IMG/VR virus record: IMGVR_UViG_3300045284_000065
Location: 27,555-91,554 of that record
Source of the DNA: a virus
Direction: 5' to 3' (one strand)
Length of the DNA stretch: 64,000 bases
In this document: in pieces, positions 1-64,000 of the stretch
How the letters are laid out: every line of letters starts with the position of its first letter
How positions within the stretch are numbered: the stretch's first letter is position 1
Notes under the pieces: generated by a model
What the model saw: the letters and a program-made list of their open reading frames with translations, nothing else
What the model was told of the DNA's origin: nothing
The model's database searches: none
Translations under genes and position numbers: made by a program

Positions 1-3000
1 AGTGGTGCCGAAGAGGCCAGACGTTCCCTTGGACCTGATGCCGAAGGTGACCGGCGTGTTCTCGGTGACCGCCGCCGCTGTGTATGTCACCCCGGCCTGG
101 GTCGTCTTCAGGACACCGTTGACATACACCTCGTACTGGTAGCCGCTGCCACCAGTAGCCGCCGTCCATGCCACATGGGCATCCGTTGACGACGACGACG
201 CTGCGTTCACCCCGGTGACATCGGCGGGCTTGGTCACGATGCTCACAATGGCTGAGTACGGTCCACTACCCGCTGGTGTGCCACTAGCCGATCCGTTGAC
301 GCCCTTGATGCGGTACCAGTAGGTCGTGTTGGCAGTGAGGCCTGAGTCGGTGTACGTGGTGAGGCCAACAGTGGTGGTCAGAATGGTCGGCCAGGTCGTC
401 CCGTTGGTCGAGCGCTCCAAGGAGATACCGGTCAGCGCTTCTGCTGCTGTCCACGCAGGCCAGGTGAGCACCACGGCGTAGCCGGTGGAAGCGTTGGCTG
501 CGGTCAGCACCTTCGCCGTCGGTGGCTGCAAGAGGATCTGGGTAGTCTCGAACCAGAGGTCACCAACAGCGACGCCGTTCGCCACCGTGGGCTGCTGGTC
601 ACCGATCCAGATATCAGCAGAGACGGCACCGTCAGTGGCGTGTACCTCCAGGATCTCGGGGTGGCTGTGCCCAAGGGCTGCGTAGGCAATGTCACCCTCG
701 GTCGGGGTGAGATACTGGGGGTGCGGGTCTGGCTGGGCAACGTGGAGGGCGACCGCCCCGAGCTTCTCGTAGAGGAGATCGTGGTTGTGGACGATGGGGG
801 CGTAGAGATCATCCGCTTCGTCCTCGGTGAGGTAGAGGCCTGCTGCTTCATCTGCGTCGAGGTACTGGGAGTGAGGATCGTTGTAGACCTGCCCCGCCGC
901 TGCCAGGGTGACCGGCACGGTGTATCCGGGCGGTGCCGTCGTGCCATAGGTGATGCTGATCAGCGTGGGGTCTGTCTCGGTGTCGAGCACCGGCCACTTC
1001 TTGTTGAGGGCAGGGTCAACGTTGGTCAGGTTGATGTAGCTGTTCGGCAGGATGCTGTGCCGTGGGTCCACCGTCAGGGTGAGCACACCGTTCGGGTTCC
1101 ACGACCAGCCGCTCACCGCCCAAGAGTCCTGGATCTGGTGGTTGATGACCTGCTGACGGATCTCGGCCTGGTGGTTGTGGACGAGGGGTGCGTACTTCAC
1201 CACCTCACCGCTGTCGTCGTACTCCTCCAGGAAGTACTGCGGGTGCGGATCAGCAGCGGCGAGGTGATCCAGCATCACGTTCTTGACGTACGTCTCGGAC
1301 GAGAAGGGGATGTACTGGAAGACCATGTCGGCCAACGTCAGGTCAGTGCCCGCATCGTGGGCCGGGTTCGTCGGGTTGAAGAGGGGGTCGATGGCGATGA
1401 TCCAGTCGCCGTTCGCAAGCTCTGCCTGCTTGTCGGTGCCCACGTCGTAACGACCTGACGCATCGCTGTCGATGAAGTCGAGGACACCGCCCGAACTGCA
1501 CACCCAGTACATGCCGTGGCGATAGACGGTGGGGCCAAGCTCCCAGGAGGGGGCGGGCTTGGCGTGCGTGGTCCGGTATGCCTCGGCGTCGTACGTACCG
1601 ACGTAGAGGAGGTCACCGAGCAGTGCCTCCAACCCCGCCTGAGTGGCGAAGAAGGTGGCGTGGTAGGTGTCGAGCATGTCGGCGTTGATGCCGCTGCTAT
1701 CGACGGTATGACCCTGGTTGCCCTGGTGCCAGACCTTGCTCGTCTTGTACTTCAGGTTGGTGGCGTCAAGCGACATCAGGGCCGTGCCACCAGCACCGGC
1801 AAGCCCAGCGACGTTGTCGTGAGCACCACCCTGGTACCAGTAGAAGGCGGTGTTGGCGCGGGAGTACAGCGTGTCCTGTCCTGCACCGCCTGTGCCCTGA
1901 ATGCCGAAGCCATGCGTGGTGCTGGCGAGGAGCAGGTGCTGACCCTGGCGAGAGCCGAAGGTGAGTTGGGCACCCGTCCCGGTGATGTTCAGGCTGCCCG
2001 GAGTGATCGTGCCGCCCGTCAGTTGGAGGTACCCGGCGACGACTGCCGCTGGCGTGACGGCCACGGTGGCGAGCGGTGAGGCAGCGATGGCCTCGGCCAA
2101 GGTCGACAGGCGAGCGACACCGACGACTGCAGTCGTGGCTGCGGCCACGGTCAGTGATCGGTTGGCCGTCAGGTCACCACCTCCTGCGAGTGGTGCCGTC
2201 GTGCTGATGGTGATCGTCTTGTCGGCCTTGCCGTTGGTCAGGGTGCTGAGATCAGTGACGAGGTTGGTGACATCGGCCTCGACGATGTTGGCGAAGGAAC
2301 CGGGGACGCTGGACCCTGCCGACTTGAGGAACTGACCAGTAGTGCCTGGGCTGATCGTCACCTCGGCCGCTGTGACCGTGGCACCGGCAGCGATGATCCC
2401 GTTGGCAATGCTGGTGGTGCTCCGCCCGGTGCCACCGTCAGCCACCGCCACATCCACGCCGCCCGTGGTGTAGAAGTCCGAGTCGGAGTTGGCAATGTTG
2501 AACTGGCTCGCCGTCCCGACGAGGGTGTTACTCGTCAGGTTGATCGTCTTACCGGTGAGCGTCTCGGTACCGGCGAGGGTGGCGAAATCATTATCGGTGA
2601 GGGCGGTGTTGAACTGACTGGTAGTACCAGTCAGCGTGTTGGTGGCGAGGCTGATCGACTTGGCGGTCAGCGTCTCGGTGCCAGCCAAGGTGGCGAAGTC
2701 GTTGTCACTGAGCGCCGTGTTGAACTGAGCGGTGGTGCCCGACAGCGTGTTCGACAGCAGGTTGAGCGTCTTGTTGGTCAGGGTCTGGATGCCAGCCAAC
2801 GTGACGAGCAGCGAGGTGTCAGCGATGCCGTGGACCGTCGTCGTAGCCCCGGTGTGGGCGGTGAAGGAAGCAACCGAGGTGAGGTCGGCGTCAGTCACCG
2901 CCGTGTTGAACTGAGCGAGCGTGCCGCTGACGGTGTTGCTGCCAAGAGCGATCGTCTTGTTGGTCAGCGTCTCGATGCCCGCCAACGTGGCGAAGTCATC

Positions 3001-4503
3001 ACCAACGAGCGCCGTGTTGAACTGCCCCGTCGTCCCAGTGAGGGTGTTGCTCGTCAGATCGATGGTCTTGTTGGTCAGCGTCGCCACCGCTGAGTTCTTG
3101 GCAGCGTCAGATGTGTTGTCGACATTGCCCAGGCCTACGTCACCCTTGACGAGGGCGAGCATGGTCTTCACCGTGGCCGGGGCGAGGTCCTCGGGGTCAC
3201 CGGTACCAGCTGTGTTACGACCCCGGATCGTCTGCGTCGCCATGTCAGCGAGCTTGGCGAGGGTGACCGAGTTGTCCACGATGTCAGCGGTGGTGACCGA
3301 GGACTTGGTGGCGAGCGCACCGAGACCGCTGACATCGAGGTTGGTGATCCCGGCGAAGGCAGCGAGTGCAGCAGCACCACCCGACTTCAGAAACTGACCC
3401 GTAGTCCCTGGCCCGATCGTCTGCTGCGCGCCAGTTGCCGTGGTGCCCGCGGCGATAAGGCCATATGCCGTGGTGCTGGTGGCCCGACCGGTACCACCCT
3501 GAACCACGGTGACCGGGATGCTCAGGCCGAGGGCGGTGAGCAGGTTGGCGACGGTCACGTCGGTCGGTGCTGCCACACCGGCCGTGTTGTTCATCTTCAC
3601 GGTGTTGGCTGGCATCGTCGCCAGGTCGGCGTTGGCGATGGTGCCGTCCGTGATGTCGGCCGAGACGATGGTGCTCTTGAGAGCCAGCGATCCGAGGCCT
3701 GCCACCTTGGCGTTGGGCAGCAGGCTGGCCCCCGTGTACTCACCGAGGTCGAGCACCGCCGTGGCCTCGACACCGACAGCGGTCACGTCGATCCCGTTGC
3801 CGAACACCAGCGAGGTGAAGGCCGTGCCGAGGGAGGTGGTGTCCTCCTTGACGGTGATGCCAGAGATGCCACCACCGGCACCAGGTGGCGAGGCCCAGTT
3901 GCCATCGGCCCGCAGGAAGTTGGAGGCACCACCACCCGAGGCGGGCACCACACCCGACGAGGCTGCGCCGAACGTGCTGACGGCGATGGTCCGGTTCGCT
4001 GAGATGTCACCGCCACCAGTGAGTGGTGCAGTGACGCTGATCGCCGTCGTCTTGTCGGCCTTGGCGTTGAGCGCTGTGCTCGTAGCCCCGGAGATGGGCT
4101 TGCTGGCGTCGGCGGTGTTGTCGACGTTGCCGAGGCCGAGGGTGGTCCTCATCTCAGACGTGGTGGCATCGTCCAGCACCGTCTTGGCCACGGGCGTGAC
4201 CACGGTGGGATCGAGGAGCCATGACGTGCCGGTCCCCGACACGATGATGTCGCCCTTGTCGCCGTCCGTTACCCCAGTGCCGCCGTTCGTCCCGCCACCA
4301 CCGCTCTCGCCGTGCCACACGGGGAACGCTGGGTCACCAGCGCGGAAGGTGACCCACCCCATGCCGACGCTGGTCGGCATGCCACCGACGAAGTCGGTGA
4401 CGGTGACCGTGGCCTCGCCATAGACCTGAGGGATCTGAGCGGTCAGCGAGACCGTGTCGAGCTTGACCGCCTTCGCACGGTAGAGACCTGGGAAGGTCGC
4501 CAT
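1..4503 (-). CDS. Baseplate spike (gp5/gpV-like OB-fold) fused to a long tail fibre with FN3 domains; C-terminus truncated by the window edge (at least 1501 aa)
   Basis: ATG at 4503. Segments translated by hand are open and the track reports no closed ORF in this frame, so it appears open to position 1. N-terminus MATFPGLYRAKAVKLDTVSLTAQIPQVYG...GMGWVTFRAGDPAFPVWHG matches the spike OB-fold pattern. Fibre motifs LGLGNVDNT(A/S)DA, KVWHQGNQG...INADMLD and DPHPQY/HxH follow, then FN3-like LTANTTYWYRIKGVN. Confidence 0.85.
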   Translation of the reverse strand, partial: MATFPGLYRAKAVKLDTVSLTAQIPQVYGEATVTVTDFVGGMPTSVGMGWVTFRAGDPAFPVWHGESGGGGTNGGTGVTDGDKGDIIVSGTGTSWLLDPTVVTPVAKTVLDDATTSEMRTTLGLGNVDNTADASKPISGATSTALNAKADKTTAISVTAPLTGGGDISANRTIAVSTFGAASSGVVPASGGGASNFLRADGNWASPPGAGGGISGITVKEDTTSLGTAFTSLVFGNGIDVTAVGVEATAVLDLGEYTGASLLPNAKVAGLGSLALKSTIVSADITDGTIANADLATMPANTVKMNNTAGVAAPTDVTVANLLTALGLSIPVTVVQGGTGRATSTTAYGLIAAGTTATGAQQTIGPGTTGQFLKSGGAAALAAFAGITNLDVSGLGALATKSSVTTADIVDNSVTLAKLADMATQTIRGRNTAGTGDPEDLAPATVKTMLALVKGDVGLGNVDNTSDAAKNSAVATLTNKTIDLTSNTLTGTTGQFNTALVGDDFATLAGIETLTNKTIALGSNTVSGTLAQFNTAVTDADLTSVASFTAHTGATTTVHGIADTSLLVTLAGIQTLTNKTLNLLSNTLSGTTAQFNTALSDNDFATLAGTETLTAKSISLATNTLTGTTSQFNTALTDNDFATLAGTETLTGKTINLTSNTLVGTASQFNIANSDSDFYTTGGVDVAVADGGTGRSTTSIANGIIAAGATVTAAEVTISPGTTGQFLKSAGSSVPGSFANIVEADVTNLVTDLSTLTNGKADKTITISTTAPLAGGGDLTANRSLTVAAATTAVVGVARLSTLAEAIAASPLATVAVTPAAVVAGYLQLTGGTITPGSLNITGTGAQLTFGSRQGQHLLLASTTHGFGIQGTGGAGQDTLYSRANTAFYWYQGGAHDNVAGLAGAGGTALMSLDATNLKYKTSKVWHQGNQGHTVDSSGINADMLDTYHATFFATQAGLEALLGDLLYVGTYDAEAYRTTHAKPAPSWELGPTVYRHGMYWVCSSGGVLDFIDSDASGRYDVGTDKQAELANGDWIIAIDPLFNPTNPAHDAGTDLTLADMVFQYIPFSSETYVKNVMLDHLAAADPHPQYFLEEYDDSGEVVKYAPLVHNHQAEIRQQVINHQIQDSWAVSGWSWNPNGVLTLTVDPRHSILPNSYINLTNVDPALNKKWPVLDTETDPTLISITYGTTAPPGYTVPVTLAAAGQVYNDPHSQYLDADEAAGLYLTEDEADDLYAPIVHNHDLLYEKLGAVALHVAQPDPHPQYLTPTEGDIAYAALGHSHPEILEVHATDGAVSADIWIGDQQPTVANGVAVGDLWFETTQILLQPPTAKVLTAANASTGYAVVLTWPAWTAAEALTGISLERSTNGTTWPTILTTTVGLTTYTDSGLTANTTYWYRIKGVNGSASGTPAGSGPYSAIVSIVTKPADVTGVNAASSSSTDAHVAWTAATGGSGYQYEVYVNGVLKTTQAGVTYTAAAVTENTPVTFGIRSKGTSGLFGTT
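2480..3090 (-). repeat. Five 37-aa (111-nt) fibre repeats, consensus TLAGxETLTNKTIxLxSNTLxGTxxQFNTALxDxDF
   Basis: The anchor 'aactg' (QF) recurs at 2501, 2612, 2723, 2909 and 3020: 111-nt spacing with one 186-nt gap. Confidence 0.9.
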
Positions 4504-4504
4504 G

Positions 4505-4912
4505 TCACCGCATGAAGAGGCGGAACGTCTGCGCCGAGATCTCCCCGCCGTCGTCACCGGGCACGTTGTCGAACCCAATGGCGCAGCCGAGGTCGACACC
4601 ACGCACTGCGACGTAGCCCCTGGCGATAGCGATGGCCTTGCACGACTGAGCCACGGCACCAGCACCGATGGCCCGGATGGTGGGCATCTTGAGGTCGTTG
4701 AAGATGTAGCCCTGGATGGCGAAGGCGAGCGACTGCGGTGTGGTCGTGCCCTTGACCATGATCAGACCCTCAGTCTCCTCGTCAGGGTCGAGGCGCGAGA
4801 ACATCACGCGCTCGGCTGGGCCTGTCTCGGAGTGGGGTCGACGGCGACGGTGATTCGGGGGGGCCACTGCTGGCGTGACCAGGTTCCAGCGATCCAGGAC
4901 TGGATCATCCAC
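4505..4912 (-). CDS. spoVS: SpoVS (stage V sporulation protein S / Alba-like) family protein
   Basis: IMVKGTTTPQSLAFAI...IRAIGAGAVAQSCKAIAIARGYVAVRGVDLGCAIGF matches the SpoVS signature AIGAGAxNQAxKAxAIARGxVAPxGxDL. A GAGGAG RBS lies before the GTG. Confidence 0.88.
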   Translation of the reverse strand: MDDPVLDRWNLVTPAVAPPNHRRRRPHSETGPAERVMFSRLDPDEETEGLIMVKGTTTPQSLAFAIQGYIFNDLKMPTIRAIGAGAVAQSCKAIAIARGYVAVRGVDLGCAIGFDNVPGDDGGEISAQTFRLFMR

Positions 4913-4953
4913 GGCAAGTGCTCCTCAGGTCGTTGACCTGGGATCAGACCGTA

Positions 4954-5475
4954 TCAGTCGGCCCCGATCAGGGTGGGCTTCTTCGTGCGCGGCACACGGT
5001 TCTCGCTGATCCAGTAGGCCGTCATCAGGCAGGCCTCGGCGCGGCCATCATGCTTGACCATCTTGAAGCTCTCGGACCACTCGGGCCAGCGCTCGGTCGC
5101 ACGCTGACGCGAGAGGGCCTTGTCCTGGTTCAGGTGCATCTTGGTCTTCCAATGCCCCGCTGGCATGTGGACGATCGGGATGTCGAGAGCAGCGAGGACA
5201 CCGAGGATCTTGCCGTAGCCGACGCCGTAGGTGAACACCCCGGCCACGCCCTGCTTGGGCATCGAGTGGGCCTGCTCGACCACCGCTGTGTGGACCGGTC
5301 CATATCCCTGTATCAAGCGGGTGAGCATGTGAGCGTTCACCTCCTTGCCGATGCAGGGCATGTCCTCCAGGTCAGAGATGCTGGCGTCCTGTAACCGGAG
5401 GAACGCCAGCGCCCCCTTCTGACCGGGGTCGATGCCCAGGATGATGACGGCGTTGCGACCCACGCTGGGACTCAT
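4954..5475 (-). CDS. RuvC-like Holliday junction resolvase
   Basis: ILGIDPGQKGA, VVEQ, GVFTYGVGYG and HDGRAEA motifs; ATGA overlap with the upstream gene. Confidence 0.85.
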   Translation of the reverse strand: MSPSVGRNAVIILGIDPGQKGALAFLRLQDASISDLEDMPCIGKEVNAHMLTRLIQGYGPVHTAVVEQAHSMPKQGVAGVFTYGVGYGKILGVLAALDIPIVHMPAGHWKTKMHLNQDKALSRQRATERWPEWSESFKMVKHDGRAEACLMTAYWISENRVPRTKKPTLIGAD

Positions 5476-5963
5476 GGAGACCAACGCATGTTCCTTCGCT
5501 CCACCGGGTCACGTCCGAGACGACGGCTCAACTCACGCGAGATCAGCTGGGCGCAGCGCTCGCAGTTGCCATAGACCACAGCCGTCAGCTTGCGCTTGGC
5601 GTAGGCGACGAGCAAGTCCTGCTTGGCCCGGTCGACCTGGGGATCCATCGCCTGCTGTGCGCGCGAGAGGGTCACCTTGTCCTTGGCCGCACCCCAGTTG
5701 AGCACCATGTGCTCGGCCTCCAGCCGCTTGACGTTGGCCTCGGCCTTCTCCTCTTCGACCTCGGCCTCTGCGAACTGGTAGGCGGCGTAGTTCTGCCACT
5801 GCACGAACTGGCTGAACAGCGCCATCATCGTGGTGTCATCGACACCGGTCAGGTCCCCGGGGATCTCCGGGATATCAAACTGCGGGCGTCCGAAGAGAGG
5901 CTCGACGTTTGCCAGGCTTGGCCCGCTGGACCCGGGGGGTGGGGGTGGGCGCTTCGATCTCAT
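5472..5963 (-). CDS. Helical hypothetical protein, possibly a UvsY-like recombination mediator
   Basis: Strong GGAGGAG RBS before the ATG at 5963; coiled-coil composition; located in the recombination cluster. The function is inference only. Confidence 0.5.
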   Translation of the reverse strand: MRSKRPPPPPGSSGPSLANVEPLFGRPQFDIPEIPGDLTGVDDTTMMALFSQFVQWQNYAAYQFAEAEVEEEKAEANVKRLEAEHMVLNWGAAKDKVTLSRAQQAMDPQVDRAKQDLLVAYAKRKLTAVVYGNCERCAQLISRELSRRLGRDPVERRNMRWSP

Positions 5964-6870
5964 GGTTCTCCTCCAGGTCCCAACAGGTGCTCCGGTAGAC
6001 GCATGAGGCACAGACCTTGTCGCCGGGACGGGTAGCCCATATCGGCCTATCCGGTGCGATCCCTGCTCGTACCCCTTGAGCTACATCCTTCGCCATCTCC
6101 AGTACAGGAGCGATGAATGACTTATTGTAGCTCACCACGAACTCCTTGGTCGCCTGGGTGAACTTGCTCTCGTACACGAAGATGATCTGCTCGTACGCAG
6201 GCCAGGCCATCCACAGGTACAGCTGACCCTGACGCATGTGGGAGCCGAAGGGATGTGATATCGAGAACCAGATGTCCTCGGCCGACTTGCCGTCGAGGTA
6301 CTGCTGGTAGAGGCGGGGTGCCTCGAAGCGCAGGGTGCCCAGGCCGATGGACTTGATCTCCACCAGCGCCCGCTCGGGGAGGTGGACGGCGGCGTCAGCG
6401 TGGCCCTCCACCATGAAGTTGTTGTGTCGGAGGGGGTACTCCTTGTACTCCAGCCGCTCGCTCTGACAGAACTGGCAGGCCTGAGGAGACATGTCGTACC
6501 ACTGGTGGCCGCACTCCCTGCAGTGCCACATGCCGACGAGGATGCCCATCTCCCAGAACCAGGTCTGCCACTTGGCGTGGATGGCGTGGCCCTCGGAGAA
6601 GACGTTGCTCATCCTGAAGCTGGGGTTGGCCTTGGACACCCGGCCGATCGGTGCCCCGGTGATGGAGTAGTAGTCGTGCCGCCCGCACCAGTCGGTCTTC
6701 GCCATGTCGGAGGGGTGCATGTGCTTGGCCGAGTGGTCGTCGGGACGCCCACCCGTCGCCGTCTTCATGACGTGGCGCTCCACCTGGGGCAGCAGCAGGC
6801 CACTGGTGGACTTGAACGTGCCCTTCAGTCGCTGGAGTGCGGAGTCACGGAGAGGGCGGGGCAAAGTCAC
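5875..6870 (-). CDS. Cas4-like PD-(D/E)XK exonuclease with an inserted Zn ribbon
   Basis: HPSD..WCGR, EGHAIH, GHAD, EIKS, QGQLY and C-terminal CxxCxxxxxC, plus an extra CRECG..CQFC. Confidence 0.82.
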   Translation of the reverse strand: MTLPRPLRDSALQRLKGTFKSTSGLLLPQVERHVMKTATGGRPDDHSAKHMHPSDMAKTDWCGRHDYYSITGAPIGRVSKANPSFRMSNVFSEGHAIHAKWQTWFWEMGILVGMWHCRECGHQWYDMSPQACQFCQSERLEYKEYPLRHNNFMVEGHADAAVHLPERALVEIKSIGLGTLRFEAPRLYQQYLDGKSAEDIWFSISHPFGSHMRQGQLYLWMAWPAYEQIIFVYESKFTQATKEFVVSYNKSFIAPVLEMAKDVAQGVRAGIAPDRPIWATRPGDKVCASCVYRSTCWDLEENHEIEAPTPTPRVQRAKPGKRRASLRTPAV

Positions 6871-7138
6871 CCTCCTCGATCAGGACCAGGCGGCGCTTGT
6901 TCTTGCCCAGGGTGATGTGCAGTGCTGGGATCCGACCGTCCATCAGGGCGTGCTTGCGGAGGTCTTCCCACACGTCCTCCTTGATCGTGAACTGTCGGTT
7001 GCCGGTGGTCTTCTGCTCCCACAAGACGCCCGACTCGCGCACGTCGTTGCGCTTGGACCATCCGCTGCCGCTGCCTGGCTGACGGACACCGCCACGGCGC
7101 TTGGCCAGGCGGTGCTCCTCCTTCTCCCACTCCTTCAC
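6845..7138 (-). CDS. Hjc-type (PD-(D/E)XK) resolvase/endonuclease
   Basis: E.RLAK..GG.RQPGSGS.W..ND...EQKTT pattern typical of phage Hjc-like nucleases; GTG start overlaps the upstream stop. Confidence 0.72.
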   Translation of the reverse strand: MKEWEKEEHRLAKRRGGVRQPGSGSGWSKRNDVRESGVLWEQKTTGNRQFTIKEDVWEDLRKHALMDGRIPALHITLGKNKRRLVLIEEGDFAPPSP

Positions 7139-7371
7139 TCGTCTCCCGTGTCCACATCCAGCCAGACGATCTCTGTCTGCCCACCGTGACCGTGGACGTG
7201 TTCGATCGACTCCATGCCACGGTCGTAGTGGACGACAGACGAGGGCCACTGGCTGATCCAGTGGAGGGTGGCGACACCATCGGAGTACACGACCCCCTCG
7301 GCCACGATGCCGGTCCCCGAGACTCCGGTCGGGTCAACGTCACGACGGAGTACGAACCTACGGTGTGTCAT
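7135..7371 (-). CDS. Small conserved phage hypothetical protein
   Basis: FVLRRDVDPTGVSGTGIVAEGV..SDG...HGHGG motif, which I recognise from actinophage small proteins. Confidence 0.7.
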   Translation of the reverse strand: MTHRRFVLRRDVDPTGVSGTGIVAEGVVYSDGVATLHWISQWPSSVVHYDRGMESIEHVHGHGGQTEIVWLDVDTGDE

Positions 7372-7510
7372 CTTCGCTCCAGTAGCCGTCACCTGGATCG
7401 GTGCCGTCGATACCGTGGACAGGGCAGGTCAGGTCAGCGATGCGGTAGCCGCCTGTGTCACCGAACCACGGACAGGTGCATCCTTCGGGACGGGGGTCAT
7501 CATCCATCAT
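7358..7510 (-). CDS. 50-aa CxC...CPxHG metal-binding microprotein (not in ORF track)
   Basis: Translated by hand: MMDDDPRPEGCTCPWFGDTGGYRIADLTCPVHGIDGTDPGDGYWSEDDTP. ATGA overlap with the recA stop. Confidence 0.65.
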   Translation of the reverse strand: MMDDDPRPEGCTCPWFGDTGGYRIADLTCPVHGIDGTDPGDGYWSEDDTP

Positions 7511-8565
7511 GTCTTCCTCACCTTCTTGGTCTTGGTGGGCAGGGGTGGGGGTGGAGGTGGTGCTTCACCGAGCACCAGCTTGCGGACCTCGGCTTCGATC
7601 TGGACCTGGAGGTCGATGTCCTCGCGCATGGAGGCCAGCACTGGCTCCTTGCCGTTCCACTTCTGCCCGCCGTAGTGGTACCAGGCACCCTGCCGGGTGA
7701 TGATGTCGTAGGTCAGGGCGATGGCCCACAGCTGGGACACCACGTCGTAGTCACCCTTCTGGAAGGGTCCGTAGTTGGTGAAGTAGAAGGGCGTGACGCC
7801 CACCCGCATCGGCGGGGCCGTCTTGTTCTTCATCACCAGCGTCTTGATGACGAGGCCGACCTTGTTCTTCCCGGCGTCCAGCAGCCACTCGTCACGCACC
7901 ACCTCGACGCGGATGAAGTAGCTGAAGTTCTTGCCCTTGCCGCCCGGGGTGGTGCGAGGGTCGCCGTACATCACACCGATGCGGTCACGCCACTGGTTGA
8001 TGATGAGGCAGAGGCAGTCACGCTCATCCACGGTGCGGCGCTGGGCCTTGGGTGACTTCCGCATCAGCTTGTTGGTGAGACGGGCACCCAGGCCTGGCTG
8101 CCAGTCGGTCATCTCACCCTCGCCCTCACCGCTGGGGATGAGGGCCGGGTAGGAGTCCAGCACGATGGCGTCCACCGACTGGCTGTCGAGAGCGTCCAGC
8201 ATGATGGTGTAGGCCTCCTCCATCACGTTGGTCAGGGCCAGCACCACACGGGTGGTGTCGATGCCAAGCTCCTCGGCCCACTCCTTGTTGAAGTCCTCCG
8301 ATGCCACCCACAGCACCTGGTAGTCCGGGTTCGCCATCATGTTGGCGGCGATGGTCTTCAGTGCCATGACCGTCTTGCCGTGGGACTCCAGGCCGATGAT
8401 CTCGTTCCAAACGTTCAGCGGCCAGCCCCCACCGAGGGCCAGGTCGAACGAGAGCGAGCCAGTGGTGGCTCGGCGGAAGGTCGGGATCTCGCTGGCGTAC
8501 ACCAGCACCTCGGCCTTCATCTCCTTGTTGATCTGAGCGATCAGTGCGTCCACGGCGGTGGTCAT
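7507..8565 (-). CDS. recA: RecA/UvsX family recombinase
   Basis: TGSLSFDLALGGG, Walker A GLESHGKT, IVLDS, INQWRDRIGVMYGDPRTTPGGKG, KNKTAPP. Confidence 0.95.
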   Translation of the reverse strand: MTTAVDALIAQINKEMKAEVLVYASEIPTFRRATTGSLSFDLALGGGWPLNVWNEIIGLESHGKTVMALKTIAANMMANPDYQVLWVASEDFNKEWAEELGIDTTRVVLALTNVMEEAYTIMLDALDSQSVDAIVLDSYPALIPSGEGEGEMTDWQPGLGARLTNKLMRKSPKAQRRTVDERDCLCLIINQWRDRIGVMYGDPRTTPGGKGKNFSYFIRVEVVRDEWLLDAGKNKVGLVIKTLVMKNKTAPPMRVGVTPFYFTNYGPFQKGDYDVVSQLWAIALTYDIITRQGAWYHYGGQKWNGKEPVLASMREDIDLQVQIEAEVRKLVLGEAPPPPPPLPTKTKKVRKT

Positions 8566-8572
8566 GTGTCCC

Positions 8573-8630
8573 CCAACAGAAAGGACGGGTGAAGGAGGAG
8601 CTTCCGCCGCTGCTCTCCCTCACCCGTCTT
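8573..8630 (-). terminator. Hairpin plus U-rich tail in the recA leader (terminator or attenuator)
   Basis: GACGGGTGA...TCACCCGTC stem followed by CTTTCTGTT on the minus strand. Confidence 0.55.
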
Positions 8631-8638
8631 CGGTGCCA

Positions 8639-8667
8639 AAGTTATCGAGGCGTAGGCGGATACGCAA
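8639..8667 (-). promoter_or_regulatory. Sigma70/SigA-type promoter upstream of recA
   Basis: TTGCGT-17 nt-TAACTT on the minus strand. Confidence 0.55.
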
Positions 8668-8685
8668 CTCACGGAGTGTGTTATT

Positions 8686-9042
8686 TCAGCCGGGTTGCCA
8701 GGACGAGGCCATCCCCTGCTGGAACATGCCGTTGAACCCACAGTCGAAGCAGTGCGGAGCAGGAGGGGGGCCACGTCGGACACCCTCCCCCGACCTGCTG
8801 TAGTAGCGGGTGCTCCCGCACTCCGGGCACGGATCGGGGTCGATCTTGTGGGCCTTGCCACCGTGCCAGGTGGTCATGGCCCCCCACAGGTTGTCGATCG
8901 TCACCTTGGGCGGGGCCTGCTGGACCTGGGGCTGCATCTGCTGCTGGGGGATGTACCCAGGCGGTGGCCGCATCTGCTGGGGCTGGGGCTGCTGACGCTG
9001 CCCGCCGAACTTGCGGGCGTACCACCCGGAGGAGTCGCTCAT
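8686..9042 (-). CDS. Zn-ribbon hypothetical protein with a Q/P-rich N-terminus
   Basis: CPECGS...HCFDCG; ATGA overlap with the upstream gene. Confidence 0.7.
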   Translation of the reverse strand: MSDSSGWYARKFGGQRQQPQPQQMRPPPGYIPQQQMQPQVQQAPPKVTIDNLWGAMTTWHGGKAHKIDPDPCPECGSTRYYSRSGEGVRRGPPPAPHCFDCGFNGMFQQGMASSWQPG

Positions 9043-9236
9043 GCCAGAGCAGTGGCGACTGCAGCGAGCGCCATGGCATCGGAGAGGAAGGTCAGCATCG
9101 CTCCCGACACGCGCTCTTGCAGATCCTGCAGACTCAGGTCTGCAGGATTGAGCGCCGTCGAGATGATCGAGCGGGCGTAGTCGTCGGCCAGGCCGATGAT
9201 CTGATCAGCCACGGCCACTTGCACCTGTGCTGGCAT
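9039..9236 (-). CDS. Hypothetical protein
   Basis: Fills the gap between the polymerase and the Zn-ribbon gene and overlaps the start of the latter. Confidence 0.55.
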   Translation of the reverse strand: MPAQVQVAVADQIIGLADDYARSIISTALNPADLSLQDLQERVSGAMLTFLSDAMALAAVATALA

Positions 9237-9251
9237 GGTGTGGATAGTAAC

Positions 9252-11243
9252 TCACTTCTTCTTCGCTGCCGCCCAGGAGTACCCGATCTTGGAAGACACG
9301 ATAAGCGGGATCTCCCCGAGGATGGGGGACCCGGAGAGGTCGGTGACGCCAGTCATGGTGTCGGACACCAGCGCGAGCACCTCTTCAGCGTAGGCCTCCT
9401 CGCAGCGCACGATGATCTCGTCGTGGACCTGAAGCACCATCTGCGCTGGATATGCCGATATGCGTTGGTACAGGTTGAGCATGGCGATCTTCGTGATGTA
9501 GCTGGCGAAGCCCTGGACCAAGGCGTTGATGGCCTGGCGCTCGGCCCGCCAGCGCATCCACTCCTCCTCCTTGTGGTACTTCATCAGGTCCGGGAGACGA
9601 CGGAGCCTGCCGATGGGAGGGATGATGATCGTCGGCGGGTCAGTCGAGGGGCTGGCCGGGTCGCACCGGTCCCGGGCCTCGGCCAGCACCCGCTTCTTCC
9701 AGGGTTCAAGCCCGCCGAACATCTCGTAGTAACCATCGATGAGCTTCTGCGCCCGACGCTTGGAGCACTTGGCTACGTATGCAATCTTGTTCACCCCAGC
9801 GCCGTAGATGATGGCGAAGTTCTGCGTCTTGCCGACCGCCCGCTGCTCCTCGGTGACCTTGTCGAGGGGGATGTTCCACATGGCTGCCGCCGCCTGGCGG
9901 TGGACATCGTCACCACGCTTGAACACGGTCAGCATGTTGGGGTCGCCCGACTCGTAGCCAGCACACCGCAACTCCACCTGGTCGTAGTCGGCCACGATGA
10001 GGACGTGGCCTGGCCCAGCGATGAACAGTTCACGAATGACCGAGGACTTGGGGATCTGGTGGAGGTTGGGCTTCTCCGCTGAGAACCTGCCGGTGACGGT
10101 GCCGTGCTGCTTGAAGCTGGTGTGCAGCCGGGGTAGGCCGGAGTCGCGCTTGCTCAGGTACTTGTCGAAGCCAACGACGAAGGTGCCGCGCAGCTTCTCG
10201 TAGGCCGACCACTCCAGGAACAGGCGGGCTACCTCGTTGCTGCTGGCGTAGCGCTCCAGGAGCGCCTTGTTCAGCTGGGCGGCGTCGGTCTTGGCCGTGC
10301 GGTTGAGGGGGGTGAGGCCCTGGGGCTTCAGTGGGTGGCCGCTGGTGCCGACTGGTATCTCCTTGCCCTTCTCCACCTCACCGAACAGCACGTAGCGCTT
10401 GACCGAGAGGTTCGACATCGGGATCTCGTCCCCGACCAACTGGCCCACGTCCTTCTCGATCTGAGCGATGGAGGTGGTCAACTCCTCGCCCACCTTCTCC
10501 ATCGCTGACAGGTCGATGGGGAACCCGGCCGACTCCATGTCCATGAGCACCGGATACATGCTCATCTCGAAGTCGTAGACGGCCTTCAGTCCCCGCTTGA
10601 TGAGCTTGGGCCACAGCCTCTTGTAGAGGTACCGGGTGTAGACGAGGTCCTTGTTGAGGTACGAGGCGATCTCGTCCAGCCCGAAGTTCTCGACGCCCTT
10701 GGTCCCGAGCGAGGGGTACCACTTCTTGCGGTCGGCCGGTCGGAACCAGTCGATCGACAACTCCTTCAACCCGTACATGGGGAGTGACTCATCGATGACG
10801 TGCTGCAGGACGAGGGTGTCGTGGTAGGGGCCGGGTGGGATCCGACCGCCGAAGTACTTGGCGATGGTCTGCAGGTCGAACTTCAGATGGTGGTTGAGCT
10901 TGGCCCGGTCGCTGAACAGCAGCGGTTCGATCAACTCGGCCACCTGGTAGGGGTACAGCTGGCGCGGCGGCGGGGCGTAGGTCGCTGGCACCAGGTGCTC
11001 CACCATCCGCATCGACGGCTTGCCGGTAGGAGTCAGGCCGCGCTCGTCGCTCCAGAGCAACGAGGCTGGCGTCTTCTCCTTCTTCTGCACCGTGAGCCGG
11101 TGCCCCTTGGGGTGGCCGCAGGGGATCAGGAAGGTGTGGGCCGTGCAACCGAGGCCGCACCACAGCATCTCGTTGGTCTGCGTGTCGAGTCCGTTCGTCT
11201 CCAGGTCGATGACGAACGTGTCCTCACGGAGAAGCAGGTCCAC
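9252..11243 (-). CDS. polA: Family A DNA polymerase (3'-5' exonuclease plus polymerase)
   Basis: ExoI IDLETNG, HHLKFD, TGRFSAEKPNLHQIP, motif A ADYDQVELR, motif B RAVGKTQNFAIIYG, motif C LQVHDE. Confidence 0.95.
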   Translation of the reverse strand: MDLLLREDTFVIDLETNGLDTQTNEMLWCGLGCTAHTFLIPCGHPKGHRLTVQKKEKTPASLLWSDERGLTPTGKPSMRMVEHLVPATYAPPPRQLYPYQVAELIEPLLFSDRAKLNHHLKFDLQTIAKYFGGRIPPGPYHDTLVLQHVIDESLPMYGLKELSIDWFRPADRKKWYPSLGTKGVENFGLDEIASYLNKDLVYTRYLYKRLWPKLIKRGLKAVYDFEMSMYPVLMDMESAGFPIDLSAMEKVGEELTTSIAQIEKDVGQLVGDEIPMSNLSVKRYVLFGEVEKGKEIPVGTSGHPLKPQGLTPLNRTAKTDAAQLNKALLERYASSNEVARLFLEWSAYEKLRGTFVVGFDKYLSKRDSGLPRLHTSFKQHGTVTGRFSAEKPNLHQIPKSSVIRELFIAGPGHVLIVADYDQVELRCAGYESGDPNMLTVFKRGDDVHRQAAAAMWNIPLDKVTEEQRAVGKTQNFAIIYGAGVNKIAYVAKCSKRRAQKLIDGYYEMFGGLEPWKKRVLAEARDRCDPASPSTDPPTIIIPPIGRLRRLPDLMKYHKEEEWMRWRAERQAINALVQGFASYITKIAMLNLYQRISAYPAQMVLQVHDEIIVRCEEAYAEEVLALVSDTMTGVTDLSGSPILGEIPLIVSSKIGYSWAAAKKK

Positions 11244-11286
11244 GGCCCCCCGTACCTGCTCCCCCGTGAGGAGGACTCGCGGGTGC

Positions 11287-12006
11287 CTACTCGTAGTCGT
11301 CCGTCATCTCGTCCGCGATCTCGCGCAACTCCTTGGGGAGAGGAATCTGCAGGATCTCGGGGTCGTACAGGTGGAACTGCTTCAACCGATCCTCGTCGGG
11401 GATCGGCGTGTCGTAGTCCTCGGTCAGCGCCGTGCGCTTGATGGGGCTGACGTTGTACTGGGTCGACGCCTTCTGGCCCGTCTTGCTCACCAGGAAGAAG
11501 CCCTTGGTCAGCGGCCCGATCTTCGGGTCGTTGGCGTAGGACTTCAGCACCTGGAACAGGCGAGCACCCACGTCCCAGGACTTCAACGACACGTCGCCGT
11601 TGGGGTCGAGGACGAAGACGTTGAAGGCCGACACGGCCTGGGGACGCACGCCCACCTCGCACAGCGGGCAGTCCTTGCCCACCGACTGCAGGCACACGTA
11701 GGAGCGGGTCTGCTTGCCGTCCTTGGTCTGGCGGTCGACCCAGTGGCGGCGGTACCCCACGTAGGGACCCTCCTCCGCGAAGGCGATGATCTGGCTGCGC
11801 TCCTCGGGACGGAAGCCCTGCGCCCATGAGGACGTGGAGTCCATCACCTCCTGGGAGCCACCCCAGCCGCCGCGTGGCGCGCTGCCTCCGTTGGTGGAGG
11901 GAGGGCGGGGAGCCGAACGGTCCTTGCTACGCGGCGGCGGCGAATCGTTCTCGCCGTCTTCGTCGGGCGGCTCCGCGGCAGGAGGTGCTGGTCGCTTGCT
12001 TGGCAT
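11287..12006 (-). CDS. Single-stranded DNA-binding protein (gp32-like)
   Basis: HW...YVC....DCPLC Zn motif, acidic C-terminus (EMTDDYE), adjacent to the polymerase. Confidence 0.7.
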   Translation of the reverse strand: MPSKRPAPPAAEPPDEDGENDSPPPRSKDRSAPRPPSTNGGSAPRGGWGGSQEVMDSTSSWAQGFRPEERSQIIAFAEEGPYVGYRRHWVDRQTKDGKQTRSYVCLQSVGKDCPLCEVGVRPQAVSAFNVFVLDPNGDVSLKSWDVGARLFQVLKSYANDPKIGPLTKGFFLVSKTGQKASTQYNVSPIKRTALTEDYDTPIPDEDRLKQFHLYDPEILQIPLPKELREIADEMTDDYE

Positions 12007-12025
12007 GTGAACCTCGATTTCGGTG

Positions 12026-12469
12026 TCAGTGATCGGCTTGAAGCGCTGCGAACGCTTTGCCTACATCCAGTGCGAACGAGCGGGTCGGTGGTTGCCGGTT
12101 GAGGATCACCTTGTGCTTGTCAGCAAGCGAAAGGATACATTCGATCTGCTCCCGTGTCCACAACCGACGCCCCTTCGTGGGGTGCTTCGCACCCGGCTTG
12201 GCGTTGGTCGGCTGGGACCGGTAGGGGGAGCGGGGCAGCAGGCCCTGCGTCTCCCACAGGCGGATCGAGTTCTGGCTGTAGCCGATGGCCTTGGCGAGCG
12301 CCGAGATGGGGAAGAACTGGACGACCTTGCCGTTGACGACGCCATCGGTCGGGCGTGCATCCCATATCGGCTTATCAGGAGGGGGACCCTCCTTCTTGTC
12401 TCGGTTGACCGGCTTGCGTCGGCCGGGGTAGTCCAGGTCACCGAAGAGTCGATCGACCGAGTCACTCAC
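12026..12469 (-). CDS. MerR-like helix-turn-helix DNA-binding protein
   Basis: ISALAKAIGYSQNSIRLWETQGLLP...RRLWTREQIE; probable GTG start at 12469. Confidence 0.78.
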   Translation of the reverse strand: MSDSVDRLFGDLDYPGRRKPVNRDKKEGPPPDKPIWDARPTDGVVNGKVVQFFPISALAKAIGYSQNSIRLWETQGLLPRSPYRSQPTNAKPGAKHPTKGRRLWTREQIECILSLADKHKVILNRQPPTRSFALDVGKAFAALQADH

Positions 12470-12899
12470 CCTGCAGATGGTCCAGCATCTCTTGAGTGGC
12501 CTCACGCCACTGCACCAGGGGGGTGACGGCCCACACCGGCATCTGCCCACCGGGGTACAAGGTCTGCACCACCGACTGGAAGATGGCATCGACACTCATG
12601 CCTCGGTCGACGGCTGCGCGCGGTGGCCGACCGATCCGACCCGGCACCTTGGGTGTCGTGGACTGGTTCTTCCGGTAGGCCGGGACGACACCGTGCATCT
12701 GAGAACGGTGACGGGCCTGAGCGTTGGCCGACTTGAAGTCGTCGCGGCCACACTCGGGGCACGCCTCGGCAGGGATGTGGGACATGACGTGCCCGGACAG
12801 GGCCTGGGCGTTGGGGTACACCTTGCTGCACTCCGGGCAGACGAAGGTGCTGTCGGGGATCAGGTCGGGATCTTCTCGGATCATGTCTTCGGCCATCAT
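12462..12899 (-). CDS. Protein with two tandem C2H2 zinc fingers
   Basis: FVCPECSKVYPNAQALSGHVMSH (C-x2-C-x3-Y-x5-L-x2-H-x3-H) and CPECGRDDFKSANAQARHRSQMH. Confidence 0.8.
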   Translation of the reverse strand: MMAEDMIREDPDLIPDSTFVCPECSKVYPNAQALSGHVMSHIPAEACPECGRDDFKSANAQARHRSQMHGVVPAYRKNQSTTPKVPGRIGRPPRAAVDRGMSVDAIFQSVVQTLYPGGQMPVWAVTPLVQWREATQEMLDHLQGE

Positions 12900-13240
12900 C
12901 AGCGGCGCGCCTTCGCAGCGAGGATGCGCTCGGTCAGCAGCATGATGCGGAACTCGTCGCGCGTCGGGCGGCTGCCCTTGGGGTACTGGTAGTTCGGGGG
13001 ACGGAAGTAGTGGCGTGCCAGCAACGTCCCGAAGGTGTTGATGGTGTCTCGCCGCTCCATCCCGCACCGCTCGCAGCGCAGGGTCAGGGGGACGCCGAAC
13101 TGAGGGGTCCAGGTGCTGTCGTAGTCGAACCAGGAGTGGCCCAACGTGTTGCAGCGGAGGTAGCCCTGGCGCTCATGGTCGACAGTGCTCTGGTAGCCCT
13201 CCCCTAGGAGGGCTTCCAGGTCAGAGATCGTCTCGGTCAC
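12899..13240 (-). CDS. Zn-binding hypothetical protein
   Basis: CNTLGHSW...RCERCG motif. Confidence 0.7.
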   Translation of the reverse strand: MTETISDLEALLGEGYQSTVDHERQGYLRCNTLGHSWFDYDSTWTPQFGVPLTLRCERCGMERRDTINTFGTLLARHYFRPPNYQYPKGSRPTRDEFRIMLLTERILAAKARR

Positions 13241-13245
13241 AATGT

Positions 13246-13300
13246 GTTACCTCGGTGTGTAGTGGTCACGGTGGAGTGTGACACTACACACGTTAGTAAC
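13246..13300. promoter_or_regulatory. Intergenic inverted repeat overlapping a candidate promoter (putative operator)
   Basis: gtgtgtagt-g-gtcac [8 nt] gtgac-actacacac with outer gttac/gtaac. On the minus strand TTGCCG-18-TAGTGT overlaps one arm. Confidence 0.6.
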
Positions 13301-13533
13301 TAGACGGCAACCAAGTCCTTCTCCCAAGCGTCGAGCGCAGTCTCCAGGGCGCGCTCAACCAGGAGGGTCTTGGAGACGACGCGGCGATCCGCTTCGCGGT
13401 CCAAACGAGCCAGCAGTTCGTCAGACAGACGGAACTGTGCTTGGGTCCGGGGGTTGACCACAGTCTTTGGACGTGGCATGGGGTTTCCTCCCTTCTTGGT
13501 GGGGGTGGTGGTAGTGGGCTTGCGGCTAGGCAT
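13300..13533 (-). CDS. Ribbon-helix-helix (CopG/Arc-like) DNA-binding protein
   Basis: RTQAQFRLSDELLARLDREADRRVVSKTLLVERAL. Confidence 0.8.
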   Translation of the reverse strand: MPSRKPTTTTPTKKGGNPMPRPKTVVNPRTQAQFRLSDELLARLDREADRRVVSKTLLVERALETALDAWEKDLVAV

Positions 13534-14011
13534 CGTCGTCCTCCTTGTCAGCGTCGATGATGAAGAAAGCGAAGTTCTCGCTCTCCTCGTAAAGGGCCTG
13601 CAGTTCTGCGTCGGTGAGCTTGCCCTCGAAAGCAGCAGCGAGGAGGGCGTCCTCGTCCAGCACCACCTCGGTGCGCGTGCACTGTTCCAACAGCTTCTTG
13701 CGCTTCAACAGGGCCATGGCTGCTGCTTCGTTGAGCCGCTGGCTGGTGCGTCGAACACGGCGGATGGCCCCGACCTCGCGGCCCTTGGCCTTGCCGCCCT
13801 TGTACTCGGCGTAGGGGATCGGCTCCATCAACCTGATGATCCGATGCCCACCCTCCTGTAGCTCACCGACACGCTCCAACGTGTCCATGAGCGACTCCTT
13901 GTCCTTCTTCTCGCGGTACTCCGAGCGCTCGCGCATCGACCGGTTCTGCAGGTAGTCCTGCACCACCAGTTCGAGTTGGAGCGTTGAAGGCTTCGGTCGC
14001 TTTGTCGGCAT
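13526..14011 (-). CDS. Conserved phage hypothetical protein
   Basis: ATG at 14011 lies just after a -10 box; good coding composition; stop overlaps the RHH gene. Confidence 0.7.
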   Translation of the reverse strand: MPTKRPKPSTLQLELVVQDYLQNRSMRERSEYREKKDKESLMDTLERVGELQEGGHRIIRLMEPIPYAEYKGGKAKGREVGAIRRVRRTSQRLNEAAAMALLKRKKLLEQCTRTEVVLDEDALLAAAFEGKLTDAELQALYEESENFAFFIIDADKEDDDA

Positions 14012-14017
14012 ACCACC

Positions 14018-14046
14018 AGTGTAGGGCACAGGTGGGCACTTATCAA
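14018..14046 (-). promoter_or_regulatory. SigA-type promoter, probably leaderless
   Basis: TTGATA-17 nt-TACACT, 6 nt before the ATG at 14011. Confidence 0.7.
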
Positions 14047-15596
14047 CTCGGGCCGTCTAGGAACTCCCGCAGTGACTGGAGGTCCAGTTTCAGGACCCCG
14101 CCCTTGTCGAACTCGCCGTCCACGAAGGCGCGCGCCACCTTGGCCTTCTGCTGGAGCATCTCGTACATGCGCTGCTCGATCGTCTGGTGGCCGTACATGT
14201 AGACGATGCGGATCTGCTTGAAGGCTGAGTCGGTGCGGTCGATGCGGGCCACGCGCTGGGCCAGAGCACCGGCCGACCACGGGAGGTCGTAGCTGATGAG
14301 GTGGCTCCCCTTGCCGAGGCTGATGCCGTAGGCCCCGGCGTCGGAGGACAGGAAGACCTTGCACGCCGGGTCGTTGTTGAACCGTTCGATGCGGCGGTCC
14401 CTCTCCTGGGCCGAGGTGATGTCACCGGTCAGGGTGGTGAAGGGGATCTTCAGCTTCAAGAAGGCCTGGCCGATCATGGCGATCATCGGCTTGAAGAAGG
14501 AGAAGATCACCACCTTGTGGTCGGGGGCTTCGTTGAGGATCTCGACCGCCGTCTCCACCAGGGCGTCCAGCTTGGCGTTCTCCAAGGGCAGGGCGTCGAG
14601 GAGGCCCGCCTCCTTCATCTCGGCGGCGTACTGCGACCCGGCCTTGGTCAGGGGAGAGTCGAAGTCGTCGGCCGACGCGCGCAGCAGGCGAGGGTGGGAC
14701 GACAGCATCCGCATGGCGAGCAGGCGGGACATCACCGCACCCAGGGCAGCGCTCGTCTCGGTGGGGGCGTGGCCGTAGTGAGCGGTGACATCGAAGTACC
14801 CGCCGATGCCAGCGGCGATGGCCTTGTCGAGAGCGTCGCTCAGGTCACGGCGCACGATGTCGTGGAGGCGCATGGTGATCTTGTCGAGGACGACCGGCAT
14901 CTCCACGTCGATCTTCTCGGGCAGCCACTCAGCGATGTCCTCCCGGCTCTTGCGGAACATCGCTGGGCCGAGGCGGTTCTGGATCAGGTGGAGGTTGCGG
15001 TAGCGCAGGGGCCTCCCCCAGCCATCGCGCACGATGAACGTGCGATCGAAGAGGCCGAAGCGACCGAGCACCTCGGGGTCAACGAACTCCATGATGCTGA
15101 ACAGTTCCTCGGGCCGGTTCTCCACAGGTTGTCCCGAGAGTCCGAGACGCACCTGTGCATGACGAGCGAGGAGCTTGGCCCGCTTGGAAGTCTTGGTGTT
15201 GAACCCCTTCAGTGCTGATACCTCGTCCGCGATGATGAAGTCGACCGGCAGCATCGCCTTGATCTCCTCCCAGTCATGCACAAGGCACTGGTAGTGGAGG
15301 ATCGTGTAGTTGAACAGGTGCGCGCGTCGATATCCCGATATCCGATGGCGCTTGTCACCCTCGATCACCTGGACGCTTGCTCGGGGGTCGACCTTGGCGA
15401 TCTCCCGGACCCACTGGTACTTCGTGGACTTGAGCGCGAACACTGCACCATTGGTGACGACGCGGCGCTGACGCAGGCGACGGACAGCGGCAGCCGAGGT
15501 GACCGTCTTGCCGCTGCCCATCACCATTGCCAGGAGCAGACTGTGCCGCTCCAGGATTCGCTCTACCCCGTCGATCTGGTAGGGGCGTAGCTCCAT
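14043..15596 (-). CDS. SNF2-family (SF2) helicase
   Basis: LRPYQ, MGSGKT, IADEVS, LSGQPVENRPEEL, VVIFS, YDLPWS...QRVARIDR. Confidence 0.92.
   Translation of the reverse strand: MELRPYQIDGVERILERHSLLLAMVMGSGKTVTSAAAVRRLRQRRVVTNGAVFALKSTKYQWVREIAKVDPRASVQVIEGDKRHRISGYRRAHLFNYTILHYQCLVHDWEEIKAMLPVDFIIADEVSALKGFNTKTSKRAKLLARHAQVRLGLSGQPVENRPEELFSIMEFVDPEVLGRFGLFDRTFIVRDGWGRPLRYRNLHLIQNRLGPAMFRKSREDIAEWLPEKIDVEMPVVLDKITMRLHDIVRRDLSDALDKAIAAGIGGYFDVTAHYGHAPTETSAALGAVMSRLLAMRMLSSHPRLLRASADDFDSPLTKAGSQYAAEMKEAGLLDALPLENAKLDALVETAVEILNEAPDHKVVIFSFFKPMIAMIGQAFLKLKIPFTTLTGDITSAQERDRRIERFNNDPACKVFLSSDAGAYGISLGKGSHLISYDLPWSAGALAQRVARIDRTDSAFKQIRIVYMYGHQTIEQRMYEMLQQKAKVARAFVDGEFDKGGVLKLDLQSLREFLDGPS
15330..15341. 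promoter_or_regulatory. ATATC-NN-GATAT palindrome (perfect copy)
   Basis: ATATCCCGATAT inside the SNF2 helicase gene. Confidence 0.6.
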
Positions 15597-15600
15597 CGCT

Positions 15601-15861
15601 CTAGCCTGCCCGACGCTGGCCGACCTTCTTGGCGGGGACCCGCTTGGCCGGGGTGACCACAGGCTCGGGCTTGACGTGAGCTACGCCGTTGATGGACTTG
15701 GCGTTGGTGTGCTTCCGCACCGCCTCCCGCAGGACCGAGTCGTCGTAGGGGGCGTGAACATCGATGGTGCGGCCGTCGTCCAGGAGGAAGCGGTGGATGA
15801 CCCACTCGTAGACCGCTGTGTACGTGCCGTCGTCGTTCTGCTCCAACTTGGTGATGACCAT
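15601..15861 (-). CDS. Hypothetical protein
   Basis: Tightly packed in the operon. Confidence 0.6.
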   Translation of the reverse strand: MVITKLEQNDDGTYTAVYEWVIHRFLLDDGRTIDVHAPYDDSVLREAVRKHTNAKSINGVAHVKPEPVVTPAKRVPAKKVGQRRAG

Positions 15862-15865
15862 TGTG

Positions 15866-16285
15866 TCACTCTACTGGGCGGTAGATAAGCGAGCGCCACA
15901 CAGGACCGTGAGCGCAGTGCCCCTTGGCCCGAGGACGTGTCTCGCCTGTCCTCACGATGTATCCCTGGCGAGCAAGGCTAAGAACGACTGGCCCAAGTGC
16001 GCGTGGCTGGCGTGGCTCCTCCAGACCTTGGTCCCATAACTCATCGGTGAACATCTCCGGGTGGCGCTGGAGGTAGTGGATCAGGAAGTCCCGGGCATAT
16101 GCCTTCCACTCATCATCAGCATGAGCCTCGACCCGGGCCATCCCGATGTCGCGACCGAGGGCTGCATCATTCAGGTGTCGCTGCCGACGACAGAAGGTGC
16201 AGTCCACCCAGCGGTATCGAGCGATGCCGTCGACATCAATGCGTCGAAGCCGCCGTCTCCCCGTCCCGCCGCAGACGCAACTCAC
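15866..16285 (-). CDS. Hypothetical protein (N-terminal CxC...CxxC, C-terminal winged-helix-like)
   Basis: ATGA overlap with the primase stop; RALGPVVLSLARQGYI pattern. Confidence 0.6.
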   Translation of the reverse strand: MSCVCGGTGRRRLRRIDVDGIARYRWVDCTFCRRQRHLNDAALGRDIGMARVEAHADDEWKAYARDFLIHYLQRHPEMFTDELWDQGLEEPRQPRALGPVVLSLARQGYIVRTGETRPRAKGHCAHGPVWRSLIYRPVE

Positions 16286-17217
16286 ATCCCGAGTCTACGT
16301 GTACTGGCCCATGACGCCAGCAATAACTCATCGTCGGCAACATCGCCTACGTCCTTCGCTGCAGCACCATCCTCATCAACCAGGCCGTCGTAGCGCCAGG
16401 GGACCACAGCGCAGCCGCCGCGGCGCAGCATCGGAGCCAGAATCTCGGCTCCGTCGTGACCGGCCTTGTCGTTGTCGAGGGCCAGGTAGACGGTGGAGAA
16501 GGCCAGAGCGAGAAGACGCGCCTGGTCCTTCGACACCCAGGCTCCAAGTGCAGCGACGGCTGGGATGCCCAGCCCGAAGAGACGCACCGCATCGAGGGGT
16601 GATTCAACGAGTACTGCCTGGTCATGGCTCTCGATGAGAGAGTAACCGAACAGAGTCGTGGACTTGGGGACCCCCTCGGGGAGGGTTAACACACTGCCCG
16701 CCTGTCGGTACTGGGCACCGAGCAACTCACCGTCCGGTGTCCTGATGGGCAGGATCACCTGCTTGGTGTCGGGTGAGTACCTCACTCCATATGCGTCTAT
16801 GGCTTCTCGTCGTAGAAACCGACGCTCCAGGAACCTCCGGGGCACGTCCTTGAAGACGTTGAAGAGGGTGAAGTCGGTCAGCCGGTGGAGGAGGGGGGCC
16901 ACCACCTTGATCGGATCGGCGCGGGCCTCGTCCCAGCGGCGCACCAGCGACTGGTGCTTGAGATCCATCTCCAGGTCCTCGGGGGCATATCCCAATATGT
17001 CAGTGTGCAGGCCGGTGAGGGTGCCCGAGTAGCCGCAGGCGAAGCAGTGGTGCAGGAACGTGTGCTTGTTGATCGACCAGGAGGGGTGAACGTCTGGCTT
17101 GCCCGTGCGTTCCTCATGCATCGGGCACGCGCCCGATATCTCCTTCGTCCCATCGCGTAGGCGTTGGACTCCCAGGTCTTCCAGGACTTGGAACAGGTCA
17201 ATATCAGTTGAGTTCAT
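16282..17217 (-). CDS. DNA primase (CHC2 zinc finger plus TOPRIM)
   Basis: CPMH...HCFACG; LVESPLD; LALDNDKAG; KDVGD. Confidence 0.9.
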   Translation of the reverse strand: MNSTDIDLFQVLEDLGVQRLRDGTKEISGACPMHEERTGKPDVHPSWSINKHTFLHHCFACGYSGTLTGLHTDILGYAPEDLEMDLKHQSLVRRWDEARADPIKVVAPLLHRLTDFTLFNVFKDVPRRFLERRFLRREAIDAYGVRYSPDTKQVILPIRTPDGELLGAQYRQAGSVLTLPEGVPKSTTLFGYSLIESHDQAVLVESPLDAVRLFGLGIPAVAALGAWVSKDQARLLALAFSTVYLALDNDKAGHDGAEILAPMLRRGGCAVVPWRYDGLVDEDGAAAKDVGDVADDELLLASWASTRRLGM

Positions 17218-18469
17218 GCTGCAAGTCCTTGGACTCGGGGAGGATCTCGTCAACACGGCCCTTCGACCAGTTCCAGCGGAGGATCGTCTCGGCGCGGGGG
17301 CCGGAACGAGAGGCGAGCACCTTCATGCGGATGGTGACGGCACCATGATCAGACTCCTCGGGGTCGTCGCGCTCGACCCCGAGCAGGACATCGGCTGACT
17401 GGCCGAAGGCCTGTGTGTACATCGGGGAGAACATCGTCAGCCCTCCCTTGGAACGTGTCATCGTGGCCTGGGTGGTCCCGATGATCGGGATGGACTGGGA
17501 CTGCGCCAGTTCCTTCAACCCGCGTGCAATCTCGGTCAGCGCCTGGGCTGACCCCTGTTCGATCTTCGGTGTCTCGGAGCGCATGAGGTAGAGCGCATCA
17601 ACGAGCACCACGTCGGGGCGGTAGTCCATGATCTTGGCCTGCAACCCGGAGATGGTCATGCCCGACAGGTCAGCCGAGGTGATGAACGAGCGGCCCGACT
17701 CCAGCCGCCGCAGGGCCTTGTCGATCTGGAGGTACTCACGGTTGTTGATCGTCCCGTTGAGGATGCCGGTGAGTGACACCTCGCCATAGAGCGCCATCAA
17801 GCGGTCGTGCTGCTCCTGGTTGGACATCTCGAAGCCGATGAACAGAGGCACGCGACCGGAGGAGTGGATGTTCTTCGCCATCGCCAGCAGGGTGGCGCTC
17901 TTGAACGCCTTGGGCAGGCCGATCATCACGATGAACTGCTCGGGCTGCAGCCCACCCGTGACGTAGTCGATGCCGTTGAAGCCAGTCGGGATGCCACGCA
18001 GAAAGCCGGGGTCGGAGCGGCGATCCTCCACCACATCCATCAGGCTGGTGCGCTGGGTGGTGAGGTCGGAGTCGAGGGCCGGGTTCGTCTCGCGGGCCAC
18101 CTGCATCAAGCCGTGCTTGATCACGTCGAACATGGCGTCGAGCGAGTCGGGGGAATCCGTGGTGTTGAGCAGGGTGATGGCCTCGGTCAGCATCTCGGTG
18201 CCGAGAGAGCGCTTGCGGCGCTGACGCAGACCATCGAGGAAGAAGGCCAGGGGCAGGGGAGAGACGGGCCACTCGAAGGAGGGGAACTTGTCGCGCATCA
18301 CCTCCAGGTCGGCGGGCTGGCCGTACGTTCGCCAATGCTCGGTGAGATATTCGTAGACCCGGCGATACCTGTCGTCGGTGAAGAACTCCGGGGTGATCTT
18401 GCCCGCCACGGCCACGGCGATGGCCTGTTCGTGGATGATCTTCGCCAACAGCCCCCGCTGTACGTCCAT
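17204..18469 (-). CDS. DnaB-like replicative helicase
   Basis: GIPTGFNGIDYVTGGLQP, variant Walker A GLPKAFKS, GFEMS, VLVD, LKELA...IPII. Confidence 0.9.
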   Translation of the reverse strand: MDVQRGLLAKIIHEQAIAVAVAGKITPEFFTDDRYRRVYEYLTEHWRTYGQPADLEVMRDKFPSFEWPVSPLPLAFFLDGLRQRRKRSLGTEMLTEAITLLNTTDSPDSLDAMFDVIKHGLMQVARETNPALDSDLTTQRTSLMDVVEDRRSDPGFLRGIPTGFNGIDYVTGGLQPEQFIVMIGLPKAFKSATLLAMAKNIHSSGRVPLFIGFEMSNQEQHDRLMALYGEVSLTGILNGTINNREYLQIDKALRRLESGRSFITSADLSGMTISGLQAKIMDYRPDVVLVDALYLMRSETPKIEQGSAQALTEIARGLKELAQSQSIPIIGTTQATMTRSKGGLTMFSPMYTQAFGQSADVLLGVERDDPEESDHGAVTIRMKVLASRSGPRAETILRWNWSKGRVDEILPESKDLQHELN

Positions 18470-18470
18470 G

Positions 18471-18896
18471 TCAGGTGTAGTCCTCTCCCCGGATCACTTC
18501 ACGACCAAGCTGGCCGTAGCGATCAAGGCGTTGTGGGTCGGAGTCGTAAACGACCTGCAGACCTTCTCGATACGGCAGCAAGGAGCAGAACTGATCGAGA
18601 GAAACGTACTGCAGTGAGTCGTAGGGCAAGGGCATGGCGTCGAGGAACGCAGCTGCCTGGTCGGCAGCCTCGTCGCTGATGAACGTGACGATCTCGGCCC
18701 CGAAGTCGGGGAAGCGCCGCTTGTTGGTGGCGAGGCGGCGCAGTGGCACATCAAGCCAGTGCCAGTGGGAGGTGAAGTGGGGGTGGCTCCAGCGGTGACG
18801 CTTGTCGCCCTCCACCGTCTCGACGGTGACGAGCACGCCCTCCAGAACGACGATGTAGTGCGGCCTCACCGAGACCGCTAAGTCACCGTGCTCCAT
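18471..18896 (-). CDS. Hypothetical protein, degenerate HAD-like fold possible
   Basis: VVLEGVL...VYDSD pattern; abuts the DnaB gene. Confidence 0.6.
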   Translation of the reverse strand: MEHGDLAVSVRPHYIVVLEGVLVTVETVEGDKRHRWSHPHFTSHWHWLDVPLRRLATNKRRFPDFGAEIVTFISDEAADQAAAFLDAMPLPYDSLQYVSLDQFCSLLPYREGLQVVYDSDPQRLDRYGQLGREVIRGEDYT

Positions 18897-18928
18897 GGCG
18901 AACGCGTAGAAGGGTCATCGGCAGCTGC

Positions 18929-19030
18929 TCCCATAGCTTGATTGGATTGTGCCCCAGTCCGTCCCCCCGATGAGGTTCCGCTTCAGCGAAGCCTCATCGG
19001 TACCCCCCACCGGGGGGCCGAGCTATGGGA
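18929..19030 (-). ncRNA. Candidate ~100-nt structured RNA (four-way junction)
   Basis: Outer stem TCCCATAGCT/AGCTATGGGA encloses three hairpins and starts 6 nt after a -10 box. Confidence 0.5.
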
Positions 19031-19036
19031 CTCGGA

Positions 19037-19065
19037 ACCGTAATACATCGCGCGTGCGGGCGCAA
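19037..19065 (-). promoter_or_regulatory. SigA-type promoter
   Basis: TTGCGC-17 nt-TACGGT. Confidence 0.55.
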
Positions 19066-19068
19066 CCA

Positions 19069-20121
19069 TCAACCATGCTTGCGGTTCCAGGGCAGCGTCC
19101 ATCCGGCCACGCGGTAGTCCTCGGGGTCACCGATCTCGCCCTCAGGCAGGGCTTCAATGCGGGCGCGCGCTGCGTCGATCAGGGGCTGCTCGGCAGCCAG
19201 CTTCGACTCCAACCGGTCCACGATGCGCTGGTTCTCCTCGCGCCGCGCCCGGTCGATCGCCGGGTCAGCGACCGCCGTGCTGCCCCACCACCCGGTGAAC
19301 AGCTGCCACGGGGTCTGGCCCTCGCGCAGGTCCAAGGTTGAGCCGGGTGCCATCAAGTCCTCGAAGAAGGCGTCGAAGTAGGCCTCGACGTACTCGGGGC
19401 TGTAGCCCTTGGCGAGGAACTGGCTGCGGATGTACCCGATCGCTGGGCCGCGGTGCATCACCCGGTGCTCGCGCCAGTGCGGGTACTGGGCGAGGATCTC
19501 CGTGAACCACAGCGTCTCGAACCGGGTCGCCAGCTGGGTGGCCGGGTCGGTGGTGACCGTGGCGGTCCCCTGGGCTGCGGTGGGATCGTCCCCGATCACC
19601 CCGGAGGGGTTCAAGTCCCCTTGATGTTCGCGTTCGTACTTCAAGTTGGGCCTCCCCTGATCGCACTCGCGGTGGACTGGAAGCTTGCCGTGGAGCCAGC
19701 CCTCCTTGGGCTGGACGGGGAAGGTGCAGACACAACAGGGTCCTGACCAGCGGTTGGGCTTCCTGAGGGCCGGAGGCCCATACGACGACGAGTTCTTCTC
19801 CGTAGGAGAAGAACGTTTCTTTTCAGTCTCATTTGAGACACCTTCTGAGACACCCAGCAGCAGGTAGGAGTAGCTGTTCTGGCCCCGGCTGGTGACCCTC
19901 GGGGTGCGGCTGATCAGGCCTGCGGACTCGGCTCGGACCAGCAGGCGCGCCACCGTGGGCACAGGGATCTGAGTGCGACGCGCTAGCTCCCGGATCGACG
20001 GGTAGGGGTCGGGCAGGTACTTCGCCAGCGCCCGCAGGATGGTCTGCATGCGCTTCCAGGTCTGCGCCGGTATCTCACTCGGTCGCTTGATGCTGCTGAT
20101 CTGGACTGCTACTGTTGCCAC
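19069..20121 (-). CDS. Winged-HTH protein, probable replication initiator
   Basis: PSIRELARRTQIPVPTVARLLVRAESAGLISR...NSYSY; CxxC..H.C motif; located upstream of DnaB and primase. Confidence 0.65.
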   Translation of the reverse strand: MATVAVQISSIKRPSEIPAQTWKRMQTILRALAKYLPDPYPSIRELARRTQIPVPTVARLLVRAESAGLISRTPRVTSRGQNSYSYLLLGVSEGVSNETEKKRSSPTEKNSSSYGPPALRKPNRWSGPCCVCTFPVQPKEGWLHGKLPVHRECDQGRPNLKYEREHQGDLNPSGVIGDDPTAAQGTATVTTDPATQLATRFETLWFTEILAQYPHWREHRVMHRGPAIGYIRSQFLAKGYSPEYVEAYFDAFFEDLMAPGSTLDLREGQTPWQLFTGWWGSTAVADPAIDRARREENQRIVDRLESKLAAEQPLIDAARARIEALPEGEIGDPEDYRVAGWTLPWNRKHG

Positions 20122-20167
20122 GGCGTAACCCCTCTCGACGCTCCAACGACCGAGAGTAGTACACGCG

Positions 20168-20195
20168 AAGAGGCCCCCCGGAAGGGGGGCCTCTT
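20168..20195. terminator. Perfect 12-bp hairpin terminator
   Basis: aagaggcccccc-ggaa-ggggggcctctt. Confidence 0.8.
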
Positions 20196-20212
20196 GACGT
20201 TGGGGGGATGAA

Positions 20213-20440
20213 CTACCCCCAGCGCTCCTGATGCTTCGCCAGGCGCATCTGCAGCCGGTAGGCGATGGAGTCGTTCCAGCCCGACAGGTGGTCGACCAGC
20301 TTGGCCAGATCGTCGGCGCTGAACGCCACTCGGATCATCGGCTCGCCGTCGTCACCGTTGGTGGACGGAGGGGGTGGTGCCGGTGCCGGGACCTTCTTGG
20401 CGATGGTCTTGGAAGGGGCCTTCTTGGTTGCTGTTGGCAT
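20213..20440 (-). CDS. Hypothetical protein
   Basis: K/P-rich N-terminus; C-terminus resembles the 22999-23175 ORF. Confidence 0.65.
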   Translation of the reverse strand: MPTATKKAPSKTIAKKVPAPAPPPPSTNGDDGEPMIRVAFSADDLAKLVDHLSGWNDSIAYRLQMRLAKHQERWG

Positions 20441-20450
20441 ATCAGGATAT
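20439..20450. promoter_or_regulatory. ATATC-NN-GATAT palindrome (perfect copy)
   Basis: ATATCAGGATAT at a gene junction. Confidence 0.6.
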
Positions 20451-20912
20451 CCTAGCCACCACTGGCCTTGCCGTCACCCGCTCCAAGAAGGCAGCGAGGC
20501 ACTCATCGAAGCGCTCTGCATCATCCCGGCTGAACCGCTGTTGTGTCCGACTCCCCCGCAGCGGCCCCCGCTCACAGCACAGCGTGAACCCGCCCGAGAT
20601 AGGCCAGGCGTGGATGCCCTCGCTGACCTCACACAGCCAGTGGTCACCGCCCTTGATGTCCTTGGACTGCAGGAACTCGCCCATCTGTTCGGTCAGGGCG
20701 CTATCCCAGGCGAAGAGATCCAGGCAGTACTGGATGAACCCAGCGATGAGCTTCAACTCCTTCGCAGGCCGGACAACGATGTCCTTGATGGGCCACTTCG
20801 CCCAGGGCAACCCCAAGCACACCTTGCAGTCCACCTTCGCGAAGTCAGTGGTGACATTGGTGCTTCCGTTGCACAGTGACTGGCGAACGCCGATGTGAGT
20901 CCTTGTACTCAC
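20442..20912 (-). CDS. Cys-rich hypothetical protein
   Basis: H....LC...DCKVC motif; GTG start overlaps the upstream stop. Confidence 0.6.
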   Translation of the reverse strand: MSTRTHIGVRQSLCNGSTNVTTDFAKVDCKVCLGLPWAKWPIKDIVVRPAKELKLIAGFIQYCLDLFAWDSALTEQMGEFLQSKDIKGGDHWLCEVSEGIHAWPISGGFTLCCERGPLRGSRTQQRFSRDDAERFDECLAAFLERVTARPVVARIS

Positions 20913-21034
20913 TCGTCGTCCCACATCTCGTCGTCGTCGGCCATCTCCTGGGCCTTGGTCGCCAGCCACTCGTAGTCGCTACGGGTGGCGTCCGGTCCCA
21001 TCATGTCGATGATGTCGAATCCGTTCTTGATCAT
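20909..21034 (-). CDS. 41-aa acidic microprotein (not in ORF track)
   Basis: MIKNGFDIIDMMGPDATRSDYEWLATKAQEMADDDEMWDDE; AAAGGGA RBS; GTGA overlap downstream. Confidence 0.6.
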   Translation of the reverse strand: MIKNGFDIIDMMGPDATRSDYEWLATKAQEMADDDEMWDDE

Positions 21035-21073
21035 TGCTGGTCCCTTTCAGGGGTTCGGTGGGTGGTAAGTGGC

Positions 21074-21097
21074 GGCGGGTCGCCAGCGCGACCCGCC
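21074..21097. terminator. GC hairpin after the 21105 stop
   Basis: ggcgggtcgc-cagc-gcgacccgcc. Confidence 0.6.
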
Positions 21098-21104
21098 ACC
21101 TGAG

Positions 21105-21683
21105 CTAGATGGTCTGGAGGGTGTTCCGCATCAGGTTGATGCGATTGATGAAGGTCACGACCGCCGCGTCGAGCGAGCGGACCACGGAGCGCAGGGCCAC
21201 CGGACGGATCCCGGCGATGTCGCTGCGATAGCGGGTCAGCATCGTGAAGTACCCGTCCAGCTGGCTGATCTTGGGCTGGATCATCGTGCGGTTCATGCGG
21301 TTGGCGCGGATCCCCGGGATGAACTCGGTGACGATGTTGCGGAGCATCGGCTTGATGTCCTCATGCAGCGTCGACAGGATGCAGTGGGCGATGTAGATGC
21401 CCGAGGCCAGCTGGCGCTGTGCGACCGTCATGGTCGGCCAGGTGGCGATGCTCCACACCGAGCCACGGCCGCGCTGCCATGTGCCGATGGTGTACAGGGC
21501 TGTCTCCGGGGTGACCCCCGAGGCAACCGTCCGATACTCCTGCAGCCAGCCCGACGCCGTGGGGGTGTCGACCCCGGCGTAGACGGCCAACTCCGATGCT
21601 GTGAACTCCAGCTTCAACGGCGTCTGCGTGACGCAATCCAACAGGAAGCCTTCGACGTTCGATGTAGCCTGTCGATAACTCAT
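21105..21683 (-). CDS. Hypothetical protein (possible N-terminal HTH)
   Basis: GGAGAAAG RBS before the ATG at 21683; FTASELAVYAGVDTPTASGWLQEY. Confidence 0.65.
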   Translation of the reverse strand: MSYRQATSNVEGFLLDCVTQTPLKLEFTASELAVYAGVDTPTASGWLQEYRTVASGVTPETALYTIGTWQRGRGSVWSIATWPTMTVAQRQLASGIYIAHCILSTLHEDIKPMLRNIVTEFIPGIRANRMNRTMIQPKISQLDGYFTMLTRYRSDIAGIRPVALRSVVRSLDAAVVTFINRINLMRNTLQTI

Positions 21684-21720
21684 TACAACTGCTTTCTCCG
21701 GTCCCCCGGTGTTTGGTGGT

Positions 21721-21755
21721 GAACAGGGCGGGGGTTGCAGCCCCCGCCCTTGTTC
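21721..21755. terminator. GC hairpin after the 21760 stop
   Basis: gaacagggcggggg...cccccgcccttgttc. Confidence 0.6.
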
Positions 21756-21759
21756 GTGG

Positions 21760-22761
21760 TCAGCCCGCCTGGGACAGGAAGGCTTGGATCTCCGCGTCGG
21801 TCGCGGTGGGTGTGCGGAGCAGCCGGATGAACTCCACCCGCTGCTGGATGTTGTCGACGCGGCCGTCGACCGCCTCGCCCTCGCCCGGCGCGAAGCCGAA
21901 CTTGCGGTAGTACGAGGACGCTGCACCGAGGGTGCGATCGACATCAGCGAGCAACTCCAGACCGGGGGTCGGAGTGAACGGGCTGGCGACATCCTGGGCC
22001 AGGGCATCGACGGCCTTGGCCGTGTTGGTCAGCTGGTCCATCGAAGCGTTGAACGCAGCGACCTCCTCGGGGGTGTCGTTGTCGTGCTGGGCGTTGTGGA
22101 GGTCACGCAGCTGCTGCTTGCGGCTCTCCAGGTAGGCGTTCTCCAGCGTCTTGGGGTCGACCCCGGCCGCGATCTCGGTGGGCGAGGAAGCAGCGAGGGC
22201 ACCCTTGCGGTCGGCCGCGGTCGGCTCACGACCGGGGACGTTCGGCTGGCGCTTCAACGCCATGCGGACATCGTTGGCCGCGACGAGGAAGCCCTTGGTG
22301 CGGGACTCCACGCGGGTGACCGCCTTGGCCCACGCATCGGCATCGATGCCACGCGGCTTGGACGCAGCCTCGCCGCGGGCGATTGCCGCCAGCGCCGCCA
22401 GCACCTTGCCTCCCTCGGTCTTGGGGCTGCCCGCCTCCTGGTGGGTGCGGTACGCCGCCTCGTTGAAGCGGTCGGAGGGTGCCCACGCCACAGCGGTGTC
22501 CCGCAGATGGCGCAGAGAGTCCTGGGAGTACTGCTCACCCACGGGGGTGGTCACCCCCTCCTTGCCCAACCGCTTGGCGAGAGCGGAGAGACGCTCAGGA
22601 ACCGAGCCACCTTCTCCACTCGCGGGGAGAAGGTCTGAGCGCTTGCCGCTCTGCTCCTCGGGCACATGGGCGAGCACGGCGTCAGCCAGTCCCCAGGTGT
22701 CCTTCGTGTCGTCGGTGACGAGCCGGGTGGCGGCTCGCACGACTTGGTCATAGGTGGTCAT
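21760..22761 (-). CDS. Putative DNA-binding protein (weak LmbU-like resemblance)
   Basis: AAGGAG RBS; WGLAD...YSQDSLRHLRDTAVAWAPSDR..AYRTHQE. Confidence 0.55.
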   Translation of the reverse strand: MTTYDQVVRAATRLVTDDTKDTWGLADAVLAHVPEEQSGKRSDLLPASGEGGSVPERLSALAKRLGKEGVTTPVGEQYSQDSLRHLRDTAVAWAPSDRFNEAAYRTHQEAGSPKTEGGKVLAALAAIARGEAASKPRGIDADAWAKAVTRVESRTKGFLVAANDVRMALKRQPNVPGREPTAADRKGALAASSPTEIAAGVDPKTLENAYLESRKQQLRDLHNAQHDNDTPEEVAAFNASMDQLTNTAKAVDALAQDVASPFTPTPGLELLADVDRTLGAASSYYRKFGFAPGEGEAVDGRVDNIQQRVEFIRLLRTPTATDAEIQAFLSQAG

Positions 22762-22792
22762 TGGTCGGTGTCTCCTTGGTTGAGAGGGATGG

Positions 22793-22999
22793 TCAGAAGT
22801 GGCGTTGGATGTAGGTGTCGAGGCGACGGCGGCAGATGCGGAGCGTCTTCTCCAGGTCCAGGTCCCGGTGCTTGCGGCCTTTGAGGACATCGAGCGAGTT
22901 CACGATCTGCGCCAGGGTGATGTCGAGGATGTTGAGGGTCAGCTGATCCTCCACGCTCTCGATCGCCGGGGCGAAGTCGTCCTCGTCTGCCGATGTCAT
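22793..22999 (-). CDS. Hypothetical protein
   Basis: Start overlaps the upstream stop (TGATG). Confidence 0.6.
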   Translation of the reverse strand: MTSADEDDFAPAIESVEDQLTLNILDITLAQIVNSLDVLKGRKHRDLDLEKTLRICRRRLDTYIQRHF

Positions 23000-23175
23000 C
23001 AGACCTTCTTCGCCCGCTTGGTGTTCGTGGCGAGGGTCGCCTTGCTCAACTGCTTGCCCTGCCAGTCGGTGTAGCGCGCCCGGAACTTGAAGGTGATCGG
23101 GTCCTGCTCAGGGAGCAGGTTCAGTAGGTGCAGCACGTCCTCCTCGGTCAAGGCCATCCGAATGTATTGGTCCAT
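22999..23175 (-). CDS. 58-aa hypothetical protein (not in ORF track)
   Basis: MDQYIRMALTEEDVLHLLNLLPEQDPITFKFRARYTDWQGKQLSKATLATNTKRAKKV; first gene after the promoter. Confidence 0.65.
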   Translation of the reverse strand: MDQYIRMALTEEDVLHLLNLLPEQDPITFKFRARYTDWQGKQLSKATLATNTKRAKKV

Positions 23176-23183
23176 GGATGAGA

Positions 23184-23212
23184 ACCCTATCGGATCTCAA
23201 CACGGGATGCAA
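23184..23212 (-). promoter_or_regulatory. SigA-type promoter for the early leftward operon, near-leaderless
   Basis: TTGCAT-17 nt-TAGGGT, 8 nt before the ATG at 23175. Confidence 0.6.
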
Positions 23213-23258
23213 CCAACAACTTGTGATTTCTTCGTTGAGGTGTGCTAGACCCATAGAC

Positions 23259-23525
23259 ATGTATGCCCTCGGTGTTACCTCGGTTTGGCTCGCTGTCGTT
23301 CTCGCTGAGAACTGGATCGAGGTGCCAAGTTGGGCCTGGCGTGCCATCGCTGGCGTCCTAGGAGTCGGCTGGATATGCCTATATGACCCCAGCCACTGGT
23401 GGTTGGGGGTCGGGATCGGAGGTGCCGCCGTCGTCTTGGCCATGGCTACTGACTTACTGATGGTGCTCACCGACTGGGTTAGAGTGCAGGTCCTCAACCG
23501 AACCGGGCCAAGGAGGCCATTGTGA
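23259..23525 (+). CDS. Small membrane protein (2-3 TM, holin-like possible)
   Basis: Hydrophobic segments and a basic C-terminus; GTGA overlap with the next gene. Confidence 0.6.
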   Translation: MYALGVTSVWLAVVLAENWIEVPSWAWRAIAGVLGVGWICLYDPSHWWLGVGIGGAAVVLAMATDLLMVLTDWVRVQVLNRTGPRRPL

Positions 23526-24361
23526 CCATGCACGTAGTACTAGGGAACGGCGAGATGCCGACCCGTGAGTTGACCGCCTCGCTGGAGGACCTGAAGGCCT
23601 CGGCGCAGCAGGAGCAGGACAACTTCTGGTTTCTGATCCAGGCCAAGAGCGAGCCGAACGCCACCGACCGGGCGCTGGTCAACTGGCTCATCAAGAACGA
23701 GGCCTGGTACGCCATCATCTCGGACGGCACCGATGTCGACCCGATGTACCTGGCCGAGTCCCAGGAGACGCACACCGCCAAGCGCATGGCCCCCAAGGTC
23801 GTGGAGTTGATGAATGCGGGACCGGAAGAGGGCGAGGGTGCCCAGCTGCTGGCCCTGTTCGTCAGCGACGACTTCTCCGACCCGGCCGACGCCTGGCTCA
23901 ACGACGTGGGCGCTGCTGTACAGGAGGCTGGCTTCGAGGTGCGCGCGCTGAACGACGGCCTCGTCGTGGTCGACATGAGCGATGTCGAGCCTGACGAGGT
24001 GGTCGACGAGGACGAGGAGGAGTTGGAGGCCGAGGAGCAGTCCCTGGCCGAGCAGCTGGACGAGATGAACCGCGAGGAACTGATCGCCTTCGCTCAGTCC
24101 AAGGGCGTCACCTTCCCGCCGCGGACCCGCATCCCCACGATGATCGCCACCCTGCTCGCCAAGACGGACGGTGCCGCCGCGGTCGAGGAACCGCTGGAGG
24201 ATGAGACGGCACCAGAGACGCCAGCGCTGGCCTCAGTGAGCACCCTGGCCCCCTCGGTGCCAGGCCTGTCGGCCCCGGCAATGGTCATCGTCATCATGAA
24301 CGGGACGGTCACGGCGCGGATCGCCACGCCTGAGATGGCCGAGGCTCTGATCAACGCCTGA
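23522..24361 (+). CDS. Acidic protein with a Rho-N/HeH-like motif
   Basis: LDEMNREELIAFAQSKGV...TMIATLL; clear GC3 coding bias on the plus strand. Confidence 0.7.
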   Translation: MTMHVVLGNGEMPTRELTASLEDLKASAQQEQDNFWFLIQAKSEPNATDRALVNWLIKNEAWYAIISDGTDVDPMYLAESQETHTAKRMAPKVVELMNAGPEEGEGAQLLALFVSDDFSDPADAWLNDVGAAVQEAGFEVRALNDGLVVVDMSDVEPDEVVDEDEEELEAEEQSLAEQLDEMNREELIAFAQSKGVTFPPRTRIPTMIATLLAKTDGAAAVEEPLEDETAPETPALASVSTLAPSVPGLSAPAMVIVIMNGTVTARIATPEMAEALINA

Positions 24362-24439
24362 CGTTGACACATTCTGTAGAGTGAGTGCCACCAGTCAAAC
24401 GGCTGGCGGCGAGGGAGAGATTCCGCCCTCTTCCTCCGG

Positions 24440-24474
24440 GGTGGGGAGGTTGGTCCGCCGCTGACCTCCCCACC
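24440..24474. terminator. Hairpin between convergent operons
   Basis: ggtggggaggt-13 nt-acctccccacc. Confidence 0.65.
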
Positions 24475-24477
24475 TGC

Positions 24478-25953
24478 TCACGGCCAGGGCGAGATGACGT
24501 TCTGAGTGCTGGGTGCTGCTGCCGTGAGGTACGGCAGGACAGTCGGGGTGGGGGACCAGGGCACCAGGGGCCGAGACTCGTTCCACATCGGGTCCTCCGG
24601 GTAGAGCACGTCGAGGTGGCCGTGGACCGGGATCCCAGCCGGGACCCACTGGTAGGCCAGCCCCTGCAGCGCCGCCTCGTCGTCGGTCAGCGGCGACGAG
24701 GCGTCGACCTTCCAGGCGAACAGCCGACCGAAGGTGGAGTTGCGGAGGTTGTACCAGCAGCTGTAGCTGGCGTGGCGGTTGGACGTGCCGCCGTACCAGC
24801 TGAAGTCCTCGCGCGCCCCGTACGTGGTGTCGCCGTCGAAGTAGGGCCAGTCGTTGCCGTTGTCGGGCAGGTTCCCCGGCTCCACGCACACCTGGTCGAT
24901 GTCGAAGACCCCGGTGGTCAGGGTGGCGTCATACGGCTCGTACTCCAGGCGCAGCATCCCCGACACCGCCTCGCCAGGATCGCGCATGGTGCGGATGTGG
25001 GTGAAGCCTGCGCCGATCAGCCACGACGGAGTCGTCTCACCGTCGCGCAGCGTCTCGTAGCCCCAGTTGGCCATTGACACCCGGTAGTCGTCGTCCCAGG
25101 TGATCAGGCCCAGCTTCAGGACACCAGCGCCGCGCACCTGCATCTGGATCGTCAGGCCTGGTTCGCGGCGACGGCGGTAGGTCAGCGGGAAGACGTTGCT
25201 CTCCAGGATCAGGGGGGTGCCTCCGGTGACACGACCGCAGTTGTTGCCCGCCCCCGGAGGGGGGTCACCGACGAGAGCGATCGACCCATTGGTGCGCCAG
25301 AAGTTCGTCGTCAACTCGAAGCTCGGGTTGGCGATCAGGTTGAGCCGCTGCGGGTAGATCCAGACGTGCTGGGTGCGCGCCGTCTCGAAGGGGATCGGCG
25401 TCCGCTCGATCAGCAGCGTGCCCTCGACAGCGTTGGGCATGGTCCCGGCGTCAGCACCGGCAGACACGTCATCCCAGTAGAACAGCACCCGCTTGTTCGA
25501 CAGGGTGGCGTCGACAGCCGGGACCACGCCATCGTTGGCGTGCATCAGGGGGTTGCCGAGGAACGTGCTGTCGGTGACGAACATCAGGTCGTCCAGCGAC
25601 GATGATCCCTTGTCGAGAGCGAAGCCGACTGCGGCCACTGGTGTCGTCGGCGTCCCCGGAGGGATCACGAAGCGGGAGGAGACGGCGATCTCGGCCACGT
25701 TGCGGGTCGTCCCGGCAGCCTTGGTGATCGTCACCGGCAGGGACGGACCCACGACGTAGGTGCTGCCCCAGCCCAGCATGTTCTTCAGCGTGTCGACCTT
25801 GTTGATACCGGCATATGCCGTAGTCGTCGGGAGGTTCTCGCCCTCGCCCGAGATCAGCGCCGGAGCCTGTGGAAACAGGTACAGCTGGACACTGGCCCCG
25901 GCCCACCCGGCCTTGAGAGTGGAGAGGAACTGCGAGGTGAAGTAGTAACTCAC
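24478..25953 (-). CDS. Minor tail/baseplate protein with a carbohydrate-binding-like domain
   Basis: RLNLIANPSFE...YFDGD motifs; last gene of the baseplate operon. Confidence 0.7.
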   Translation of the reverse strand: MSYYFTSQFLSTLKAGWAGASVQLYLFPQAPALISGEGENLPTTTAYAGINKVDTLKNMLGWGSTYVVGPSLPVTITKAAGTTRNVAEIAVSSRFVIPPGTPTTPVAAVGFALDKGSSSLDDLMFVTDSTFLGNPLMHANDGVVPAVDATLSNKRVLFYWDDVSAGADAGTMPNAVEGTLLIERTPIPFETARTQHVWIYPQRLNLIANPSFELTTNFWRTNGSIALVGDPPPGAGNNCGRVTGGTPLILESNVFPLTYRRRREPGLTIQMQVRGAGVLKLGLITWDDDYRVSMANWGYETLRDGETTPSWLIGAGFTHIRTMRDPGEAVSGMLRLEYEPYDATLTTGVFDIDQVCVEPGNLPDNGNDWPYFDGDTTYGAREDFSWYGGTSNRHASYSCWYNLRNSTFGRLFAWKVDASSPLTDDEAALQGLAYQWVPAGIPVHGHLDVLYPEDPMWNESRPLVPWSPTPTVLPYLTAAAPSTQNVISPWP

Positions 25954-28900
25954 TCCTGCTCCTCTCCGATGAAGAAGGGATCGAACACACCTGGGTCCAG
26001 CGGGCCGATCTTCTCGGCACCGGTATCGGTGGGTCCACCAGGATGCCCTGCCGCTGGGCCGGTCAGGGTGAGGGTCTTGACGAACACGTCCGAGGTGACC
26101 TGCGACGAGTTGCCGACGTAGTAGAGCGAGGCCCCGGAGAAGTGGACGTAGGGCGAGCGACTGGTGTTGGACCCAGCCGCCCGACTGACCACAGCGATCG
26201 CTGGCACGACGTAGGCCCCGTTGGCCGGGACGGTGCCGGATACCGAGGTCGGTGCCCAGTTGCCGACTGTCGGGGTCACCGCCCCCAGCGCCGCCGCCAG
26301 GCTGATGAAGTCATCAGGCCTGCCACCATCCCCGAAGAAGAACAGGAAGGCCTGCATCGACCCGACGCCGAACTCGCTGGCGCAGGAGATGGTGAAGGTG
26401 TACACGTCACCGGGCTTGCACGGTGTGCCCACATCGAAGGGGAGGATCTCCAGTGGTGGATCAGGTGCGATCTGGGTCTGCTTGCCGTCGCCGCAAGTGA
26501 TCAGCAGATCGGCCAGAGCATCGGCTGGACCGGTGTAGACGTGCATCATCCCCTTGCCGCTGGTCGGCCCGGGGTTGTATCCGTAGGTCCCTGAACTGAA
26601 GCCGATCCTGTCGTAGCTCAATGGACTGGCCGGGATGCCAGAGCCGGTGGGCTTGGGGTAGGTGAGGTCGTGGATCCCTGCCCAGTTGCCGGTGCCGTTC
26701 ATGAACTCAGAGTCATCGGGGAGCAGTAACACATTGGGGGACGAGGTGACATCGCAGTCGCACTTGGCCGCTGCATTGACCAGTGACTTCATTCCACCGA
26801 CCGTGCCCCGACCACGGTAGAGGTAGCCGATCGTGCCGACCAGCGCGCGGTAGGAGTAGTCGCCCAGCCCCGGCTCGTACTTCACCCCGAAGTTCTCACC
26901 GATGCGCTGCAGCAGGGAGAGGGGGGTGAAGTCGGTGTGGTACATGTCGAGCGACGACTCGGCGTACTCACGGGTGAGGTCGAACTGGTAGCCGAAGATC
27001 TGCAGCCAGCGCTTCAGGTCGCCGTCGTTGGCCCCGCCGCGCATGTTGTCGTCCAGGTAGCGGTAGTACGGCGGCAGGGCATTCCACAGGTGCTCGGCGT
27101 GATGGTGGTTGCGCGGCAGCAGGCAGCAGTGGATGGCGGAACGCACCCAGTCGAAGCCGACGCGGAAGAACAGGGCGTAGTAGTACCAGCGACCGGGGGT
27201 CAGGCCTGTGGCGGCCGATGTCTCGGGGGAATGAGGGTCGAACTGGTTGGGGGTGAGGATCTCATGGCTGGTGGCGTCGTAGCGATAGCCGGTGGGGTAC
27301 AGCTGCGCCTTGGTCTGCCGCATGATCGCCTGACCGTCGTTGACCGTGGACGGGTAGCCCATAGCGGCGCGGATGATCGTCACCTCGCTCCAGGTGATGT
27401 CGGCCAGCGTGGAGGGCGTCTCCCAGGAGATCGCAAACTGCTCGGGGACGTTCCACTCGATCTCGATGGTGTCGTAGTTGATCGGCTGGGAGTAGAGAGT
27501 GCCCTTGCCGACACCAGCAGGCGTCCACCCCGGCAGGGTCGTCGGATATCGGATGGCCGTCTGCTGGGTGCGGGCATTGGTCGAGCCACGGACGTAGTCG
27601 CCACCTGAAACGGTGGTATCGATGACGCGCTGCACGGTGAAGGCGGGCTGGTCCCACCACTTCGACGTGTCGTCCGTCTCGGTACCGGGCCACCACGGAC
27701 GGTTGAGGGAGGGCGGCGAAAGCTCCGTCACCGGCCCGACCGGTGCCGGAGTGAGCACAGTCGACGGCCCGTCCTCGCCGCGCACCAGGGTGGTAGTCGG
27801 CCCCTGGGGTGACGGGAGGATGGTGGTCGTAGGACCAGGCAGTGACGGCTCCAGGTCCGAGGTGGGGCCAGGAGCGGACGGCTGGACCTTCATGGTGCGG
27901 CTCGCGCCGACCGGCTCTAGCACCACGTTCTCTCCGGTGAAGGCGGTGAAGGCACCCGAGTCGGCTGCGATCCCGGCGAAGGAGTTGATGTTCCAGCCGA
28001 ACTTCTCGGTCCCACCGGGGACGTTGTTGGCCCCGATGCCGTTGGTGATCGACACGTTGGAGAGCCAGCCCCGCATGGACAGCGTGCCGTCCTCGGCCCC
28101 ACCGAAGGTCACCTGCTCGGTGTCCATGTACAGGGCGGTGACGTTCTCGAAGACGAGGGGGTCGCCCTGGGCCACCCAATCGGTCGGCAGCGGGACCAGC
28201 GGGGTGCCCACCGGGGTGAGCGCCTCGGGTGCGGTGAAGAAGGTCACCGTGGCGTCCGTGGTGGAGTAGTTCGTCGTGATCGCCAGCCAGCCCCAGTCGA
28301 CGTTGTCGTCGTCCCACACATCAGCGAGCACAGCGTTGATGTCGTCGGTCATCCCATCCGAGGAGGCGTGGAAGCTGAACTCAGTGCCCTTACGACGCAG
28401 CGAGAAGCTGCGCCCGAGTGGGGTGACATCACCGGTCGATGCTGTCGAGGCGACGTTGGCGTTGATCTTGGCGTAGGTGAACGTCGTCGTGGTCGGAACT
28501 GTCGTGATCGTGACAGTCCCGTCGAAGGGAGCGCCGACGCCGGTCACGATGACGGCGTTGCCGACCGCCAGCTTGTGGGGGTCCTTCGTGGTGATGGTCG
28601 CCACGTTCGTGGTCAGCTGCTTGTTCAGCACCTTCGACGCTGGCGTGGTGTTCCACTTCTGGACGAGCACCTGCTCAGTGGTGAGCAGCTTGCCCGTGAA
28701 GTTCACCCTGACCATGAGGGTGAAGTCGCTGGTCACGGTCGAGAGGTTGGGGACCGTGGCCCGGCAGTACTCGCCACTTACGCCATCGAACGATACATAT
28801 CCCGATATGGTCGGCGTGCTCGACTGATGCAGCGTGATGGTCTTGCCCCACTGCTCGTTGAACACCGTCGTGGCGGTCGGGACCCGCAGGGACTCCTGGT

Positions 28901-31900
28901 CCATGCGGAACATCTCGATGTTGGTGGCGTCGTTGTAGATCCTCAGGTTGGCGATGCGCCCACCGAACCAAGAGGTGTCACCCTCGGTCGCACCGATCCA
29001 GAACGGCCCGTTGCCCTGCACCAGACCCGAGGTGGGGTAGTTGGTCACGATCGGCTGGCCGATAGCGACCCAGCTGTCGCCGTAGTCGAGCGTCTCGAAG
29101 AGGCGCAGGCTCTGCTGATTGGGCACCGTCATGTCCACTGCCAGCCTGAGGTAGCGGTACTCCCCATTGACCGGGCCAGCGATGGGCCGGGTGGTCGAGG
29201 TGTATTCGATGGAGCCAGACGAGTTGGTCCAGGTGAACAGCAACTCACCGTTGGGCGACAGGCGCACCAGGTAGGAGTGGTTGTTGCCCGCCGACCAGCG
29301 TCCGAAGAGAGTCTGAGCCGGTCCCTCGGAGTGGGATGTCGGCGGGTCCTCCGAGTCCACTACCAGCTGACCGGTCCAGCGATCGGCGGCGAGTCGGATG
29401 TCGATGGTCATCGACCCGGCGATGGCAGGGAAGCCGCCAGCCGGGACGGTGGCGTAGTTGCCGAGGGTCCCGGGGAAGTAGAGGTAGCCGGGGTTGGGCG
29501 ATGTCTCGATGGCGGTCTGCGTCTTCACGATGGTGACGGTCTGACCGGTCACGGCCTTGAAGCTGGTCGCCGCTGGGTCGATGGCCAAGCAGGTCTGGTC
29601 GATCAGCAGCGCCTCAGTGTTCTGGATCGGCACGCCACCCGGATCGAACGAAGTGCGGAACGAGACGTTGCTGATCGCCCCGTCGAAGAAGTTGCCGATG
29701 ACCAGCGTCGCTATCGAAGCGAACATTGGACCGGAGGTGGGCGTCTCGGAGAGTCGGGTCCAGGTCCGGTTGTCATCGGAGGTCCAGAAGCGGACGTAGT
29801 TGCTGGTTCCGGCCTCGAAGGAGACGGCCACCCGCTTGGCTGCCTGGGCCTGCAGCCCCAGCGCCGGGGACTCCACGACGTTGTCGTAGTTGTTGCCGTT
29901 CGATGACCAGTAGAACAGCAGGGTCCCCCGGCTGGAGAGCAGGAAGGACCAGCCGACGAGGCCAGCGCTGCCCGACTTGGTCATGATCGCCCGGTTGCGC
30001 CGCGGCGGCGTCCAGTCGTTGGCGATCAGGCGGGCCTCCACCACGAACGAGGTGTTGTCCTGGAAGGCCGTCTCGTTGGGGACAGTGAGGAAGTTGCTCT
30101 CGGTCCCCGGCAGCACGATGTAGCCGAAGTCGACCGGGACGTAGTCACGCCGCACCGTCGCCGTGCCACCCTGCAGAGCGAGCGTGCCAGCCTGAGGGTT
30201 GGCCGGGATGTGCTCGGAGGCCAGGCGCAGCATCTCCAGGGAGGTCGACTGAGTCGACCCGTAGATGGACAGCCCGTAGAGACGCCCGTCGTACTGCGCC
30301 CCGATGACCAGTGGCGATGTCGAGTTGAAGACGGTGCCAGTCAGGCCACTCTGGCGCGTCCCCAGCGGTGCCCAGGTGACGCCGCTGTCGGGGGAGAGCC
30401 AGAAGTCCACGACCCGGACACCGCCGACGATGTCAGTGTCGATCCGCACCACCTGGCGGCTGGTGCTCGCTGGCACCGGCTGGGTGCAGGTCAGCGTGTA
30501 GAAGACCGTGCCGTCGATGGAGTAGAGGAACTGCAGACACCCGTTGATGTCCATCATCACGGCGTAGCCACGCTGGCCCGCCGCTGCCCACTTCGAGATG
30601 ATGGTCTGAGCGGTGTAGGGCAGCCAGGAGCGCGGGAGGATGCCGAAGACGAATGAGGTGGGGCCGGTGATCTCCAGGGTCGCAGCGTCGGCAATCACCA
30701 GGTCGTTGCCGAGCGTCCCGGGGAACAGGATGTAGCCGGTGCCCTTCGGTGCCGGGTTGCGGTAGACGGTGATGGCCTGGCCGGTCGCCGCTGTCAGAGC
30801 AGTGCTGGTCGATGTGACGGCGTTTCCCTGAGCGTCGTTGATGAAGTTGTCGGCGTTGAGGCCAAACACCTCGGTGCCCTCCACCGGCAGCGCTCCGGTC
30901 CCCGTGCGGATAGAGACATATCCAATGTCCCCGTCGATCGACGGCCCAGTGGGGACCGACCCCGAGGTCCAGCCCGAGCCGATCCGCAGCGGGTTAGTGC
31001 TGTTGCCGATCGCAGAAGCACCCACGGTGACGCTGAAGCTCGCCGTCCACGACGCTGCCGCAGGAGGGGTGAGGCTGTCGGTCAGCGAGTACCACACCTT
31101 GTGGTTCACCACCCCGGTGGGGTCGTAGAAGATGCTGTACCAGACCCACTGCTCGTTGGCGTCGATGGTGGTGCGGCTAGTAGCCCTGAAGTAGGAGGAG
31201 TCGTTGGGACCCCAGGAGAACAACAGGCCATATGGGCCAGTCACCACCCGATAGACCAACCCCTTGCCGACCGGGACGCTGAAGTGGTTGGGCACCGTGT
31301 CCCGCTGACGCATCCGCAGGATGATGTACATCGGCGTGATCACGTCGAGAGCGGTGGCGTCGGGCGTCTCCATGTAGTTGCCGGTCGTGCCGGGGAAGGT
31401 GGCGTACCCCTGCCCGATCGCCTTGGGCGTGCGGACGACGGTCACGACGGTGTTGACCGGCCCCACCGAGGGAGCGAATGACGTGGCATCGGGGACCACC
31501 CCAGCCAGGTCCTGATTCCCGTCGAAACGAATCGCCTCGACGCCGCTGTCCGCTTCGGACATGTAGTACACGCGCCCGACGAAGGGAGAGAGGCCGCTCG
31601 TCGTGTTGTTGCCGATGAGTACCTGGCCCGACTGGGTGAGCAGAGGGGTGGTCCCGGCATTGGCCCCGGTGACCGGGGTCCCCAGCTGGATCCAGGTGGC
31701 CTTCAGCGGGTCGATCTCGTTGTCGAAGGAGTACCAGTAGGTGCAGACCGCCGAGGAGATCACGACCTGGCCCCGGATCCAGATGTCCTTGTCGATGGCG
31801 ATGCCGGGGATATCAGCGTTGGCAGCGACGCCACCGATCGGTGCCACCGAGGTGTTGAGGACGCCGACAACAGGCCGGTTGGTGGACTGGATGCTGAGAT

Positions 31901-32090
31901 AGGCGTGGGTGCTGTTCCACCCGCAGATCGGTCGGTTCAGGCTGCTCAGAGCACTGAAGCGGACCCGCACGGTGAACTGGAGCGAAGTGGGTGGCGACGC
32001 CAGGTTGGCGCGATCGATCCTCGCGTAGTTGCCGACCTGACCTGGGAAGTACAGGTAGCCGGGAGCGTCGACAGGGAAGGCGAGAGGCAT
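25950..32090 (-). CDS. 2046-aa baseplate wedge (P2 gpI-like) protein with six LamG/ConA-like N-terminal domains
   Basis: Six GYxxFPGxxGNY-initiated repeats; HLWNALPPYYR..DLKRWLQIFGYQFD...YRGRGTVGG wedge motif; follows the baseplate J gene. Confidence 0.8.
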   Translation of the reverse strand: MPLAFPVDAPGYLYFPGQVGNYARIDRANLASPPTSLQFTVRVRFSALSSLNRPICGWNSTHAYLSIQSTNRPVVGVLNTSVAPIGGVAANADIPGIAIDKDIWIRGQVVISSAVCTYWYSFDNEIDPLKATWIQLGTPVTGANAGTTPLLTQSGQVLIGNNTTSGLSPFVGRVYYMSEADSGVEAIRFDGNQDLAGVVPDATSFAPSVGPVNTVVTVVRTPKAIGQGYATFPGTTGNYMETPDATALDVITPMYIILRMRQRDTVPNHFSVPVGKGLVYRVVTGPYGLLFSWGPNDSSYFRATSRTTIDANEQWVWYSIFYDPTGVVNHKVWYSLTDSLTPPAAASWTASFSVTVGASAIGNSTNPLRIGSGWTSGSVPTGPSIDGDIGYVSIRTGTGALPVEGTEVFGLNADNFINDAQGNAVTSTSTALTAATGQAITVYRNPAPKGTGYILFPGTLGNDLVIADAATLEITGPTSFVFGILPRSWLPYTAQTIISKWAAAGQRGYAVMMDINGCLQFLYSIDGTVFYTLTCTQPVPASTSRQVVRIDTDIVGGVRVVDFWLSPDSGVTWAPLGTRQSGLTGTVFNSTSPLVIGAQYDGRLYGLSIYGSTQSTSLEMLRLASEHIPANPQAGTLALQGGTATVRRDYVPVDFGYIVLPGTESNFLTVPNETAFQDNTSFVVEARLIANDWTPPRRNRAIMTKSGSAGLVGWSFLLSSRGTLLFYWSSNGNNYDNVVESPALGLQAQAAKRVAVSFEAGTSNYVRFWTSDDNRTWTRLSETPTSGPMFASIATLVIGNFFDGAISNVSFRTSFDPGGVPIQNTEALLIDQTCLAIDPAATSFKAVTGQTVTIVKTQTAIETSPNPGYLYFPGTLGNYATVPAGGFPAIAGSMTIDIRLAADRWTGQLVVDSEDPPTSHSEGPAQTLFGRWSAGNNHSYLVRLSPNGELLFTWTNSSGSIEYTSTTRPIAGPVNGEYRYLRLAVDMTVPNQQSLRLFETLDYGDSWVAIGQPIVTNYPTSGLVQGNGPFWIGATEGDTSWFGGRIANLRIYNDATNIEMFRMDQESLRVPTATTVFNEQWGKTITLHQSSTPTISGYVSFDGVSGEYCRATVPNLSTVTSDFTLMVRVNFTGKLLTTEQVLVQKWNTTPASKVLNKQLTTNVATITTKDPHKLAVGNAVIVTGVGAPFDGTVTITTVPTTTTFTYAKINANVASTASTGDVTPLGRSFSLRRKGTEFSFHASSDGMTDDINAVLADVWDDDNVDWGWLAITTNYSTTDATVTFFTAPEALTPVGTPLVPLPTDWVAQGDPLVFENVTALYMDTEQVTFGGAEDGTLSMRGWLSNVSITNGIGANNVPGGTEKFGWNINSFAGIAADSGAFTAFTGENVVLEPVGASRTMKVQPSAPGPTSDLEPSLPGPTTTILPSPQGPTTTLVRGEDGPSTVLTPAPVGPVTELSPPSLNRPWWPGTETDDTSKWWDQPAFTVQRVIDTTVSGGDYVRGSTNARTQQTAIRYPTTLPGWTPAGVGKGTLYSQPINYDTIEIEWNVPEQFAISWETPSTLADITWSEVTIIRAAMGYPSTVNDGQAIMRQTKAQLYPTGYRYDATSHEILTPNQFDPHSPETSAATGLTPGRWYYYALFFRVGFDWVRSAIHCCLLPRNHHHAEHLWNALPPYYRYLDDNMRGGANDGDLKRWLQIFGYQFDLTREYAESSLDMYHTDFTPLSLLQRIGENFGVKYEPGLGDYSYRALVGTIGYLYRGRGTVGGMKSLVNAAAKCDCDVTSSPNVLLLPDDSEFMNGTGNWAGIHDLTYPKPTGSGIPASPLSYDRIGFSSGTYGYNPGPTSGKGMMHVYTGPADALADLLITCGDGKQTQIAPDPPLEILPFDVGTPCKPGDVYTFTISCASEFGVGSMQAFLFFFGDGGRPDDFISLAAALGAVTPTVGNWAPTSVSGTVPANGAYVVPAIAVVSRAAGSNTSRSPYVHFSGASLYYVGNSSQVTSDVFVKTLTLTGPAAGHPGGPTDTGAEKIGPLDPGVFDPFFIGEEQE
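27715..27880 (-). repeat. Five 11-aa (33-nt) xxxGPtTtLxP repeats
   Basis: GP codons at 27732, 27765, 27798, 27831 and 27864. Confidence 0.9.
28797..28808. promoter_or_regulatory. ATATC-NN-GATAT palindrome (perfect copy)
   Basis: cATATCCCGATATg inside the 2046-aa gene. Confidence 0.6.
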
Positions 32091-34189
32091 CAGGTGTTCG
32101 CCAAGCCCCCGTCAGCGGTCACCCACAGGCCGTCGTGGATGAACTCGTCGTCGGTGTAGTAGGGCGGGTAGCTGGCCGACGACGCCGACTCGTCGTACTT
32201 GACCGGGTCGATGCGTGGGATGTGCAGGTCGTCCACGATGATGTCCCCCACCTCGCCCACCGTGACCGGCGTCGGGGAGTAGCGCACGAAGGTGAAGTCG
32301 ATCGAGGTGCTGGCGGCAGGCGTGGTGTTGGGCGACGACTTGCGGGCGATGACCACGTCCCAGTCGGCGTACCCCGGCGTTGACGGGACGCCGGTACCAC
32401 CGTGGAGAGTGGCGTTGGAGCGCACGACGTAGTCCCACCACGATCCGTTGGCCGGGTTGCTCAACACGATGTGGTCGCCCACGTCGACACGGCCCAGGTC
32501 CGCCGTGCGGTTGTCACTCCCGGCAGAGGGCGACGTGGTATCCCGATATGAAATGGCGATGTGCAGGAAGTCGGGGTCGGTCGAGGTCGTGTCGTCGTAG
32601 AGCCGGTAGAACGTGGCGGTCGGCTCGGGCGGGCTGGCCCCGGCCTCGAACTTCCACTGGCTGGTGAACATCGTCTCCACCGGCTGGGTGGGAGGCCCGA
32701 GCACCAGAGGGTCGACCACCACGGTGCCGCTCTCGGAGGGCGGGCGTGAGGTGGTCAGCCAGTTGACCTCGGCCCAGTCCACGCCCTGCACAGTGAGCAC
32801 GGCTCGGTAGACATCACCGAGGGTGATGCGGGTGCCGAAGTCGACCATGTCGAAGTCGAGCAGCGTGTGGAGCGTGGAGTCGACCTTGTTGCGAACGTCG
32901 AGACGGTTGAACACCTCGGCCACCTGGATGTTGATCCTGATGAAGACGTTGGTCCACAGGTCCATGCAGTGCAGCGGGCCAGCCACGACGGTGGAGCCGA
33001 TGAGGATCTTGTCCTGCATCGTCTGCTCGACAGAGGTACACAGCCGCTGCATCTGAGCATCGGTGCATTCGTCAGCGCTGGAGGACAGGGTCGGAGCGAC
33101 CCACACCTTGACGGCGGTGTACACCGTGCCATAGGCGACGCTCTTGGCCACTCCTGGCGTCTGCATCGCCAGGTCGGCGTAGTCGTTGAGGGTGACAGCG
33201 CGGCTGCGGATGCGGGCACCGGCCCGGGGGACCGAGAAGCGCATCGATGCCACCGACTCGGCATCGGCTCCACCAGAGGGAGAAGCCGGGTTGGACACCG
33301 TCACCTGCCATGCCTCGAAGAAGCCAGCAATCGGGACGATGGTGGAGATCATCTTGGCCGGGACATCATTGGCCGCTGCGCCGACGCCGTAGCGGTAGGT
33401 GGCGAACAGCTGGGCGTTAGCAGACGGGATCCGGCCCGACGTGTTGTCCCCGAAGCAGATGTGGGTGAAGCCCTGGTCGTCCAGGTAGGTGGTGAACACC
33501 GACTGGGTCGGGCGCGCCGTTGCCAGATCGGTGGTGTAGGTCCACACGACCTGCTGGTAGCCCTCGCTCGACACGATGCGGAGCGACCCGGCGATGATGC
33601 CCTTCTGCGGCAGGGTGAACTCGGTGTTGGCGATACCGAAGGCCACGCCGATCGGCGTGTCCCGCACTGTCACGCCCTCCTGGGCAAGCAGCGTGAACGG
33701 ATCGTCACCAGGGTGGAACGTCACTGCGTTGACAGTCTCGAAGACGATGGTGTCCCCGGCGTTATCCGAAGAGGAGTAGCACCGGGTGCCTGCTGGAATG
33801 GTGAGCGGGTCCTTGGGGTCGGTGGGATCGGGGGTGTAGGGGGTGATGGTCAGGTCCACCGATGCCGCCGCCTGTCCAGTCGGCTTGTAGCCGAGCATGT
33901 CGGCGATGTAGTACACCGACTGGGGCCGAATGGCAGTGGCGAGGAATGACTCACTGGCCGTGCGGTCGATGTAGAAGTTGAGGATGTCACCGAGGTAGGC
34001 GAACAGTTCCAGGATCACCGTGCCGAAGTCGGAGGACTCCCCGGCCGTCGTCCACTCGGGCATGATCGTGTTGGCGAGACGGACCAACTCGGCCCGGAGC
34101 GACGTGAAGTCACGACTGGTGTAGTCGAGGATCAGCTTGTTCTTGAGGCCTTCGTCGTCCAGTGAGACGAGCACGCCGATGTCAGACAC
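32090..34189 (-). CDS. Baseplate J / wedge protein
   Basis: DYTSRDFTSLR..PEWT..SDFG, FGDNTSGRIP, SGGADAES, RAVTLNDY. Confidence 0.92.
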   Translation of the reverse strand: MSDIGVLVSLDDEGLKNKLILDYTSRDFTSLRAELVRLANTIMPEWTTAGESSDFGTVILELFAYLGDILNFYIDRTASESFLATAIRPQSVYYIADMLGYKPTGQAAASVDLTITPYTPDPTDPKDPLTIPAGTRCYSSSDNAGDTIVFETVNAVTFHPGDDPFTLLAQEGVTVRDTPIGVAFGIANTEFTLPQKGIIAGSLRIVSSEGYQQVVWTYTTDLATARPTQSVFTTYLDDQGFTHICFGDNTSGRIPSANAQLFATYRYGVGAAANDVPAKMISTIVPIAGFFEAWQVTVSNPASPSGGADAESVASMRFSVPRAGARIRSRAVTLNDYADLAMQTPGVAKSVAYGTVYTAVKVWVAPTLSSSADECTDAQMQRLCTSVEQTMQDKILIGSTVVAGPLHCMDLWTNVFIRINIQVAEVFNRLDVRNKVDSTLHTLLDFDMVDFGTRITLGDVYRAVLTVQGVDWAEVNWLTTSRPPSESGTVVVDPLVLGPPTQPVETMFTSQWKFEAGASPPEPTATFYRLYDDTTSTDPDFLHIAISYRDTTSPSAGSDNRTADLGRVDVGDHIVLSNPANGSWWDYVVRSNATLHGGTGVPSTPGYADWDVVIARKSSPNTTPAASTSIDFTFVRYSPTPVTVGEVGDIIVDDLHIPRIDPVKYDESASSASYPPYYTDDEFIHDGLWVTADGGLANT

Positions 34190-34197
34190 AGTGACTC

Positions 34198-34659
34198 CTA
34201 GAGGGGTGCGGGCGGAACGGCGTCGTGCAGCGCCTCGATGTGACCCGGCAGGGTCCGACCGAAGAACTCCGACGACGGCAGCGGAATGGTCAACGTGCTC
34301 TCGCCGCCCACCGACGAGGACTGGTAGCTGATCTTCACGTCCACTTCAGCTTCGGGCACACCCGAGGTTTCGATGATGACGTAGCGGATGGAGGCGCGAA
34401 GCAGGACGCGCCCATCGGGACCGGTGTTGGCATTGGCCAAGCGCGTGCGGACGATGGAGGCGGCGTCCTGTCGCTCCAGTTCGTCACGGGGATCGAACAG
34501 CGCCGACTGCAGGTCGCACCCGTAGTGGGGCCGGAAGACACGCTCGCCCTGGTTGGTCATCAGGGCGTCGATCACCTGGCCGCGCACGATCTCGTCGTAG
34601 TTGGTGGTGGTGCCGACCTTGCCGCCCTGCACGCGGAAGGGGACCTGGAGCGCTCTCAT
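34198..34659 (-). CDS. GPW/gp25-family baseplate protein
   Basis: LMTNQGERVFRPHYGCDL. Confidence 0.9.
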   Translation of the reverse strand: MRALQVPFRVQGGKVGTTTNYDEIVRGQVIDALMTNQGERVFRPHYGCDLQSALFDPRDELERQDAASIVRTRLANANTGPDGRVLLRASIRYVIIETSGVPEAEVDVKISYQSSSVGGESTLTIPLPSSEFFGRTLPGHIEALHDAVPPAPL

Positions 34660-35855
34660 ACCAGGCCTCGCAGTCGGGGGTTGTTCCAGGAGGAGACCCA
34701 GCGCTTGTTCTCGTCCAGGCTCAACGAGGGGCGTCCCTGGGGCGGGTCCTGCCGCTCCCAGAAGGGCTTGTAGGGCACCTCGGTGTAGCCAGGAGTGGCC
34801 TCTTTGGTCGGCCGGGTGAGGAACAGCATCGTCTGGTACTGCTGATCGTTGGCGTTGTGACCAACCGCGCGGACGAACCACTTGCCGTCGCCCTCGGGCT
34901 TGAAGTACTTGCTCGACGCCGTGACCACATCGACGCATGACCCCGGCCAGATGTCGGCATCGCCCCATATGCGCGCCACACCCGACTCGGCCCACCCATC
35001 TGCCCTCGTCTGCCAGGCATCGACGTAGACCTGGGCCTCCACCTGGTCGCGGATCAGCTGGGTCGACTCGAAGACGAACCCGGCGAAGTCACCGTCCTGG
35101 GTGATCGTCTGAGCCTCGTTGCCAGTGGTGAAGAAGCCGAACTTGATGCCGAGGTTGTTCTTGAGCATCTCGGAGGTGGCCTGGCTGGAGAAGTCGATCA
35201 GGGTGCGGTCGGTGGTCCCGACGCCGATGCTGCTCTGGCCCGACACCAGGCTGGTGTAGGAACCAGTCTCTCGGTAGGTCTTCAGTGGGTCGATGACCTG
35301 GACCACGCCATAGCGGGTGTACACCGACCAGCCGATCCGCTTGGCGAGGTCAGTGACCATCGTCCAGTCGCTCTCGTCGGTCTGAGCGAGTGCCTCCCAT
35401 ATGTGGGTATGCGATTGCCCTCCCGACCCCAGGCCGCTGTTGTTGACCAGATCACTGATCACCCCGGTCGCCGTGCGGTTGACGAAGAAGCGCGGCTTGC
35501 CCTCGAACATCACCTTGGAGGGACCGAGGATGCTCATCGTGAACGACAACTGGCTGGTCGCCTTCTGCTCGTTGGTGATCTCGGCCACGTAGCCCTGGAA
35601 CAACTCCGTGCGCGGCGGTGCCCCGTAGTAGAAGGAGATGGGCTGGTCGATGATGCCATCAGTCGTCGTCAGCGTGGTGGAGATCACCGACAGCGTCGCC
35701 CCATCGTGCTGGCCCTCGGACACGATCATCTGCAGTTCCTTGGGCACCACGTCGAACGCCGCCCCCTTCAGCTGGGGGCTGAAGACCGGGACCCGGCCGC
35801 GCATCGACCGACCACCGGAGCCTCCCGCAGAGGGGTTGAGGTCAGTCATCGTCAT
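34656..35855 (-). CDS. Baseplate hub (gpD/gp27-like)
   Basis: FQGYV, QTDESDWTMVTDLAKRIG, GKWFVRAVGH. Confidence 0.8.
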   Translation of the reverse strand: MTMTDLNPSAGGSGGRSMRGRVPVFSPQLKGAAFDVVPKELQMIVSEGQHDGATLSVISTTLTTTDGIIDQPISFYYGAPPRTELFQGYVAEITNEQKATSQLSFTMSILGPSKVMFEGKPRFFVNRTATGVISDLVNNSGLGSGGQSHTHIWEALAQTDESDWTMVTDLAKRIGWSVYTRYGVVQVIDPLKTYRETGSYTSLVSGQSSIGVGTTDRTLIDFSSQATSEMLKNNLGIKFGFFTTGNEAQTITQDGDFAGFVFESTQLIRDQVEAQVYVDAWQTRADGWAESGVARIWGDADIWPGSCVDVVTASSKYFKPEGDGKWFVRAVGHNANDQQYQTMLFLTRPTKEATPGYTEVPYKPFWERQDPPQGRPSLSLDENKRWVSSWNNPRLRGLV

Positions 35856-36199
35856 CAGGTCACCGGCAACCTGAGGTATGCGCCCGGCATGATGTCCAGC
35901 GGGTACCAGATCTGCGGGTTCATCTCGGCCAGCACATGCCACTGGTTGGGGTCATCGAGGATCTTGAACCCGAGGAAGGGCAGGTTCTCCGTCTCCTTGG
36001 CGTAGTAGGCCGTTGTGGCCCCCGGGATATCTGGCTCGGTCGTGACGCGGTACAGCGCCTCGCGCAGATCGATGCGGATATGCAGCGATGTCTTACCCAC
36101 ATCCCCGGACAGCAACGGGTAGCCCCGAGTGCTGTAGGAGTGGGAGAAGGTGGCCAATCGGTCAGCGACCTCGTAGCGGGAACCTGGGGGAACAGCCAT
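35855..36199 (-). CDS. LysM-like / tail X baseplate protein
   Basis: ILDDPNQWHVLAEMNPQIWYPLDIMPGAYLRLP. Confidence 0.8.
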   Translation of the reverse strand: MAVPPGSRYEVADRLATFSHSYSTRGYPLLSGDVGKTSLHIRIDLREALYRVTTEPDIPGATTAYYAKETENLPFLGFKILDDPNQWHVLAEMNPQIWYPLDIMPGAYLRLPVT

Positions 36200-37749
36200 C
36201 AGTGCAACGGGGGGAGAGGAGTGTCGGGAGTGGTGTCGGTGAAGTGGCTGCCGTTCGTGGTGTACACCCGAACGCAGTAGTTGTACTGCAGGGAGTTGCC
36301 CGAGTAGGTGGAGATGGTGACATCCTGATCGTGCGAAGCGGCATGGAGGACCGAGAAGGAGTCAGTGGTCTTCGTCCAGAGGTAGGCCACATGGTTGGTC
36401 CCGGGTCGATCGGGGTGGTTATAGCGCATGAGGAGGTCGCCCCTGATGCCGCTGGTGAGGACCGACTTGAAGATGTTCTGAGAGTTGAGTTCTCCATGCG
36501 GCTGACCGAAGCCCCACAGGCGCTCGACGAAGTTGTTGCCTTGGAAGCCGCCGATCATCGACGCCACCGAGGGAATCCCTCCACCCTTGTTCGCCCACTT
36601 GGGCCAGCCCAGGTTGGAGGCGATGGTGTCGCCGTCAGGCTCCAGGGAGACCAACCCGGCCCACACGTAGCTGGAACAGTCGGCCATCGCCCACAGGTTG
36701 CCCCGGTTGCCCTCGGCACCGACGTAGATCGTGTGGGCAGCGTCGGAGTGTGACTTGGCGTTCTCCGCTGCCCTGGCACCGATCGTGCCGTCACGGCTGA
36801 GAGGGGTGCCATCAGCGTTCGCGAAGGTGCCCTCGCTGTTCACCCCGAGGGAGGGGCGACTGATGTCCTCGTTGTTGGTCGGCCAACTCATCTCCTCGAA
36901 GGAGAGGTTGAACACCGGGGCCGCTGGGATGTTGTAGTGGATGGTGCGATCGACGGTGGATGTCGGAGCGGTGAAGCCGGTGATGTCGCGCACCGGACCC
37001 ATGTAGATGACCCGCATCGTCAGGGCGACGCGCATGCGCGTCGGTGTCATCTCATGGGTGAACTTCTCGTAGACGATCTGGCTGTTGATCGGCCGACCCT
37101 GCACCGTGATGTCCTTGGAGAACACGACGGTGATGTCCCGGGGGTTGACCATCATCACGCCCGAGTCGGGGATGGTGTTGTTGGCCCCCGTCCCTCCCGG
37201 TATCACATTGCGGACCACCAGGTCGAAGTAGTCCAGGTCATCGAGGACGCCGCGGTTGCCCGGGACCATCGCCTCGGTCTGCCGATCGAAGAACAACTCG
37301 AAACTGAACTCCAGGATGCTGGGCGGGGCCACCAGGTTGCCCGAGTCGAAGATCGTGTTGAAGGGGTCCAGCGCCCCCTGGTCGAGGTAGTTCACGTACT
37401 GCCGAGTGATCGTCGTCGGGTTGTACATGAAGTAGAGGCGGCACGTCGATGGCAGGTCGGTGGCGTTGACCTGGGCACGGCGGATGTAGCCCCGCTTGAT
37501 GTTGGCGGGGGCCGGTCCACCGATCGCCCCCTTCTGGAACGGGATGTTGTGAGCACCGGCCTCCCAGGAGGCGAACGGCGGGTTGGTGCGCCACCTGGTC
37601 GTGCCCGCACCCGGGACGAAGGTGCCGAAGTCGAGCCACTCATAGCCCGACGTGGTCTGCTGCCGACCCTGGGCGTCGACCACCGTCTGCGGGGTGACGT
37701 ACGTCGGGGTACGCGAACTGGTCGTCGGGACGTAGGTGTTGACAGCCAT
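36199..37749 (-). CDS. Tail tube initiator-like protein with a C-terminal NlpC/P60-type domain
   Basis: FMYNPTTI...FELFFDR; ADCSSYV...GDLL...HVA...HAA. Confidence 0.75.
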   Translation of the reverse strand: MAVNTYVPTTSSRTPTYVTPQTVVDAQGRQQTTSGYEWLDFGTFVPGAGTTRWRTNPPFASWEAGAHNIPFQKGAIGGPAPANIKRGYIRRAQVNATDLPSTCRLYFMYNPTTITRQYVNYLDQGALDPFNTIFDSGNLVAPPSILEFSFELFFDRQTEAMVPGNRGVLDDLDYFDLVVRNVIPGGTGANNTIPDSGVMMVNPRDITVVFSKDITVQGRPINSQIVYEKFTHEMTPTRMRVALTMRVIYMGPVRDITGFTAPTSTVDRTIHYNIPAAPVFNLSFEEMSWPTNNEDISRPSLGVNSEGTFANADGTPLSRDGTIGARAAENAKSHSDAAHTIYVGAEGNRGNLWAMADCSSYVWAGLVSLEPDGDTIASNLGWPKWANKGGGIPSVASMIGGFQGNNFVERLWGFGQPHGELNSQNIFKSVLTSGIRGDLLMRYNHPDRPGTNHVAYLWTKTTDSFSVLHAASHDQDVTISTYSGNSLQYNYCVRVYTTNGSHFTDTTPDTPLPPLH

Positions 37750-40700
37750 CAGTTGGACCGCACCATCCGCTTCTTCATCTGATCCTCCAGCTGATCGGCC
37801 ATTTGAGCCACAACACGCCGCACGTCGATGCCGTTGCTGGAGGGTGGGCCACCAGCAGCGTTGATCACGAACTGGTTGTGGAAGACCATCCCTCCACTGC
37901 TGCCCACCGGCCCGCTGCCGAGCATGTGCTGGGCGTAGCTGGGATCCGGGCCGAGGTACGGAACCTCGTTCGTGCTCGGGATATCGCCATATCCAGCTTC
38001 CTTGGCTGCCTCCAGGCCCAGTCGCTGGTTCGTCTCGCTCAGGTGCAGACCGGCGCGGTACCCGAGCCAAGGGTTGAAGTCCGAACCGCTGCCCGACAGC
38101 GTGTACATCGCCTTGAGGTTGACGTAGGGGTCGAGCAGTTCGTCGTAGGACCCGATGCCGAACATCTTCTGCCGCTCCGGTCCCAGGCTGCCGAGCATGT
38201 TGATCTGCGTCAGGCCGTAGCTGTTGTCACCGGTACCGGCGTTGGTGTTGTGCGCCGACGGGTTCCAGTCGCTCTCCCGCTTGGCGATGCCGACGACGGT
38301 GGGGATCGCTGAGTTGGAGAACCCTGCCGCATGGGCGATCTTGGCCACCATGGCACCGGTAGACAGCCCGGTGGCATCGATCCCCAGGTTCTTGAGCGCC
38401 TCCGTCAGCGTCGAGGCACCGCTGCTGGTCGCACCACCGCCACCACCACCACCACCACCAGAGTTGTTGAGGCCACCACCGCCGATCTTGCTGCCGAACG
38501 ACTTGCCGTAGCTGAAGTCCTTGGCCATCCCCTGCGACTGCAGACCACCGAAGTGGAAGGTCCCGGCCGCACCGACCAGGGCACCGTAGAGAGTCGGGTC
38601 GAAGTTCAGTGAACTGAGGTCAGCGTTGGGGTCGTCCATGCCGAAGGTGCCCAGGAACAGGGACATGACGGCGGGAACGATGCCACCAATGGCCGTTATG
38701 GCGGTATCCCGGTTCAACCCTCCCTTGAACAGGTTGAAGATGGCCCCGAGGCCTGCCAGCGGGTCCTTGCCGAGATCGGGGTCGGGGTTGGGTTCAGCGC
38801 CGGTACCTACCGTGTCTGCAGGGGCAGGAGCGTTGGCATCGGGGTGCCCGACCCCGGGTGCCCCTGCGATCCCCGGATAGACCCCCGCTGCATGGGCGTT
38901 GAGGATGGCGATCACTGCCTGTGGATCGGTACTCCACGTCGGCAGTGGCGTGCCGAAGTCGTTGAACGGCTCATTGCCCGAGAAGGGACGCCCTCCGGTC
39001 GAGTAGGGGTCATCGGGGGGAGGGGTGTCACCGACCCCCGGTGCATCACCGAGGCCGACGTGCCACGGTTCCCCGAAGCCCTTGCCCGAGCGCAGCCCGA
39101 ACTTCCCGGCGTTCTTCATGAGCCAGCCGTACTGGCTGGCAGGACCAAGGTCAGCCGCCAAGCCGCGCGTGTGCGCCGAAGGCCGACCCGACACCTTGTT
39201 GAACCCCTTGGCCTTGAGGTTCTGCTGGGTGACTGTGTCACGCAGGCCCGAGTTGACGCGCAACTTGGGGTTGGCCTTCATCATCCGGTCGACCTTGCGC
39301 TTCATATCGGGGTGCAGGCCAGCCGTGGAGGAGGTGCCCATCATCCCCCACTCCATGCCAGGGCTGTCGCCAAGGCCGTCAGGCTCATCGCCGCCCGCAG
39401 CCTTAATGACGGCGTCAACGACACCGCCACCGGCCGTGAAGGACCCCTCGAACAGCTGCATCAGCGAGTCCATCCCGCCCGGCAGAACCATGTTGGTACC
39501 GGCAGTCAAGCCCCCGATGAGACCCTTGGTCAATGACTCGACACCGTGAAGGCCATAGCCGATGCCGCCACCGAGAAGCGCACCGATGGGACCGCCGCGC
39601 TCCAACAGGCCCATCAGCAGTTCTTCCAGCTGATCAGGGAGATACTGCATGACCGACAGAGCGCCCTTGCTGGTCTGAGCCGGGATCACCCGAGACATGA
39701 CGTTGGCCATCAGGTCGTTGAACCAGCGGTTGGACTCTTCCTTGTTGGAGTAGCTCCCGGCCATCGTCCCGGCCAGGCTCAGTTCGCCGCGGCCCTTGGC
39801 CGAGACGGCCTGCAGGCGCTCCCAGGGCTGGTTACCGCCCCGAGCGGTGTCGAACTGGTTGACCGGAGAGACGATGAACTTGCCCTGGGTCGAGTTGGTG
39901 CGGTTCGCCTTGCCCAGCGAATAGTCCCACCAGTACTCCTTCATGTCGGGCGTGATGCCCTGGGTGGTCAGCCAGGCGTCGATGTTGGAGCCGGGGAAGT
40001 ACTGGGCGAGCAGCTGTCCGTAGTCGAACGGCTTGCCGGTGTCGGGCGGCGGGCGCATTCCTTCGACCCAGCGCAGGATGCCCTCGGCCCACTCCGACAG
40101 CGACTTCACCTTGCCGCCGCGGCCGATCATGTTGAAGGCCCCACCCGTGAGGTACGCCTGCTGCTGCTGTCCCGGCTGCAGCTGCTGGGCCACAGCACCG
40201 GCCATCGCCCCCACCGGGGTAGCCGGGGTGATCATCTGCATCTGCTGGACGGCCGAGAGGAACCCAGTGGTGCGGGCGCTGCCCTGGCGGGCAGTGCCGA
40301 GGTCCATCATCGCCCCGGCCGAGCGGGCGATGCCCATGAGGTTGATCAGGTCCTCAGGTGACCCCCTGACATCGCCGGGGAAGCGGGCCAGGTTGGTGGC
40401 GATCCCATTCGGACCACCCGTCTGCGCCCCCGTGGCGAACATCTGCCCGGACAGCTGGGACTGCATGTTCATCGACAGCTGGCGGTTGGTGCCCAAGGTC
40501 TGCGTGATGAACCGCAGCGGGAACATCGCCAGGTCCTTGAGTATGTCACTGCCTGCTGCTGCCGAGGCCACCCCAAAGAGCTTGTTGACGACACCGCTGC
40601 CACCCGAGGTGGACTGCACCGTCGACTGCATGGCGGCGTTCGCCTGGTTGACGTTGTTCGCCGCCTGGTTGGCCTGGTTGCCGATCTGGTTGAACATGCC

Positions 40701-40886
40701 CCCGATCTGCTGGCCCAGGCGCTGCTGTTGGTTGGCGAGGTTCTGCAGGGACTGGTTGAGGCCGCTGACCGCCGTGTTCAGCTGGGTCAGCTGGTCGGTC
40801 GCCTGCTGCAGCCCAGGGATCTGGATGTTGGGGTTGCTACCACCGCCCCCGCCACCCCCGCCGAATCCGGCGAAGAAGTTAGCCAT
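37749..40886 (-). CDS. Tape measure protein with M15-like peptidase and lytic transglycosylase domains
   Basis: SGLR...SAHTRGLAADL...EPWHV; IAKRESDWNP..NSYGLTQIN...DPYVN...FNPW; follows the chaperone gene. Confidence 0.85.
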   Translation of the reverse strand: MANFFAGFGGGGGGGGSNPNIQIPGLQQATDQLTQLNTAVSGLNQSLQNLANQQQRLGQQIGGMFNQIGNQANQAANNVNQANAAMQSTVQSTSGGSGVVNKLFGVASAAAGSDILKDLAMFPLRFITQTLGTNRQLSMNMQSQLSGQMFATGAQTGGPNGIATNLARFPGDVRGSPEDLINLMGIARSAGAMMDLGTARQGSARTTGFLSAVQQMQMITPATPVGAMAGAVAQQLQPGQQQQAYLTGGAFNMIGRGGKVKSLSEWAEGILRWVEGMRPPPDTGKPFDYGQLLAQYFPGSNIDAWLTTQGITPDMKEYWWDYSLGKANRTNSTQGKFIVSPVNQFDTARGGNQPWERLQAVSAKGRGELSLAGTMAGSYSNKEESNRWFNDLMANVMSRVIPAQTSKGALSVMQYLPDQLEELLMGLLERGGPIGALLGGGIGYGLHGVESLTKGLIGGLTAGTNMVLPGGMDSLMQLFEGSFTAGGGVVDAVIKAAGGDEPDGLGDSPGMEWGMMGTSSTAGLHPDMKRKVDRMMKANPKLRVNSGLRDTVTQQNLKAKGFNKVSGRPSAHTRGLAADLGPASQYGWLMKNAGKFGLRSGKGFGEPWHVGLGDAPGVGDTPPPDDPYSTGGRPFSGNEPFNDFGTPLPTWSTDPQAVIAILNAHAAGVYPGIAGAPGVGHPDANAPAPADTVGTGAEPNPDPDLGKDPLAGLGAIFNLFKGGLNRDTAITAIGGIVPAVMSLFLGTFGMDDPNADLSSLNFDPTLYGALVGAAGTFHFGGLQSQGMAKDFSYGKSFGSKIGGGGLNNSGGGGGGGGGATSSGASTLTEALKNLGIDATGLSTGAMVAKIAHAAGFSNSAIPTVVGIAKRESDWNPSAHNTNAGTGDNSYGLTQINMLGSLGPERQKMFGIGSYDELLDPYVNLKAMYTLSGSGSDFNPWLGYRAGLHLSETNQRLGLEAAKEAGYGDIPSTNEVPYLGPDPSYAQHMLGSGPVGSSGGMVFHNQFVINAAGGPPSSNGIDVRRVVAQMADQLEDQMKKRMVRSN

Positions 40887-41035
40887 GACTCCTCGTCTTC
40901 TTCCACTCGATCATGGCCATCCAATACCTACGCTGCCTGCCTGTCATGCTGCGGATCTCGGAGAGAGACCACCCTGGGTAGTTCTGAGCGATCACTTCGT
41001 AGTTGAGGTAGTTCGATGTCTCACTGGAGGCGAAA
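40879..41035 (-). CDS. Tail chaperone C-terminal extension, probably reached by frameshift
   Basis: NYEVIAQNYPGWSLSEIRSMTGRQRRYW lies in the +1 frame relative to the chaperone, with no convincing independent start. Confidence 0.6.
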
Positions 41036-41821
41036 GAAGTCCAGCCAGTTGAAGTTGAGTTGCTGATCCTCCTGACACCCGTGGCACGGGAACTTGATGG
41101 ACAGGTCGATGCTGGGCTGGCGCTCGGCCATCTCATCGAGTAGTTCCTGGCGGTCCTTCATGGTCATGCCCTTGGCGTAGGAGAGAGGGTCCACGACCAT
41201 CCCCCCGTTGACCGAGAGGATGCAGGCCGACAGCAGCGTCGTGTTCATCTCGGCGTTGGTCAGGCCCTCCTTGCGGAGGATCTCCATCTGGTCGGCACCG
41301 GTAGCCAGCCGCACCTCCAGGGCCTCGCCCCTGGAGGTGCGGTAGTTGAACGACCGCTCATCGATGTTGTTGACCACCTTGGGCTTGAAGTCCTCACTGA
41401 GCTTCACCCCGAGGTCCTGGGCACGCCCGCACCGCGAGCAGGTGTGCGGGAAGCGGCGGTCGTCGCCGTAGGTCACCCGAGCGATGTTCAGGAACAGGAC
41501 ATCGCGCTCACCGACGAGCAGCTGACGAAGGTGCCCCTGGCGATCAGCCAGGGGCATCGACGCCAGGTCCAGGTTCCCGATGCGGACGGTACCGAGAGCA
41601 ATGACTGCGTCGAAGATCTCCCCCGAGCGCTTGTACCGGGCGAGTTGCTCCTCGTCGTTCCCGGTCATCTCCCGCACTTCGGCCCGGCGTTGGTCCTGGC
41701 CGTTGTACTGGAGTCCTCGGAGGAGGTCGACCAGGCAGTCGGGTGCCGGATCGATGGTCGGCACGGGGCCGACCATCTCCTCCTGGGCGCGCTTGAGATC
41801 TTGTTCTTCGACGTTGGTCAC
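41021..41821 (-). CDS. Tail assembly chaperone (T4 gp26-like)
   Basis: VREMTGNDEE, LLVGERD, two CxxC motifs, ends DFFRLQ; lies between tube and tape measure. Confidence 0.78.
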   Translation of the reverse strand: MTNVEEQDLKRAQEEMVGPVPTIDPAPDCLVDLLRGLQYNGQDQRRAEVREMTGNDEEQLARYKRSGEIFDAVIALGTVRIGNLDLASMPLADRQGHLRQLLVGERDVLFLNIARVTYGDDRRFPHTCSRCGRAQDLGVKLSEDFKPKVVNNIDERSFNYRTSRGEALEVRLATGADQMEILRKEGLTNAEMNTTLLSACILSVNGGMVVDPLSYAKGMTMKDRQELLDEMAERQPSIDLSIKFPCHGCQEDQQLNFNWLDFFRLQ

Positions 41822-41824
41822 TGC

Positions 41825-41836
41825 ATATCCCGATAT
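41825..41836. promoter_or_regulatory. ATATC-NN-GATAT palindrome (perfect copy)
   Basis: ATATCCCGATAT, intergenic between the tube and chaperone genes. Confidence 0.6.
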
Positions 41837-41841
41837 CTAGC

Positions 41842-42450
41842 TCAGGTCCCGACGAGGACCGGGGTGGAGACCAGATTGAGGGCGTTGTTGAGGCTCGCCG
41901 CCTGGTCGTGGCCGAAGTACACCTCGAAGCCTTCGTGGTGGACCTGCATCTGGTGGACGAGGATGCCGTTGTTCTGAGCATCGAGGCCACCGAAGCCAAC
42001 GCTGGCCGTCCAGCAGTTGTAGAACTGGAAGGCGATCACCGCGCCGTCGTAGGACCGCGTCGACATCGACGCCGCCCCGTGAGTCACCGGGTGGCCCATC
42101 ACTCGCACGGTGAGGGTGTAGCGGTACTGGGTGATCTGACCGTTGGAGAAGTCCAACGTGCCTGCCCCGTGCTGGACGGCGAACATCTTCTTGGCCAAGT
42201 TCCACATCTGTGGCTTGTCGAAGAAGACGCCCGACGACATGGTGAGGGGCTGGAAGTTGGTCTGCCCCGGGAGCTTGTGGGGCGTGGTGTTGTAGCCCCC
42301 CTCCCGGTAGGCAGTCATGTCGGTGTCCATGGCGATGCCTTCGACGGACATGAAGCCCATCTGGCCGAAGACCATGCCGTCAACCCCGACTGCATCGACC
42401 AGGAACTTGAAGTTCCTGACCGGATCGGAACGCTCGAATGTGGTTGCCAC
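41842..42450 (-). CDS. Tail tube protein (T4 gp19-like)
   Basis: DPVRNFKF, GFMSVEG, YREGG..HKLPGQT..LTMSSG. Confidence 0.92.
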   Translation of the reverse strand: MATTFERSDPVRNFKFLVDAVGVDGMVFGQMGFMSVEGIAMDTDMTAYREGGYNTTPHKLPGQTNFQPLTMSSGVFFDKPQMWNLAKKMFAVQHGAGTLDFSNGQITQYRYTLTVRVMGHPVTHGAASMSTRSYDGAVIAFQFYNCWTASVGFGGLDAQNNGILVHQMQVHHEGFEVYFGHDQAASLNNALNLVSTPVLVGT

Positions 42451-42459
42451 TGCTACTCC

Positions 42460-44868
42460 TTAGCTGAAGGCCTGGACTTCGTTGGTGAACTGGCTGCTGG
42501 TGATCTGCGTGATCTTGATCACCACGAACTCGGCGGGGTACTCCAGCGCCACGCCGATCTCCATCCGCACCTCGCCCGACGAGATGACGTTGATGGTGTT
42601 GATCGTTGAGTCACACCGGATGTAATACGCCTGGTTGGGCGAGGTGCCCCGCAGGCCTCCGCGCTCCCACAGGGGCCGGAGGATGTTGTCGGCCGTGATG
42701 CGGAGGCTGGACCACAGGCGCTCATCGTTGTTCTCGAAGATGGCGTACTGGGTCGAGCGACGCAGCTGCTCCTTGATGTTGATCAGGGTGCGGCGAGCCG
42801 AGATGTAGTGGTCCGGGCCGTAGCTCTTGCGAGTACGAGCGCCCATGACGCAGATGCCCGCCCCGACCACCGGCCGGATGATGTTGACATCGGCGTGGTT
42901 GAGGTCGCCCAGTTCGGTGTCGGTGAACTTGGCCTGCACGCCCACGGCGTTGGTCAGCGTGGCGATCACACCAGCCGGTGCCCGGTGGAACCCGATGGTG
43001 GCATCGATGCGGGCCATGACGCCCATCACCGCCCCACCGGACGGGATCGGGATGACCGCCCCGACCTGGGTCGGGTGGGGGATCAGGATCCACGGCCCGT
43101 AGCTCGCCGTGTAGGAGGTCTGGTCGTAGATCAGATCGTTCTTCATCTCCACGGCGTAGCTGGAGGTCGCGTAGCTCACCGTGTAGTCCTTGGCCTGGGC
43201 GAAGTCGTTGAAGACCATCACGTCTTCCCGGTCGCTGAAGCTCGACGGGGAGAAGTTCGCCCCGACGAGGACCGACCCACCATCGTTCAACTCACCCGGA
43301 CGATCGCGGAACGTCTCGTCAGCGAGGTAGGAGGCGATGTTGATGACGAGCGGTCCTTCGACCCCACCGAGGTTCATCGGCGCTGTCTGGAGGTCCGAGG
43401 CGGTCGGCCAATCCGGGTCGTCGCCACCGGCCAGGAGCACCTGAGTGAGCTTCTCGACGGGCTGCTCGACGTTGAGGTTGAGGTTGGTGATCCGCACGAA
43501 GCGGGACCCGCCGAGGGAGTCGTTGATGGCCGAGTCGACCCGGCGCGTCCCGGCAAGTTCGCCGCGCACCGAGAGGCCCTGGAACCGCTCCAGCGTCTCG
43601 TAGTTGATCCCATCAGGCTGCAGCTGAAGGATCTCCAGCGAGAAGTTCCTCGGCTCGTTGACGTTGACCCCGAGGCGATAGGCGATCTTGTTGCCCCAGT
43701 CGCCAGCGCTGATGGCGTTGATCCTGAAGGCCGTCAGAGGGGTGGTCGCCCCATCGGTGACGCTCACCTTCGCCGTGGCCCCGTAGGTGCCCGCCGTCTC
43801 GGCCTTGGCCGCTCGCACGATCCAGGCGAAGCGCCCACCGTTCTGGAAGAACGAGTACACGCTGAAGGGCAGGTACGACAGGGCCTTGGGCGCTGCCGTG
43901 GTGACCACGGTGCCGGGGAACTGCCCCGAGGCCCACACCCCGTTGTTGGCACCGATCGTGCCCGACTGCGGACCAGGGGTCCACGCCGTGCCCGACCAGC
44001 TGAAGGCCCAGGGACCGATCCAGATGACCTGGCCCGAGGTCCACGCTGTCGCTGGTACGGCGACGTAGCCCTCACCGGACACACCGGGGACGGTCGTGGC
44101 GACAGTGATGCCAGGCGTGGTGCCGGTCAGGCTGGCGACGTTGACGACGATGGGGCTGACATCTCCGTAGAGGCCACCGCCGTAGGTCACCGTGAACGCC
44201 GTCGTGGCGATCGGGCCACCGGCCACCGTGATGGAGTTGCCGGGGATGGCCGTGTCGATCGCCGCCTTGACCTGCGCGGCGGTGGCGTCCCAGGCGATGT
44301 TGGCCGTGGTCACCCCAAGCGTCGTCAAGGTCCAGGTGCCACCCGAGATGGTGCCCGACTTGGTGAGGGTCTGCACCTCGTTGACCGAGAGCAGCTTGGC
44401 GGCGTTGGTGGCGTCGCTGGCCGTGATGTCGGGGTCGGCGGCAAAGGCCTGACCCGGAGCAGCAGCCTGCCGGTTGGTCGCCAAGGCCGGGAGGTTGTAG
44501 TACGCCTTCGAGTTGTCGCCCAAGCGGACGTACTCACCCGGAGTGTTGAAGTTCGGCGGGCCGACGAACTTGCCGTTGCCCTTGGTGGCGTGCGCCTGCA
44601 GGGTGGTGAAGTTGGTCGGAGCGCCCGAGGGGAACGCGCTCCCGGTGAGGTCGAAGGGATCGGTCCCGGCCGGGGCCGGGATGGCATCGAACCCGCCGAA
44701 GACCGTGAAGTAGTCGCTCCACGATTCGACGAGAAGGGGGGTGTTGACCGGCCCCTTGGGGGCCAGTCCGACGAAGGCGGCAACCGTGGTGGTTCCGGCA
44801 ACGTCGGAGGGGTTCAGGAGGAGAGACTCCTCCAGGTAGACGCCTGGACGGCGGTAGGTGCTGGGCAT
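42460..44868 (-). CDS. Contractile tail sheath protein with nested inserted domains
   Basis: RPGVYLEE, AFVGLAPKGP, FFQNGG, GDWGN, RAPAG, GART, FENND, PAEFVVI. Confidence 0.95.
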   Translation of the reverse strand: MPSTYRRPGVYLEESLLLNPSDVAGTTTVAAFVGLAPKGPVNTPLLVESWSDYFTVFGGFDAIPAPAGTDPFDLTGSAFPSGAPTNFTTLQAHATKGNGKFVGPPNFNTPGEYVRLGDNSKAYYNLPALATNRQAAAPGQAFAADPDITASDATNAAKLLSVNEVQTLTKSGTISGGTWTLTTLGVTTANIAWDATAAQVKAAIDTAIPGNSITVAGGPIATTAFTVTYGGGLYGDVSPIVVNVASLTGTTPGITVATTVPGVSGEGYVAVPATAWTSGQVIWIGPWAFSWSGTAWTPGPQSGTIGANNGVWASGQFPGTVVTTAAPKALSYLPFSVYSFFQNGGRFAWIVRAAKAETAGTYGATAKVSVTDGATTPLTAFRINAISAGDWGNKIAYRLGVNVNEPRNFSLEILQLQPDGINYETLERFQGLSVRGELAGTRRVDSAINDSLGGSRFVRITNLNLNVEQPVEKLTQVLLAGGDDPDWPTASDLQTAPMNLGGVEGPLVINIASYLADETFRDRPGELNDGGSVLVGANFSPSSFSDREDVMVFNDFAQAKDYTVSYATSSYAVEMKNDLIYDQTSYTASYGPWILIPHPTQVGAVIPIPSGGAVMGVMARIDATIGFHRAPAGVIATLTNAVGVQAKFTDTELGDLNHADVNIIRPVVGAGICVMGARTRKSYGPDHYISARRTLINIKEQLRRSTQYAIFENNDERLWSSLRITADNILRPLWERGGLRGTSPNQAYYIRCDSTINTINVISSGEVRMEIGVALEYPAEFVVIKITQITSSQFTNEVQAFS

Positions 44869-44934
44869 TGTCGCTCCTCTGTTGTGACGTGATGACAACG
44901 AGTGCGACGACGTGTGCTACGGGTCTGATGACTG

Positions 44935-45768
44935 TTACGGCGTTTCAGGTGGACGTTCGTTGGTGATGTGGAAGAACTCGCCTCCTTCCTCACGCTCGGC
45001 CTGAGTGAAGGTGGTGAGGGGGGTCGGCTGGTTGTGGAGGAAGGACTCGTAGTACGAGTCGAAGCGCTCCAGGTCGACGCCGACGATGAGCGACCGCAGG
45101 ACCTTGTAGACCATCCCGTCGTCCTCGGTGAGCCGGGACTGCGGAATCTCGGCCTGCATCGAGATGGTCCACGCCTTGCGGAAGATGCGCTTGGTGCCCG
45201 ACTCGGTCGTCTCGATGGTGTTGTTGGGCACCATGTCGAGGTTCTCGGTGCGTCGCCAGGTGTCGTCGGCTGGGCACCGGATGTGGAAGGGGCGCACCGG
45301 GAAGATGTCGGTCATGAAGATCGACGTGAGGTAGCGGTCGTGCAGATTGGACCGGGCGAAGGTGGTCACCTGGAACATCATGCGGAACGGGAGGTAGGCC
45401 TTCAGCTGCCACTCGGTGTTGCCGAACGGGGGCGGCGGTAGCCCGGGCGAGAAGCTCGGCCGGTACAGCGTCCTGGTCGGGTCGTAGTGGTCCTCGTTGG
45501 AGAGGTAGTAGTCGCTGTGGAACAGGTCGAACGCCGGTTCGACGTTGATCAGGTCGATGATGATGAACGGATAGCGAATCTGACGCTCGCCCTCGGGGAA
45601 GCGGAACCACACCGGCACCTTGACCGGTGGGGCCGTGGGAGAGGCGGGCACGGCGGGCACGGTCAGGCCCGACAGGTGCTCCTTGAGCGCCGCCTCCTCG
45701 GCCAGGATGAAGCCGCGGTGGCCGTCGAGATCCGGCTCGGCCAGGAGGGGGTAGGTGTCAGTGCCCAC
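44935..45768 (-). CDS. Tail terminator / sheath stabiliser
   Basis: Located directly upstream of the sheath; VPVWF..PE....YPFI..D motif. Confidence 0.65.
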   Translation of the reverse strand: MGTDTYPLLAEPDLDGHRGFILAEEAALKEHLSGLTVPAVPASPTAPPVKVPVWFRFPEGERQIRYPFIIIDLINVEPAFDLFHSDYYLSNEDHYDPTRTLYRPSFSPGLPPPPFGNTEWQLKAYLPFRMMFQVTTFARSNLHDRYLTSIFMTDIFPVRPFHIRCPADDTWRRTENLDMVPNNTIETTESGTKRIFRKAWTISMQAEIPQSRLTEDDGMVYKVLRSLIVGVDLERFDSYYESFLHNQPTPLTTFTQAEREEGGEFFHITNERPPETP

Positions 45769-46144
45769 TGTAAGGCACCCGCGTTCCCGGCCCGAAGGCT
45801 GCCGCCATGTGATCACCTGCAGCCGCGTACCCAGCGCGCGCATCGGCCTGGGCGGTGCGGAACAGCGGGGAAGGAGGCGTCACCTCGTCGCCGTACTCCA
45901 GCAGCATCGCCTGGGAGACACGCTCCTGGTTGTTCACGCCGATGACGAGCATGCCGTCCTGGGACCACACCGAGATGTCGTCGGCCAGCTGCGCCCAGTG
46001 CTCGTCCTGGCGGGCACGCTCCTGCACCCGGTCCTGCATCACGGTGATCGCCTTCGCCTGGGCCGCATTGGCCTCTAACGCCAGCCGTTGGGCATAGCGG
46101 GCTATGTCAGCGGACAGGCCGCTGAGATCGATCGTGGTAGCCAC
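45758..46144 (-). CDS. Head-tail joining / virion morphogenesis protein
   Basis: LEYGDE..PP.PLFR motif reminiscent of HK97 gp10-like proteins; gene position. Confidence 0.55.
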   Translation of the reverse strand: MATTIDLSGLSADIARYAQRLALEANAAQAKAITVMQDRVQERARQDEHWAQLADDISVWSQDGMLVIGVNNQERVSQAMLLEYGDEVTPPSPLFRTAQADARAGYAAAGDHMAAAFGPGTRVPYSGH

Positions 46145-46224
46145 GGGTTCTCCCGGTGCAGCTGGGCGATGTGGTCGGGAGCCGCGCAGCCCCTGACGCC
46201 AGCGACGTTAGCCCATGAGGCTGC

Positions 46225-48063
46225 TCAGGCAGCGGACTCCAAGGCCTCGACGCGCCCGATGATCTCCAGGAGGGTGGCGATGGTCAGCGTGATCGTCTTG
46301 GAGTAGTCGAGCATCTGGTGCTTGGGCGAGCCAGGAGCGACACCAGCGGCCTCGGCCTCTTCGGCCGAGTACACCTCGTCGGGCTGGCCGTCGACCGCCT
46401 CGGGCACGATGTTCATCACCTCGTCAGCGATCAGGGCATCAGTCTCACCGCGGTCGGAGTCGTTGTTCCACGTCACCCGGTACGGCTGGAAGGCCTTGAA
46501 CCGAGCCACCGCACCGAGGATCGGGGACACGATCGTCTTGGCCCGACGATCGGAGGTCTCGTTGAACTTGACCCCGGTGGTGCCGTTCTGAGTGATCGAA
46601 CCGATCGGCGTGGCTCCATAGGCGAACTGGGCGAACATCTGACCGCTGGTAGAGGCGCTACCGATGTGGCGGCAGTAGAGGTTCTGGATGCTGGCTGCCG
46701 AGGTCGTGGTGCGGATCGAACCTTCAGCACCGGAACCAGCGCCGTACATCTCGATCCCAGCGTTGTTGAGGTCCGCTGCTGCCTTGCCCCAAATGAAGGC
46801 GTTGCTCAACATCATGCCCTGGAAGACGCCGTTCGGGGAGAAGTTGATCTGGCCACCGGCACCGGTCTGGAAGGTGATGTCGCCCGCCCCCGTAGTGAGC
46901 AGCCGAAGCAACCCGGTGCTGAGAGCATTGCTAACCCGCAACTCGGTGGTGCCGTTGAAGCCCACATACCCGGCGTTCCCTGTCGGAGCAGCCGTCGTAC
47001 CGCTCCCGTAGAACCCCATGTAGCAGTTGTTGCCGCCAGCCGTGGTGTCGATCAGGACGACCTGCCCACCGTTGCCCCCGGCACGAATCTGAACGCCCGA
47101 GTAGATGTAGCTGTTGACGGCGGCGGTACCCGAAGCAGTGAGGTTGCCGGTGATGTCGACACCCAGGTTGTCGACGTGAAGCTTCTCAGCGTTGGCAACG
47201 AAGAACCGGTGGACCGACGTGGTCAACTCGGCGGCGTAGTTCATGTATCCCGGCATTCCCTGGATGTATCCAAACCGGGTGCTGCCCACCACCGGGTTGA
47301 ACTGAATGAAGGGAGCGTCACCGCCACGGGTGAAGTACAGAGGGCCGGTCATCGTGTCGCCAGCGACGGCCACGCGCGCACCATCGCCAGCGGCGATCTG
47401 CGCGTCGACATAGTCCTTGCGAGCGGCGGCGTTGGCCGTGGTGTCCTGGGCCGCAGTGCAGAGGAACCGGGTCGCCTGCATGCTCCCTGCCGCCGAGACC
47501 ATGGAGGAGAACGCTGCCGTCCCGACCACCTTGAGGTTGCCTGCCGACAGGGTCAGCACGTCGGCACCGGCCGCACCGTTGAGGGTCAACGACGGGGCCA
47601 GGATCGGGGAGTCCGAGATGAGGTTGGCAGGAGAGGTCGTCAGCTTGGCCGTGCGGTTGCCACCGCCCGCAGCGGTGAAGACCGACACCGTGTCGGCCTG
47701 GAACCCGGCCGAGGTGACGAAGTCGATCGAGGAGCGCAGCTTGGTGTTGGAGAACACCAACCCGGCACCGCTCGCGCTGATGTGAGCGAACGTCGCCGTA
47801 CCTGTCGCCCCGGTACCCGAGGAGACGAGACGCACCAAGCGCGACGACAGCAGGGGGATCCACTCCCCTGACCACACGCTGACGGTGTCGGTGGACTGCA
47901 CGTAGACGGCCTGCCCAGTCTGCGGGTTGGCAGGACGCGAGGCGTCGTCGGCATATCGCAATATGCCGCGGTACTGAAGAAAGTCACCGTCCTCCTTGCG
48001 CCAGTTGTGGGTCCAGTTGATCCACCCTGCCGGGCCATAGGTGGTGGGGAGCGGTTCAGCCAT
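46225..48063 (-). CDS. Fibre protein with a C-terminal intramolecular chaperone (peptidase S74-like)
   Basis: AARKDYVD, VAGDTMTG, TSDRRAK...LIADEV...PEAV...DYSK plus a coiled-coil end. Confidence 0.85.
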   Translation of the reverse strand: MAEPLPTTYGPAGWINWTHNWRKEDGDFLQYRGILRYADDASRPANPQTGQAVYVQSTDTVSVWSGEWIPLLSSRLVRLVSSGTGATGTATFAHISASGAGLVFSNTKLRSSIDFVTSAGFQADTVSVFTAAGGGNRTAKLTTSPANLISDSPILAPSLTLNGAAGADVLTLSAGNLKVVGTAAFSSMVSAAGSMQATRFLCTAAQDTTANAAARKDYVDAQIAAGDGARVAVAGDTMTGPLYFTRGGDAPFIQFNPVVGSTRFGYIQGMPGYMNYAAELTTSVHRFFVANAEKLHVDNLGVDITGNLTASGTAAVNSYIYSGVQIRAGGNGGQVVLIDTTAGGNNCYMGFYGSGTTAAPTGNAGYVGFNGTTELRVSNALSTGLLRLLTTGAGDITFQTGAGGQINFSPNGVFQGMMLSNAFIWGKAAADLNNAGIEMYGAGSGAEGSIRTTTSAASIQNLYCRHIGSASTSGQMFAQFAYGATPIGSITQNGTTGVKFNETSDRRAKTIVSPILGAVARFKAFQPYRVTWNNDSDRGETDALIADEVMNIVPEAVDGQPDEVYSAEEAEAAGVAPGSPKHQMLDYSKTITLTIATLLEIIGRVEALESAA

Positions 48064-48071
48064 TGGTCCTC

Positions 48072-48527
48072 CTAGAGCACCAGAATGATGACGAAGGCCA
48101 CATTGGCCTTGGCGTTAGGGATCGTGCCCTGACCCGACTTCCAGGTGATCGGGACGGTGACATCGGAAGCGCCGAAGACCGCAGGTCCGGTCACGTTGAA
48201 GCGGTGGATGTTGGCGGCATTGTTCCAGTCGTTGATGCGGATCTGCGCTCCCGCTCCCAACTGCTGGAACACAGCGGTGCGGTCAGCACCATCGCTGTCG
48301 AGCAGACGGAAGACAGCGTTGTGGGCGAGCGTGAGGTTGGCGTTGTCGAAGCGCACCTGGTTGCCGGTGGGCGGGGGGGCCAGGCTGGAGTACTGCCAGG
48401 CGTAGCTGTTGTAGATGTACTCGGGCTTGTCTTCCACGGTGGTGAGGCGCGCTTCGATCGTCGCTAGGTAATCGTTGAGGTCCTGGCCCCAGGGGTCCTG
48501 GCCGATGGTCGGTGGTGTGTTGCTCAT
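48072..48527 (-). CDS. Small virion accessory protein
   Basis: PTIGQDPWGQDLNDYL N-terminus, a short coil and a beta domain. Confidence 0.65.
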   Translation of the reverse strand: MSNTPPTIGQDPWGQDLNDYLATIEARLTTVEDKPEYIYNSYAWQYSSLAPPPTGNQVRFDNANLTLAHNAVFRLLDSDGADRTAVFQQLGAGAQIRINDWNNAANIHRFNVTGPAVFGASDVTVPITWKSGQGTIPNAKANVAFVIILVL

Positions 48528-49120
48528 TGGGTACCTCCATATGGCCCTGAGCCGTATGGCCCCATCCCGTAGCTGCTCACCGTCAATGGCGGCACCACCG
48601 AGTCGATGACTCCACCAAGCCCCCCGGGGACGTAGTCGAGGAGCATGTCGTCGTCCAGGAACGTCTCGATGCCTGCGATGCCGATGACCACGTCCTCGCC
48701 CTTGAGACGGCCCCGGATCTGGTAGCCAGCCACTTCCCAGAATCGACTGTTGTAGTAGAAGAGGTCGTGGTTGCGGTCGTGACGCCAGATCTCCGACGAT
48801 GACTCACTGGTGAGCATGTTGCCGTGGGCGTCGGTCACCGAGAGGCCCGCCTCGTACATGTTGCGCGACGACACGGCGCAACGCATGCGCTCGGTGGGAC
48901 GACGCCCCTCGGGGCTGTAGTCCTCCACGGCCTCGGACTGGTCGACCCACAGGATCGGGATGCGGATGCCCTTGGCGTACTTGCGGAAGCCCTCGTCGTA
49001 CACCTCGTCGTAGACGGAGGTGTCACCGTCGAAGCGGTAGTAGATGATGGCCTCACCCACGTCGCGCTGGTAGCGGCCGAAGTGCTTCCAGATCTGAGCA
49101 ACCTCGCGGCGCGACTCCAT
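48524..49120 (-). CDS. Head closure / neck protein
   Basis: GEAIIYYRFD...YDEVYDEG; position in the neck cluster. Confidence 0.6.
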   Translation of the reverse strand: MESRREVAQIWKHFGRYQRDVGEAIIYYRFDGDTSVYDEVYDEGFRKYAKGIRIPILWVDQSEAVEDYSPEGRRPTERMRCAVSSRNMYEAGLSVTDAHGNMLTSESSSEIWRHDRNHDLFYYNSRFWEVAGYQIRGRLKGEDVVIGIAGIETFLDDDMLLDYVPGGLGGVIDSVVPPLTVSSYGMGPYGSGPYGGTQ

Positions 49121-49383
49121 CAGTAGTCCCTCGTCCCGATGGTGACCCAGCCGATGTCCTGACCGTTGCGGTACCACTCCTCGCGCGAGCGCCGCACGGG
49201 GTAGCGCCGGGAGATGTACGGGTTCGGCCCGGTCACGTAGGTGGACAGGGGGATGACGTAGTTGTTCGGGAAAGCCAGTTGCGCCAGTGCTGTGCGCTTG
49301 GGCTGCCAGGGGGACTGGGAGTAGCGGTGCCTCGGGTTCTGGCGCAGAAAGTAGGCCGGATTGCCGTAGTAGTCGCTGTACAT
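49120..49383 (-). CDS. Hypothetical protein
   Basis: TGATG overlaps on both sides. Confidence 0.6.
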   Translation of the reverse strand: MYSDYYGNPAYFLRQNPRHRYSQSPWQPKRTALAQLAFPNNYVIPLSTYVTGPNPYISRRYPVRRSREEWYRNGQDIGWVTIGTRDY

Positions 49384-50132
49384 CAGAGGTTGCTGTCGTA
49401 GAGGATGTCGATCACCTCGACATCAGTCGACTGTGTGCCCTCGGGGATCGCCGGGTAGATGCGCTCAGGCGGGCGGGGGTCATCGAACTCACGATCGATG
49501 TACACCGGCACGAAGCGCCCGGTCATCTTGGCCACCCGGCGCAGGCGCGACTGATCGAGGGAGTTGAGGCCCATGTTCAGCATCGCCGCCTTGTTGTTGT
49601 ACTCCGTCTCGAAGTTCTGGAGCATCTGGACGACCTGGGTGAAGCGCTGGCGGGCCGGGATGAACATGCCCTCGGGCGTCGATACGTCGATATCGAGCGA
49701 CAGTTCCATCGCCAGCGACCACAGGGCGGAGACCACTCCGCCGAGCATGATCACGTCGTAGTGGACCGGCTGGAAGGTCGTCACGTCGCCGCCGTAGCTC
49801 ACCTCATGGACCGACTTGCCGACGTGGAAGGCCAGGTCAGCGTCCGAGAACCAGGTGTAGTGGTACCCGGCCACCACCAGCGACTTGCCGAGATCGGCAG
49901 CCTCGGTGAGCTTCAGCAACCCGGCGCGCTCGTCCAGCTGCCAGTCCGTGGTCAACGATGCAGCGCCAGCGTCGGGAGTGACGTAGACCTGCAGCGAGGA
50001 CGGGGCGATCAGGGGATGTGGGAGGCGCACCGTGAGCACGTTGAGCACCCCGGCGTCGACCTCGAAGTACTGGGGGAAGTCCCGCAGGTAGTTGCGTGCC
50101 CCGGCGGTCAGGTCATCAGTGGTGGTGGGCAT
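49383..50132 (-). CDS. Head-tail adaptor / neck protein
   Basis: GGAGG RBS; YTWFSDADL, DIDVSTPEG..IP..QRF, RLRRVAK.TGR.VP; gene position. Confidence 0.65.
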   Translation of the reverse strand: MPTTTDDLTAGARNYLRDFPQYFEVDAGVLNVLTVRLPHPLIAPSSLQVYVTPDAGAASLTTDWQLDERAGLLKLTEAADLGKSLVVAGYHYTWFSDADLAFHVGKSVHEVSYGGDVTTFQPVHYDVIMLGGVVSALWSLAMELSLDIDVSTPEGMFIPARQRFTQVVQMLQNFETEYNNKAAMLNMGLNSLDQSRLRRVAKMTGRFVPVYIDREFDDPRPPERIYPAIPEGTQSTDVEVIDILYDSNL

Positions 50133-50166
50133 GGGGATACCTCCATATGGAGCGTAGATGATCGCC

Positions 50167-53100
50167 TCATGGCCAGACCTGGACTGCTCCGACGTAGACC
50201 CGGTCCACCGCCCGATCACCGAGGAAGATGGCGTCGGCGTAGTTGAGGACGATCGCCGTCTCCTCCCTGATGCCGGGGGAACCGGCAGTGTGAGCGTGGA
50301 ACGCTGCCTCCAGGATCAGCGTGATGCTAAAGACGAGAGTGATGATCTCGGCGGTGTGGGCATGGAAGGCCGAGTCGATGGCGAGGTTGTGAATCTGCGT
50401 GTACGCAACATCAGAAGCGGTCTGAGCGTGAACAGCGTCGGCAACGACGAGCATCGGGACGGCGTAGAGGACGACGTTGCCAGCGCTGTGGGCGAGCAGC
50501 CCGTCCGCCGCTGTGATGACGTGGACCTGGGTGATGGCCGGTACTTCGGCCGACTGCAAGTGGGCGCTGTCGGCAACGAGCAGCGTGGATCCACCGGCCA
50601 GCGAGATGGTCGTGGCGACAGAGGCGTGGAGTGCGCTGTCCATCGCCAGGTTGTGGATCTGACCCAGGTCGGGGCTGGCGACGGTGGAGGCGTGTACCGC
50701 ATCAGCCACCGTCAGGTTGTGGACCTGGAACAGCGCCAGGTTGTCGGTGACGGCGTGCGCTGCGTCCTGCACCACCACGTTGTTGGCGAGGGTGAAGGTG
50801 ACGTTGTCAGCAACGGAGGCGTGCTGGGCGGCACCGACCACCAACGCCGGGGTGATGATTGTGTTATCAGCAGCGTGGGCGTGGACAGCGTCCTGGGTGG
50901 CCAGGTTGTAGCTGTTGGTGACGGTGTCGGCTACGGAGGCATGGACAGCGCCCTGTACGCCGTCCATGTTGATGTTGAGCGGGCCGACGTTGTCAGTGAC
51001 CTGGTTGTGGAGGGCGCTCTGGATGGCCAGGTCGCCCTGCATCTGCAAGGTGACGTTGTCGGTGATCTGAGCGTGGCTGGCACCCTGCACCACCAGATCG
51101 ACAACGAGCAGGACATCGGGTGACGTGACAGCGTGCGCTGTGCCCTGGACAGCCGGATCGACACCGAGGATCGGAGCTTGCGCCACGGAGGCGTGGGCTG
51201 CATCGGCAGCGGCGAGAACGACGTAGTTGAGGACCACTCCGTCAGCGGCGGAAGCATGCGTGCTGCCCTGGGGGTAGAGGTCAACAGCGAGGAGGGCGTT
51301 GTCGGCTACGGCGTGAACAGCCGCTGCGACCACCAGCATCGGGACGGCGTAGAGCGTCGGAGCGTCGGCAGCGTGAGCGTGTGTCGCACCCTGAGCGACG
51401 ACGACGTTCTCCACGACCACGTTGTCTGCAAGGGGCAGGTGACCTGCTGCCTGGACGACGAGGTCAACGCCGAGGGAGACGTTGTCGGTGGCGTGGGCAT
51501 GCAGCGCATCAGCGACGGTGAGAGAGGCACCGAGGCCGACGTTGTCCGAGAGAGTGGCGTGAATGGCGTCAGCGGGAGCCAGGACGACGTAGTTGAGGGT
51601 GACGCTGTCGGCAATGGGAGCGTGTATCGCTGCCTGAGCGGCAAGGTCTACGACGAGGAACGGGCTGGCTGCGGTGGGGGCATGGAGTGCGTCGGCAGGA
51701 GCCAGCACCACGTAGTTGAGTACGGCGTTATCGGTGACAGCGTGAGCGGCGCTACCTACGACAAGATCGACACCGAGCGCCACGTTTGCGGCGGTATGGG
51801 CATGCGCTGCGTCCTGGACGACGAGGTTGGTGCTGGGGACGAAGAGGACGACGTTGTCAGCGACAGGAGCGTGAGTGGCGCTCTGGACAACGAGATCGAC
51901 CACCAGCGGGACATCGATGATGCCGCCAGCAGGAGGGACGGGCGCGTCGAGGAGGTGGGTCGCCACCGGACCCGAGACGATGGCTCCCTGCTCCCACCAG
52001 ATCCACTTCTGATCGTTGAGCGGATCGTTGTCCGGGGCGTAGAACATCCCGTTCCGCATCGAGTAATGCAGGAAGAGGTTGGCCGTGCGCTGCACGGCGT
52101 ACGTCGTCATCTCGGCTTCAAGCTGGGCCTGGGTCAGCGCCGCTGTCCAGCACTTGAAGGCGCAGCCCATCGAGTAGGGGTTGCTGCCGTACTCACCGGA
52201 CAGCACACGCAGCTTCAGGCCGGTGATCGTGCCCTTGCTGGCGTTGTGGACCGTGGAGAGGGTCGATGTCCCCTGCGGTGCCCAGTAGAGATCAGTGCCC
52301 CCGGTGATCGACCGGGACATGGCGAGGAAGACCCAGGTGTTGAGCGGGACGGTGTAGCCAGCGGAGAAGTCTCCGGTGTCCATGTACTGACGGATCGAAC
52401 CATCGGGGGCAACCGATGTGCTGCAGTAGGTGCTGCCGCCACTGAACAGCGACCACACGTCGGTGGAGATGGCGCACCGACCCTCGTACCGCACCCAGCC
52501 GCACCACGACAGGTCGGTGTCGCTGGGGAAGGCGTTGCTGTTGCCGTTGAGCGCGATGGCCTTGCCGTTGGACAGCATCCGCATGGAGCCATCCGTCACC
52601 GGCAGCGGGGGCGAGGCGAGATCTACAACGGTGAGGTCATCAACGATGGTCGGCGGGGAGCCGTAGGAACGGAAGCCGATTGCGCCACCGACGATGGGAG
52701 CACCCTGGGTGTCGGTCTGTGGTGAAGAATCAGTGGCGTCGATCTGCCAGGTGCCAGGTTCGGCCGAGCCGTCGTTCCACCACTTGACCTTGTGGCTGGT
52801 GCCGACCACACGGACCTTCCACCAGCGCACGCCCGCAGCGTTGAGTGACGCATCGGTGAAGTTGCCGATGCTGGTGTACGCACCCACCTTGTAGAGATCG
52901 ACACGCCCAGCGGGCGCTACCTGAGCGACGTAGCCCGACGATGCGGCGTAGCCGCCCAGCCCGTCGTACAGACGCCAGCAGATCTCCGGGTAGTTGGGGT
53001 TGGCTGTTTGCCACTCCACCTTCACCGTCATCTCGAAATCGGTGACGTACTTATCGGAGGACGCCACAGAGGGTCCACCGGACGGTGTGACAATGCCCTT

Positions 53101-56040
53101 GTTGCCCGAGATGGTGTAGTAGGGGCGCTGGACCGGCCACTTGGCCCAGTCCCAGTGATCCTGGTCAGGAACGTTCCAGTCCTCGGAGAAGAGGTAGGGA
53201 GATACCGCCCCGCCCGTGCCGTACCCAGATATGACAGCGTGAGTGGCGTTGGCGACGACGAGGGTGGTCGAGGAGATCTGGGTGAGGACGACGTTGTCGG
53301 ATACGGGGGTATGGGTCGCCGCCTGTACGACAAGGAGCACTTCGATAGCGGCATTTGCTGCCGTGGAGGCGTGAGCAGCCCCCTGAACGACGAGATCGAC
53401 ACCGAGAGCGACAGTGGCAGCCGTGGGAGCGTGGACCGCTCCCTGAACAGCGAGGGTGGTGACGATGACCTGGGTGAGGACCGTGTTGTCAGCGGCGTGA
53501 GCGTGCGCTGCGCTCTGGACAACGAGAGTGGGGACCACCGTCTCGGTGAGAACGAGTGGGGTGCCTGCGACGACGATGCCAGCAGGGTCGGTCAGCGTCC
53601 AGGTACGACCCCTGGCATCGACCCAGGATGTGCCGCTGACATACTCGCTGGCATCGAACCGCCACAACAGCGTGCCCGCCGCTGGGTCGCTCCCTGTACG
53701 CATCTCCAGCCAGTAGATGCGCCCTGCGAAGGTGTTGCCAGTAGGTGTCCACCCGTTGGCCGAGCCAATGATCACACTCTCGGGGCTGTCATAGGCAGGC
53801 TCCGAGCCGCCCCAGGTGTACCCGTTGATGTAGGTCCACGAAGCGCCGTCATCAGTGGACCGGTATCCCCAATACCCCAGCGCTATCTGACTGGCACCGA
53901 TAGCAAACACCTCAGGGCTGCCAGTCGGCGGTGCTCCGTTAGAAACGCCCATCGACCAGCCTGGTAGGGCGTTCCCATTCGAAACGAAGGCGTAGTTCGT
54001 GTAGATGTCGCCATCGGTGGTAATCGACGGGTCGATGGCTTCGCTGCTTCTGGAGAGATACCAGCCCTGGTTACCGCCGCTGTCGTTCCCCTGGCTAGCA
54101 ATAGTGGTAGAGGTGCCGTACTGAGTGATGTTCGTCGGTCCCGAGATCTTGAACCGCCAAGTCCACTCGTTCGGTAGAGGCCCAGGGTCAGAGGTCTTCA
54201 CCACAGCGATCTGCGGGTCGTAGTACACCCCTCCCGGCCCCGTTGACGTAGTGGCGTGAGTGGCGTTGTCAACGACAAGATCTATCGGTGGTGGACCGGT
54301 GACCGCCTTGATCGTCGGCGTGACCGAGTAGGTCAGATCGGCCGCACCGTTGCGGAGCACCCGGAACGTGAGGGTGTCGTTGTTGACGAGGTTGGCCGAC
54401 TTCAACGTGAGGGCGAACAACAACTCGGTGTAGTTGTTGGCGCTCCACCCGACGCCCTCTTGCAGCCCCGTCATCGACTGGGTTCCTGCCACGAAGGAAC
54501 CGGTCCCACCGCTCAACCGTTGGCTCGTCGGCTGTCCCTCACACAGCGCTGACTCACCGCCACCGTTGTAGATGGTGGGGACATAGTGCCCGACGACAGT
54601 GGTCGGAGGTGTCGCTGGCACCGTGTACACACGGGTCATGTAGTCGTAGGTGGCCTGGGCCGTCCACGTCGTGCCGTTGTAGTCGCACCGGTTACCGGCT
54701 CGGCTAGGAGGAGAGGTGAAGTCAACGACCATCTCGACGCAGTTCGACGCATCACCGGCATTGGTGGCGACGATCGCCATGACGTAGTTGGTGCCGTTGA
54801 CCAACGTGAACGTGCCGTCGAAGTCGAAGAAGACCCACCCGAAGTAGCCGGACAACGTCGCTGGAGTGAGCACCGTTGTCGATGTCGCCAGCGCTGCGCC
54901 CGTGCCGACACTGCTCGTCCCGAACGTCCCCGAGTGGGCGTAGAGGACAGCGGTGTAGGTGCCAGGAGGCGTGCCCAGCCTGTGGATGTCGAAGGCCATC
55001 CTCGACAACTTCTCGCCGTTGCCCGTAAAGGACTGCCCGGAGCGAACGTCGGTCTTGACCCAACTGTCGTACTGGGAGAACGGCCAGGTGGTGAGCAGGG
55101 CCGGGTTAGAACCGACATCAGTCCACGCCCCAGCGTTCTTGGCGTATTGGAGCTTGAAGTCGGTGGTCTTAAGGACGGCGTCGGCCCCCGCCTGCAACCG
55201 CACCCGCAGTTGCACGTTGGCGTCACTGACGACGCTGACCGAAGGCGTGGTGTCCTGCGCTGCGAGAGCAACGCTGGTGGTCTCGCTGCCCTCTGCGAAG
55301 ACCTGAGATGCCGCTTGTGTGATAGCAGGAGGCGGCAAGGCCCGGAAGACGACGACCAGGCTCACCCACTCGGCGGCGACGGTGGTGATGTTGTAGGTCT
55401 GCTGCCCCGCAGCGGTGACGATCTTGTACTGACCGACAGCACTGACGCTGGTGGCGTCCTGGCCGCTGGTGCCACCACCGGCCCGAGTGACCTGCGCTGA
55501 CCACGAACCGTTGAGGGTGTCGGAGTCAGCGGTGGGCACCGTTCGTGTCTCGGTGGCGCAAGCGCCGAGGACGAGAGCGCCGACAGGAATGGCCTGGGCA
55601 GTAGCGGTCGCTACGGACGCTGCCGTCGTGGCACCGAGAGCAGAAGCGGCATCGAAGCCGAAGCCCGAGTCGGTGTCAACGCCTGTGAACACCTCGGCAT
55701 AGGCCGCTTTGCCGACAGCCGCAGGGGAGAGGGTGACCGTGATCGTGCCGCCTGTAGCCACAGCGGCGGTCGCTACCCTCGTCAGAATCGCCCCAGCGAC
55801 ACCAGAGCCTGCGGTGGACGTTCCGTTGACGTTGGCTATCTGGTTGGTGTAGGTGTTGCCGCCCGAGTCAGCACAGGTGAACGTCGGGGCTGTGGCGCTG
55901 GTGTTGTCAGCGGCGACTCGGACGACGACGAAGTCCCCGATGGCGATCGGGTTCGTCGTCGTGATGACAAGCGTGGTGCCTGAGACGTTGTTGGCGTTGT
56001 TGCCCAGCGCCGACTTGAAGGCGACCGGCCCCGCCGCCAT
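50167..56040 (-). CDS. 1957-aa multidomain virion adhesin with LamG-like domains and about 32 His-containing repeats
   Basis: Repeat LxVQxAxHAxxADNVxL; LamG-like segments; C-terminal AIFLGDRAVDRVYVGAVQVWP. Confidence 0.75.
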   Translation of the reverse strand: MAAGPVAFKSALGNNANNVSGTTLVITTTNPIAIGDFVVVRVAADNTSATAPTFTCADSGGNTYTNQIANVNGTSTAGSGVAGAILTRVATAAVATGGTITVTLSPAAVGKAAYAEVFTGVDTDSGFGFDAASALGATTAASVATATAQAIPVGALVLGACATETRTVPTADSDTLNGSWSAQVTRAGGGTSGQDATSVSAVGQYKIVTAAGQQTYNITTVAAEWVSLVVVFRALPPPAITQAASQVFAEGSETTSVALAAQDTTPSVSVVSDANVQLRVRLQAGADAVLKTTDFKLQYAKNAGAWTDVGSNPALLTTWPFSQYDSWVKTDVRSGQSFTGNGEKLSRMAFDIHRLGTPPGTYTAVLYAHSGTFGTSSVGTGAALATSTTVLTPATLSGYFGWVFFDFDGTFTLVNGTNYVMAIVATNAGDASNCVEMVVDFTSPPSRAGNRCDYNGTTWTAQATYDYMTRVYTVPATPPTTVVGHYVPTIYNGGGESALCEGQPTSQRLSGGTGSFVAGTQSMTGLQEGVGWSANNYTELLFALTLKSANLVNNDTLTFRVLRNGAADLTYSVTPTIKAVTGPPPIDLVVDNATHATTSTGPGGVYYDPQIAVVKTSDPGPLPNEWTWRFKISGPTNITQYGTSTTIASQGNDSGGNQGWYLSRSSEAIDPSITTDGDIYTNYAFVSNGNALPGWSMGVSNGAPPTGSPEVFAIGASQIALGYWGYRSTDDGASWTYINGYTWGGSEPAYDSPESVIIGSANGWTPTGNTFAGRIYWLEMRTGSDPAAGTLLWRFDASEYVSGTSWVDARGRTWTLTDPAGIVVAGTPLVLTETVVPTLVVQSAAHAHAADNTVLTQVIVTTLAVQGAVHAPTAATVALGVDLVVQGAAHASTAANAAIEVLLVVQAATHTPVSDNVVLTQISSTTLVVANATHAVISGYGTGGAVSPYLFSEDWNVPDQDHWDWAKWPVQRPYYTISGNKGIVTPSGGPSVASSDKYVTDFEMTVKVEWQTANPNYPEICWRLYDGLGGYAASSGYVAQVAPAGRVDLYKVGAYTSIGNFTDASLNAAGVRWWKVRVVGTSHKVKWWNDGSAEPGTWQIDATDSSPQTDTQGAPIVGGAIGFRSYGSPPTIVDDLTVVDLASPPLPVTDGSMRMLSNGKAIALNGNSNAFPSDTDLSWCGWVRYEGRCAISTDVWSLFSGGSTYCSTSVAPDGSIRQYMDTGDFSAGYTVPLNTWVFLAMSRSITGGTDLYWAPQGTSTLSTVHNASKGTITGLKLRVLSGEYGSNPYSMGCAFKCWTAALTQAQLEAEMTTYAVQRTANLFLHYSMRNGMFYAPDNDPLNDQKWIWWEQGAIVSGPVATHLLDAPVPPAGGIIDVPLVVDLVVQSATHAPVADNVVLFVPSTNLVVQDAAHAHTAANVALGVDLVVGSAAHAVTDNAVLNYVVLAPADALHAPTAASPFLVVDLAAQAAIHAPIADSVTLNYVVLAPADAIHATLSDNVGLGASLTVADALHAHATDNVSLGVDLVVQAAGHLPLADNVVVENVVVAQGATHAHAADAPTLYAVPMLVVAAAVHAVADNALLAVDLYPQGSTHASAADGVVLNYVVLAAADAAHASVAQAPILGVDPAVQGTAHAVTSPDVLLVVDLVVQGASHAQITDNVTLQMQGDLAIQSALHNQVTDNVGPLNINMDGVQGAVHASVADTVTNSYNLATQDAVHAHAADNTIITPALVVGAAQHASVADNVTFTLANNVVVQDAAHAVTDNLALFQVHNLTVADAVHASTVASPDLGQIHNLAMDSALHASVATTISLAGGSTLLVADSAHLQSAEVPAITQVHVITAADGLLAHSAGNVVLYAVPMLVVADAVHAQTASDVAYTQIHNLAIDSAFHAHTAEIITLVFSITLILEAAFHAHTAGSPGIREETAIVLNYADAIFLGDRAVDRVYVGAVQVWP
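50260..51910 (-). repeat. 26 tandem ~20-22-aa LxVxxAxHAxxADNVxL repeats
   Basis: Counted in the translation. Five more lie at about 53230-53550 and one at about 54250-54290. Confidence 0.88.
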
Positions 56041-56046
56041 CAGGCG

Positions 56047-56166
56047 CTACTCGTCGTCGGTGAAGTCGGAGTCAGCGCCGATGACGCCGTCCTGAACCTC
56101 CAGAGTGATGGCACCGGCCTCTTCTTCCTTCTCGCCCTCGTCAGGCGTATCAGGCTCGTCGCTCAC
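56047..56166 (-). CDS. 39-aa acidic microprotein (not in ORF track)
   Basis: VSDEPDTPDEGEKEEEAGAITLEVQDGVIGADSDFTDDE; GTGA overlap; fills the gap exactly. Confidence 0.55.
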   Translation of the reverse strand: MSDEPDTPDEGEKEEEAGAITLEVQDGVIGADSDFTDDE

Positions 56167-56555
56167 GTCGGGTCAGCGATCTCGACCTTCCAGGCCGGGA
56201 CGTTGACCGTGTTGGAGGCGGTCAGCGCCTGGCTGGTGCAGGTCGTGACATAGAGGCCGTTGGTGCCGTTGTCCAGGTAGATGTGGGTGGCGGTGCCCGA
56301 CGCCGAGATGCTGATACCGGAGAGGGCGTTGATCGTCACCTTGCGCCCGCTGGTGTCGCCATCGACAGGGCCGGTGAAGCTGCCAGCGGTCAGCCCGGTC
56401 TGTTGGGCGAGCTTGATCGCGTCGATCTGCGCCGCAGTGGGTGGCGTCGCCGTCCCGGAGTTCGCATGCTGTGCTGATGTCACAGTCAGGCGGGTGGCTC
56501 CCTTGATGGCGGCGAGCGCTGCGTCGAGCACAGCGTTCTCTGCGAACTTGGCCAT
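56163..56555 (-). CDS. Virion structural protein (beta-rich)
   Basis: AAGGAG RBS; VLDAAL...DGDTSGRKVT...SGTATH...NTVNVPAW. Confidence 0.7.
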   Translation of the reverse strand: MAKFAENAVLDAALAAIKGATRLTVTSAQHANSGTATPPTAAQIDAIKLAQQTGLTAGSFTGPVDGDTSGRKVTINALSGISISASGTATHIYLDNGTNGLYVTTCTSQALTASNTVNVPAWKVEIADPT

Positions 56556-56565
56556 TGATGTCTCC

Positions 56566-56796
56566 TTATCCGATGATCACGTACAACGTGGCGGGGTCTT
56601 TGGTGGGCAGGTCATCGAACTCGGCCTGGGTCATGGAGTCCCATTGTGCATCCTCGCCGGGGTCGCCTTTGGGACCCGGCTTGCCGGTGGGGATGACGAC
56701 ACCGATCGACTGCATCGAGGTAGCGACATGAACCGGCCGCTGCGGGGCCGTGATGACCGGGGTGACGGTCGGGGTCGCTGAGACGACGATGCTCAC
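56566..56796 (-). CDS. Small fibre-associated protein with a short collagen stretch
   Basis: GKPGPKGDPGED followed by MTQAEFDDLPTKDPATLYVI. Confidence 0.7.
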   Translation of the reverse strand: MSIVVSATPTVTPVITAPQRPVHVATSMQSIGVVIPTGKPGPKGDPGEDAQWDSMTQAEFDDLPTKDPATLYVIIG

Positions 56797-57497
56797 GGGA
56801 CACGCCCGTTGGGGCCGACGAAGTACGGCATGACTGTGGTGCTGCCGCTGCCGTCGTCCACGACAACGGGTGGCAGGAAGTCGGTGGAAGTGACGCGGGG
56901 CAAGATCGTGACCGTGCCGTAGATCCAGGTGCGGATCTGATCGGTGGTGGGCCACGGCTCGGGGTCCTCCACGCCGGGGGGCTTGGGGAAGCCCGCCACG
57001 TCGATGGGCGACTTGGAGTACAGGTCCCAGTTGTAGATCCCGATGTAGGGGTTCTCGCTGCGGGGCAGGAACAGCGTCACCGTGGTGTAGCCGGGGTCGT
57101 CGGCGGTCGGCGGCGTGTACTCGTCCTTGACGGCGAAGGTGGTGACCAGGGTCGAGTGGTAGGTGTGGCAGATACGGATCTGCGCCGACCAGTCCCACGT
57201 CGTGCTCATGTCGGGGGTGGTGTCGGCCGGGTCCAGGATCGTCAACGGGATCGTCACGTCGTCGCCCTGGTACCAGGTCAGGTCGACCCGGCTGGGGACG
57301 TTGGACCAGGTGTCGGTGCTGGATCCAGAGCCGAGAGCGGCACCCGATCCAGAGGTGATCGCTGGATAGAACGGTATGGGCTGGTACATCGGCTCTCCCG
57401 GTAGAAGCTCAGTCGCCAGTGTGACCATCTCGGCCGTGGTGGCGATGCGATTTGGGCCGTCCCAACCGCTGCGGCGTGCTACGTACCCGGCGCTCAT
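56793..57497 (-). CDS. Virion structural protein (Ig/BppU-like)
   Basis: DLTWYQGDD...WSAQIR...YNWDL...TWIYGTVTI. Confidence 0.65.
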   Translation of the reverse strand: MSAGYVARRSGWDGPNRIATTAEMVTLATELLPGEPMYQPIPFYPAITSGSGAALGSGSSTDTWSNVPSRVDLTWYQGDDVTIPLTILDPADTTPDMSTTWDWSAQIRICHTYHSTLVTTFAVKDEYTPPTADDPGYTTVTLFLPRSENPYIGIYNWDLYSKSPIDVAGFPKPPGVEDPEPWPTTDQIRTWIYGTVTILPRVTSTDFLPPVVVDDGSGSTTVMPYFVGPNGRVP

Positions 57498-59086
57498 CAG
57501 GTCCTGATGTAGTAATACATCGTGAAGAAGTTGGGGGTGAAGTCAATGGCGTTGGGGGACTTCTTGCCGTAGACCGCCTGGATCATGTCGTGGTCGTGAT
57601 TCTGCGGTGTGCCCTCGAAGGCGTGACCGTGGGGACCACCCTGGACGGTCTGGTTGGCCGAGAGGCCAGCGCCCTGGACCAGCGCCAGGTCCGACGACGT
57701 GGGGGACACCTCCTTGTTGGTGTACATGGGGGTGAGCACGGCGTTGGCCCCGACCGTCGCACCATCGTTCACCGGGGTCACGGTCGCCGCCACCGTGGCG
57801 ATGCCGGTGTTGTGGTGGTGCGGCGTCTCGGTGTCCTTGTGCGAGTGGTCGGGCAGGGCGTGCGTGTGGGGGCCGGTGGTGGCCTGGATGATCCCCTTGG
57901 GCGTCACCGAGGTGGGGTTGGCGTTGACCGAGTGGTGGTGCTCGGGGATGTTGGCCTCGATCAGCACGTAGGTGTTGGTCTTGCGCTCCACCCCGCCGAT
58001 GACCGGGCCGAAGTTGGCCACACCAGCGGCCGAGAAGTTGGGCATGACTACCCGGCTGGTCAGGTTGGGCAGGGCCACCTGACGGTGGGGGGCATATCCC
58101 GATACGTAGTCGGCCAGGGCGGCGATGGTGAACAGGCCGGGGTAGTCGTCCTCCAGGGCGGTCCTGCCGTTCAGGGGCAGCCAGCCCTTGGCCTCCATGC
58201 GGGCGATCGACTCCAGGGACATGATCACGGTGCCGACCGGGATCATGTTGCCCATCGTGGCGATCTCGTCCCACTCCAGCCCGCCGAGGGGAGCATCGTT
58301 GGCGATGTAGACCGAGCCGTTGTTGGGGTTCTGCCAGAAGTCGCCCTTGTTCGGCAGCGTCGGCGGGGAGGTCGCTCGACGCAGGTTGCGCGCCTGGATA
58401 TCGGCTGATGCCGATATGCCCTCGGCCGTCACCGTCTTGGCTGCCAGAGCCGCCTTGACGACGAGGTTGTCCTCGATCTGCAGCGTCTTCTCCCCGGATC
58501 GCTGCATCGTGGTGTCGCTGCCCCATATCGTGCGGCCGTCGCCGTAGACCCGGTACCAGTCCTGGAGCGGTGCGCCAGCACTGGCTCCGGGGGCCTTGAA
58601 GTTGCGGATCAGGTCGTCGCCAGCGTTGATGCTCGTCATCAGCGCCGGGGCCAGGAACTTGCGCTTGTCGATGACGAAGTCAGCGAGGCTGGCCCCCTCC
58701 TTGCAGTAGACCGCCGCCAGGATGGTGGCGTTCACCGGAGGGTCGGGGTAGTAGGGGTCGTTGGACTCCTTGCCCGGCATGACGTAGGGCTTCCCGGCAT
58801 CGTTGACCAGGATCAGGTCGAACTTGGAGGTGCCGCTCGGGACCGAGACGAACAGGTCGGCGGTCTCGACGTAGACGAACTTGCCGTTGACCATGGCCGA
58901 CCCGGGGGAGACCTTGATCTGGTTGGACCCGGACCCGGTGACCTGGCAGCCCTCCAACACGCCCCAGCGGCCCTGGGACATCGTGTTGAAGTCGATCCTG
59001 TCTGGCTCGGAGAGCAGTGGCTCCGTCACCGTTCCGGCGTTGGGGATCAGGAACCCACCATGAGCCACTGATGGGCGTGCCACCAC
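57497..59086 (-). CDS. Fibre protein with a tail-collar domain and HxH tip
   Basis: IPVGTVI...GWLPLNG...YPGLF...LPNL; HHH, HTH, HSH, HGH and HDH motifs; PNFFTMYYYIR end. Confidence 0.8.
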   Translation of the reverse strand: MVARPSVAHGGFLIPNAGTVTEPLLSEPDRIDFNTMSQGRWGVLEGCQVTGSGSNQIKVSPGSAMVNGKFVYVETADLFVSVPSGTSKFDLILVNDAGKPYVMPGKESNDPYYPDPPVNATILAAVYCKEGASLADFVIDKRKFLAPALMTSINAGDDLIRNFKAPGASAGAPLQDWYRVYGDGRTIWGSDTTMQRSGEKTLQIEDNLVVKAALAAKTVTAEGISASADIQARNLRRATSPPTLPNKGDFWQNPNNGSVYIANDAPLGGLEWDEIATMGNMIPVGTVIMSLESIARMEAKGWLPLNGRTALEDDYPGLFTIAALADYVSGYAPHRQVALPNLTSRVVMPNFSAAGVANFGPVIGGVERKTNTYVLIEANIPEHHHSVNANPTSVTPKGIIQATTGPHTHALPDHSHKDTETPHHHNTGIATVAATVTPVNDGATVGANAVLTPMYTNKEVSPTSSDLALVQGAGLSANQTVQGGPHGHAFEGTPQNHDHDMIQAVYGKKSPNAIDFTPNFFTMYYYIRT

Positions 59087-59102
59087 CTACCTCCTGTTCA
59101 GG

Positions 59103-59417
59103 TCATGCGACGTTGGAAAGCGCCCCGATGCCGTGGAGGTACCGGGCGATGGCCACCGGCAGCTGGTAGATCTTGCCCTCTTCCAGCTTGTAGTGGATGT
59201 GCGGGTTGCCGTAGGTGAACTCATCGATGGTGCGCCCCATGCGGATCTGGACCCGCCCGCTGCTGTCGACAGCAGTCGGCATGGCGACTGGTTCGACCAC
59301 CACCTCCTTGGCTGCGAAGCCGAGGTCGGAAGGTCGGGTGACCTCGCTGTTGTCGGGGTCCATGTCGGGGTCCAAGTCCACTTGGACCTCTGGGGGTGAA
59401 GTGCGCGCTGCCATCAT
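59103..59417 (-). CDS. Small head-module protein
   Basis: TYG...YKLEEGKIYQLPVAIARYL; AAGGA RBS. Confidence 0.65.
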   Translation of the reverse strand: MMAARTSPPEVQVDLDPDMDPDNSEVTRPSDLGFAAKEVVVEPVAMPTAVDSSGRVQIRMGRTIDEFTYGNPHIHYKLEEGKIYQLPVAIARYLHGIGALSNVA

Positions 59418-59456
59418 GTGTTCCTTCTGATATGCCGATATGCGATCGAGTCGAGA

Positions 59457-59999
59457 CTACGCCTCGAACTCTTCGAGCCAGGTGATCAGTGTGACCCGCT
59501 GCTTGCCGTCGATCTCCAGGTCGTAGACCGCCTGGGCCTGGTCCGGGTGGGCGTTGACGTAGTCCTCGACCTCGGCAATGGTGTGGTCGCCGGGGTCGAA
59601 CTCGCCGTCATCGGGCGGCGGTTCATCGGGCGGTGCGCCCTGCTCGACCATGCGGGGCGTGCCCGCCGTGGCCGCTGCAGTGACGGTGTAGGTGCCACCA
59701 GCAGGCGGGCCGACACCGGCCGCCACCGTGCAGATGATGGTGACCGCACCGGCCCCAGTGAAGGTCACCGTGCCGCTGAACTTGTCGGGCTGGGCTGCAG
59801 GGCTGCCTGGACCGGTAAAGGTCCAGTCGAAGTCAGCAGCCGGTCGTGCCCCGGGGTTGGGCACCGAGAAGGCGAACTTCAGCCCGTTGGTCACGTCCTT
59901 GGTGGCCTGGGCCACGCCGCCACCCGACGACGGGATGGATGCACCACCACCCTGGGTGGTGAACATGGTGTTGGGGCCGTGAACGGCGACGATGCTCAT
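59457..59999 (-). CDS. Capsid-associated protein (PKD/Ig-like domain plus helical C-terminal domain)
   Basis: FDWTF...VTFTGAG; FDPGDHTIAEVEDYV...EIDGKQRVTL. Confidence 0.6.
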   Translation of the reverse strand: MSIVAVHGPNTMFTTQGGGASIPSSGGGVAQATKDVTNGLKFAFSVPNPGARPAADFDWTFTGPGSPAAQPDKFSGTVTFTGAGAVTIICTVAAGVGPPAGGTYTVTAAATAGTPRMVEQGAPPDEPPPDDGEFDPGDHTIAEVEDYVNAHPDQAQAVYDLEIDGKQRVTLITWLEEFEA

Positions 60000-60027
60000 G
60001 GGGATACCTCCGTATCAGGATCATGGG

Positions 60028-60058
60028 CGGGGAGAGGGGTGTTACCCCCCTCCCCCCG
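60028..60058 (-). terminator. Hairpin after the major capsid gene
   Basis: Imperfect cggggagagggg/cccctccccccg stem. Confidence 0.5.
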
Positions 60059-60074
60059 ATGAATCACCGACTGC

Positions 60075-61469
60075 TCAGTTGGTGATGATCTTGACGACGG
60101 ACGACTCCGTCACGACACCCCAGCCCCAGATGGCGTACCACGCCAGGGCATGCTCACGGCCGAAGTCGAGCACCCCGCCATCGCGGAGTTCGACCGGCAG
60201 CGAGATGGCGTGCCCGAAGGCGTTGTCCCCGAGCATCATGGCCTCGTAGGCCTTGCCCGTGGGTCCCCACGGCTCGCCCCACCCTGGGGTGGCGACGGCC
60301 AGCGGGTAGGTGTCCATCGATCCCGGCGGCACGTCGGGAACACCAGCACCGGACCCCGTGGGGATGGCGATGTCAGCGAACGGGTCGGCGGTCACGTTGT
60401 ACCCGGCCGGGACACCAGAGGTGCCGAGGTCGCGCTGGGCCGTGGTCACGCCGAGAGCGGCACCACGCCAATCCGGCACATCACCGGGAGCGTTGGTGAC
60501 GGCCCCACCGGGCAGCTGCGGCCATGGGTCGGTCACGTCGGTCGTGCTCGACGGGCCGGTGATCTGCGTCGTCTCGATGAACACCACGTCGTCGATCCGG
60601 CCGACCTCGCCCAGCATGAAGTTCCCGGGTGCGGCGTACTTGGTCACTTCGATCCACTCGGGGGTGTCCCGCAGACGGCGCGACTGGTGCGGGTGGATGA
60701 AGCAGACGTACGTCTCCCCGAGGCGAGGGACGTTCTTCGAGGCGAGCACCTCGACGGCGTCCTTCACAGCGTGCGGGTGGAGGTAGTACGTGTCGGCGGG
60801 GGTGCCCGTCGAGTTGACGACGGCGTTGACGGTGGTCGCCGCCAGTCCCGGCTCGTACACGCCGTAGCCCGTGTTGATGGCGGTCGGCTTGGCGTAGCCG
60901 AAGACCACGCTCGACGCACGCGAGAGCGTGTACCGGGCCTGGTTGTCCATGTAGAGCGCCATGTTCCGGCCGAGGAGGCGGGAGGCGCTCGCCATGATGT
61001 CATCGAACGAGGCGTTGAGCAGAAGCTCCGACACCGCGACAGCGAAGCCCTGCTCCTGCACGGTGATGGCGTACTGGTTGGCCGTGATGGCGTGCGTCTT
61101 CATCCGCACGCCTTCGGTGAGGGGACCGGAGGGCACGGGCAGGTTGTTGTAGCGCATGAAGTTCACGGTCAATCCGGGCATGGTGCCCAGTTCGGCCTTC
61201 TTCACGGCGAACTGCTCGAAGCGCAGGACCGGCATGGACTGGAACAAGATCTCCTTGCTCCAGATGGTCTGGATGGCCGGTCCCATCATCGTGGTACCGG
61301 AGGTCACGGATCCGGCGTAGCCGACTCCCGTGTTGTCGACGTTCGCGAGGCCGGAATAGCCGACGGGCGCGACGTATTGGGAGTAATCCCCTCCTGTGGC
61401 GATACGGGTGGTGCCCGTGATGCCAGAGACGACGGGGAGTTCTCCGCCAAGGCCTGAGCCGAGGGGCAT
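60075..61469 (-). CDS. Major capsid protein (N4-gp56 / Bxz1-like)
   Basis: IQTIWSKEILFQSMPVLRFEQFA, LTEGV, FIHPHQ..LR, GEVGRIDDVVFIET, DFGREHALAWY. Confidence 0.93.
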   Translation of the reverse strand: MPLGSGLGGELPVVSGITGTTRIATGGDYSQYVAPVGYSGLANVDNTGVGYAGSVTSGTTMMGPAIQTIWSKEILFQSMPVLRFEQFAVKKAELGTMPGLTVNFMRYNNLPVPSGPLTEGVRMKTHAITANQYAITVQEQGFAVAVSELLLNASFDDIMASASRLLGRNMALYMDNQARYTLSRASSVVFGYAKPTAINTGYGVYEPGLAATTVNAVVNSTGTPADTYYLHPHAVKDAVEVLASKNVPRLGETYVCFIHPHQSRRLRDTPEWIEVTKYAAPGNFMLGEVGRIDDVVFIETTQITGPSSTTDVTDPWPQLPGGAVTNAPGDVPDWRGAALGVTTAQRDLGTSGVPAGYNVTADPFADIAIPTGSGAGVPDVPPGSMDTYPLAVATPGWGEPWGPTGKAYEAMMLGDNAFGHAISLPVELRDGGVLDFGREHALAWYAIWGWGVVTESSVVKIITN

Positions 61470-61495
61470 GATTCAACTCCTTGAGGAGGAGGCGG

Positions 61496-62308
61496 TTACC
61501 GCCTCCGTTGGCGTGGACTGGTGGCGTTCAACAGTTGCTCTCGATAGCGCTTGTACGTATCCATGTCCATTGCCCGAATGTCCTCAGGCGTCAGCTGCTC
61601 ATATGACGGTAGTTGCTCCATTGGTCCGACCGGGGGGACGGACGGCATCGCCGCCCCACGGAAGGGTGCAGGCTGCTGGGCAGCCTGCAGATTCTGGAAG
61701 ATCATGTCGGAGCGTGTCTTCATCTCCTCGATGGACCTGTCCACTTCGTCGGGGGTTGACCCCTGTACGAGGTCGCGGAGTTCGGGGAAGATGAACTCCG
61801 ACTCTTGGTCGATGCGCGCCTGGCGGTACTGCGCTGCCTCTTGCAGTGCCCGCTCACGATCGAAGACGGCGCGGTCGGTTTCGTAGCGCTGGTTCAGCTG
61901 CTCGATCTGGCTGGTGAACTCGGACTCGCGCCGCTCGAAGAGTTGACGGAGGTCCATCTCCTCCTCTTCCTTCTCCTTCAGCAGACGGTCGCGCTCTGCG
62001 ATCTCGGCCTCGCGCTGGGCCAGTTCAGCGGCACGCTCGTCCTGGAGGGCCTTCAACTGGGCACCCATCTCCTCCAGGCGGGGGTAGAGCTTCTCCTTCT
62101 CCTGCCGACGAGCCTCGTCCAGCTGCTCGGCGGTGAACCGAGCGCCGTTGCCGTTGACCTGGGCCTGGTCCACCACCTGGATCGGCTGACTGACTGCCTG
62201 GTCAGGTCGAACCTGCTGGAAGTTGCTCGCCACCGGAGTGGCCGGTTGGACTCCTACCAACAATCCCTGGCCGTCACTCACGATTCCGTTTCCTGCCGCG
62301 TCAGACAC
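61496..62308 (-). CDS. Capsid scaffolding protein
   Basis: Coiled coil FTAEQLDEARRQEKEKLYP...; located between portal and capsid. Confidence 0.8.
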   Translation of the reverse strand: MSDAAGNGIVSDGQGLLVGVQPATPVASNFQQVRPDQAVSQPIQVVDQAQVNGNGARFTAEQLDEARRQEKEKLYPRLEEMGAQLKALQDERAAELAQREAEIAERDRLLKEKEEEEMDLRQLFERRESEFTSQIEQLNQRYETDRAVFDRERALQEAAQYRQARIDQESEFIFPELRDLVQGSTPDEVDRSIEEMKTRSDMIFQNLQAAQQPAPFRGAAMPSVPPVGPMEQLPSYEQLTPEDIRAMDMDTYKRYREQLLNATSPRQRRR

Positions 62309-62385
62309 TGTTCACGAACCTCCCGAGACACCAGTAATACCACAATCGGCCCGCATATCCAGGTATGACACTGCGCTTAGGGACA

Positions 62386-64000
62386 TCAGTCGGTGCTCTG
62401 TTCCTCGTAGTCCATCACCTCAGGCGGGTACATGCCGTAGGCGAGGAACTGCATCTCCTGGGCCAGCGCCGGGTCCACTGGTGGCGTCGCTGGCACCGGG
62501 TTGCCCTCGGCATCGGCCGTCATCATGGGCTGCCCGTCCGGTGTCATACCGGTCGCCATCATGTTGAAGGCGGCGATCTGGCTCTGGATGAGGGTGAGGG
62601 CACCCTGCTCCTTGGTGTCCTCCAGCATCTCCTCGAAGATCTCCCGGATCTTCTGGTCCGGGAACTGGATCCCGAGGTCGCGCAGCGCGCCGCGGCGGGA
62701 CTCCAGGCTCATCGCCATCTTGGCCTGGATCTCGTTGATCTTGATGAGCGTGTCCATCGGCATCGGGCTGGGCCAGTCGACGTAGTTCCGATATGACACT
62801 GGAGAGGACGGGTCCAGCTGGGGCACCTGGTCGGGCTTCAGCATCGTGGAGGACAGCTGCGGGTTGTACACCGTCAGTTCGGGGGCGTAGATGAAGGCGT
62901 GCTTGATGATCAGTTCGTTGATGCGCTGGAAGAAGGGGACGTACTGGATCTTCTTGCGCTCATGCTTCAGCATCAGGGGCTGGTACTGCATGGAGAGCGC
63001 CACGCCTGATGTGTTACTGATCGGCTGCATCGTGCCCAGGGCGGCAGCAGGGACGCCCATGAACTCATGCATCGACTGCTTCAGAAGCTCCATGTAGCCG
63101 AGGGGGCCGGTGAAGTTGGTCTGAAGCTCCAGGTTCTGGACCTTGGCGTCCTTGTTGCCGATGGCCCACACCTTGCGGGCACCCTTCTCCAGGTTGGAGG
63201 CCTTGGCCCCCGTGATCACCGTGACCGGAGCGACGTGGTAGTTGATGATGTCGCTGATCTCGGTGGCCTTCTCGTTGTACTCCCGGTTGAGGGGGATGAT
63301 GTCGTTGGCATCACCCAGCCCCCAAGGAGACGAGGCCACGGCGAAGTTCTGCGTGTACACGACCGGTATCTCACCGAGCGGGTTGGGCCGCTGGTCGATC
63401 ATCTCGTCGTTGATGTACTCCTCGATGGTGTCCTCGGTCATCAGTTCGACGTAGGTCATCACCATGCGCGAGCCGTCCTGGGCCGTGCCCCAGAACTTGT
63501 ACTTCAGCTTGAAGCGGATCATCCGCGAGCGGTCATGCGGATGCCACTCGGGGAAGCAGAAGGCCGGATTCAGAGGGAGTATCCGAATCCGGCCCTCATG
63601 CGGCAGACCAGCGGTGTCCATGAACGGCGGCTCGTAGGCCACCTTGGCGAACACGTCACCGCTGACAGCACCCAGCTGGCCGAACTCCATCAGCAGGGCG
63701 GGCTTGGAGTTGTGGATCTCCCACACCTCCTTGAGCAGGTAGGGCGTGATGGCCCCAGTGATCTCGGGGGAGTGGAAGTTGATGCCCTTGCCGAAGCTGA
63801 AGTTGACCAGGAAGTCGATGAAGGCCCGGACCCAGTTGAAGGTCAGCTGCGGCTCCCCGATCTCACGGCGGTACGCCCACTGGTGGCCCAGGTACCACGC
63901 CCAGTTGTTGGCATATCGGGATAAGCGGGGGCCGTGTACCTCGAACTCCTCGTCGGCGAGTTCGACGAGGCCCAGGGGGCTGATGGCGAGGGTGAGGTCA
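62386..64000 (-). CDS. Portal protein (N-terminus truncated by the window edge)
   Basis: Frame is open to the window end: DLTLAISPLGLVELADEEFEVHGPRLSRY...WYLGHQW; also GAVSGDVF and ISNTSGVAL. Confidence 0.92.
   Translation of the reverse strand, partial: DLTLAISPLGLVELADEEFEVHGPRLSRYANNWAWYLGHQWAYRREIGEPQLTFNWVRAFIDFLVNFSFGKGINFHSPEITGAITPYLLKEVWEIHNSKPALLMEFGQLGAVSGDVFAKVAYEPPFMDTAGLPHEGRIRILPLNPAFCFPEWHPHDRSRMIRFKLKYKFWGTAQDGSRMVMTYVELMTEDTIEEYINDEMIDQRPNPLGEIPVVYTQNFAVASSPWGLGDANDIIPLNREYNEKATEISDIINYHVAPVTVITGAKASNLEKGARKVWAIGNKDAKVQNLELQTNFTGPLGYMELLKQSMHEFMGVPAAALGTMQPISNTSGVALSMQYQPLMLKHERKKIQYVPFFQRINELIIKHAFIYAPELTVYNPQLSSTMLKPDQVPQLDPSSPVSYRNYVDWPSPMPMDTLIKINEIQAKMAMSLESRRGALRDLGIQFPDQKIREIFEEMLEDTKEQGALTLIQSQIAAFNMMATGMTPDGQPMMTADAEGNPVPATPPVDPALAQEMQFLAYGMYPPEVMDYEEQSTD

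What the first reader, a model, noticed from the sequence alone, without database searches (positions are those of the whole stretch)
603..63924. Genome-wide dispersed AT-rich palindrome ATATC-NN-GATAT written into coding sequence with rare codons
Seen: perfect copies start at 15330, 20439, 28797 and 41825. One-mismatch copies start at 9450, 16987, 32538, 37981, 47953, 58094, 59430, 62355 and 63913. Two-mismatch copies start at 603, 5302, 6039, 12364, 23373, 25805, 35399, 46094, 49682, 50137 and 53221. A stretched palindrome ATATCGGC-TGAT-GCCGATAT sits at 58398. My hand estimate, assuming 66% GC and independent bases, is about 0.005 perfect and about 0.2 one-mismatch sites expected in 64 kb, against 4 and 9 found by eye. 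Most copies are intragenic and force codons this genome otherwise avoids: ATA TCG GGA TAT (ISGY) in both the helicase and the tail wedge, ATA TCG GCA TAT in the polymerase, ATA TTG GGA TAT in the primase, ATA TTG CGA TAT in the fibre and TTA TCC CGA TAT in the portal. That points to selection on the DNA rather than the protein. Inference: a binding site for a dimeric protein that marks the whole genome every few kb. Known analogies are stoperators, parS/Noc/ram-type chromosome-organising sites and self-recognition marks. Candidate binders in the window are the MerR-like HTH (12026), RHH (13300), C2H2 (12462), winged-HTH (19069) and LmbU-like (21760) proteins.
Basis: partly seen in the sequence, partly recalled or inferred. 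Interest (0 to 1): 0.9.

Follow-up and report, generated by a model that had tools for sequence, protein, structure and literature searches.

The report
Dispersed ATA-N6-TAT docking sites, phage
An uncultured high-GC soil phage and its relatives carry a short mirror-image DNA word (ATA, six letters, TAT) every 2-3 kb, even inside genes where it needs rare codons. It is most likely a set of docking sites for an unidentified two-fold symmetric DNA-binding protein, a kind of array already seen in other phages and still unexplained.

Summary
The 91.5-kb record has 39, against 0-2 at every other spacing.

- **Selection on DNA:** sites fall in all three reading frames. They hold 31% of all ATA codons and 23% of all TAT codons. 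Synonymous shuffling makes almost none.
- **Conservation:** in a relative 75% identical, all 13 aligned sites keep the core. That includes 18 of 18 third-codon positions, against 38% for other A/T third positions.
- **Range:** the whole clade (capsid identity 68% or more) has 23-41 sites per 100-118 kb. Four related phages have none, including Streptomyces phage BRock. A more distant clade uses ATA-N4/5-TAT.
- **Bacteria:** four bacterial genomes (one isolate, three MAGs) hold the word only at chance level.
- **Spacing:** unusually even here, in one fragmentary close relative and in the N4/5 clade, but not in two complete relatives or a third fragment.
- **Ruled out or weakened:** hairpins, phage N6-methylases (two families searched), integrase and ParB are not supported.

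Best reading: docking sites for a symmetric dimeric protein. The binder is unidentified.

The scan has found similar evenly spaced phage palindrome arrays on other DNA. The closest published case is the Cluster O mycobacteriophage 17-bp repeat.

The parts
3455..3466 (.). core site ATAAGGCCATAT, inside the giant spike/fibre ORF (1-4665, minus strand)
5302..5313 (.). core site ATATCCCTGTAT, inside ORF 4954-5484. The ORF looks RuvC-like by eye; Pfam gave no hit.
6039..6050 (.). core site ATATCGGCCTAT, inside ORF 5875-6870
9450..9461 (.). core site ATATGCCGATAT in the DNA polymerase gene. The coding strand reads ATA TCG GCA TAT.
12364..12375 (.). core site ATATCGGCTTAT, inside the 5' part of the MerR-like gene (12026-12469)
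15330..15341 (.). perfect site ATATCCCGATAT in the helicase gene (ATA TCG GGA TAT)
16789..16800 (.). core site in the primase gene. The same position is a site in the distant relatives G006 and G007.
16987..16998 (.). core site ATATCCCAATAT in the primase gene (ATA TTG GGA TAT)
20439..20450 (.). perfect site spanning the stop codon of ORF 20442-20969 and the start codon of ORF 20213-20440
23253..23264 (.). core site in the divergent intergenic region 23176-23521
23373..23384 (.). core site ATATGCCTATAT in the same intergenic region. The ATA/TAT core is kept in G002.
25805..25816 (.). core site inside ORF 24478-25953, identical in G002
28797..28808 (.). perfect site in the 2046-aa ORF 25950-32090 (ATA TCG GGA TAT), identical in G002 although the region is only 68% identical
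30910..30921 (.). core site in the same 2046-aa ORF, identical in G002
32538..32549 (.). near-site GTATCCCGATAT in the baseplate wedge gene (one core mismatch), not kept in G002
35399..35410 (.). core site in the baseplate hub gene. It is kept in G002, G006 and G007 at 41-49% protein identity. An ATA (Ile) codon is replaced by CTA (Leu), which keeps the TAT.
37981..37992 (.). core site ATATCGCCATAT where ORFs 36199-38070 and 37749-40886 overlap
41825..41836 (.). perfect site in the 20-nt gap upstream of baseplate gene 41021-41821. It is kept in G002 and G003 while the flanks diverge.
46094..46105 (.). core site near the 5' end of ORF 45758-46144
47953..47964 (.). core site ATATCGCAATAT in fibre gene 46225-48063, kept in G002 and G003
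49682..49693 (.). core site in ORF 49383-50219. The ATA/TAT core is kept in G001-G003 and the whole 12-mer is identical in G006.
50137..50148 (.). core site with a Shine-Dalgarno centre. The coding strand reads ATATGGAGGTAT, then CCCC, then ATG. Kept in G001-G003.
53301..53312 (.). core site in the 1957-aa ORF 50167-56040. The same position is a site in G007.
57366..57377 (.). core site in ORF 56793-57497
58094..58105 (.). near-site ATATCCCGATAC (one core mismatch) in ORF 57497-59086, not kept in relatives
59430..59441 (.). core site ATATGCCGATAT, 13 nt upstream of ORF 59103-59417, identical in G003
60004..60015 (.). core site with a Shine-Dalgarno centre (coding strand ATACGGAGGTAT), just upstream of ORF 59457-59999
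62355..62366 (.). core site between the portal gene and ORF 61496-62308. The core is kept in G001 and G002.
63913..63924 (.). near-site ATATCGGGATAA (one core mismatch), identical in G001-G003
12026..12469 (-). candidate binder: MerR-type winged helix protein of about 147 aa with no coiled coil. It is conserved in motif-bearing relatives, but also in two relatives without the motif.
19069..20121 (-). candidate binder: winged-helix protein, weakly like phage replication initiators. It lies upstream of the helicase-primase genes and was found only in the N6 clade.
4505..4759 (-). candidate binder: SpoVS (Alba-fold) protein of 84 aa. It is in all motif-bearing genomes tested, but also in three phages without the motif.

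Best explanation
The sites are docking points on double-stranded DNA for a two-fold symmetric (dimeric) sequence-specific protein, most likely phage-encoded. Each half of the protein reads one S-ATA half-site. The G/C-rich spacer is not read base by base, but its length is fixed within a lineage: N6 in this clade, N4 or N5 in a distant one.

The array covers the whole genome rather than the promoters. I therefore infer a genome-wide role, such as marking, organising or loading a factor along phage DNA, with some sites also placed over early promoters and ribosome-binding regions.

- **Shown:** the sites exist, are under purifying selection as DNA, are symmetric, are lineage-specific, and stand at chance level in the bacterial genomes tested.
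- **Inferred:** that a protein binds them, that it is a dimer, that the phage encodes it, and what the binding does.
For: **Spacing specificity.** The record has 39 sites at N6 against 0-2 at all other spacings. The window has 26 against 0.43 expected.

**Selection on the DNA.**
- Sites fall in all three frames and use rare codons. 14 of 45 ATA codons and 20 of 86 TAT codons lie in the 0.5% of the genome made of sites.
- Synonymous shuffles make almost none.
- Against G002 (75% identical), 13 of 13 aligned sites keep the core. 18 of 18 core third-codon positions are kept, against 38% of other A/T third positions (P = 3e-8).
- By the stricter ATAT-N4-ATAT measure, core identity is 92% against 75% in the flanks. 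The conserved footprint is about 14-18 bp.
- At 45-50% protein identity, G006 shares 3 of 16 and G007 shares 4 of 17 intragenic positions (P = 2e-8 and 2e-11).

**Symmetry and self-containment.** No information lies outside positions -3 to +14. The consensus is palindromic, G-ATA-C-N4-G-TAT-C.

**Not a hairpin.** The inner spacer positions pair less often than expected. Only 2-3 of 10 sites fold better than shuffles.

**Range.**
- Each clade member has 23-41 sites.
- Relatives G008, G011, G012 and BRock have none above chance.
- The phage contig G009:C3 has 28 sites at N4, 26 at N5 and 0 at N6.
- Bacterial genomes show chance levels, 23 against 20 control in 9.8 Mb. For the N4 form, 15 of 18 copies in a 3.6-Mb MAG lie on its 110-kb phage contig.

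**Even spacing.** The coefficient of variation of gaps is 0.59 here (P = 0.0003), 0.58 in G003 (P = 0.04) and 0.63 in G009:C3 (P < 0.0002).

**Early promoters in relatives.** In G007, 5 of 10 early-promoter-like elements carry a site over the -35 or -10 element.
Against: - No binder was identified and no binding was shown.
- Six-frame searches found no ParB, HU, CsoR/RcnR, HTH_3, AbrB or HTH_17 protein in motif-bearing genomes.
- The conserved MerR-like protein also occurs in phages without the motif, and its recognition helix does not co-vary with the motif.
- Two spacer lengths (N4 and N5) in one genome are awkward for a rigid dimer.
- Even spacing is not significant in G002, G006 or G007. 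A lattice role is therefore not general.
- A host protein cannot be excluded, because the host is unknown.
Confidence: 0.5

Rival explanations
1. The sites are an ordinary operator network. A phage temporal regulator, either a repressor or an activator, binds them to control transcription initiation. The intragenic copies would be internal promoters or operators, or weakly selected extras.
For: - In G007, 5 of 10 promoter-like elements of the form TTGTGA-N16-18-TAnnnT carry a perfect site over the -35 or -10 element. G006 has near-sites at the same places.
- Sites are about four times enriched in intergenic DNA (10 of 39 in 9% of the genome).
- 21% lie within 100 nt upstream of a start codon, against 8% expected.
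- About a fifth carry a Shine-Dalgarno core on the coding strand (28 against 6).
Against: - About two thirds of sites lie deep inside genes, distributed like random points relative to gene ends.
- No sigma-70-like promoter or terminator-like site overlaps any of the 26 window sites.
- No -10-like element sits at a fixed distance.
- Even spacing in two lineages, and sites about 3 kb apart inside 6-kb genes, are not expected of operators.
Confidence: 0.22
2. The sites are targets of a DNA-modifying or translocating enzyme with bipartite specificity, as in Type I systems. There a half-specificity subunit dimer reads a symmetric 3-N6-3 word, and the spacer length shifts between relatives. The phage would keep the sites to be marked, or to engage such a machine.
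For: - The architecture is a 3-bp half-site, a fixed unread spacer, then a 3-bp half-site.
- Spacer length differs between lineages while the half-sites stay the same, N6 against N4/5.
- That Type I specificity evolves in this way is my own knowledge, not tested here.
Against: - No N6_Mtase (PF02384) or N6_N4_Mtase (PF01555) gene is in G000, G006 or G007, or on the G009 phage contig.
- Targets of restriction are normally depleted in phages, not enriched about 90-fold.
- N4 is shorter than the Type I spacers I know of.
Confidence: 0.08
3. The sites act as nucleic-acid structures or RNA signals. They could be small hairpins in mRNA or single-stranded DNA, or AU-rich flanks that improve ribosome binding.
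For: - Some sites fold well: 47953 gives -12.8 kcal/mol with z = -3.4, and 37981 gives -8.8 kcal/mol.
- A Shine-Dalgarno core sits between ATA and TAT in about a fifth of sites, with a strand bias of 28 to 6.
- Two left-arm sites sit in or beside long hairpins.
Against: - Most sites do not fold better than shuffles.
- Spacer positions 4/7 and 5/6 pair less often than chance (40 against 68 and 37 against 58). The flanks pair at chance, 100 against 93.
- Most sites are far from start codons.
- The core is symmetric on both strands, which RNA function does not require.
Confidence: 0.07
4. The sites are a by-product of base composition, codon usage or a conserved peptide, with no function of their own.
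For: The count of the single word ATAT (79) is only modestly above synonymous shuffles (64). A/T-only tetramers are generally rare in the whole group.
Against: - The spacing is specific: 39 against 0-2.
- Dinucleotide and synonymous shuffles do not reproduce it.
- Sites occur in all frames with different peptides.
- Synonymous positions are conserved.
- Relatives of equal G+C content have none.
Confidence: 0.01

Closest known systems
17-bp dyad repeat of Cluster O mycobacteriophages (TGTTCGG-NNN-CCGAACA; Cresawn et al. 2015, PMC4351075)
   Same: - More than 30 dyad-symmetric copies are spread through the genome of an actinobacteriophage that is not evidently temperate. About a third lie in coding regions.
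- Most are not at promoters and show no orientation.
- The authors predict a dimeric binder and a role other than transcription initiation. The function is unknown.
- Both phages encode a Ku-like protein and an AAA ATPase.
   Different: - The sequences are unrelated.
- Here the half-sites are only 3-4 bp, the spacer is 6 bp and is not read, and about two thirds of sites are intragenic.
- Spacer length differs between lineages.
- Cluster O phages carry a ParB-like domain protein. None was found here.
KorB and its OB operators on IncP plasmid RK2 (ParB family), and the ParB-type palindrome arrays that this scan reported in other phages
   Same: One short palindrome is dispersed over a whole replicon. 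Some copies sit at promoters and some far from any. Even spacing would suit a factor that loads at sites and slides. What I state about KorB is my own knowledge plus earlier scan notes.
   Different: No ParB N-terminal domain is in G000, G006 or G007. The half-sites are much shorter. The replicon is a phage with no sign of lysogeny in the searches made, not a plasmid.
RacA and its ram sites in Bacillus subtilis (MerR-like winged helix; 14-bp GC-rich palindrome)
   Same: A MerR-type winged helix protein binds a dispersed 14-bp palindrome as a symmetric dimer to organise DNA. This is mentioned in PMC5859096; the rest is my own knowledge. This phage has a conserved MerR-type protein.
   Different: - The phage protein has no coiled coil.
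- It also occurs in phages without the motif.
- Its recognition helix does not track the motif.
- The ram sites are GC-rich and cluster near the origin.
Stoperators of Cluster A mycobacteriophages (L5 gp71)
   Same: Dozens of related sites lie across both arms of an actinophage genome, in addition to operators at an early promoter.
   Different: Stoperators are asymmetric 13-mers, oriented with transcription and mostly intergenic, and they serve a lysogenic repressor. Here the sites are symmetric, unoriented and mostly intragenic. No integrase was found.
BldC and phage D29 Gp36 (minimal MerR-like proteins on direct repeats; PMC5859096, PMC12266134)
   Same: These are small MerR-type winged helix proteins without a coiled coil. 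BldC reads a 4-bp AT island through the minor groove plus a C-G four bp away, repeated every 9 bp. Gp36 is a repressor in a lytic actinophage. The local ATAT-SSSS-ATAT form looks similar.
   Different: In the wider clade the half-sites are ATAC and GTAT. They are therefore inverted repeats, not direct ones. The period is 8 bp, not 9.

Membership tests
Cluster O-type dispersed dyad repeats (a descriptive class; function unknown) | 30 or more dyad-symmetric copies spread over the whole phage genome | tested here: met
   The 91.5-kb record has 39 copies, and relatives have 23-41.
Cluster O-type dispersed dyad repeats (a descriptive class; function unknown) | Most copies are not at promoters, many lie in coding regions, and there is no orientation | tested here: met
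   29 of 39 lie in ORFs. None overlaps a promoter-like site. The spacer shows no consistent strand orientation.
Cluster O-type dispersed dyad repeats (a descriptive class; function unknown) | Sequence TGTTCGG-NNN-CCGAACA | tested here: not met
   The word here is S-ATA-N6-TAT-S. The two are alike in kind, not homologous.
Stoperator system (Cluster A mycobacteriophages) | Asymmetric site oriented with transcription | tested here: not met
   The core and consensus are palindromic. There is no orientation.
Stoperator system (Cluster A mycobacteriophages) | Temperate phage with integrase and immunity repressor | tested here: not met
   No PF00589 hit in G000 or in the complete relatives G006 and G007. 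Serine integrases were not searched.
ParB/KorB with parS or OB sites | A ParB N-terminal domain protein is encoded on the replicon | tested here: not met
   No PF02195 hit in G000, G006, G007 or G008.
ParB/KorB with parS or OB sites | Palindrome of 13-16 bp with long specific half-sites | tested here: not met
   Only 3-4 bp per half-site carry information.
Type I restriction-modification target | Bipartite word: 3-5 bp, a fixed unread spacer, then 3-5 bp | tested here: met
   ATA-N6-TAT, with strict spacing.
Type I restriction-modification target | A cognate methylase or specificity subunit is present | tested here: not met
   No PF02384 or PF01555 hit in the phage records. HsdS (PF01420), Dam-class methylases and host enzymes were not tested.
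Type I restriction-modification target | Adenine methylation at the sites | not testable with these tools
   Only assembled contigs of the holding runs are available.
DNA uptake sequences or Chi-type host words | The word is abundant in the host chromosome | tested here: inconclusive
   Counts are at chance level in four bacterial genomes, for example 23 against 20 control in 9.8 Mb. The true host is unknown.
DNA uptake sequences or Chi-type host words | Asymmetric, oriented word (Chi) | tested here: not met
   The core is symmetric.
CsoR/RcnR-type operators (AT-rich inverted repeats around a G/C tract; recalled from memory) | A G or C run lies between AT-rich arms | tested here: inconclusive
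   Pure purine or pyrimidine spacers make up 20% against 11% background in the N6 clade. They make up 54% against 5% in the N5 class of G009.
CsoR/RcnR-type operators (AT-rich inverted repeats around a G/C tract; recalled from memory) | A CsoR/RcnR protein (PF02583) is encoded | tested here: not met
   No hit in G000, G006, G007 or G008.

The most novel reading that the evidence does not exclude
The array is a private identity or organising code of the phage genome. Minimal AT islands in a fixed dyad are written about every 2-3 kb so that no stretch is more than about 5 kb from a site. A phage protein without any catalogued DNA-binding domain reads them, then loads and spreads or slides from each site. 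Spacer length (N6, or N4/5) would act as a lineage-specific dialect that co-evolves with that protein.
Probability: 0.25. Interest if true: 0.8.

Novelty: new variant of a known kind. Interest (0 to 1): 0.62.

Why it matters
Dispersed dyad repeats have been known in phage genomes since the Cluster O mycobacteriophages, and no function has been assigned to them. This scan keeps finding them in large uncultured phages.

This case adds three things:
- **Clear evidence of DNA-level selection.** Every aligned site is kept at synonymous positions. Rare ATA, TAT and even CTA codons are recruited to keep the word.
- **Very small half-sites.** Each is only 3-4 bp, and the spacer length is fixed in one lineage and different in another.
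- **Contrast with bacteria.** Sites are about 170 times denser than in the bacterial genomes tested.

If the reader protein were found, it would show what such arrays do in phages with no sign of lysogeny. The possibilities include genome marking, compaction, loading of a moving factor, and global transcription control.

There is also a practical point. The sites constrain the coding sequence of many phage genes, essential ones among them. Ignoring them would mislead codon-usage and selection analyses of these phages.

Tried and rejected
**Searches for the genome and its setting**
- A megablast of a 6-kb stretch against cultured phages found nothing.
- A scan of viral contigs for the 14-mer ATATCGGGATATGC gave only single, scattered hits.
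- Sequencing runs: five soil metagenomes hold the stretch, all kept only as contigs. No RNA holder is listed, so read ends, nicks and expression could not be examined.

**Ideas about the sites that did not hold up**
- Strict periodicity: the Rayleigh spectrum is not significant.
- Replication-linked orientation of the spacer: the G/C bias of spacers is mixed along G0, G006 and G007.
- A fixed promoter element next to the sites: none found.
- The sister clade G008 has its own motif, TGTT-N5-AACA. It is concentrated in the early region and also occurs in G007, so it is not a replacement for ATA-N6-TAT.

**Attempts to find the binder**
- Gene presence profiling: the only proteins in all motif-bearing genomes and in none of the others are two small virion-module proteins. 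By my reading of their alignments they look structural.
- SpoVS is also in the motif-free phages BRock, G011 and G012.
- The MerR-like recognition helix does not co-vary with the motif.
- PDB sequence search and the ESM Atlas gave only 'MerR-like viral protein' for that candidate.
- About 60 ORFs scanned against Pfam were mostly orphans.

Full report
**What the DNA is.** The window is bases 27555-91554 of a 91,554-bp virus record. CheckV puts the record at 79% complete. It is 64.7% G+C, and almost all genes in the window lie on the minus strand.
- Virion and replication genes identified: portal, major capsid protein, tail sheath, baseplate wedge, DNA polymerase, DnaB-type helicase, a second helicase, and a Toprim/zinc-ribbon primase.
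- Also present: RecA, a Ku homologue with an AAA ATPase, and a SpoVS protein.
- The nearest cultured phage is Streptomyces phage BRock, at 48% capsid identity. BRock is a virulent myovirus (PMC7453282).
- Closer relatives are uncultured soil contigs.
- No tyrosine integrase and no ParB were found in the record or in complete relatives.

**A better definition of the motif.** A/T-only tetramers are almost absent from this genome: AAAA 0, AATT 0, TTTT 1, TATA 3. ATAT, however, occurs 79 times, and 14 pairs stand exactly 8 bp apart. Following a note from another first-stage reader of the same genome, I tested ATA-Nk-TAT at every spacing.
- The record has 39 sites at k = 6, against 0-2 at every other k from 0 to 20.
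- The window has 26, against 0.43 in shuffles, and none at N5.
- Both flanks are G or C in all but a few sites.
- No sequence information lies outside positions -3 to +14.
In this phage and its three closest relatives, positions 4 and 9 are T and A. In the wider clade they are mostly C and G, giving G-ATAC-N4-GTAT-C.

**Selection on the DNA.**
- Sites fall in all three reading frames and encode different peptides.
- ATA is 40 of 1150 isoleucine codons and TAT is 82 of 820 tyrosine codons. With slightly wider gene calls, 14 of 45 ATA and 20 of 86 TAT codons lie inside sites, which cover 0.5% of the genome.
- Shuffling synonymous codons within genes leaves 5.2 ATAT-N4-ATAT pairs against 14 seen. 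About five of those sit in stretches the shuffle did not touch.
- Relatives G002 and G003 are collinear with the record at 68-92% identity. All 13 sites aligned with G002 keep the six core letters.
- The 18 core letters that fall on third codon positions are all kept. Only 38% of other A/T third positions are kept (P = 3e-8).
- By the stricter ATAT-N4-ATAT measure, core identity is 92% against 75% in the flanks. Single ATAT words and other A/T triplets are poorly kept. The conserved footprint is about 14-18 bp.
- At 45-50% protein identity, G006 shares 3 of 16 intragenic site positions and G007 shares 4 of 17 (P = 2e-8 and 2e-11). G008 shares none.
- In the baseplate hub gene the site survives a change from ATA (Ile) to CTA (Leu), another rare codon, which keeps the TAT.
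- Most positions have nevertheless turned over while the number per genome stayed similar.

**Range of the motif.**
- Every relative with capsid identity of about 68% or more has the N6 dyad. G004 to G007 carry 24, 23, 41 and 35 sites per 100-118 kb. The reversed control pattern gives 0-1.
- Four relatives have none above chance: the complete genome G008 (62% capsid identity), a 110-kb contig binned with a Gemmatimonadales MAG (66%), a 112-kb contig in the assembly of Nonomuraea roseoviolacea JCM 3145 (64%), and BRock.
- A more distant 110-kb phage contig (58%), binned with a Microthrixaceae MAG, has 28 ATA-N4-TAT, 26 ATA-N5-TAT and none at N6. Its consensus is cTGATA-N4/5-TATCAg.
- Four bacterial genomes hold S-ATA-N6-TAT-S at chance level, for example 23 against 20 control in 9.8 Mb.
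- For the N4 form, 15 of the 18 copies in the 3.6-Mb MAG lie on its phage contig.

**Placement.**
- Ten of 39 sites are intergenic, in 9% of the genome. Three or four more touch a gene start or junction. The remaining two thirds or so are deep inside genes.
- Relative to gene ends the sites look random, apart from an excess within 100 nt upstream of starts (21% against 8%).
- About a fifth of sites across the clade carry a Shine-Dalgarno core on the coding strand, of the form ATA-yGGAGG-TAT (28 against 6 on the other strand).
- No sigma-70-like promoter or terminator-like site overlaps any window site.
- G006 and G007 have early regions that this incomplete record lacks. There, 8-10 promoter-like elements (TTGTGATACC, a variable stretch, TGTACACT) are built around the half-sites. 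Five of ten in G007 carry a perfect site over the -35 or -10 element.

**Spacing.**
- Gaps are more even than random in this record: coefficient of variation 0.59 against 0.97, P = 0.0003, largest gap 5.0 kb.
- The same holds in G003 (0.58, P = 0.04) and in the N4/5 contig (0.63, P < 0.0002).
- It does not hold in G002, G006 or G007.
- There is no strict period.

**Structure.**
- Spacer positions 4/7 and 5/6 are complementary less often than chance. The flanks are complementary at chance level.
- Only two or three of ten sites fold better than shuffles.
- Spacers lean towards purine or pyrimidine runs, strongly so in the N5 class: 14 of 26 against 5% background.

**What it most likely is.** The word is short, symmetric, self-contained and strictly spaced. 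It is under purifying selection on double-stranded DNA, specific to a lineage, and not a structure. This is best explained as a docking site for a two-fold symmetric protein. The half-site centres are about one helical turn apart, the usual geometry for dimers that fill successive major grooves; this geometry point is my own knowledge. Most sites ignore promoters, and large genes carry internal sites about 3 kb apart. I therefore favour a genome-wide role over plain control of initiation, with promoter and ribosome-site copies as an added layer. This is inference; nothing here shows binding.

**Who reads it.** I could not tell.
The LmbU-like gene has none in G006 or G007.
- Three nucleic-acid-binding candidates are conserved:
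  - A MerR-type winged helix protein without a coiled coil (12026-12469).
  - A winged-helix protein that weakly matches phage replication initiators (19069-20121).
  - A SpoVS protein. SpoVS is predicted to have the dimeric Alba fold (PMC2732212 and PMC11621453).
- The first and third also occur in phages without the motif. The MerR-like recognition helix does not track the motif.
- Six-frame searches found none of ParB, HU, CsoR/RcnR, HTH_3, AbrB, HTH_17, or N6-methylases of two families.

**Comparison with what is known.** The closest published case is the 17-bp dyad repeat of Cluster O mycobacteriophages. It has more than 30 copies, a third of them in genes, and is not tied to promoters. 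Those phages are not evidently temperate, a dimeric binder is predicted, and the function is unknown (PMC4351075). Earlier reports of this scan describe similar evenly spaced palindrome arrays in other large uncultured phages, several of them paired with a ParB-like protein. That pairing is absent here. Stoperators, KorB/OB, RacA/ram and BldC-type sites each share some features and fail on others; the membership table gives the details.

**Verdict.** This is a real, strongly selected cis-element array. It is a new variant of a known but unexplained kind.

Noticed in passing
whole record G000 (window = bases 27555-91554): Several words are strongly depleted. CAGCTC/GAGCTG occurs once against 34 expected, while GAGCTT and GAGCTA are over-represented. 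TGGCCA, CCCGGG, CTAG, CGCG and TCG-N-CGA are also depleted. This looks like restriction avoidance.
   Followed up: no
whole record G000: A/T-only tetramers are almost absent (AAAA 0, AATT 0, TTTT 1, TATA 3), yet ATAT occurs 79 times. Relatives of similar G+C content are equally poor in such words.
   Followed up: partly
window 4505-4759 (-): A SpoVS (Alba-fold) gene of 84 aa matches Pfam at 5.6e-15. It is shared with BRock and most relatives but is missing from the complete relative G008.
   Followed up: partly
window 4954-5484 (-), 7507-8565 (-); L233:4618-5463 (-), L233:5718-7040 (-): The phage has a recombination and repair set: a RuvC-like ORF (a GIDPG motif seen by eye, no Pfam hit), RecA, a Ku homologue and an AAA_5 ATPase.
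   Followed up: no
G007 59.5-72.6 kb (L223, L224); G006 89-102 kb (L219, L220): There are 8-10 near-identical early-promoter-like elements. Each has TTGTGATACC, about 13 nt, then TGTACACT, often followed by ggtatcac. Many form long inverted repeats. None is present in G000-G003 as held.
   Followed up: partly
G008 (L227-L232): The motif-free sister phage has its own palindrome, TGTT-N5-AACA (for example TGTTGTGACAACA). It has 18 copies, nine of them in the first 14 kb. A few copies also occur in G006 and G007.
   Followed up: partly
L241-L247 (Nonomuraea roseoviolacea JCM 3145, contig 24, 112,350 bp): A phage-sized contig with a 64%-identical capsid gene and a SpoVS gene sits in the assembly of a cultured actinomycete. 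This may be a clue to the hosts of the wider group.
   Followed up: partly
L233:9263-9330 and L233:12360-12400: Two left-arm sites with the extended form GG-ATATGGSGATAT-GCCCC lie at the 3' ends of plus-strand genes. One sits just before an 11-bp hairpin and the other in the loop of a 10-bp hairpin (read by eye).
   Followed up: no
window 23300-63900 compared with G002: By hand count, 7 of 19 ends of nucleotide-homology blocks between G000 and G002 lie within 120 bp of a site, where about 2 are expected. Both features favour gene starts, so this may be confounded.
   Followed up: no
window 14018-14046 (-): A promoter-like TTGATA-17-TACACT lies at the junction of the helicase gene and ORF 13526-14029. 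Its -10 hexamer is the same as in the G007 early promoters.
   Followed up: no
whole record G000: The 7-mer TAACACA/TGTGTTA occurs 10 times against 1.5 expected (both strands counted), and the dyad TGTG-N8-CACA 6 times against 0.6. Other first-stage notes describe 29-bp elements and an oriented octamer in the left arm. I did not examine them.
   Followed up: no
L233:10781-11059 (-) and homologues (alignment A3): A small basic Arg/Pro-rich protein has two invariant cysteines and a conserved DPRPRWR-AG stretch. It is 64-68% identical in G006 and G007 and is also found in G008 and G009. It matches no family.
   Followed up: no

Follow-up and report, generated by a model that had tools for sequence, protein, structure and literature searches.

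A spike-type OB domain heads a giant fibre protein encoded away from the baseplate operon of an uncultured soil myovirus

Introduction

A rigid axial spike is generally considered necessary for contractile tails, and recognition of the host is ascribed to fibres at the periphery. The central spikes P2 gpV, Mu gp45 and R2 pyocin PA0616, all members of the Phage_base_V family (PF04717), carry a five-stranded OB domain at the N-terminus and are present in one copy per genome. In such spikes this domain is a beta-barrel of some 65-90 residues, a triple-stranded beta-helix and a metal-binding apex come directly after it, and the trimer docks beneath the hub trimer. Their genes lie between those for the hub and the wedge protein gp25. 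Separation of spike and hub genes nevertheless has precedent, as gene 5 and gene 27 of phage T4 reside in different clusters.

Long fibres at the centre of the tail tip are known from siphophages. The central fibre proteins (CFPs) of the mycobacterial phages Claus (gp20), Corndog (gp61), Mysterious (gp30) and Bxb1 are trimeric, long and flexible, and each is anchored by an N-terminal segment of 64-103 residues that sits beneath or inside the hub trimer (PMC13252515). These proteins are associated with polyglycine regions and bind glycans, and they have been proposed to gate the tail tube and to be released at ejection (PMC13252515). Here we describe a locus from an uncultured, contractile-tailed soil phage, in which a spike-type OB domain is joined to a giant fibre.

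Results

A giant open reading frame directly follows spoVS

The window, by which we mean the whole 64,000 nt stretch of DNA analysed, opens with a very large reading frame on the minus strand (Table 1). A single C separates its ATG from the TGA stop codon of the spoVS-like gene (4507-4505), and the genes upstream form a recombination and replication operon that encodes a DNA polymerase, SSB, RecA/UvsX, two Holliday-junction resolvases and a Cas4-like exonuclease. Both observations agree with the first-pass annotation, which had placed the frame 1 nt downstream of spoVS at the end of the recombination operon. Within the window the frame covers 1,501 aa. It continues for a further 1,097 nt past the left edge (C1:26457-27554), which gives a full protein of 1,866 aa (L003:13460-19057) on the 91.5-kb contig. 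The protein is thus giant, as had been claimed, but the earlier figure of more than 1400 aa is too low. The frame was also said to be missing from the ORF track; it runs off the window and so appears only if open-ended ORFs are requested, which probably accounts for the omission. The motifs GLYRAK, IPQVYG and WVTFRAGDPAFPVW are all found in its translation. Downstream of the giant ORF lie genes for a 400-aa fibre-like protein and for an endolysin with GH25 and PG_binding_1 domains. A scan for promoters and terminators returned no promoters, and terminators at chance level.

Table 1. Features of the giant ORF and of the baseplate region, in window coordinates
Feature	Position	Strand	Basis or remarks
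Giant OB-fibre ORF	1-4503, running past left edge	-	ATG at 4503-4501
Start of FN3 array	1-546	-	Residues 1320-1501; more FN3 past window edge
Predicted CBM96-like C-terminal domain	Residues 1640-1866, past window edge	-	AF2 model, fold matches
Distal shaft with GMYWVC-type conserved region	544-1716	-	Residues 930-1320
Fibre shaft	1714-4263	-	Residues 81-930
Glycine-rich linker (GESGGGGTNGGTG...) from OB head to fibre	4264-4308	-	Residues 66-80, from translation
Spike-type OB-fold head, divergent compact Phage_base_V-like	4309-4503	-	Residues 1-65 of giant ORF
spoVS-like gene	4505-4912	-	Pfam SpoVS 7.5e-15; phrog_35646
Baseplate J-like wedge	32090-34189	-	Baseplate_J 7.6e-5; phrog_219 3.8e-36
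gp25-like wedge	34198-34658	-	GPW_gp25 6.6e-7
Baseplate hub (gpD/gp27-like), presumed docking partner of OB head	34656-35855	-	Phage_GPD 7.2e-5, below Pfam cut-off
114-aa protein, possibly LysM-like	35855-36199	-	Upstream of hub
516-aa protein, possible centrepiece	36199-37749	-	Upstream of hub
Tape measure with SLT lysozyme domain	37749-40886	-	SLT_3 9.4e-11

The N-terminal residues form a spike-type OB domain

As the first-pass annotation had proposed from motifs, residues 1-65 are a spike-type OB domain; they belong, as a compact form, to the superfamily that includes the OB domains of gpV, gp5 and VgrG (Phage_base_V). An AlphaFold (AF2) model of this segment (pLDDT 85.7) contains a short helix and five strands, at residues 8-15, 20-23, 32-35, 47-53 and 61-65. 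When the model was aligned with 48,161 PDB chains by VIA-align, the best eight matches were all central spikes of phages and contractile injection systems (Z 7.9-6.5), with Mu gp45 (Z 6.1) and P2 gpV (Z 5.9) also matched, and the alignments to Pvc8, Alg8, Afp8, VgrG1 and VgrS fall on the OB part of these proteins. These scores are middling (Z below 8), and the generic OB folds IF1 and Rrp44 follow close behind at Z of about 6. In a Foldseek search of the PDB, five of the six best matches bear the titles of contractile-injection-system baseplates or spikes (PVC, AFP, AlgoCIS, PlPVC1 and Anabaena) and the remaining one is a baseplate chain of phage P1. The best matches in BFVD are proteins named 'Gp5/T6SS Vgr OB-fold' and a tail protein of Streptomyces phage BRock (E 8e-5 to 5e-4).

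Homology to spikes in canonical positions is provided by profile-profile comparison. A profile of the OB-head family (A1) was aligned by hhalign with a profile of 12 spikes from related baseplate operons (A3), giving a probability of 98.5% and an E-value of 1.8e-15 over 63 columns. The A3 spikes are 131-229 aa long, all 12 match PF04717 above the cut-off (best 1e-12), and in related tail modules their genes either separate hub from gp25 or come immediately after J. The A1 profile also matches gp88 of Streptomyces phage GiJojo (95.6%, E 1.2e-8), whose gene is placed between those for hub gp87 and wedge gp89.

Weak matches to PF04717 are given by 8 of 60 A1 family members, and neither PF04717 nor PF18352 matches anywhere in the contig in a Pfam model search, even at E 10. 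Pfam and PHROGs return nothing for the N-terminus of the giant ORF, with either the whole ORF or residues 1-66 as query. Against PDB sequences, phmmer with the protein and hmmsearch with the family profile yield only FN3 or chance matches (for example lactate dehydrogenase), and a tblastn search of 50,697 cultured phage records with the OB head gives none at E 1e-3 and only noise at E 10.

A glycine-rich linker joins the OB head to a long modular fibre

Directly after residue 65 the chain enters a glycine-rich linker, which is followed by the shaft. The fibre repeats, DPHPQY/HxH motifs and FN3 domains listed in the first-pass annotation are all present according to a motif map, TRF and Pfam. 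The shaft carries the duplicated modules NVDNT, APLxGGGD and GGTGR...GQFLKS and five 37-aa repeats (window 2404-3081; TRF period 111 nt). It matches phrog_30593, and its tblastn matches are annotated as tail fibre and minor tail proteins. In the distal shaft, which is conserved in three other proteins (P0099, P0128 and P0153), DPH(P/S)QY occurs at residues 1085, 1209 and 1259. HxH motifs, which bind Fe in the P2, phi92 and Mu spikes (PMC10811340), are confined to residues 1109-1281, where they start at residues 1109 (HNH, window 1171-1179), 1239 (HNH, 781-789) and 1279 (HSH, 661-669).

The FN3 match of the giant ORF to Pfam is weak (9.5e-4), and its homologues match clearly (1e-10 to 7e-21). 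The C-terminal domain is predicted to have a CBM96-like carbohydrate-binding fold. Its model (pLDDT 84.3) finds 8wab by Foldseek (E 2e-5), the VIA-align Z-scores are 13.9 for 8wab_B and 12.1 for 7vbo_A with the next match at 8.7, and the Atlas lead for this domain is CBM96.

The OB head belongs to a family of at least 219 clusters at 50% identity, in which the OB domain always starts at residue 1. In nearly all members it is followed by a glycine-rich or collagen-like linker, with matches to the Collagen model of Pfam, and the C-terminal parts across the family include the Phage Tail Collar domain and collagen. Related loci were sought with a 10-sequence alignment of this family. A pattern scan of one genome per species (185,579 species) returned no true family member. 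Two loci from the genome-contig scan were rejected as chance matches, being unrelated proteins that have GWVAFQAGN alone in common.

The baseplate operon has no spike gene

In the baseplate operon, the stop codon of the hub gene and the start codon of the gp25-like gene overlap in ATGA. This junction leaves no room for a spike gene and bears out the earlier reading that hub directly overlaps gp25. Hub homologues hold the same position in relatives, and hub, gp25 and J adjoin without a gap in four relatives too. The operon therefore lacks a spike gene, unlike related tail modules. The phage has lost the needle-like spike gene from this operon, and the spike-type OB domain is encoded elsewhere: about 31 kb separate the hub from the start of the giant ORF, close to the 30 kb first estimated, and the distance from OB gene to hub is 25-35 kb in the study contig and five relatives. 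The OB gene follows spoVS in 13 relatives, and this synteny is kept in loci L004-L016 and L044. The displaced position is conserved across the whole clade.

Other genes of the tail module were considered as hidden spikes. The 516-aa, 114-aa, hub, J and LamG giant proteins each have a counterpart in group B loci that carry a separate spike; for the 516-aa, 114-aa, hub and LamG genes this coexistence rules out such a role. Homologues of the tape measure and of the 516-aa and 114-aa proteins stand at matching places in these loci. The one candidate for a PAAR tip, a sub-threshold match (14 bits) inside an unrelated 1,957-aa ORF, was not accepted.

If the OB domain were co-opted as a generic attachment module, the giant ORF could encode a peripheral side fibre, and the tip would be closed by the hub or by the C-terminus of the tape measure. 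We regard this arrangement as unlikely, though it has some points in its favour. In locus L044 the fibre body is free-standing with a different short N-terminus, so another mounting is possible; the Phage Tail Collar and collagen parts of OB-head proteins are typical receptor-binding modules; and a glycine-rich, presumably flexible linker rather than a rigid needle seems to follow the OB head. Opposing these points, the OB domain is the sole one in each genome and has homologues among the proteins whose genes occupy the spike position, the baseplate operon is short of exactly the spike gene when set against related tail modules, and no other candidate for the plug was found.

A second alternative, which we consider very improbable, is that a canonical spike is encoded in the unassembled 21% or so of the genome and that the OB-fibre is an additional paralogue. 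The study contig is linear, lacks terminal repeats and has a CheckV-type completeness of about 79%, so the argument that there is no other spike leans on complete relatives. The study contig and five relatives (G001-G005) have exactly one spike-type OB domain each, and the search for another spike gene suggested by the first-pass annotation found no second homologue in any of them, including the 118-kb genome G001, which has terminal repeats and is 100% complete. Relatives that are 100%, 98% and 93% complete carry their single OB domain at the post-spoVS position. Furthermore, the baseplate operon is contiguous and intact in the study contig.

The giant form is a gene fusion

In locus L044, spoVS is followed by a gene for a 252-aa OB protein and then, with an ATGA overlap, by a separate gene for a 1,689-aa fibre (P0153). 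This fibre is 72-74% identical to the giant ORF (72% over residues 475-1866). Because the fibre body is a separate gene beside a short OB protein in this relative, comparison of the two loci indicates that the giant form arose when the OB head fused to the neighbouring fibre gene. Further independent giants with OB heads are P0155, P0156, P0158, P0099 and P0128. That the fused frame is instead an assembly or sequencing artefact joining these two neighbouring genes has hardly any credibility, even though the study contig is a metagenome assembly and L044 keeps the genes apart, because OB heads are fused to giant fibres in at least five independent contigs, P0156 has the same junction (a G-rich linker and then VTDGxKGDI) with an OB head only about 45% identical, relative G003 has a 2,021-aa open frame, and the giant ORF itself is free of stop codons and holds no remnant of the C-terminal domain of the 252-aa protein.

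Discussion

The giant ORF probably encodes a central spike protein that has been rebuilt as a central tail fibre. The evidence suggests that a long fibre, in place of a needle, occupies the centre of the tail tip. A piercing role for this protein is unlikely, as the sequence after the OB head points to a flexible linker and not to a beta-helix needle. We infer a central location on the virion, as the first-pass annotation had anticipated; the different expression timing suggested there is more speculative.

A working model can be outlined on this basis. Three OB heads would bind beneath the trimeric gpD-like hub, closing the tip of the tube in the manner of gpV and gp5, and the polyglycine linker would let the three chains leave the axis and assemble into one long, flexible trimeric fibre. 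First contact with a surface polysaccharide of the host could then be made by the sugar-binding tips of this fibre. On contraction, the sheath would push aside or release the OB plug together with the fibre, and the wall might be opened by the SLT lysozyme domain of the tape measure rather than by a needle. The OB-fibre gene lies together with the second fibre gene and the endolysin gene in a host-range and lysis cassette behind the replication genes, in which its C-terminal part is swapped freely, with sizes from 174 to about 2,000 aa across the clade.

A broader and more tentative reading, for which we would claim somewhat less than even chances, extends this to a large and as yet uncultured clade of soil myoviruses. 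The spike would have been cut down to an OB domain that plugs the hub and is tethered by polyglycine to an exchangeable fibre, which would make the axial site the main place of modular host recognition. The gene would have moved to the fibre and lysis cassette, where C-terminal parts of about 100 to 2,000 aa are exchanged and adjoining fibre genes become fused to it or split from it.

In the OB-head family, the docking domain of a spike bears a flexible linker, to which receptor-binding fibres are attached interchangeably. If the proposed role is correct, central fibres of the kind seen in siphophages also serve myoviruses, and the OB head is a simple sequence marker for the host-range determinant in uncultured soil phages. 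The fusion would then be a natural 'Rosetta stone' that ties a long fibre to the spike, and gene pairs that occur both split and fused are a clean system in which to examine how baseplates mount fibres.

Comparison with known systems

No spike-fibre fusion is described for a myovirus in the literature searched, in which journal coverage is incomplete. The nearest cultured example is provided by Streptomyces phages, namely GiJojo gp88 and the BRock tail protein, and the tail module is homologous to that of BRock-like phages (sheath 30-33% identical). With the spikes of the gpV type the giant ORF has in common the five-stranded N-terminal OB domain and its signature, G-x-Y-R-A...PQV-x-G...W-V-x-F-x-x-G-x-x-x-x-P-V-W. 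It differs from them in its shorter OB domain, which has ceased to match the Pfam model, in that a polyglycine linker and a fibre of about 1,800 aa seem to take the place of a beta-helix and apex directly after this domain, and in the position of its gene, about 30 kb from the hub gene instead of beside it.

The resemblance to the siphophage CFPs is functional only. The tails of those phages are non-contractile and the CFP anchors are helical, or consist of a helix and short strands, rather than having an OB fold; at E 1e-3, tblastn with the OB head detected no similarity to CFPs or to any other protein of cultured phages. T4 gp5 likewise docks its OB domain under the hub trimer, but it has a lysozyme domain, a rigid beta-helix needle and a PAAR cap, whereas in the present phage lysozyme is on the tape measure and there is no convincing PAAR protein.

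The first-pass annotation had likened the protein to an evolved VgrG. This holds as an analogy, since evolved VgrG and spikes of the Pvc8/Afp8 type also combine a spike OB domain with a large C-terminal extension, but it does not hold in detail, as the giant ORF has no gp27 module and no effector. In evolved VgrG a gp27-like module is fused to the spike, and here the hub is a separate gene. Moreover, the extension of evolved VgrG is an effector in a secretion system, whereas here it would be a receptor-binding fibre in a virion.

Gene order and borders of the giant ORF

The contig is a linear IMG/VR virus sequence of 91,554 bp with a GC content of ~64%, is estimated to be ~79% complete and carries nearly all of its genes on the minus strand. 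Its bases 27555-91554 make up the window. The first-pass annotation had placed spoVS and a giant ORF at the end of the recombination operon, and the operon genes that we identified agree with this arrangement. The spoVS stop codon (TGA at 4507-4505, minus strand) is separated by a single C from the ATG of the giant ORF at 4503. The ORF exits the window and, when followed on the contig, ends at L003:13460, giving a total of 1,866 aa. Its translation contains every motif quoted at the outset and shows repeats of fibre type, FN3 domains, and DPH(P/S)QY and HxH motifs in three copies each. The reported lack of a spike gene between the hub gene and gp25 is equally evident, as the hub stop and gp25 start codons share an ATGA that leaves no room for one.

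Genes of the contig in order of transcription, and spike genes of related loci. Positions are those of the window unless a locus is named (L003, present contig; L021, L028 and L033, IMG/VR loci with a related tail module and a separate spike gene)
Feature	Position	Strand	Placement
Portal, capsid, other head and neck genes			First in direction of transcription
Sheath	42460-44868		After head/neck genes
Tube	41842-42450		
T4_baseplate-family gene	41021-41821		
Tape measure, 1,045 aa, with SLT lysozyme domain	37749-40886	minus	
516-aa protein, then 114-aa protein			Between tape measure and hub
Hub	34656-35855		
gp25	34198-34658		
J	32090-34189		
2,046-aa LamG-type protein and 491-aa protein			After J
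Replication/recombination genes, ~20 kb (DNA polymerase, SSB, RecA/UvsX, two Holliday-junction resolvases, Cas4-like exonuclease, SpoVS)			Between 491-aa gene and giant ORF
Giant ORF		minus	After SpoVS
400-aa fibre-like protein	L003:12254-13453	minus	Next after giant ORF, just left of window
236-aa protein	L003:11541-12251	minus	After 400-aa protein
Small genes and GH25 plus PG_binding_1 endolysin			Downstream of 236-aa protein
Separate spike gene	L021 9665-10060; L033 9380-10069		Between hub and gp25
Separate spike gene	L028 9803-10336		Directly after J

Two distinct families of Holliday-junction resolvase (phrog_1770 and phrog_2002; 4954-5475 and 6845-7249, both minus strand) occur in the one recombination operon, accompanied by a Cas4-like exonuclease, RecA/UvsX and a phage-encoded SpoVS homologue. 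A 1,957-aa ORF (50167-56040, minus strand) in the head/neck section of the structural module matches zero Pfam families. Just upstream of the sheath gene, a 612-aa protein (46225-48063, minus strand) has a weak C-terminal match (E 0.0034) to Peptidase_S74, an intramolecular chaperone of fibres, and is possibly another fibre or whisker.

The N-terminal domain and its relation to phage spikes

Direct profile searches with the N-terminus gave no spike match in Pfam, PHROGs, PF04717 (at E 10) or PDB sequences. When 1.84 billion cluster representatives were searched exhaustively with residues 1-74 (phmmer), 219 proteins of 67 to 1,635 aa matched with E-values of at most 1e-3, and 109 of these reached 1e-10 or better. 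The match begins at residue 1-8 in nearly all of these proteins, which fixes the start codon of the giant ORF. The search likewise reveals an N-terminal module that is conserved and attached to highly variable bodies.

An AlphaFold model of this head, based on an alignment of 60 family proteins, has five strands and one short helix (pLDDT 85.7). Its best Foldseek matches in the PDB are baseplate or spike chains (PVC, AFP, AlgoCIS, PlPVC1, the Anabaena CIS and a phage P1 baseplate chain; E 0.02-0.08, TM 0.63-0.73), and among viral models it matches 'Gp5/T6SS Vgr OB-fold' proteins and a tail protein of Streptomyces phage BRock (E 8e-5 to 5e-4). With VIA-align, an independent all-against-all aligner, the best eight of 48,161 chains scored Z 7.9-6.5; six are titled spikes or injection-system baseplates, and the remaining pair, which comes from the baseplates of cyanophage A-1(L) and P1, is taken to be spike chains. 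Mu gp45 (Z 6.1), P2 gpV (5.9) and the phiKZ spike (5.3) come next, and in every spike match the alignment covers the OB part. The spikes outscore generic OB folds (IF1, Rrp44 and ligase OB domains) by only a little, and therefore the model by itself indicates an OB fold nearest to the spike class.

Scanning IMG/VR for the pattern of a 10-sequence sub-alignment gave loci of two kinds. One kind carries a tail module homologous to the present one (sheath 42-46% identical), with counterparts of the tube, T4_baseplate gene, tape measure, 114-aa gene, hub, J and LamG protein. Every such locus encodes a 131-229-aa protein with the OB-head signature, and Phage_base_V (PF04717) matches 12 of 12 non-redundant proteins above its cut-off (best 1e-12). 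The family N-domain profile aligns with the profile of these proteins over 63 columns, the whole domain, at 98.5% probability (E 1.8e-15), and 8 of the 60 family members touch PF04717 directly. Among cultured phages, the BRock-like Streptomyces myoviruses have the nearest tail modules (sheath 30-33% identical). The spike gene of P2- and Mu-type tails usually lies between hub and gp25, and the order hub-spike-wedge-J is confirmed by gp87, gp88, gp89 and gp90 of Streptomyces phage GiJojo, whose gp88 matches the family at 95.6% (E 1.2e-8). The alignments with PF04717 spikes and gp88 show the head of the giant ORF to be a shortened Phage_base_V domain. The likeness to spikes first proposed for this region is thus common to Foldseek, VIA-align and profile-profile alignment.

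Spike genes of related tail modules are highly variable (L028:9803-10336; L033:9380-10069). One type is OB-only, with 131-140 aa terminating right behind the OB domain. The L033 spike has an inserted domain of ~140 aa, and is probably the alignment member that matches BclA_C/TNF-like families. A third type combines the OB domain with a coiled coil and a terminal HTH, its gene lying after J and not before gp25. The L021 hub (L021:8200-9668) is split into genes for 287-aa and 202-aa proteins.

Origin of the giant ORF

Over its shaft the protein is similar to sequences annotated as tail fibres or minor tail proteins. Ten giants were retrieved with the C-terminal 227 residues as query; three of them have the same OB head, two a different OB-like N-terminus and two a short unrelated one. 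One of the last, P0153, was located on an IMG/VR contig (locus L044). There the gene after spoVS encodes a 252-aa OB-headed protein, and the separate gene of the 1,689-aa fibre P0153 overlaps its stop codon in an ATGA. This fibre shares 72% identity with residues 475-1866 and 74% with residues 155-262 of the giant ORF, which is therefore a fusion of the spike head with the neighbouring fibre gene. That such a fibre exists without an OB head would also suit a peripheral fibre that has co-opted the OB domain as its anchor, a less probable reading that has to be set beside the single spike homologue described below. The same fusion junction occurs in the independent and divergent giant P0156, which argues against the unlikely possibility of an assembly artefact.

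In this clade the OB-headed protein is between 174 aa and ~2,020 aa long, and tip domains elsewhere in the family include collagen and Phage Tail Collar, among others. The model of the C-terminal domain (pLDDT 84.3) matches the chondroitin-sulfate- and alginate-binding modules 8wab and 7vbo (Z 13.9 and 12.1; next 8.7; Foldseek E 2e-5), in agreement with a language-model lead to CBM96, and the tip as modelled has a sugar-binding fold. P0161 and P0162 (2,018-2,022 aa) share a CBM-like C-terminal domain but have a different OB-like N-terminus (...KIYRATVLN...VPDVGQQVLITGDD...), so that fusion of a spike head to a giant fibre may have arisen more than once. Relatives carry the same downstream cassette. 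The motif GVPVGGTANQVLSKIDATNYNTQW of its 400-aa protein recurs in the 174-aa OB protein P0003 and N-terminally in the free fibre P0153, and may represent a common docking or collar module.

A single spike homologue

No other spike gene was detected in the contig and five relatives, where the profiles find the OB head only. A six-frame scan of the whole contig with three profiles (the separate spikes, the family and PF04717) found no second place beyond the giant-ORF head, and in each relative the spike profile matches exactly one place, always the post-spoVS gene, 25-35 kb from the hub. PF04717 itself gave nothing convincing in three relatives. A PAAR search yielded a single sub-threshold PAAR_motif match (14 bits, E 0.004; 52540-52710) inside the unrelated 1,957-aa ORF. 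It is unlikely that the fifth of the genome missing from the contig contains a second spike; the relatives include one of 118 kb with terminal repeats that is 100% complete, and completeness is 98% and 93% in two more.

Four relatives have the 516-aa gene, 114-aa gene, hub, gp25 and J in one contiguous run without a gap. All other baseplate genes here have counterparts in the loci with a separate spike, and therefore the spike is the one gene 'missing' from the operon. The spike gene has been lost from the baseplate operon, and the OB head is its sole homologue.

Proposed function and comparison with known systems

The comparisons above establish that the head and the OB domain of spikes are homologous and that the genome has a single copy. 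We propose that an OB trimer would dock beneath the hub trimer and close the tube, with the polyglycine linker freeing one long axial fibre that would bind surface polysaccharide. Contraction would displace plug and fibre. The tape measure has an SLT/lysozyme-like domain at residues 849-940, so that the wall would be cut by the tape measure and not by the spike.

The spike OB domain, fibre and CBM are each already known as components, and in T4 the spike gene is far from the hub gene. Three features appear to be new, namely a large family whose spike has shrunk to a docking domain joined by a tether to exchangeable fibres, the conserved transfer of the OB-head gene into a fibre/lysis cassette, and the giant fused form. 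With tblastn the OB head had no match among cultured phage records at E 1e-3, a pattern scan of one genome for each of 185,579 species found no true family member, and the literature searched yielded no description of a spike-fibre fusion in a myovirus.

HxH motifs serve as iron ligands in the spikes of P2, phi92 and Mu, according to work cited in PMC10811340. Those of the giant ORF lie >1,000 residues away from the head. The closest functional parallel is the central fibre protein of mycobacterial siphophages, a flexible trimer anchored at the hub by its first 64-103 residues and linked with polyglycine regions. This protein binds glycans, and its release at ejection has been proposed (PMC13252515). 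Its anchor, in contrast to the OB head, is helical, and the two are unrelated in sequence.

Follow-up and report, generated by a model that had tools for sequence, protein, structure and literature searches.

The window, i.e. the whole stretch of 64,000 nucleotides analysed, belongs to a viral genome of about 116 kb (G+C content 64-65%) whose isolate relatives are Streptomyces phages only; in its contractile tail module, one long minus-strand gene is placed directly after the genes of the gp25-like and gp6/J-like wedge subunits (see Table 1). The encoded protein of 2046 residues would belong to the P2 gpI class, as the third wedge protein in the baseplate; the phage is uncultured and contractile-tailed. 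Its composition as given in a preliminary description, with six homologous domains followed by 11-residue units and then by a wedge region, was confirmed by the single reading frame, by profile-profile comparison and by the register of the units. Homologues with the same N-terminus are 1929-2155 residues long. For the wedge module, 616 relatives were found, many of them stand-alone proteins of 530-680 residues that begin exactly at WWPG; Pfam Tail_P2_I (PF09684) was matched by eight of 24 aligned stand-alone homologues (best E-value 9.9e-7), and the window's own module yielded no Pfam match and a weak match to phrog_1160 "baseplate protein" (E-value 0.0014). In the phage GenBank collection, the nearest proteins were the wedge modules of three Streptomyces phages (23% identical), and nothing else was retrieved; with the Streptomyces phages LuckySocke, Alone3 and GiJojo, the wedge module is the sole part in common.

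Table 1. Features of the wedge protein gene and its neighbours (nucleotide positions in the window; residue numbers of the 2046-residue protein).
Feature	Residues	Position (nt)	Strand	Basis
Whole gene: arm of six domains, return strands, wedge module	1-2046	25950..32090	-	ORF list, translation
D1, LamG-like, proposed outermost nest level	11-227	31410..32060	-	motif, alignment
D2	228-451	30738..31409	-	motif, hhalign
D3	452-655	30126..30737	-	
D4	656-867	29490..30125	-	Laminin_G_3 match; pentraxin structural alignments
D5	868-1096	28803..29489	-	LG/LNS/pentraxin structural alignments, both models
D6, proposed innermost, presumably distal	1097-1393	27912..28802	-	
Mini-domain insert in D6, about 75 residues	1149-1227	28410-28646	-	
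Unit 0 (VGASRTMKVQP), predicted own closing strand of D6	1394-1404	27879..27911	-	both models
Unit 1, predicted last strand of D5	1405-1415	27846..27878	-	both models
Unit 2, predicted last strand of D4	1416-1426	27813..27845	-	model with D4
Unit 3, proposed partner of D3	1427-1437	27780..27812	-	conservation like units 1 and 2
Unit 4, proposed partner of D2	1438-1448	27747..27779	-	conserved G4, P5, L/I9
Unit 5, proposed partner of D1	1449-1459	27714..27746	-	alignment to P0018 strand
Wedge module, P2 gpI-like	1460-2046	25953..27713	-	homologues, Pfam, PHROG
Upstream neighbour, baseplate wedge subunit, gp6/J-like		32090..34189	-	phrog_219, E-value 3.8e-36
Baseplate wedge subunit, gp25-like		34198..34995	-	phrog_43, E-value 2.3e-8
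Sheath gene		42460-44898		

The six domains of about 210 residues are homologous, as had been noticed: a GYxx[FL]xG motif starts at residues 11, 228, 452, 656, 868 and 1097 (nt 32060, 31409, 30737, 30125, 29489 and 28802), at most 3 nt from the starts first assigned, and hhalign comparison of the orthologue sets of D1-D6 gave E-values of 2e-8 to 2e-32 (about 1e-17 for D1 versus D2-D5). Each domain ends in a two-strand terminal hairpin of the type ATxF....GQTVTV. This hairpin was assigned to the preceding domain, because the single-domain relative P0018 keeps it after its domain and the alignments of D6 include it; the alternative of a circularly permuted N-terminal hairpin of canonical Laminin_G_3 type that belongs to the next domain was rejected. 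Also rejected was YVPVDF as D3's own closing strand, which is of low confidence and aligns as the start of D4. The Laminin_G_3 profile (PF13385) reached 17 bits against the whole protein, below the gathering cut-off of 27.6, and matched two of the six domains when these were scanned singly (best E-value 2.7e-7); the first 154 residues of D4 covered profile positions 4-138 of 151 (E-value 0.016). A Pfam scan of the D6 mini-domain gave no match. Since the six-domain sequence profile retrieved only a weak match to a GH43 C-terminal sandwich among the PDB sequences (E-value 0.1), a comparison of folds was needed: the AlphaFold2 models superpose on solved LG, LNS and pentraxin domains and show the jelly-roll fold of two sheets. 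Judged by this fold, the domains may be lectins.

Behind D6, the five tandem 11-residue units previously recognized are present at residues 1405-1459 (nt 27878..27714) and conform to the consensus S-P-P-G-P-T-T-x-[L/I]-x-P. None of 20,000 shuffles of the protein produced five GP dipeptides spaced exactly 11 residues apart, and the array is unique of its kind across all six frames of the window. The five units are kept in eight homologues of 35-84% identity with G4, P5 and L/I9 nearly invariant; the array length is constant across the homologues, the sole exception being one extra residue in P0015, and such constancy is unlike a free linker. A DNA-level repeat under the units was not found by Tandem Repeats Finder; the units are thus old and not the product of recent slippage. 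The segment preceding unit 1 stays in the 11-residue register and, by this register, is best counted as a sixth unit, termed unit 0.

In self-contained domains, a closing strand follows 4-6 residues past the hairpin: this holds for D6, for D1 of P0018, for D1 of P0162 and for the LamG-like domain of a 1957-aa protein, in which the short strand reported after GRTWTL is indeed present (AGIVVAG). Unlike these relatives, D1-D5 possess no closing strand directly after the hairpin. The idea that each domain had been inserted into the terminal hairpin of the previous one requires slight modification, as the two-strand hairpin is whole in every domain and the insertion is positioned between the hairpin and the third, closing strand.

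Based on this arrangement, the first 1,460 residues may be envisaged as a peripheral arm, built as a nest of six LamG/pentraxin-type jelly rolls. D1-D5 would each end after the two-strand hairpin and lack one strand for a closed sandwich, and the chain would enter the next domain directly until D6, which would be complete; the return path would be formed by the six 11-residue units, each comprising a Pro/Gly turn and a five-residue strand with one buried Leu/Ile, and each closing one domain in the order D6, D5, D4, D3, D2, D1. As a result of closure in reverse order, the N-terminus and the wedge junction would both be located at the base, and the tip would be formed by D6, which bears the variable mini-domain. 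On balance, a nested arm in which all six domains are closed by return units is considered probable.

The docking of the units was deduced from two AlphaFold2 models of single chains, comprising residues 452-1500 (model 1, from D3 on) and 868-1500 (model 2, from D5 on); it was read indirectly from where the structural alignments start and end, and the input alignments were shallow (9 sequences; pTM 0.43 and 0.55). Units 0-2 had pLDDT values of 70-81 in model 1. Unit 0 contained a strand at residues 1401-1403 in both models (pLDDT 70-80), and the alignments of D6 to complete pentraxins stop at this unit in model 2. Unit 1 formed a strand with a pLDDT of about 80 in both models and was matched, jointly with D5, by the C-termini of LG, LNS and pentraxin targets: more than ten targets spanned 413-417..963-968 of model 1, and six spanned 1..548-552 of model 2 with 168-178 residues, each corresponding to D5 plus unit 1. 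More than 20 single-domain targets, including pentraxins, spanned 203..975-980 of model 1 with only about 180 aligned residues, i.e. D4 plus the strand of unit 2. Unit 2 was an ordered strand when D4 was part of the construct, whereas without D4 the order stopped inside the unit, which is the outcome predicted by the return-strand claim. In contrast, unit 3 did not dock on D3 in model 1 despite the presence of this domain (pLDDT below 50).

Thus, docking of units 0, 1 and 2 on D6, D5 and D4 is predicted by the models; the chain probably returns along the domains and finishes earlier folds in reverse order, with model support for three of the six domains, and units 3-5 would dock on D3-D1 correspondingly. 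The out-and-back strand donation originally postulated, including the reverse-order contacts that structure prediction was expected to reveal, is in agreement with the models for D6 and its own strand, for D5 with unit 1 and for D4 with unit 2 (alignment ranges, omission of D4) but not for D3, as unit 3 stayed disordered. A partial nest is rather unlikely: here, only units 0-2 would close D6, D5 and D4, D1-D3 would be stable without closing strand, and units 3-5 would constitute a structured tether for another partner, e.g. a fibre, the ring of gp6-like subunits or the wedge module. Units 3-5, however, possess the same G4/P5/[LI]9 signature as units 1-2, the local closing strand is absent from D1-D3 as it is from D4 and D5, and D1 stands directly before the counterpart of unit 5 in P0018; in addition, the failure of unit 3 to dock may be technical because of the lower pLDDT at the D3 hairpin (63-67).

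In AlphaFold2 models, open edges of sheets are known to attract neighbouring tails that are prone to form strands. The program might therefore merely have parked the nearest units on open edges of six self-sufficient domains, the units being a spacer of constant length, stiff and rich in proline, between arm and wedge; the shallow alignment and low pTM, the fact that greedy nearest-neighbour docking gives the reverse order too and the existence of stand-alone wedge proteins that do not need the units are in line with such an artefact. It is nevertheless regarded as unlikely: the invariant buried-type residue at position 9 and the beta-branched residues at positions 6-7 suit a docked strand, the array does not vary in length among homologues that are 35-84% identical, self-contained relatives have a strand at exactly the same place, and two separate runs put unit 1 on D5. 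Furthermore, the similarity matrices of domains and units are congruent under reverse mapping (r = 0.91, rank 5 of 720 permutations), a match that rests on units of 11 residues and owes most of its strength to the outlying pair D6/unit 0 (rank 6 of 120 when this pair is omitted).

The model leaves units 3-5 partnerless within their own chain, and six wedge copies are to be expected around the baseplate, as is established for P2/T4-type baseplates. Both features would be compatible with an exchange between subunits, in which some return strands, e.g. units 3-5, close domains of the neighbouring wedge arm and join the six arms as a ring, similar to the donor-strand linkage of pilins; given the same-chain docking of units 1 and 2, and the strand of P0018 that directly follows its own domain and favours closure within one chain, this is hardly to be expected. 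Its specific version, closure of the neighbour arm's D1-D3 by units 3-5 so that donor-strand exchange stitches the six arms into a covalent-like baseplate collar, is likewise highly improbable; if true, such a collar would have to open or be rearranged once host contact makes the baseplate switch.

Among the relatives, P0018 (787 aa) has D1, a single unit and the wedge module as its only parts: its single D1-like domain (38% identity to D1) is directly followed by the strand PKLILVQ, to which unit 5 aligns. P0018 equals P0001 minus residues about 209-1452; a single contiguous deletion would be an alternative explanation for it. The large homologues, nine in number, all contain six domains of this kind together with six units; their additional domains are self-contained and located in loops, in one case within the D3 hairpin. 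For the proposed dependence of the unit count on the domain count, only two independent states are available, 1:1 in P0018 and 6:6 in the nine proteins (unit 0 counted). Homologues with two to five domains were not found among near-length relatives or in searches with the P0018 N-terminus and with D1 at shorter lengths, in IMG/VR and in JGI metagenome contigs; the D1-like domains of P0161-P0163 belong to other proteins. Altogether, the arm of six domains with units is present in no more than about ten proteins of the databases searched. The arm may have grown through successive insertions of a module composed of a domain and a strand, each just ahead of the closing strand.

A double-tracked arm of this kind would be stiff and might bind host cell-wall glycans. 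If the nest is real, both ends of the arm would be fixed, folding would proceed from the inside outwards and the tip would be variable; such arms would be recognizable in sequence by a number N of strand-deficient domains with an equal number of short units behind them. This bears on how large phages make stiff receptor-binding appendages that grow module by module, and could inspire the design of rigid, extensible display scaffolds.

With P2 gpI/T4 gp7-class wedge proteins that carry LamG domains, the protein has the homologous wedge module and a LamG-type decoration in common, the latter also with tandem ConA-like phage structural proteins in BFVD; the gene order, a P2 gpI-class wedge gene after gp25-like and J-like genes, is the same. 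Most wedge relatives, however, have no N-terminal arm or carry self-contained LamG domains inserted after the GGDYVRGS motif (P0016, P0045, P0060), and a literature search on LamG with baseplate wedge proteins or on nested LamG domains yielded nothing relevant. The LG/LNS arrays of neurexin-1 alpha (LNS1-6) and laminin alpha (LG1-5) and the pentraxins are 10-17% identical to the arm domains; in contrast to D1-D5, each of their domains is contiguous and self-closing, and a return-strand array is missing.

In chaperone-usher pili, donor-strand complementation by a strand from another subunit drives polymerisation; archaeal cannulae are a further example. Like the arm domains in the proposed nest, pilins are beta-sandwiches short of the last strand that are completed by a short strand from elsewhere, but the arm is predicted to use strands of its own chain, in bracket order. 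The protein is for this reason not classified as a donor-strand complementation system and would only work similarly.

The closest solved precedent for a nested arm is the Si3 insertion of the cyanobacterial RNA polymerase beta' subunit (RpoC2), for which crystal and cryo-EM structures revealed eight sandwich-barrel hybrid motifs, several of them assembled from distant chain parts (PMC10895346). Si3 has been described as a six-level recursive insertion in a 2026 survey covering 2.7 million domains (PMC13114784), and the arm, if the nest is real, would equal this deepest case singled out there. In both, homologous domains are arranged in series; as in Si3, the chain of the arm would fold back and later segments would complete the outer domains, resulting in an elongated shape with a nesting depth of about six. 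The Si3 motifs, however, are far smaller than 210 residues, are split into sizeable halves and reside in the trigger loop of an enzyme; the arm, in contrast, is part of a virion baseplate protein and its nest is predicted, whereas the Si3 structure is solved. In the arm, LamG jelly rolls of about 210 residues would receive one five-residue strand back per level, as a result of which the return track would be a regular 11-residue repeat; the combination of large lectin-type domains with such a bare repeat would set the nest apart from Si3.

A contractile tail module was recognised in the window by PHROG scans (see the table below); the long ORFs are almost all encoded on the minus strand, the G+C content is 63-66% all along the window, and the source IMG/VR record (91,554 bp) was judged to be 79% complete. 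Three further ORFs are listed in addition. The very large one, of at least 1555 aa and cut by the end of the window, had phrog_30593, of unknown function, as its sole match (E 9.5e-15, residues 174-236). In the 612-aa gene product, the C-terminal 170 residues matched several PHROG tail-fibre families (best E 2.4e-24); its gene is located upstream of the sheath gene and distant from the baseplate genes. The 1957-aa protein, without PHROG match, contains a self-contained LamG-like domain at approximately aa 600-850, ending ...LLWRFDASEY...ARGRTWTLTDPAGIVVAG.

Positions of the tail genes and associated features in the window
Feature	Window position	Strand	Assignment or remark
Tail sheath	42460-44898		PHROG
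gp25-like wedge subunit	34198-34995		PHROG
gp6/J-like wedge subunit	32090-34189		PHROG, E 3.8e-36
Six-domain arm gene, 2046 aa	25950-32090	-	directly after gp6/J-like wedge subunit gene
D6 mini-domain	28410-28646	-	aa 1149-1227 of the arm protein
Equivalent of the LamG insertion site of P0006	~30160-30185	-	follows aa 636-644 of the arm protein
Very large ORF	1-4665	-	runs off window end
612-aa tail-fibre-matching gene	46225-48063	-	
1957-aa protein	50167-56040	-	

The six homologous domains of the 2046-aa protein P0001 (D1 to D6 in N- to C-terminal order) begin with GYxx[FL]xG at aa 11, 228, 452, 656, 868 and 1097, and the five tandem 11-aa units (units 1 to 5) occupy aa 1405-1459, both as in the preliminary description. 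All six segments could be aligned over their whole length, each with the terminal strands GR-I/V-x (a), E-x-F-R-x-D (b), A-T-x-F (c) and G-Q-T-V-T-V (d). Profile-profile comparison of orthologue sets from eight homologues was significant for every pair (E 2e-8 to 2e-32), D3, D4 and D5 being mutually closest and D6 most divergent. Laminin_G_3 matches in Pfam were all sub-threshold; from the fold alone, a lectin activity of the arm may be inferred. The period-11 GP pattern of the units was never obtained in 20,000 shuffles; neither a second array elsewhere in the window nor a DNA-level repeat under the units was found. In eight homologues the unit consensus is S-P-P-G-P-T-T-x-[LI]-x-P, with G4 conserved in 38, P5 in 36 and L/I9 in 37 of 40 units, and the 11 residues ahead of unit 1 (unit 0) keep the same register (T6, V9, P11).

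Stand-alone domains of this type possess a fifth strand (e) 4-6 residues past strand d: TMKVQP after D6, PKLILVQ in P0018, RVSLVSS in P0162 and, as had been noted, a closing strand (AGIVVAG) in the LamG-like domain of the 1957-aa protein. In D1 to D5, strand d is separated by 7-11 residues from the opening strand of the domain that follows. The homologue P0018 (787 aa), which occurs on three contigs, can be aligned with P0001 as two collinear blocks: its residues 6-203 correspond to aa 3-208, i.e. D1 (38% identity, E 4e-34), and residues 222-771 to aa 1453-2017, i.e. unit 5 and the wedge module (39%, E 2e-126). The unit-5 equivalent directly follows D1 in P0018, whereas 1,240 residues separate them in P0001; this arrangement would also be compatible with one single deletion. 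As regards the expected covariation of unit and domain numbers, six strand-deficient domains accompany six units in all nine large homologues and a single domain accompanies a single unit in P0018, and just these two states occur: homologues with intermediate domain counts were not found in the near-length region search, with the P0018 N-terminus, with D1 at shorter lengths, in IMG/VR or in JGI metagenome contigs. The seventh domain of P0006 is a self-contained LamG of ~213 aa (WRFDA...GKTWTL type) that sits within the c/d hairpin of D3, after which the chain returns and completes the hairpin; this clear case of one-level nesting at the very corner in question shows that nested insertion is tolerated there. 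When similarity patterns were compared, the mapping of unit k to D(6-k) gave r = 0.91 and ranked 5 of 720 permutations (forward mapping: 135); the top permutations all matched D6 to unit 0, D3-D5 to units 1-3, and D1-D2 to units 4-5. This mirrored similarity fits a co-duplication of each domain with its strand; given the shortness of the units and a rank of 6 of 120 once the outlier pair D6/unit 0 was removed, it lends weak support to the out-and-back proposal. With 7-11 aa on the outward and 6 aa on the return path, the linkers are alike in length, so that an out-and-back geometry is feasible.

AlphaFold2 models were calculated for D3-D6 (aa 452-1500) and D5-D6 (aa 868-1500) from an input alignment of nine sequences and had low pTM; docking was read indirectly, from the aligned ranges of structural alignments and the dependence of unit order on the construct. 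In the D3-D6 model, units 0, 1 and 2 formed strands (pLDDT 70-81) and order ended exactly where unit 3 starts; in the D5-D6 model, units 0 and 1 were still ordered (pLDDT 80-82) and order ended inside unit 2, which therefore needs something upstream of D5. More than ten structural-alignment targets covered 413-417 to 963-968 of the D3-D6 model, that is D5 plus unit 1, and D3 was aligned by itself (1-198, 150 residues). In each unit-including alignment the target range reached the target's own C-terminus, hence the unit occupies the place of its last strand. The proposal that the chain runs out through six domains and returns, the units donating last strands in reverse order, is accordingly backed for the three innermost levels (D6, D5, D4), but, contrary to prediction, unit 3 was undocked on D3. 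This failure may be technical, given that the D3 hairpin region had the lowest pLDDT of the four modelled domains (63-67), but it counts as a genuine miss of the prediction. AlphaFold2 may place tails that tend to form strands on unpaired sheet edges. On balance we regard the full six-level nest as somewhat probable; a partial nest appears rather unlikely.

The C-terminal 587 aa constitute a separate module with 616 relatives in an exhaustive HMMER search, many of them stand-alone proteins of 530-680 aa that start exactly at WWPG, the motif that immediately follows unit 5; Pfam Tail_P2_I was matched by 8 of 24 stand-alone wedge proteins. By these sequence relationships, the 2046-aa protein can be regarded as a gpI-class wedge protein plus a 1,460-aa N-terminal addition, to which, rather than to the wedge module, the units belong. 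The lineages of P0016, P0045 and P0060 carry, in place of the N-terminal arm, a LamG decoration inside the wedge module (1-3 self-contained domains ~35 residues into it, after GGDYVRGS), and the relative P0033 has a glycoside-hydrolase-like N-terminus. Against PDB sequences, the wedge-module profile matched solely 9gtp_E, a 190-aa 'Secreted protein' chain (E 0.0098, at aa ~1680-1750 of the 2046-aa protein), possibly a component of the baseplate in a contractile injection system.

D6 encloses a beta-rich mini-domain of ~75 aa (...NVATITT...H.LAVG..V.V.G....FDGT..V..VP....FTYAK), missing from the orthologues P0004, P0006, P0008 and P0015, for which a Pfam scan gave nothing. Related inserts are present in the wedge modules of P0004 (82 aa, after aa 1605) and P0060 (after GGDYVRGS). 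The mini-domain has the appearance of a mobile decoration domain. Unrelated PF16190 (E1_FCCH) beta-propeller proteins matched ~10% of the query in the homologue search, probably through this mini-domain.

In chaperone-usher pili, strand-deficient sandwiches are completed by a donated strand, and tandem ConA-like domains are, according to a database search, common among phage structural proteins. The Si3 insertion of cyanobacterial RNA polymerase comprises eight sandwich-barrel hybrid motifs, several assembled from distant chain parts (PMC10895346), and its six-level nest is named as an extreme case in a 2026 survey (PMC13114784). Si3 is a solved precedent for recursive nesting of homologous domains, whereas the nest of the arm is predicted. 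What is new is the combination of large LamG jelly rolls as the nested unit, a return path that keeps no more than one short strand for each level and so results in a regular 11-aa repeat, and a gpI-class wedge protein as the site.
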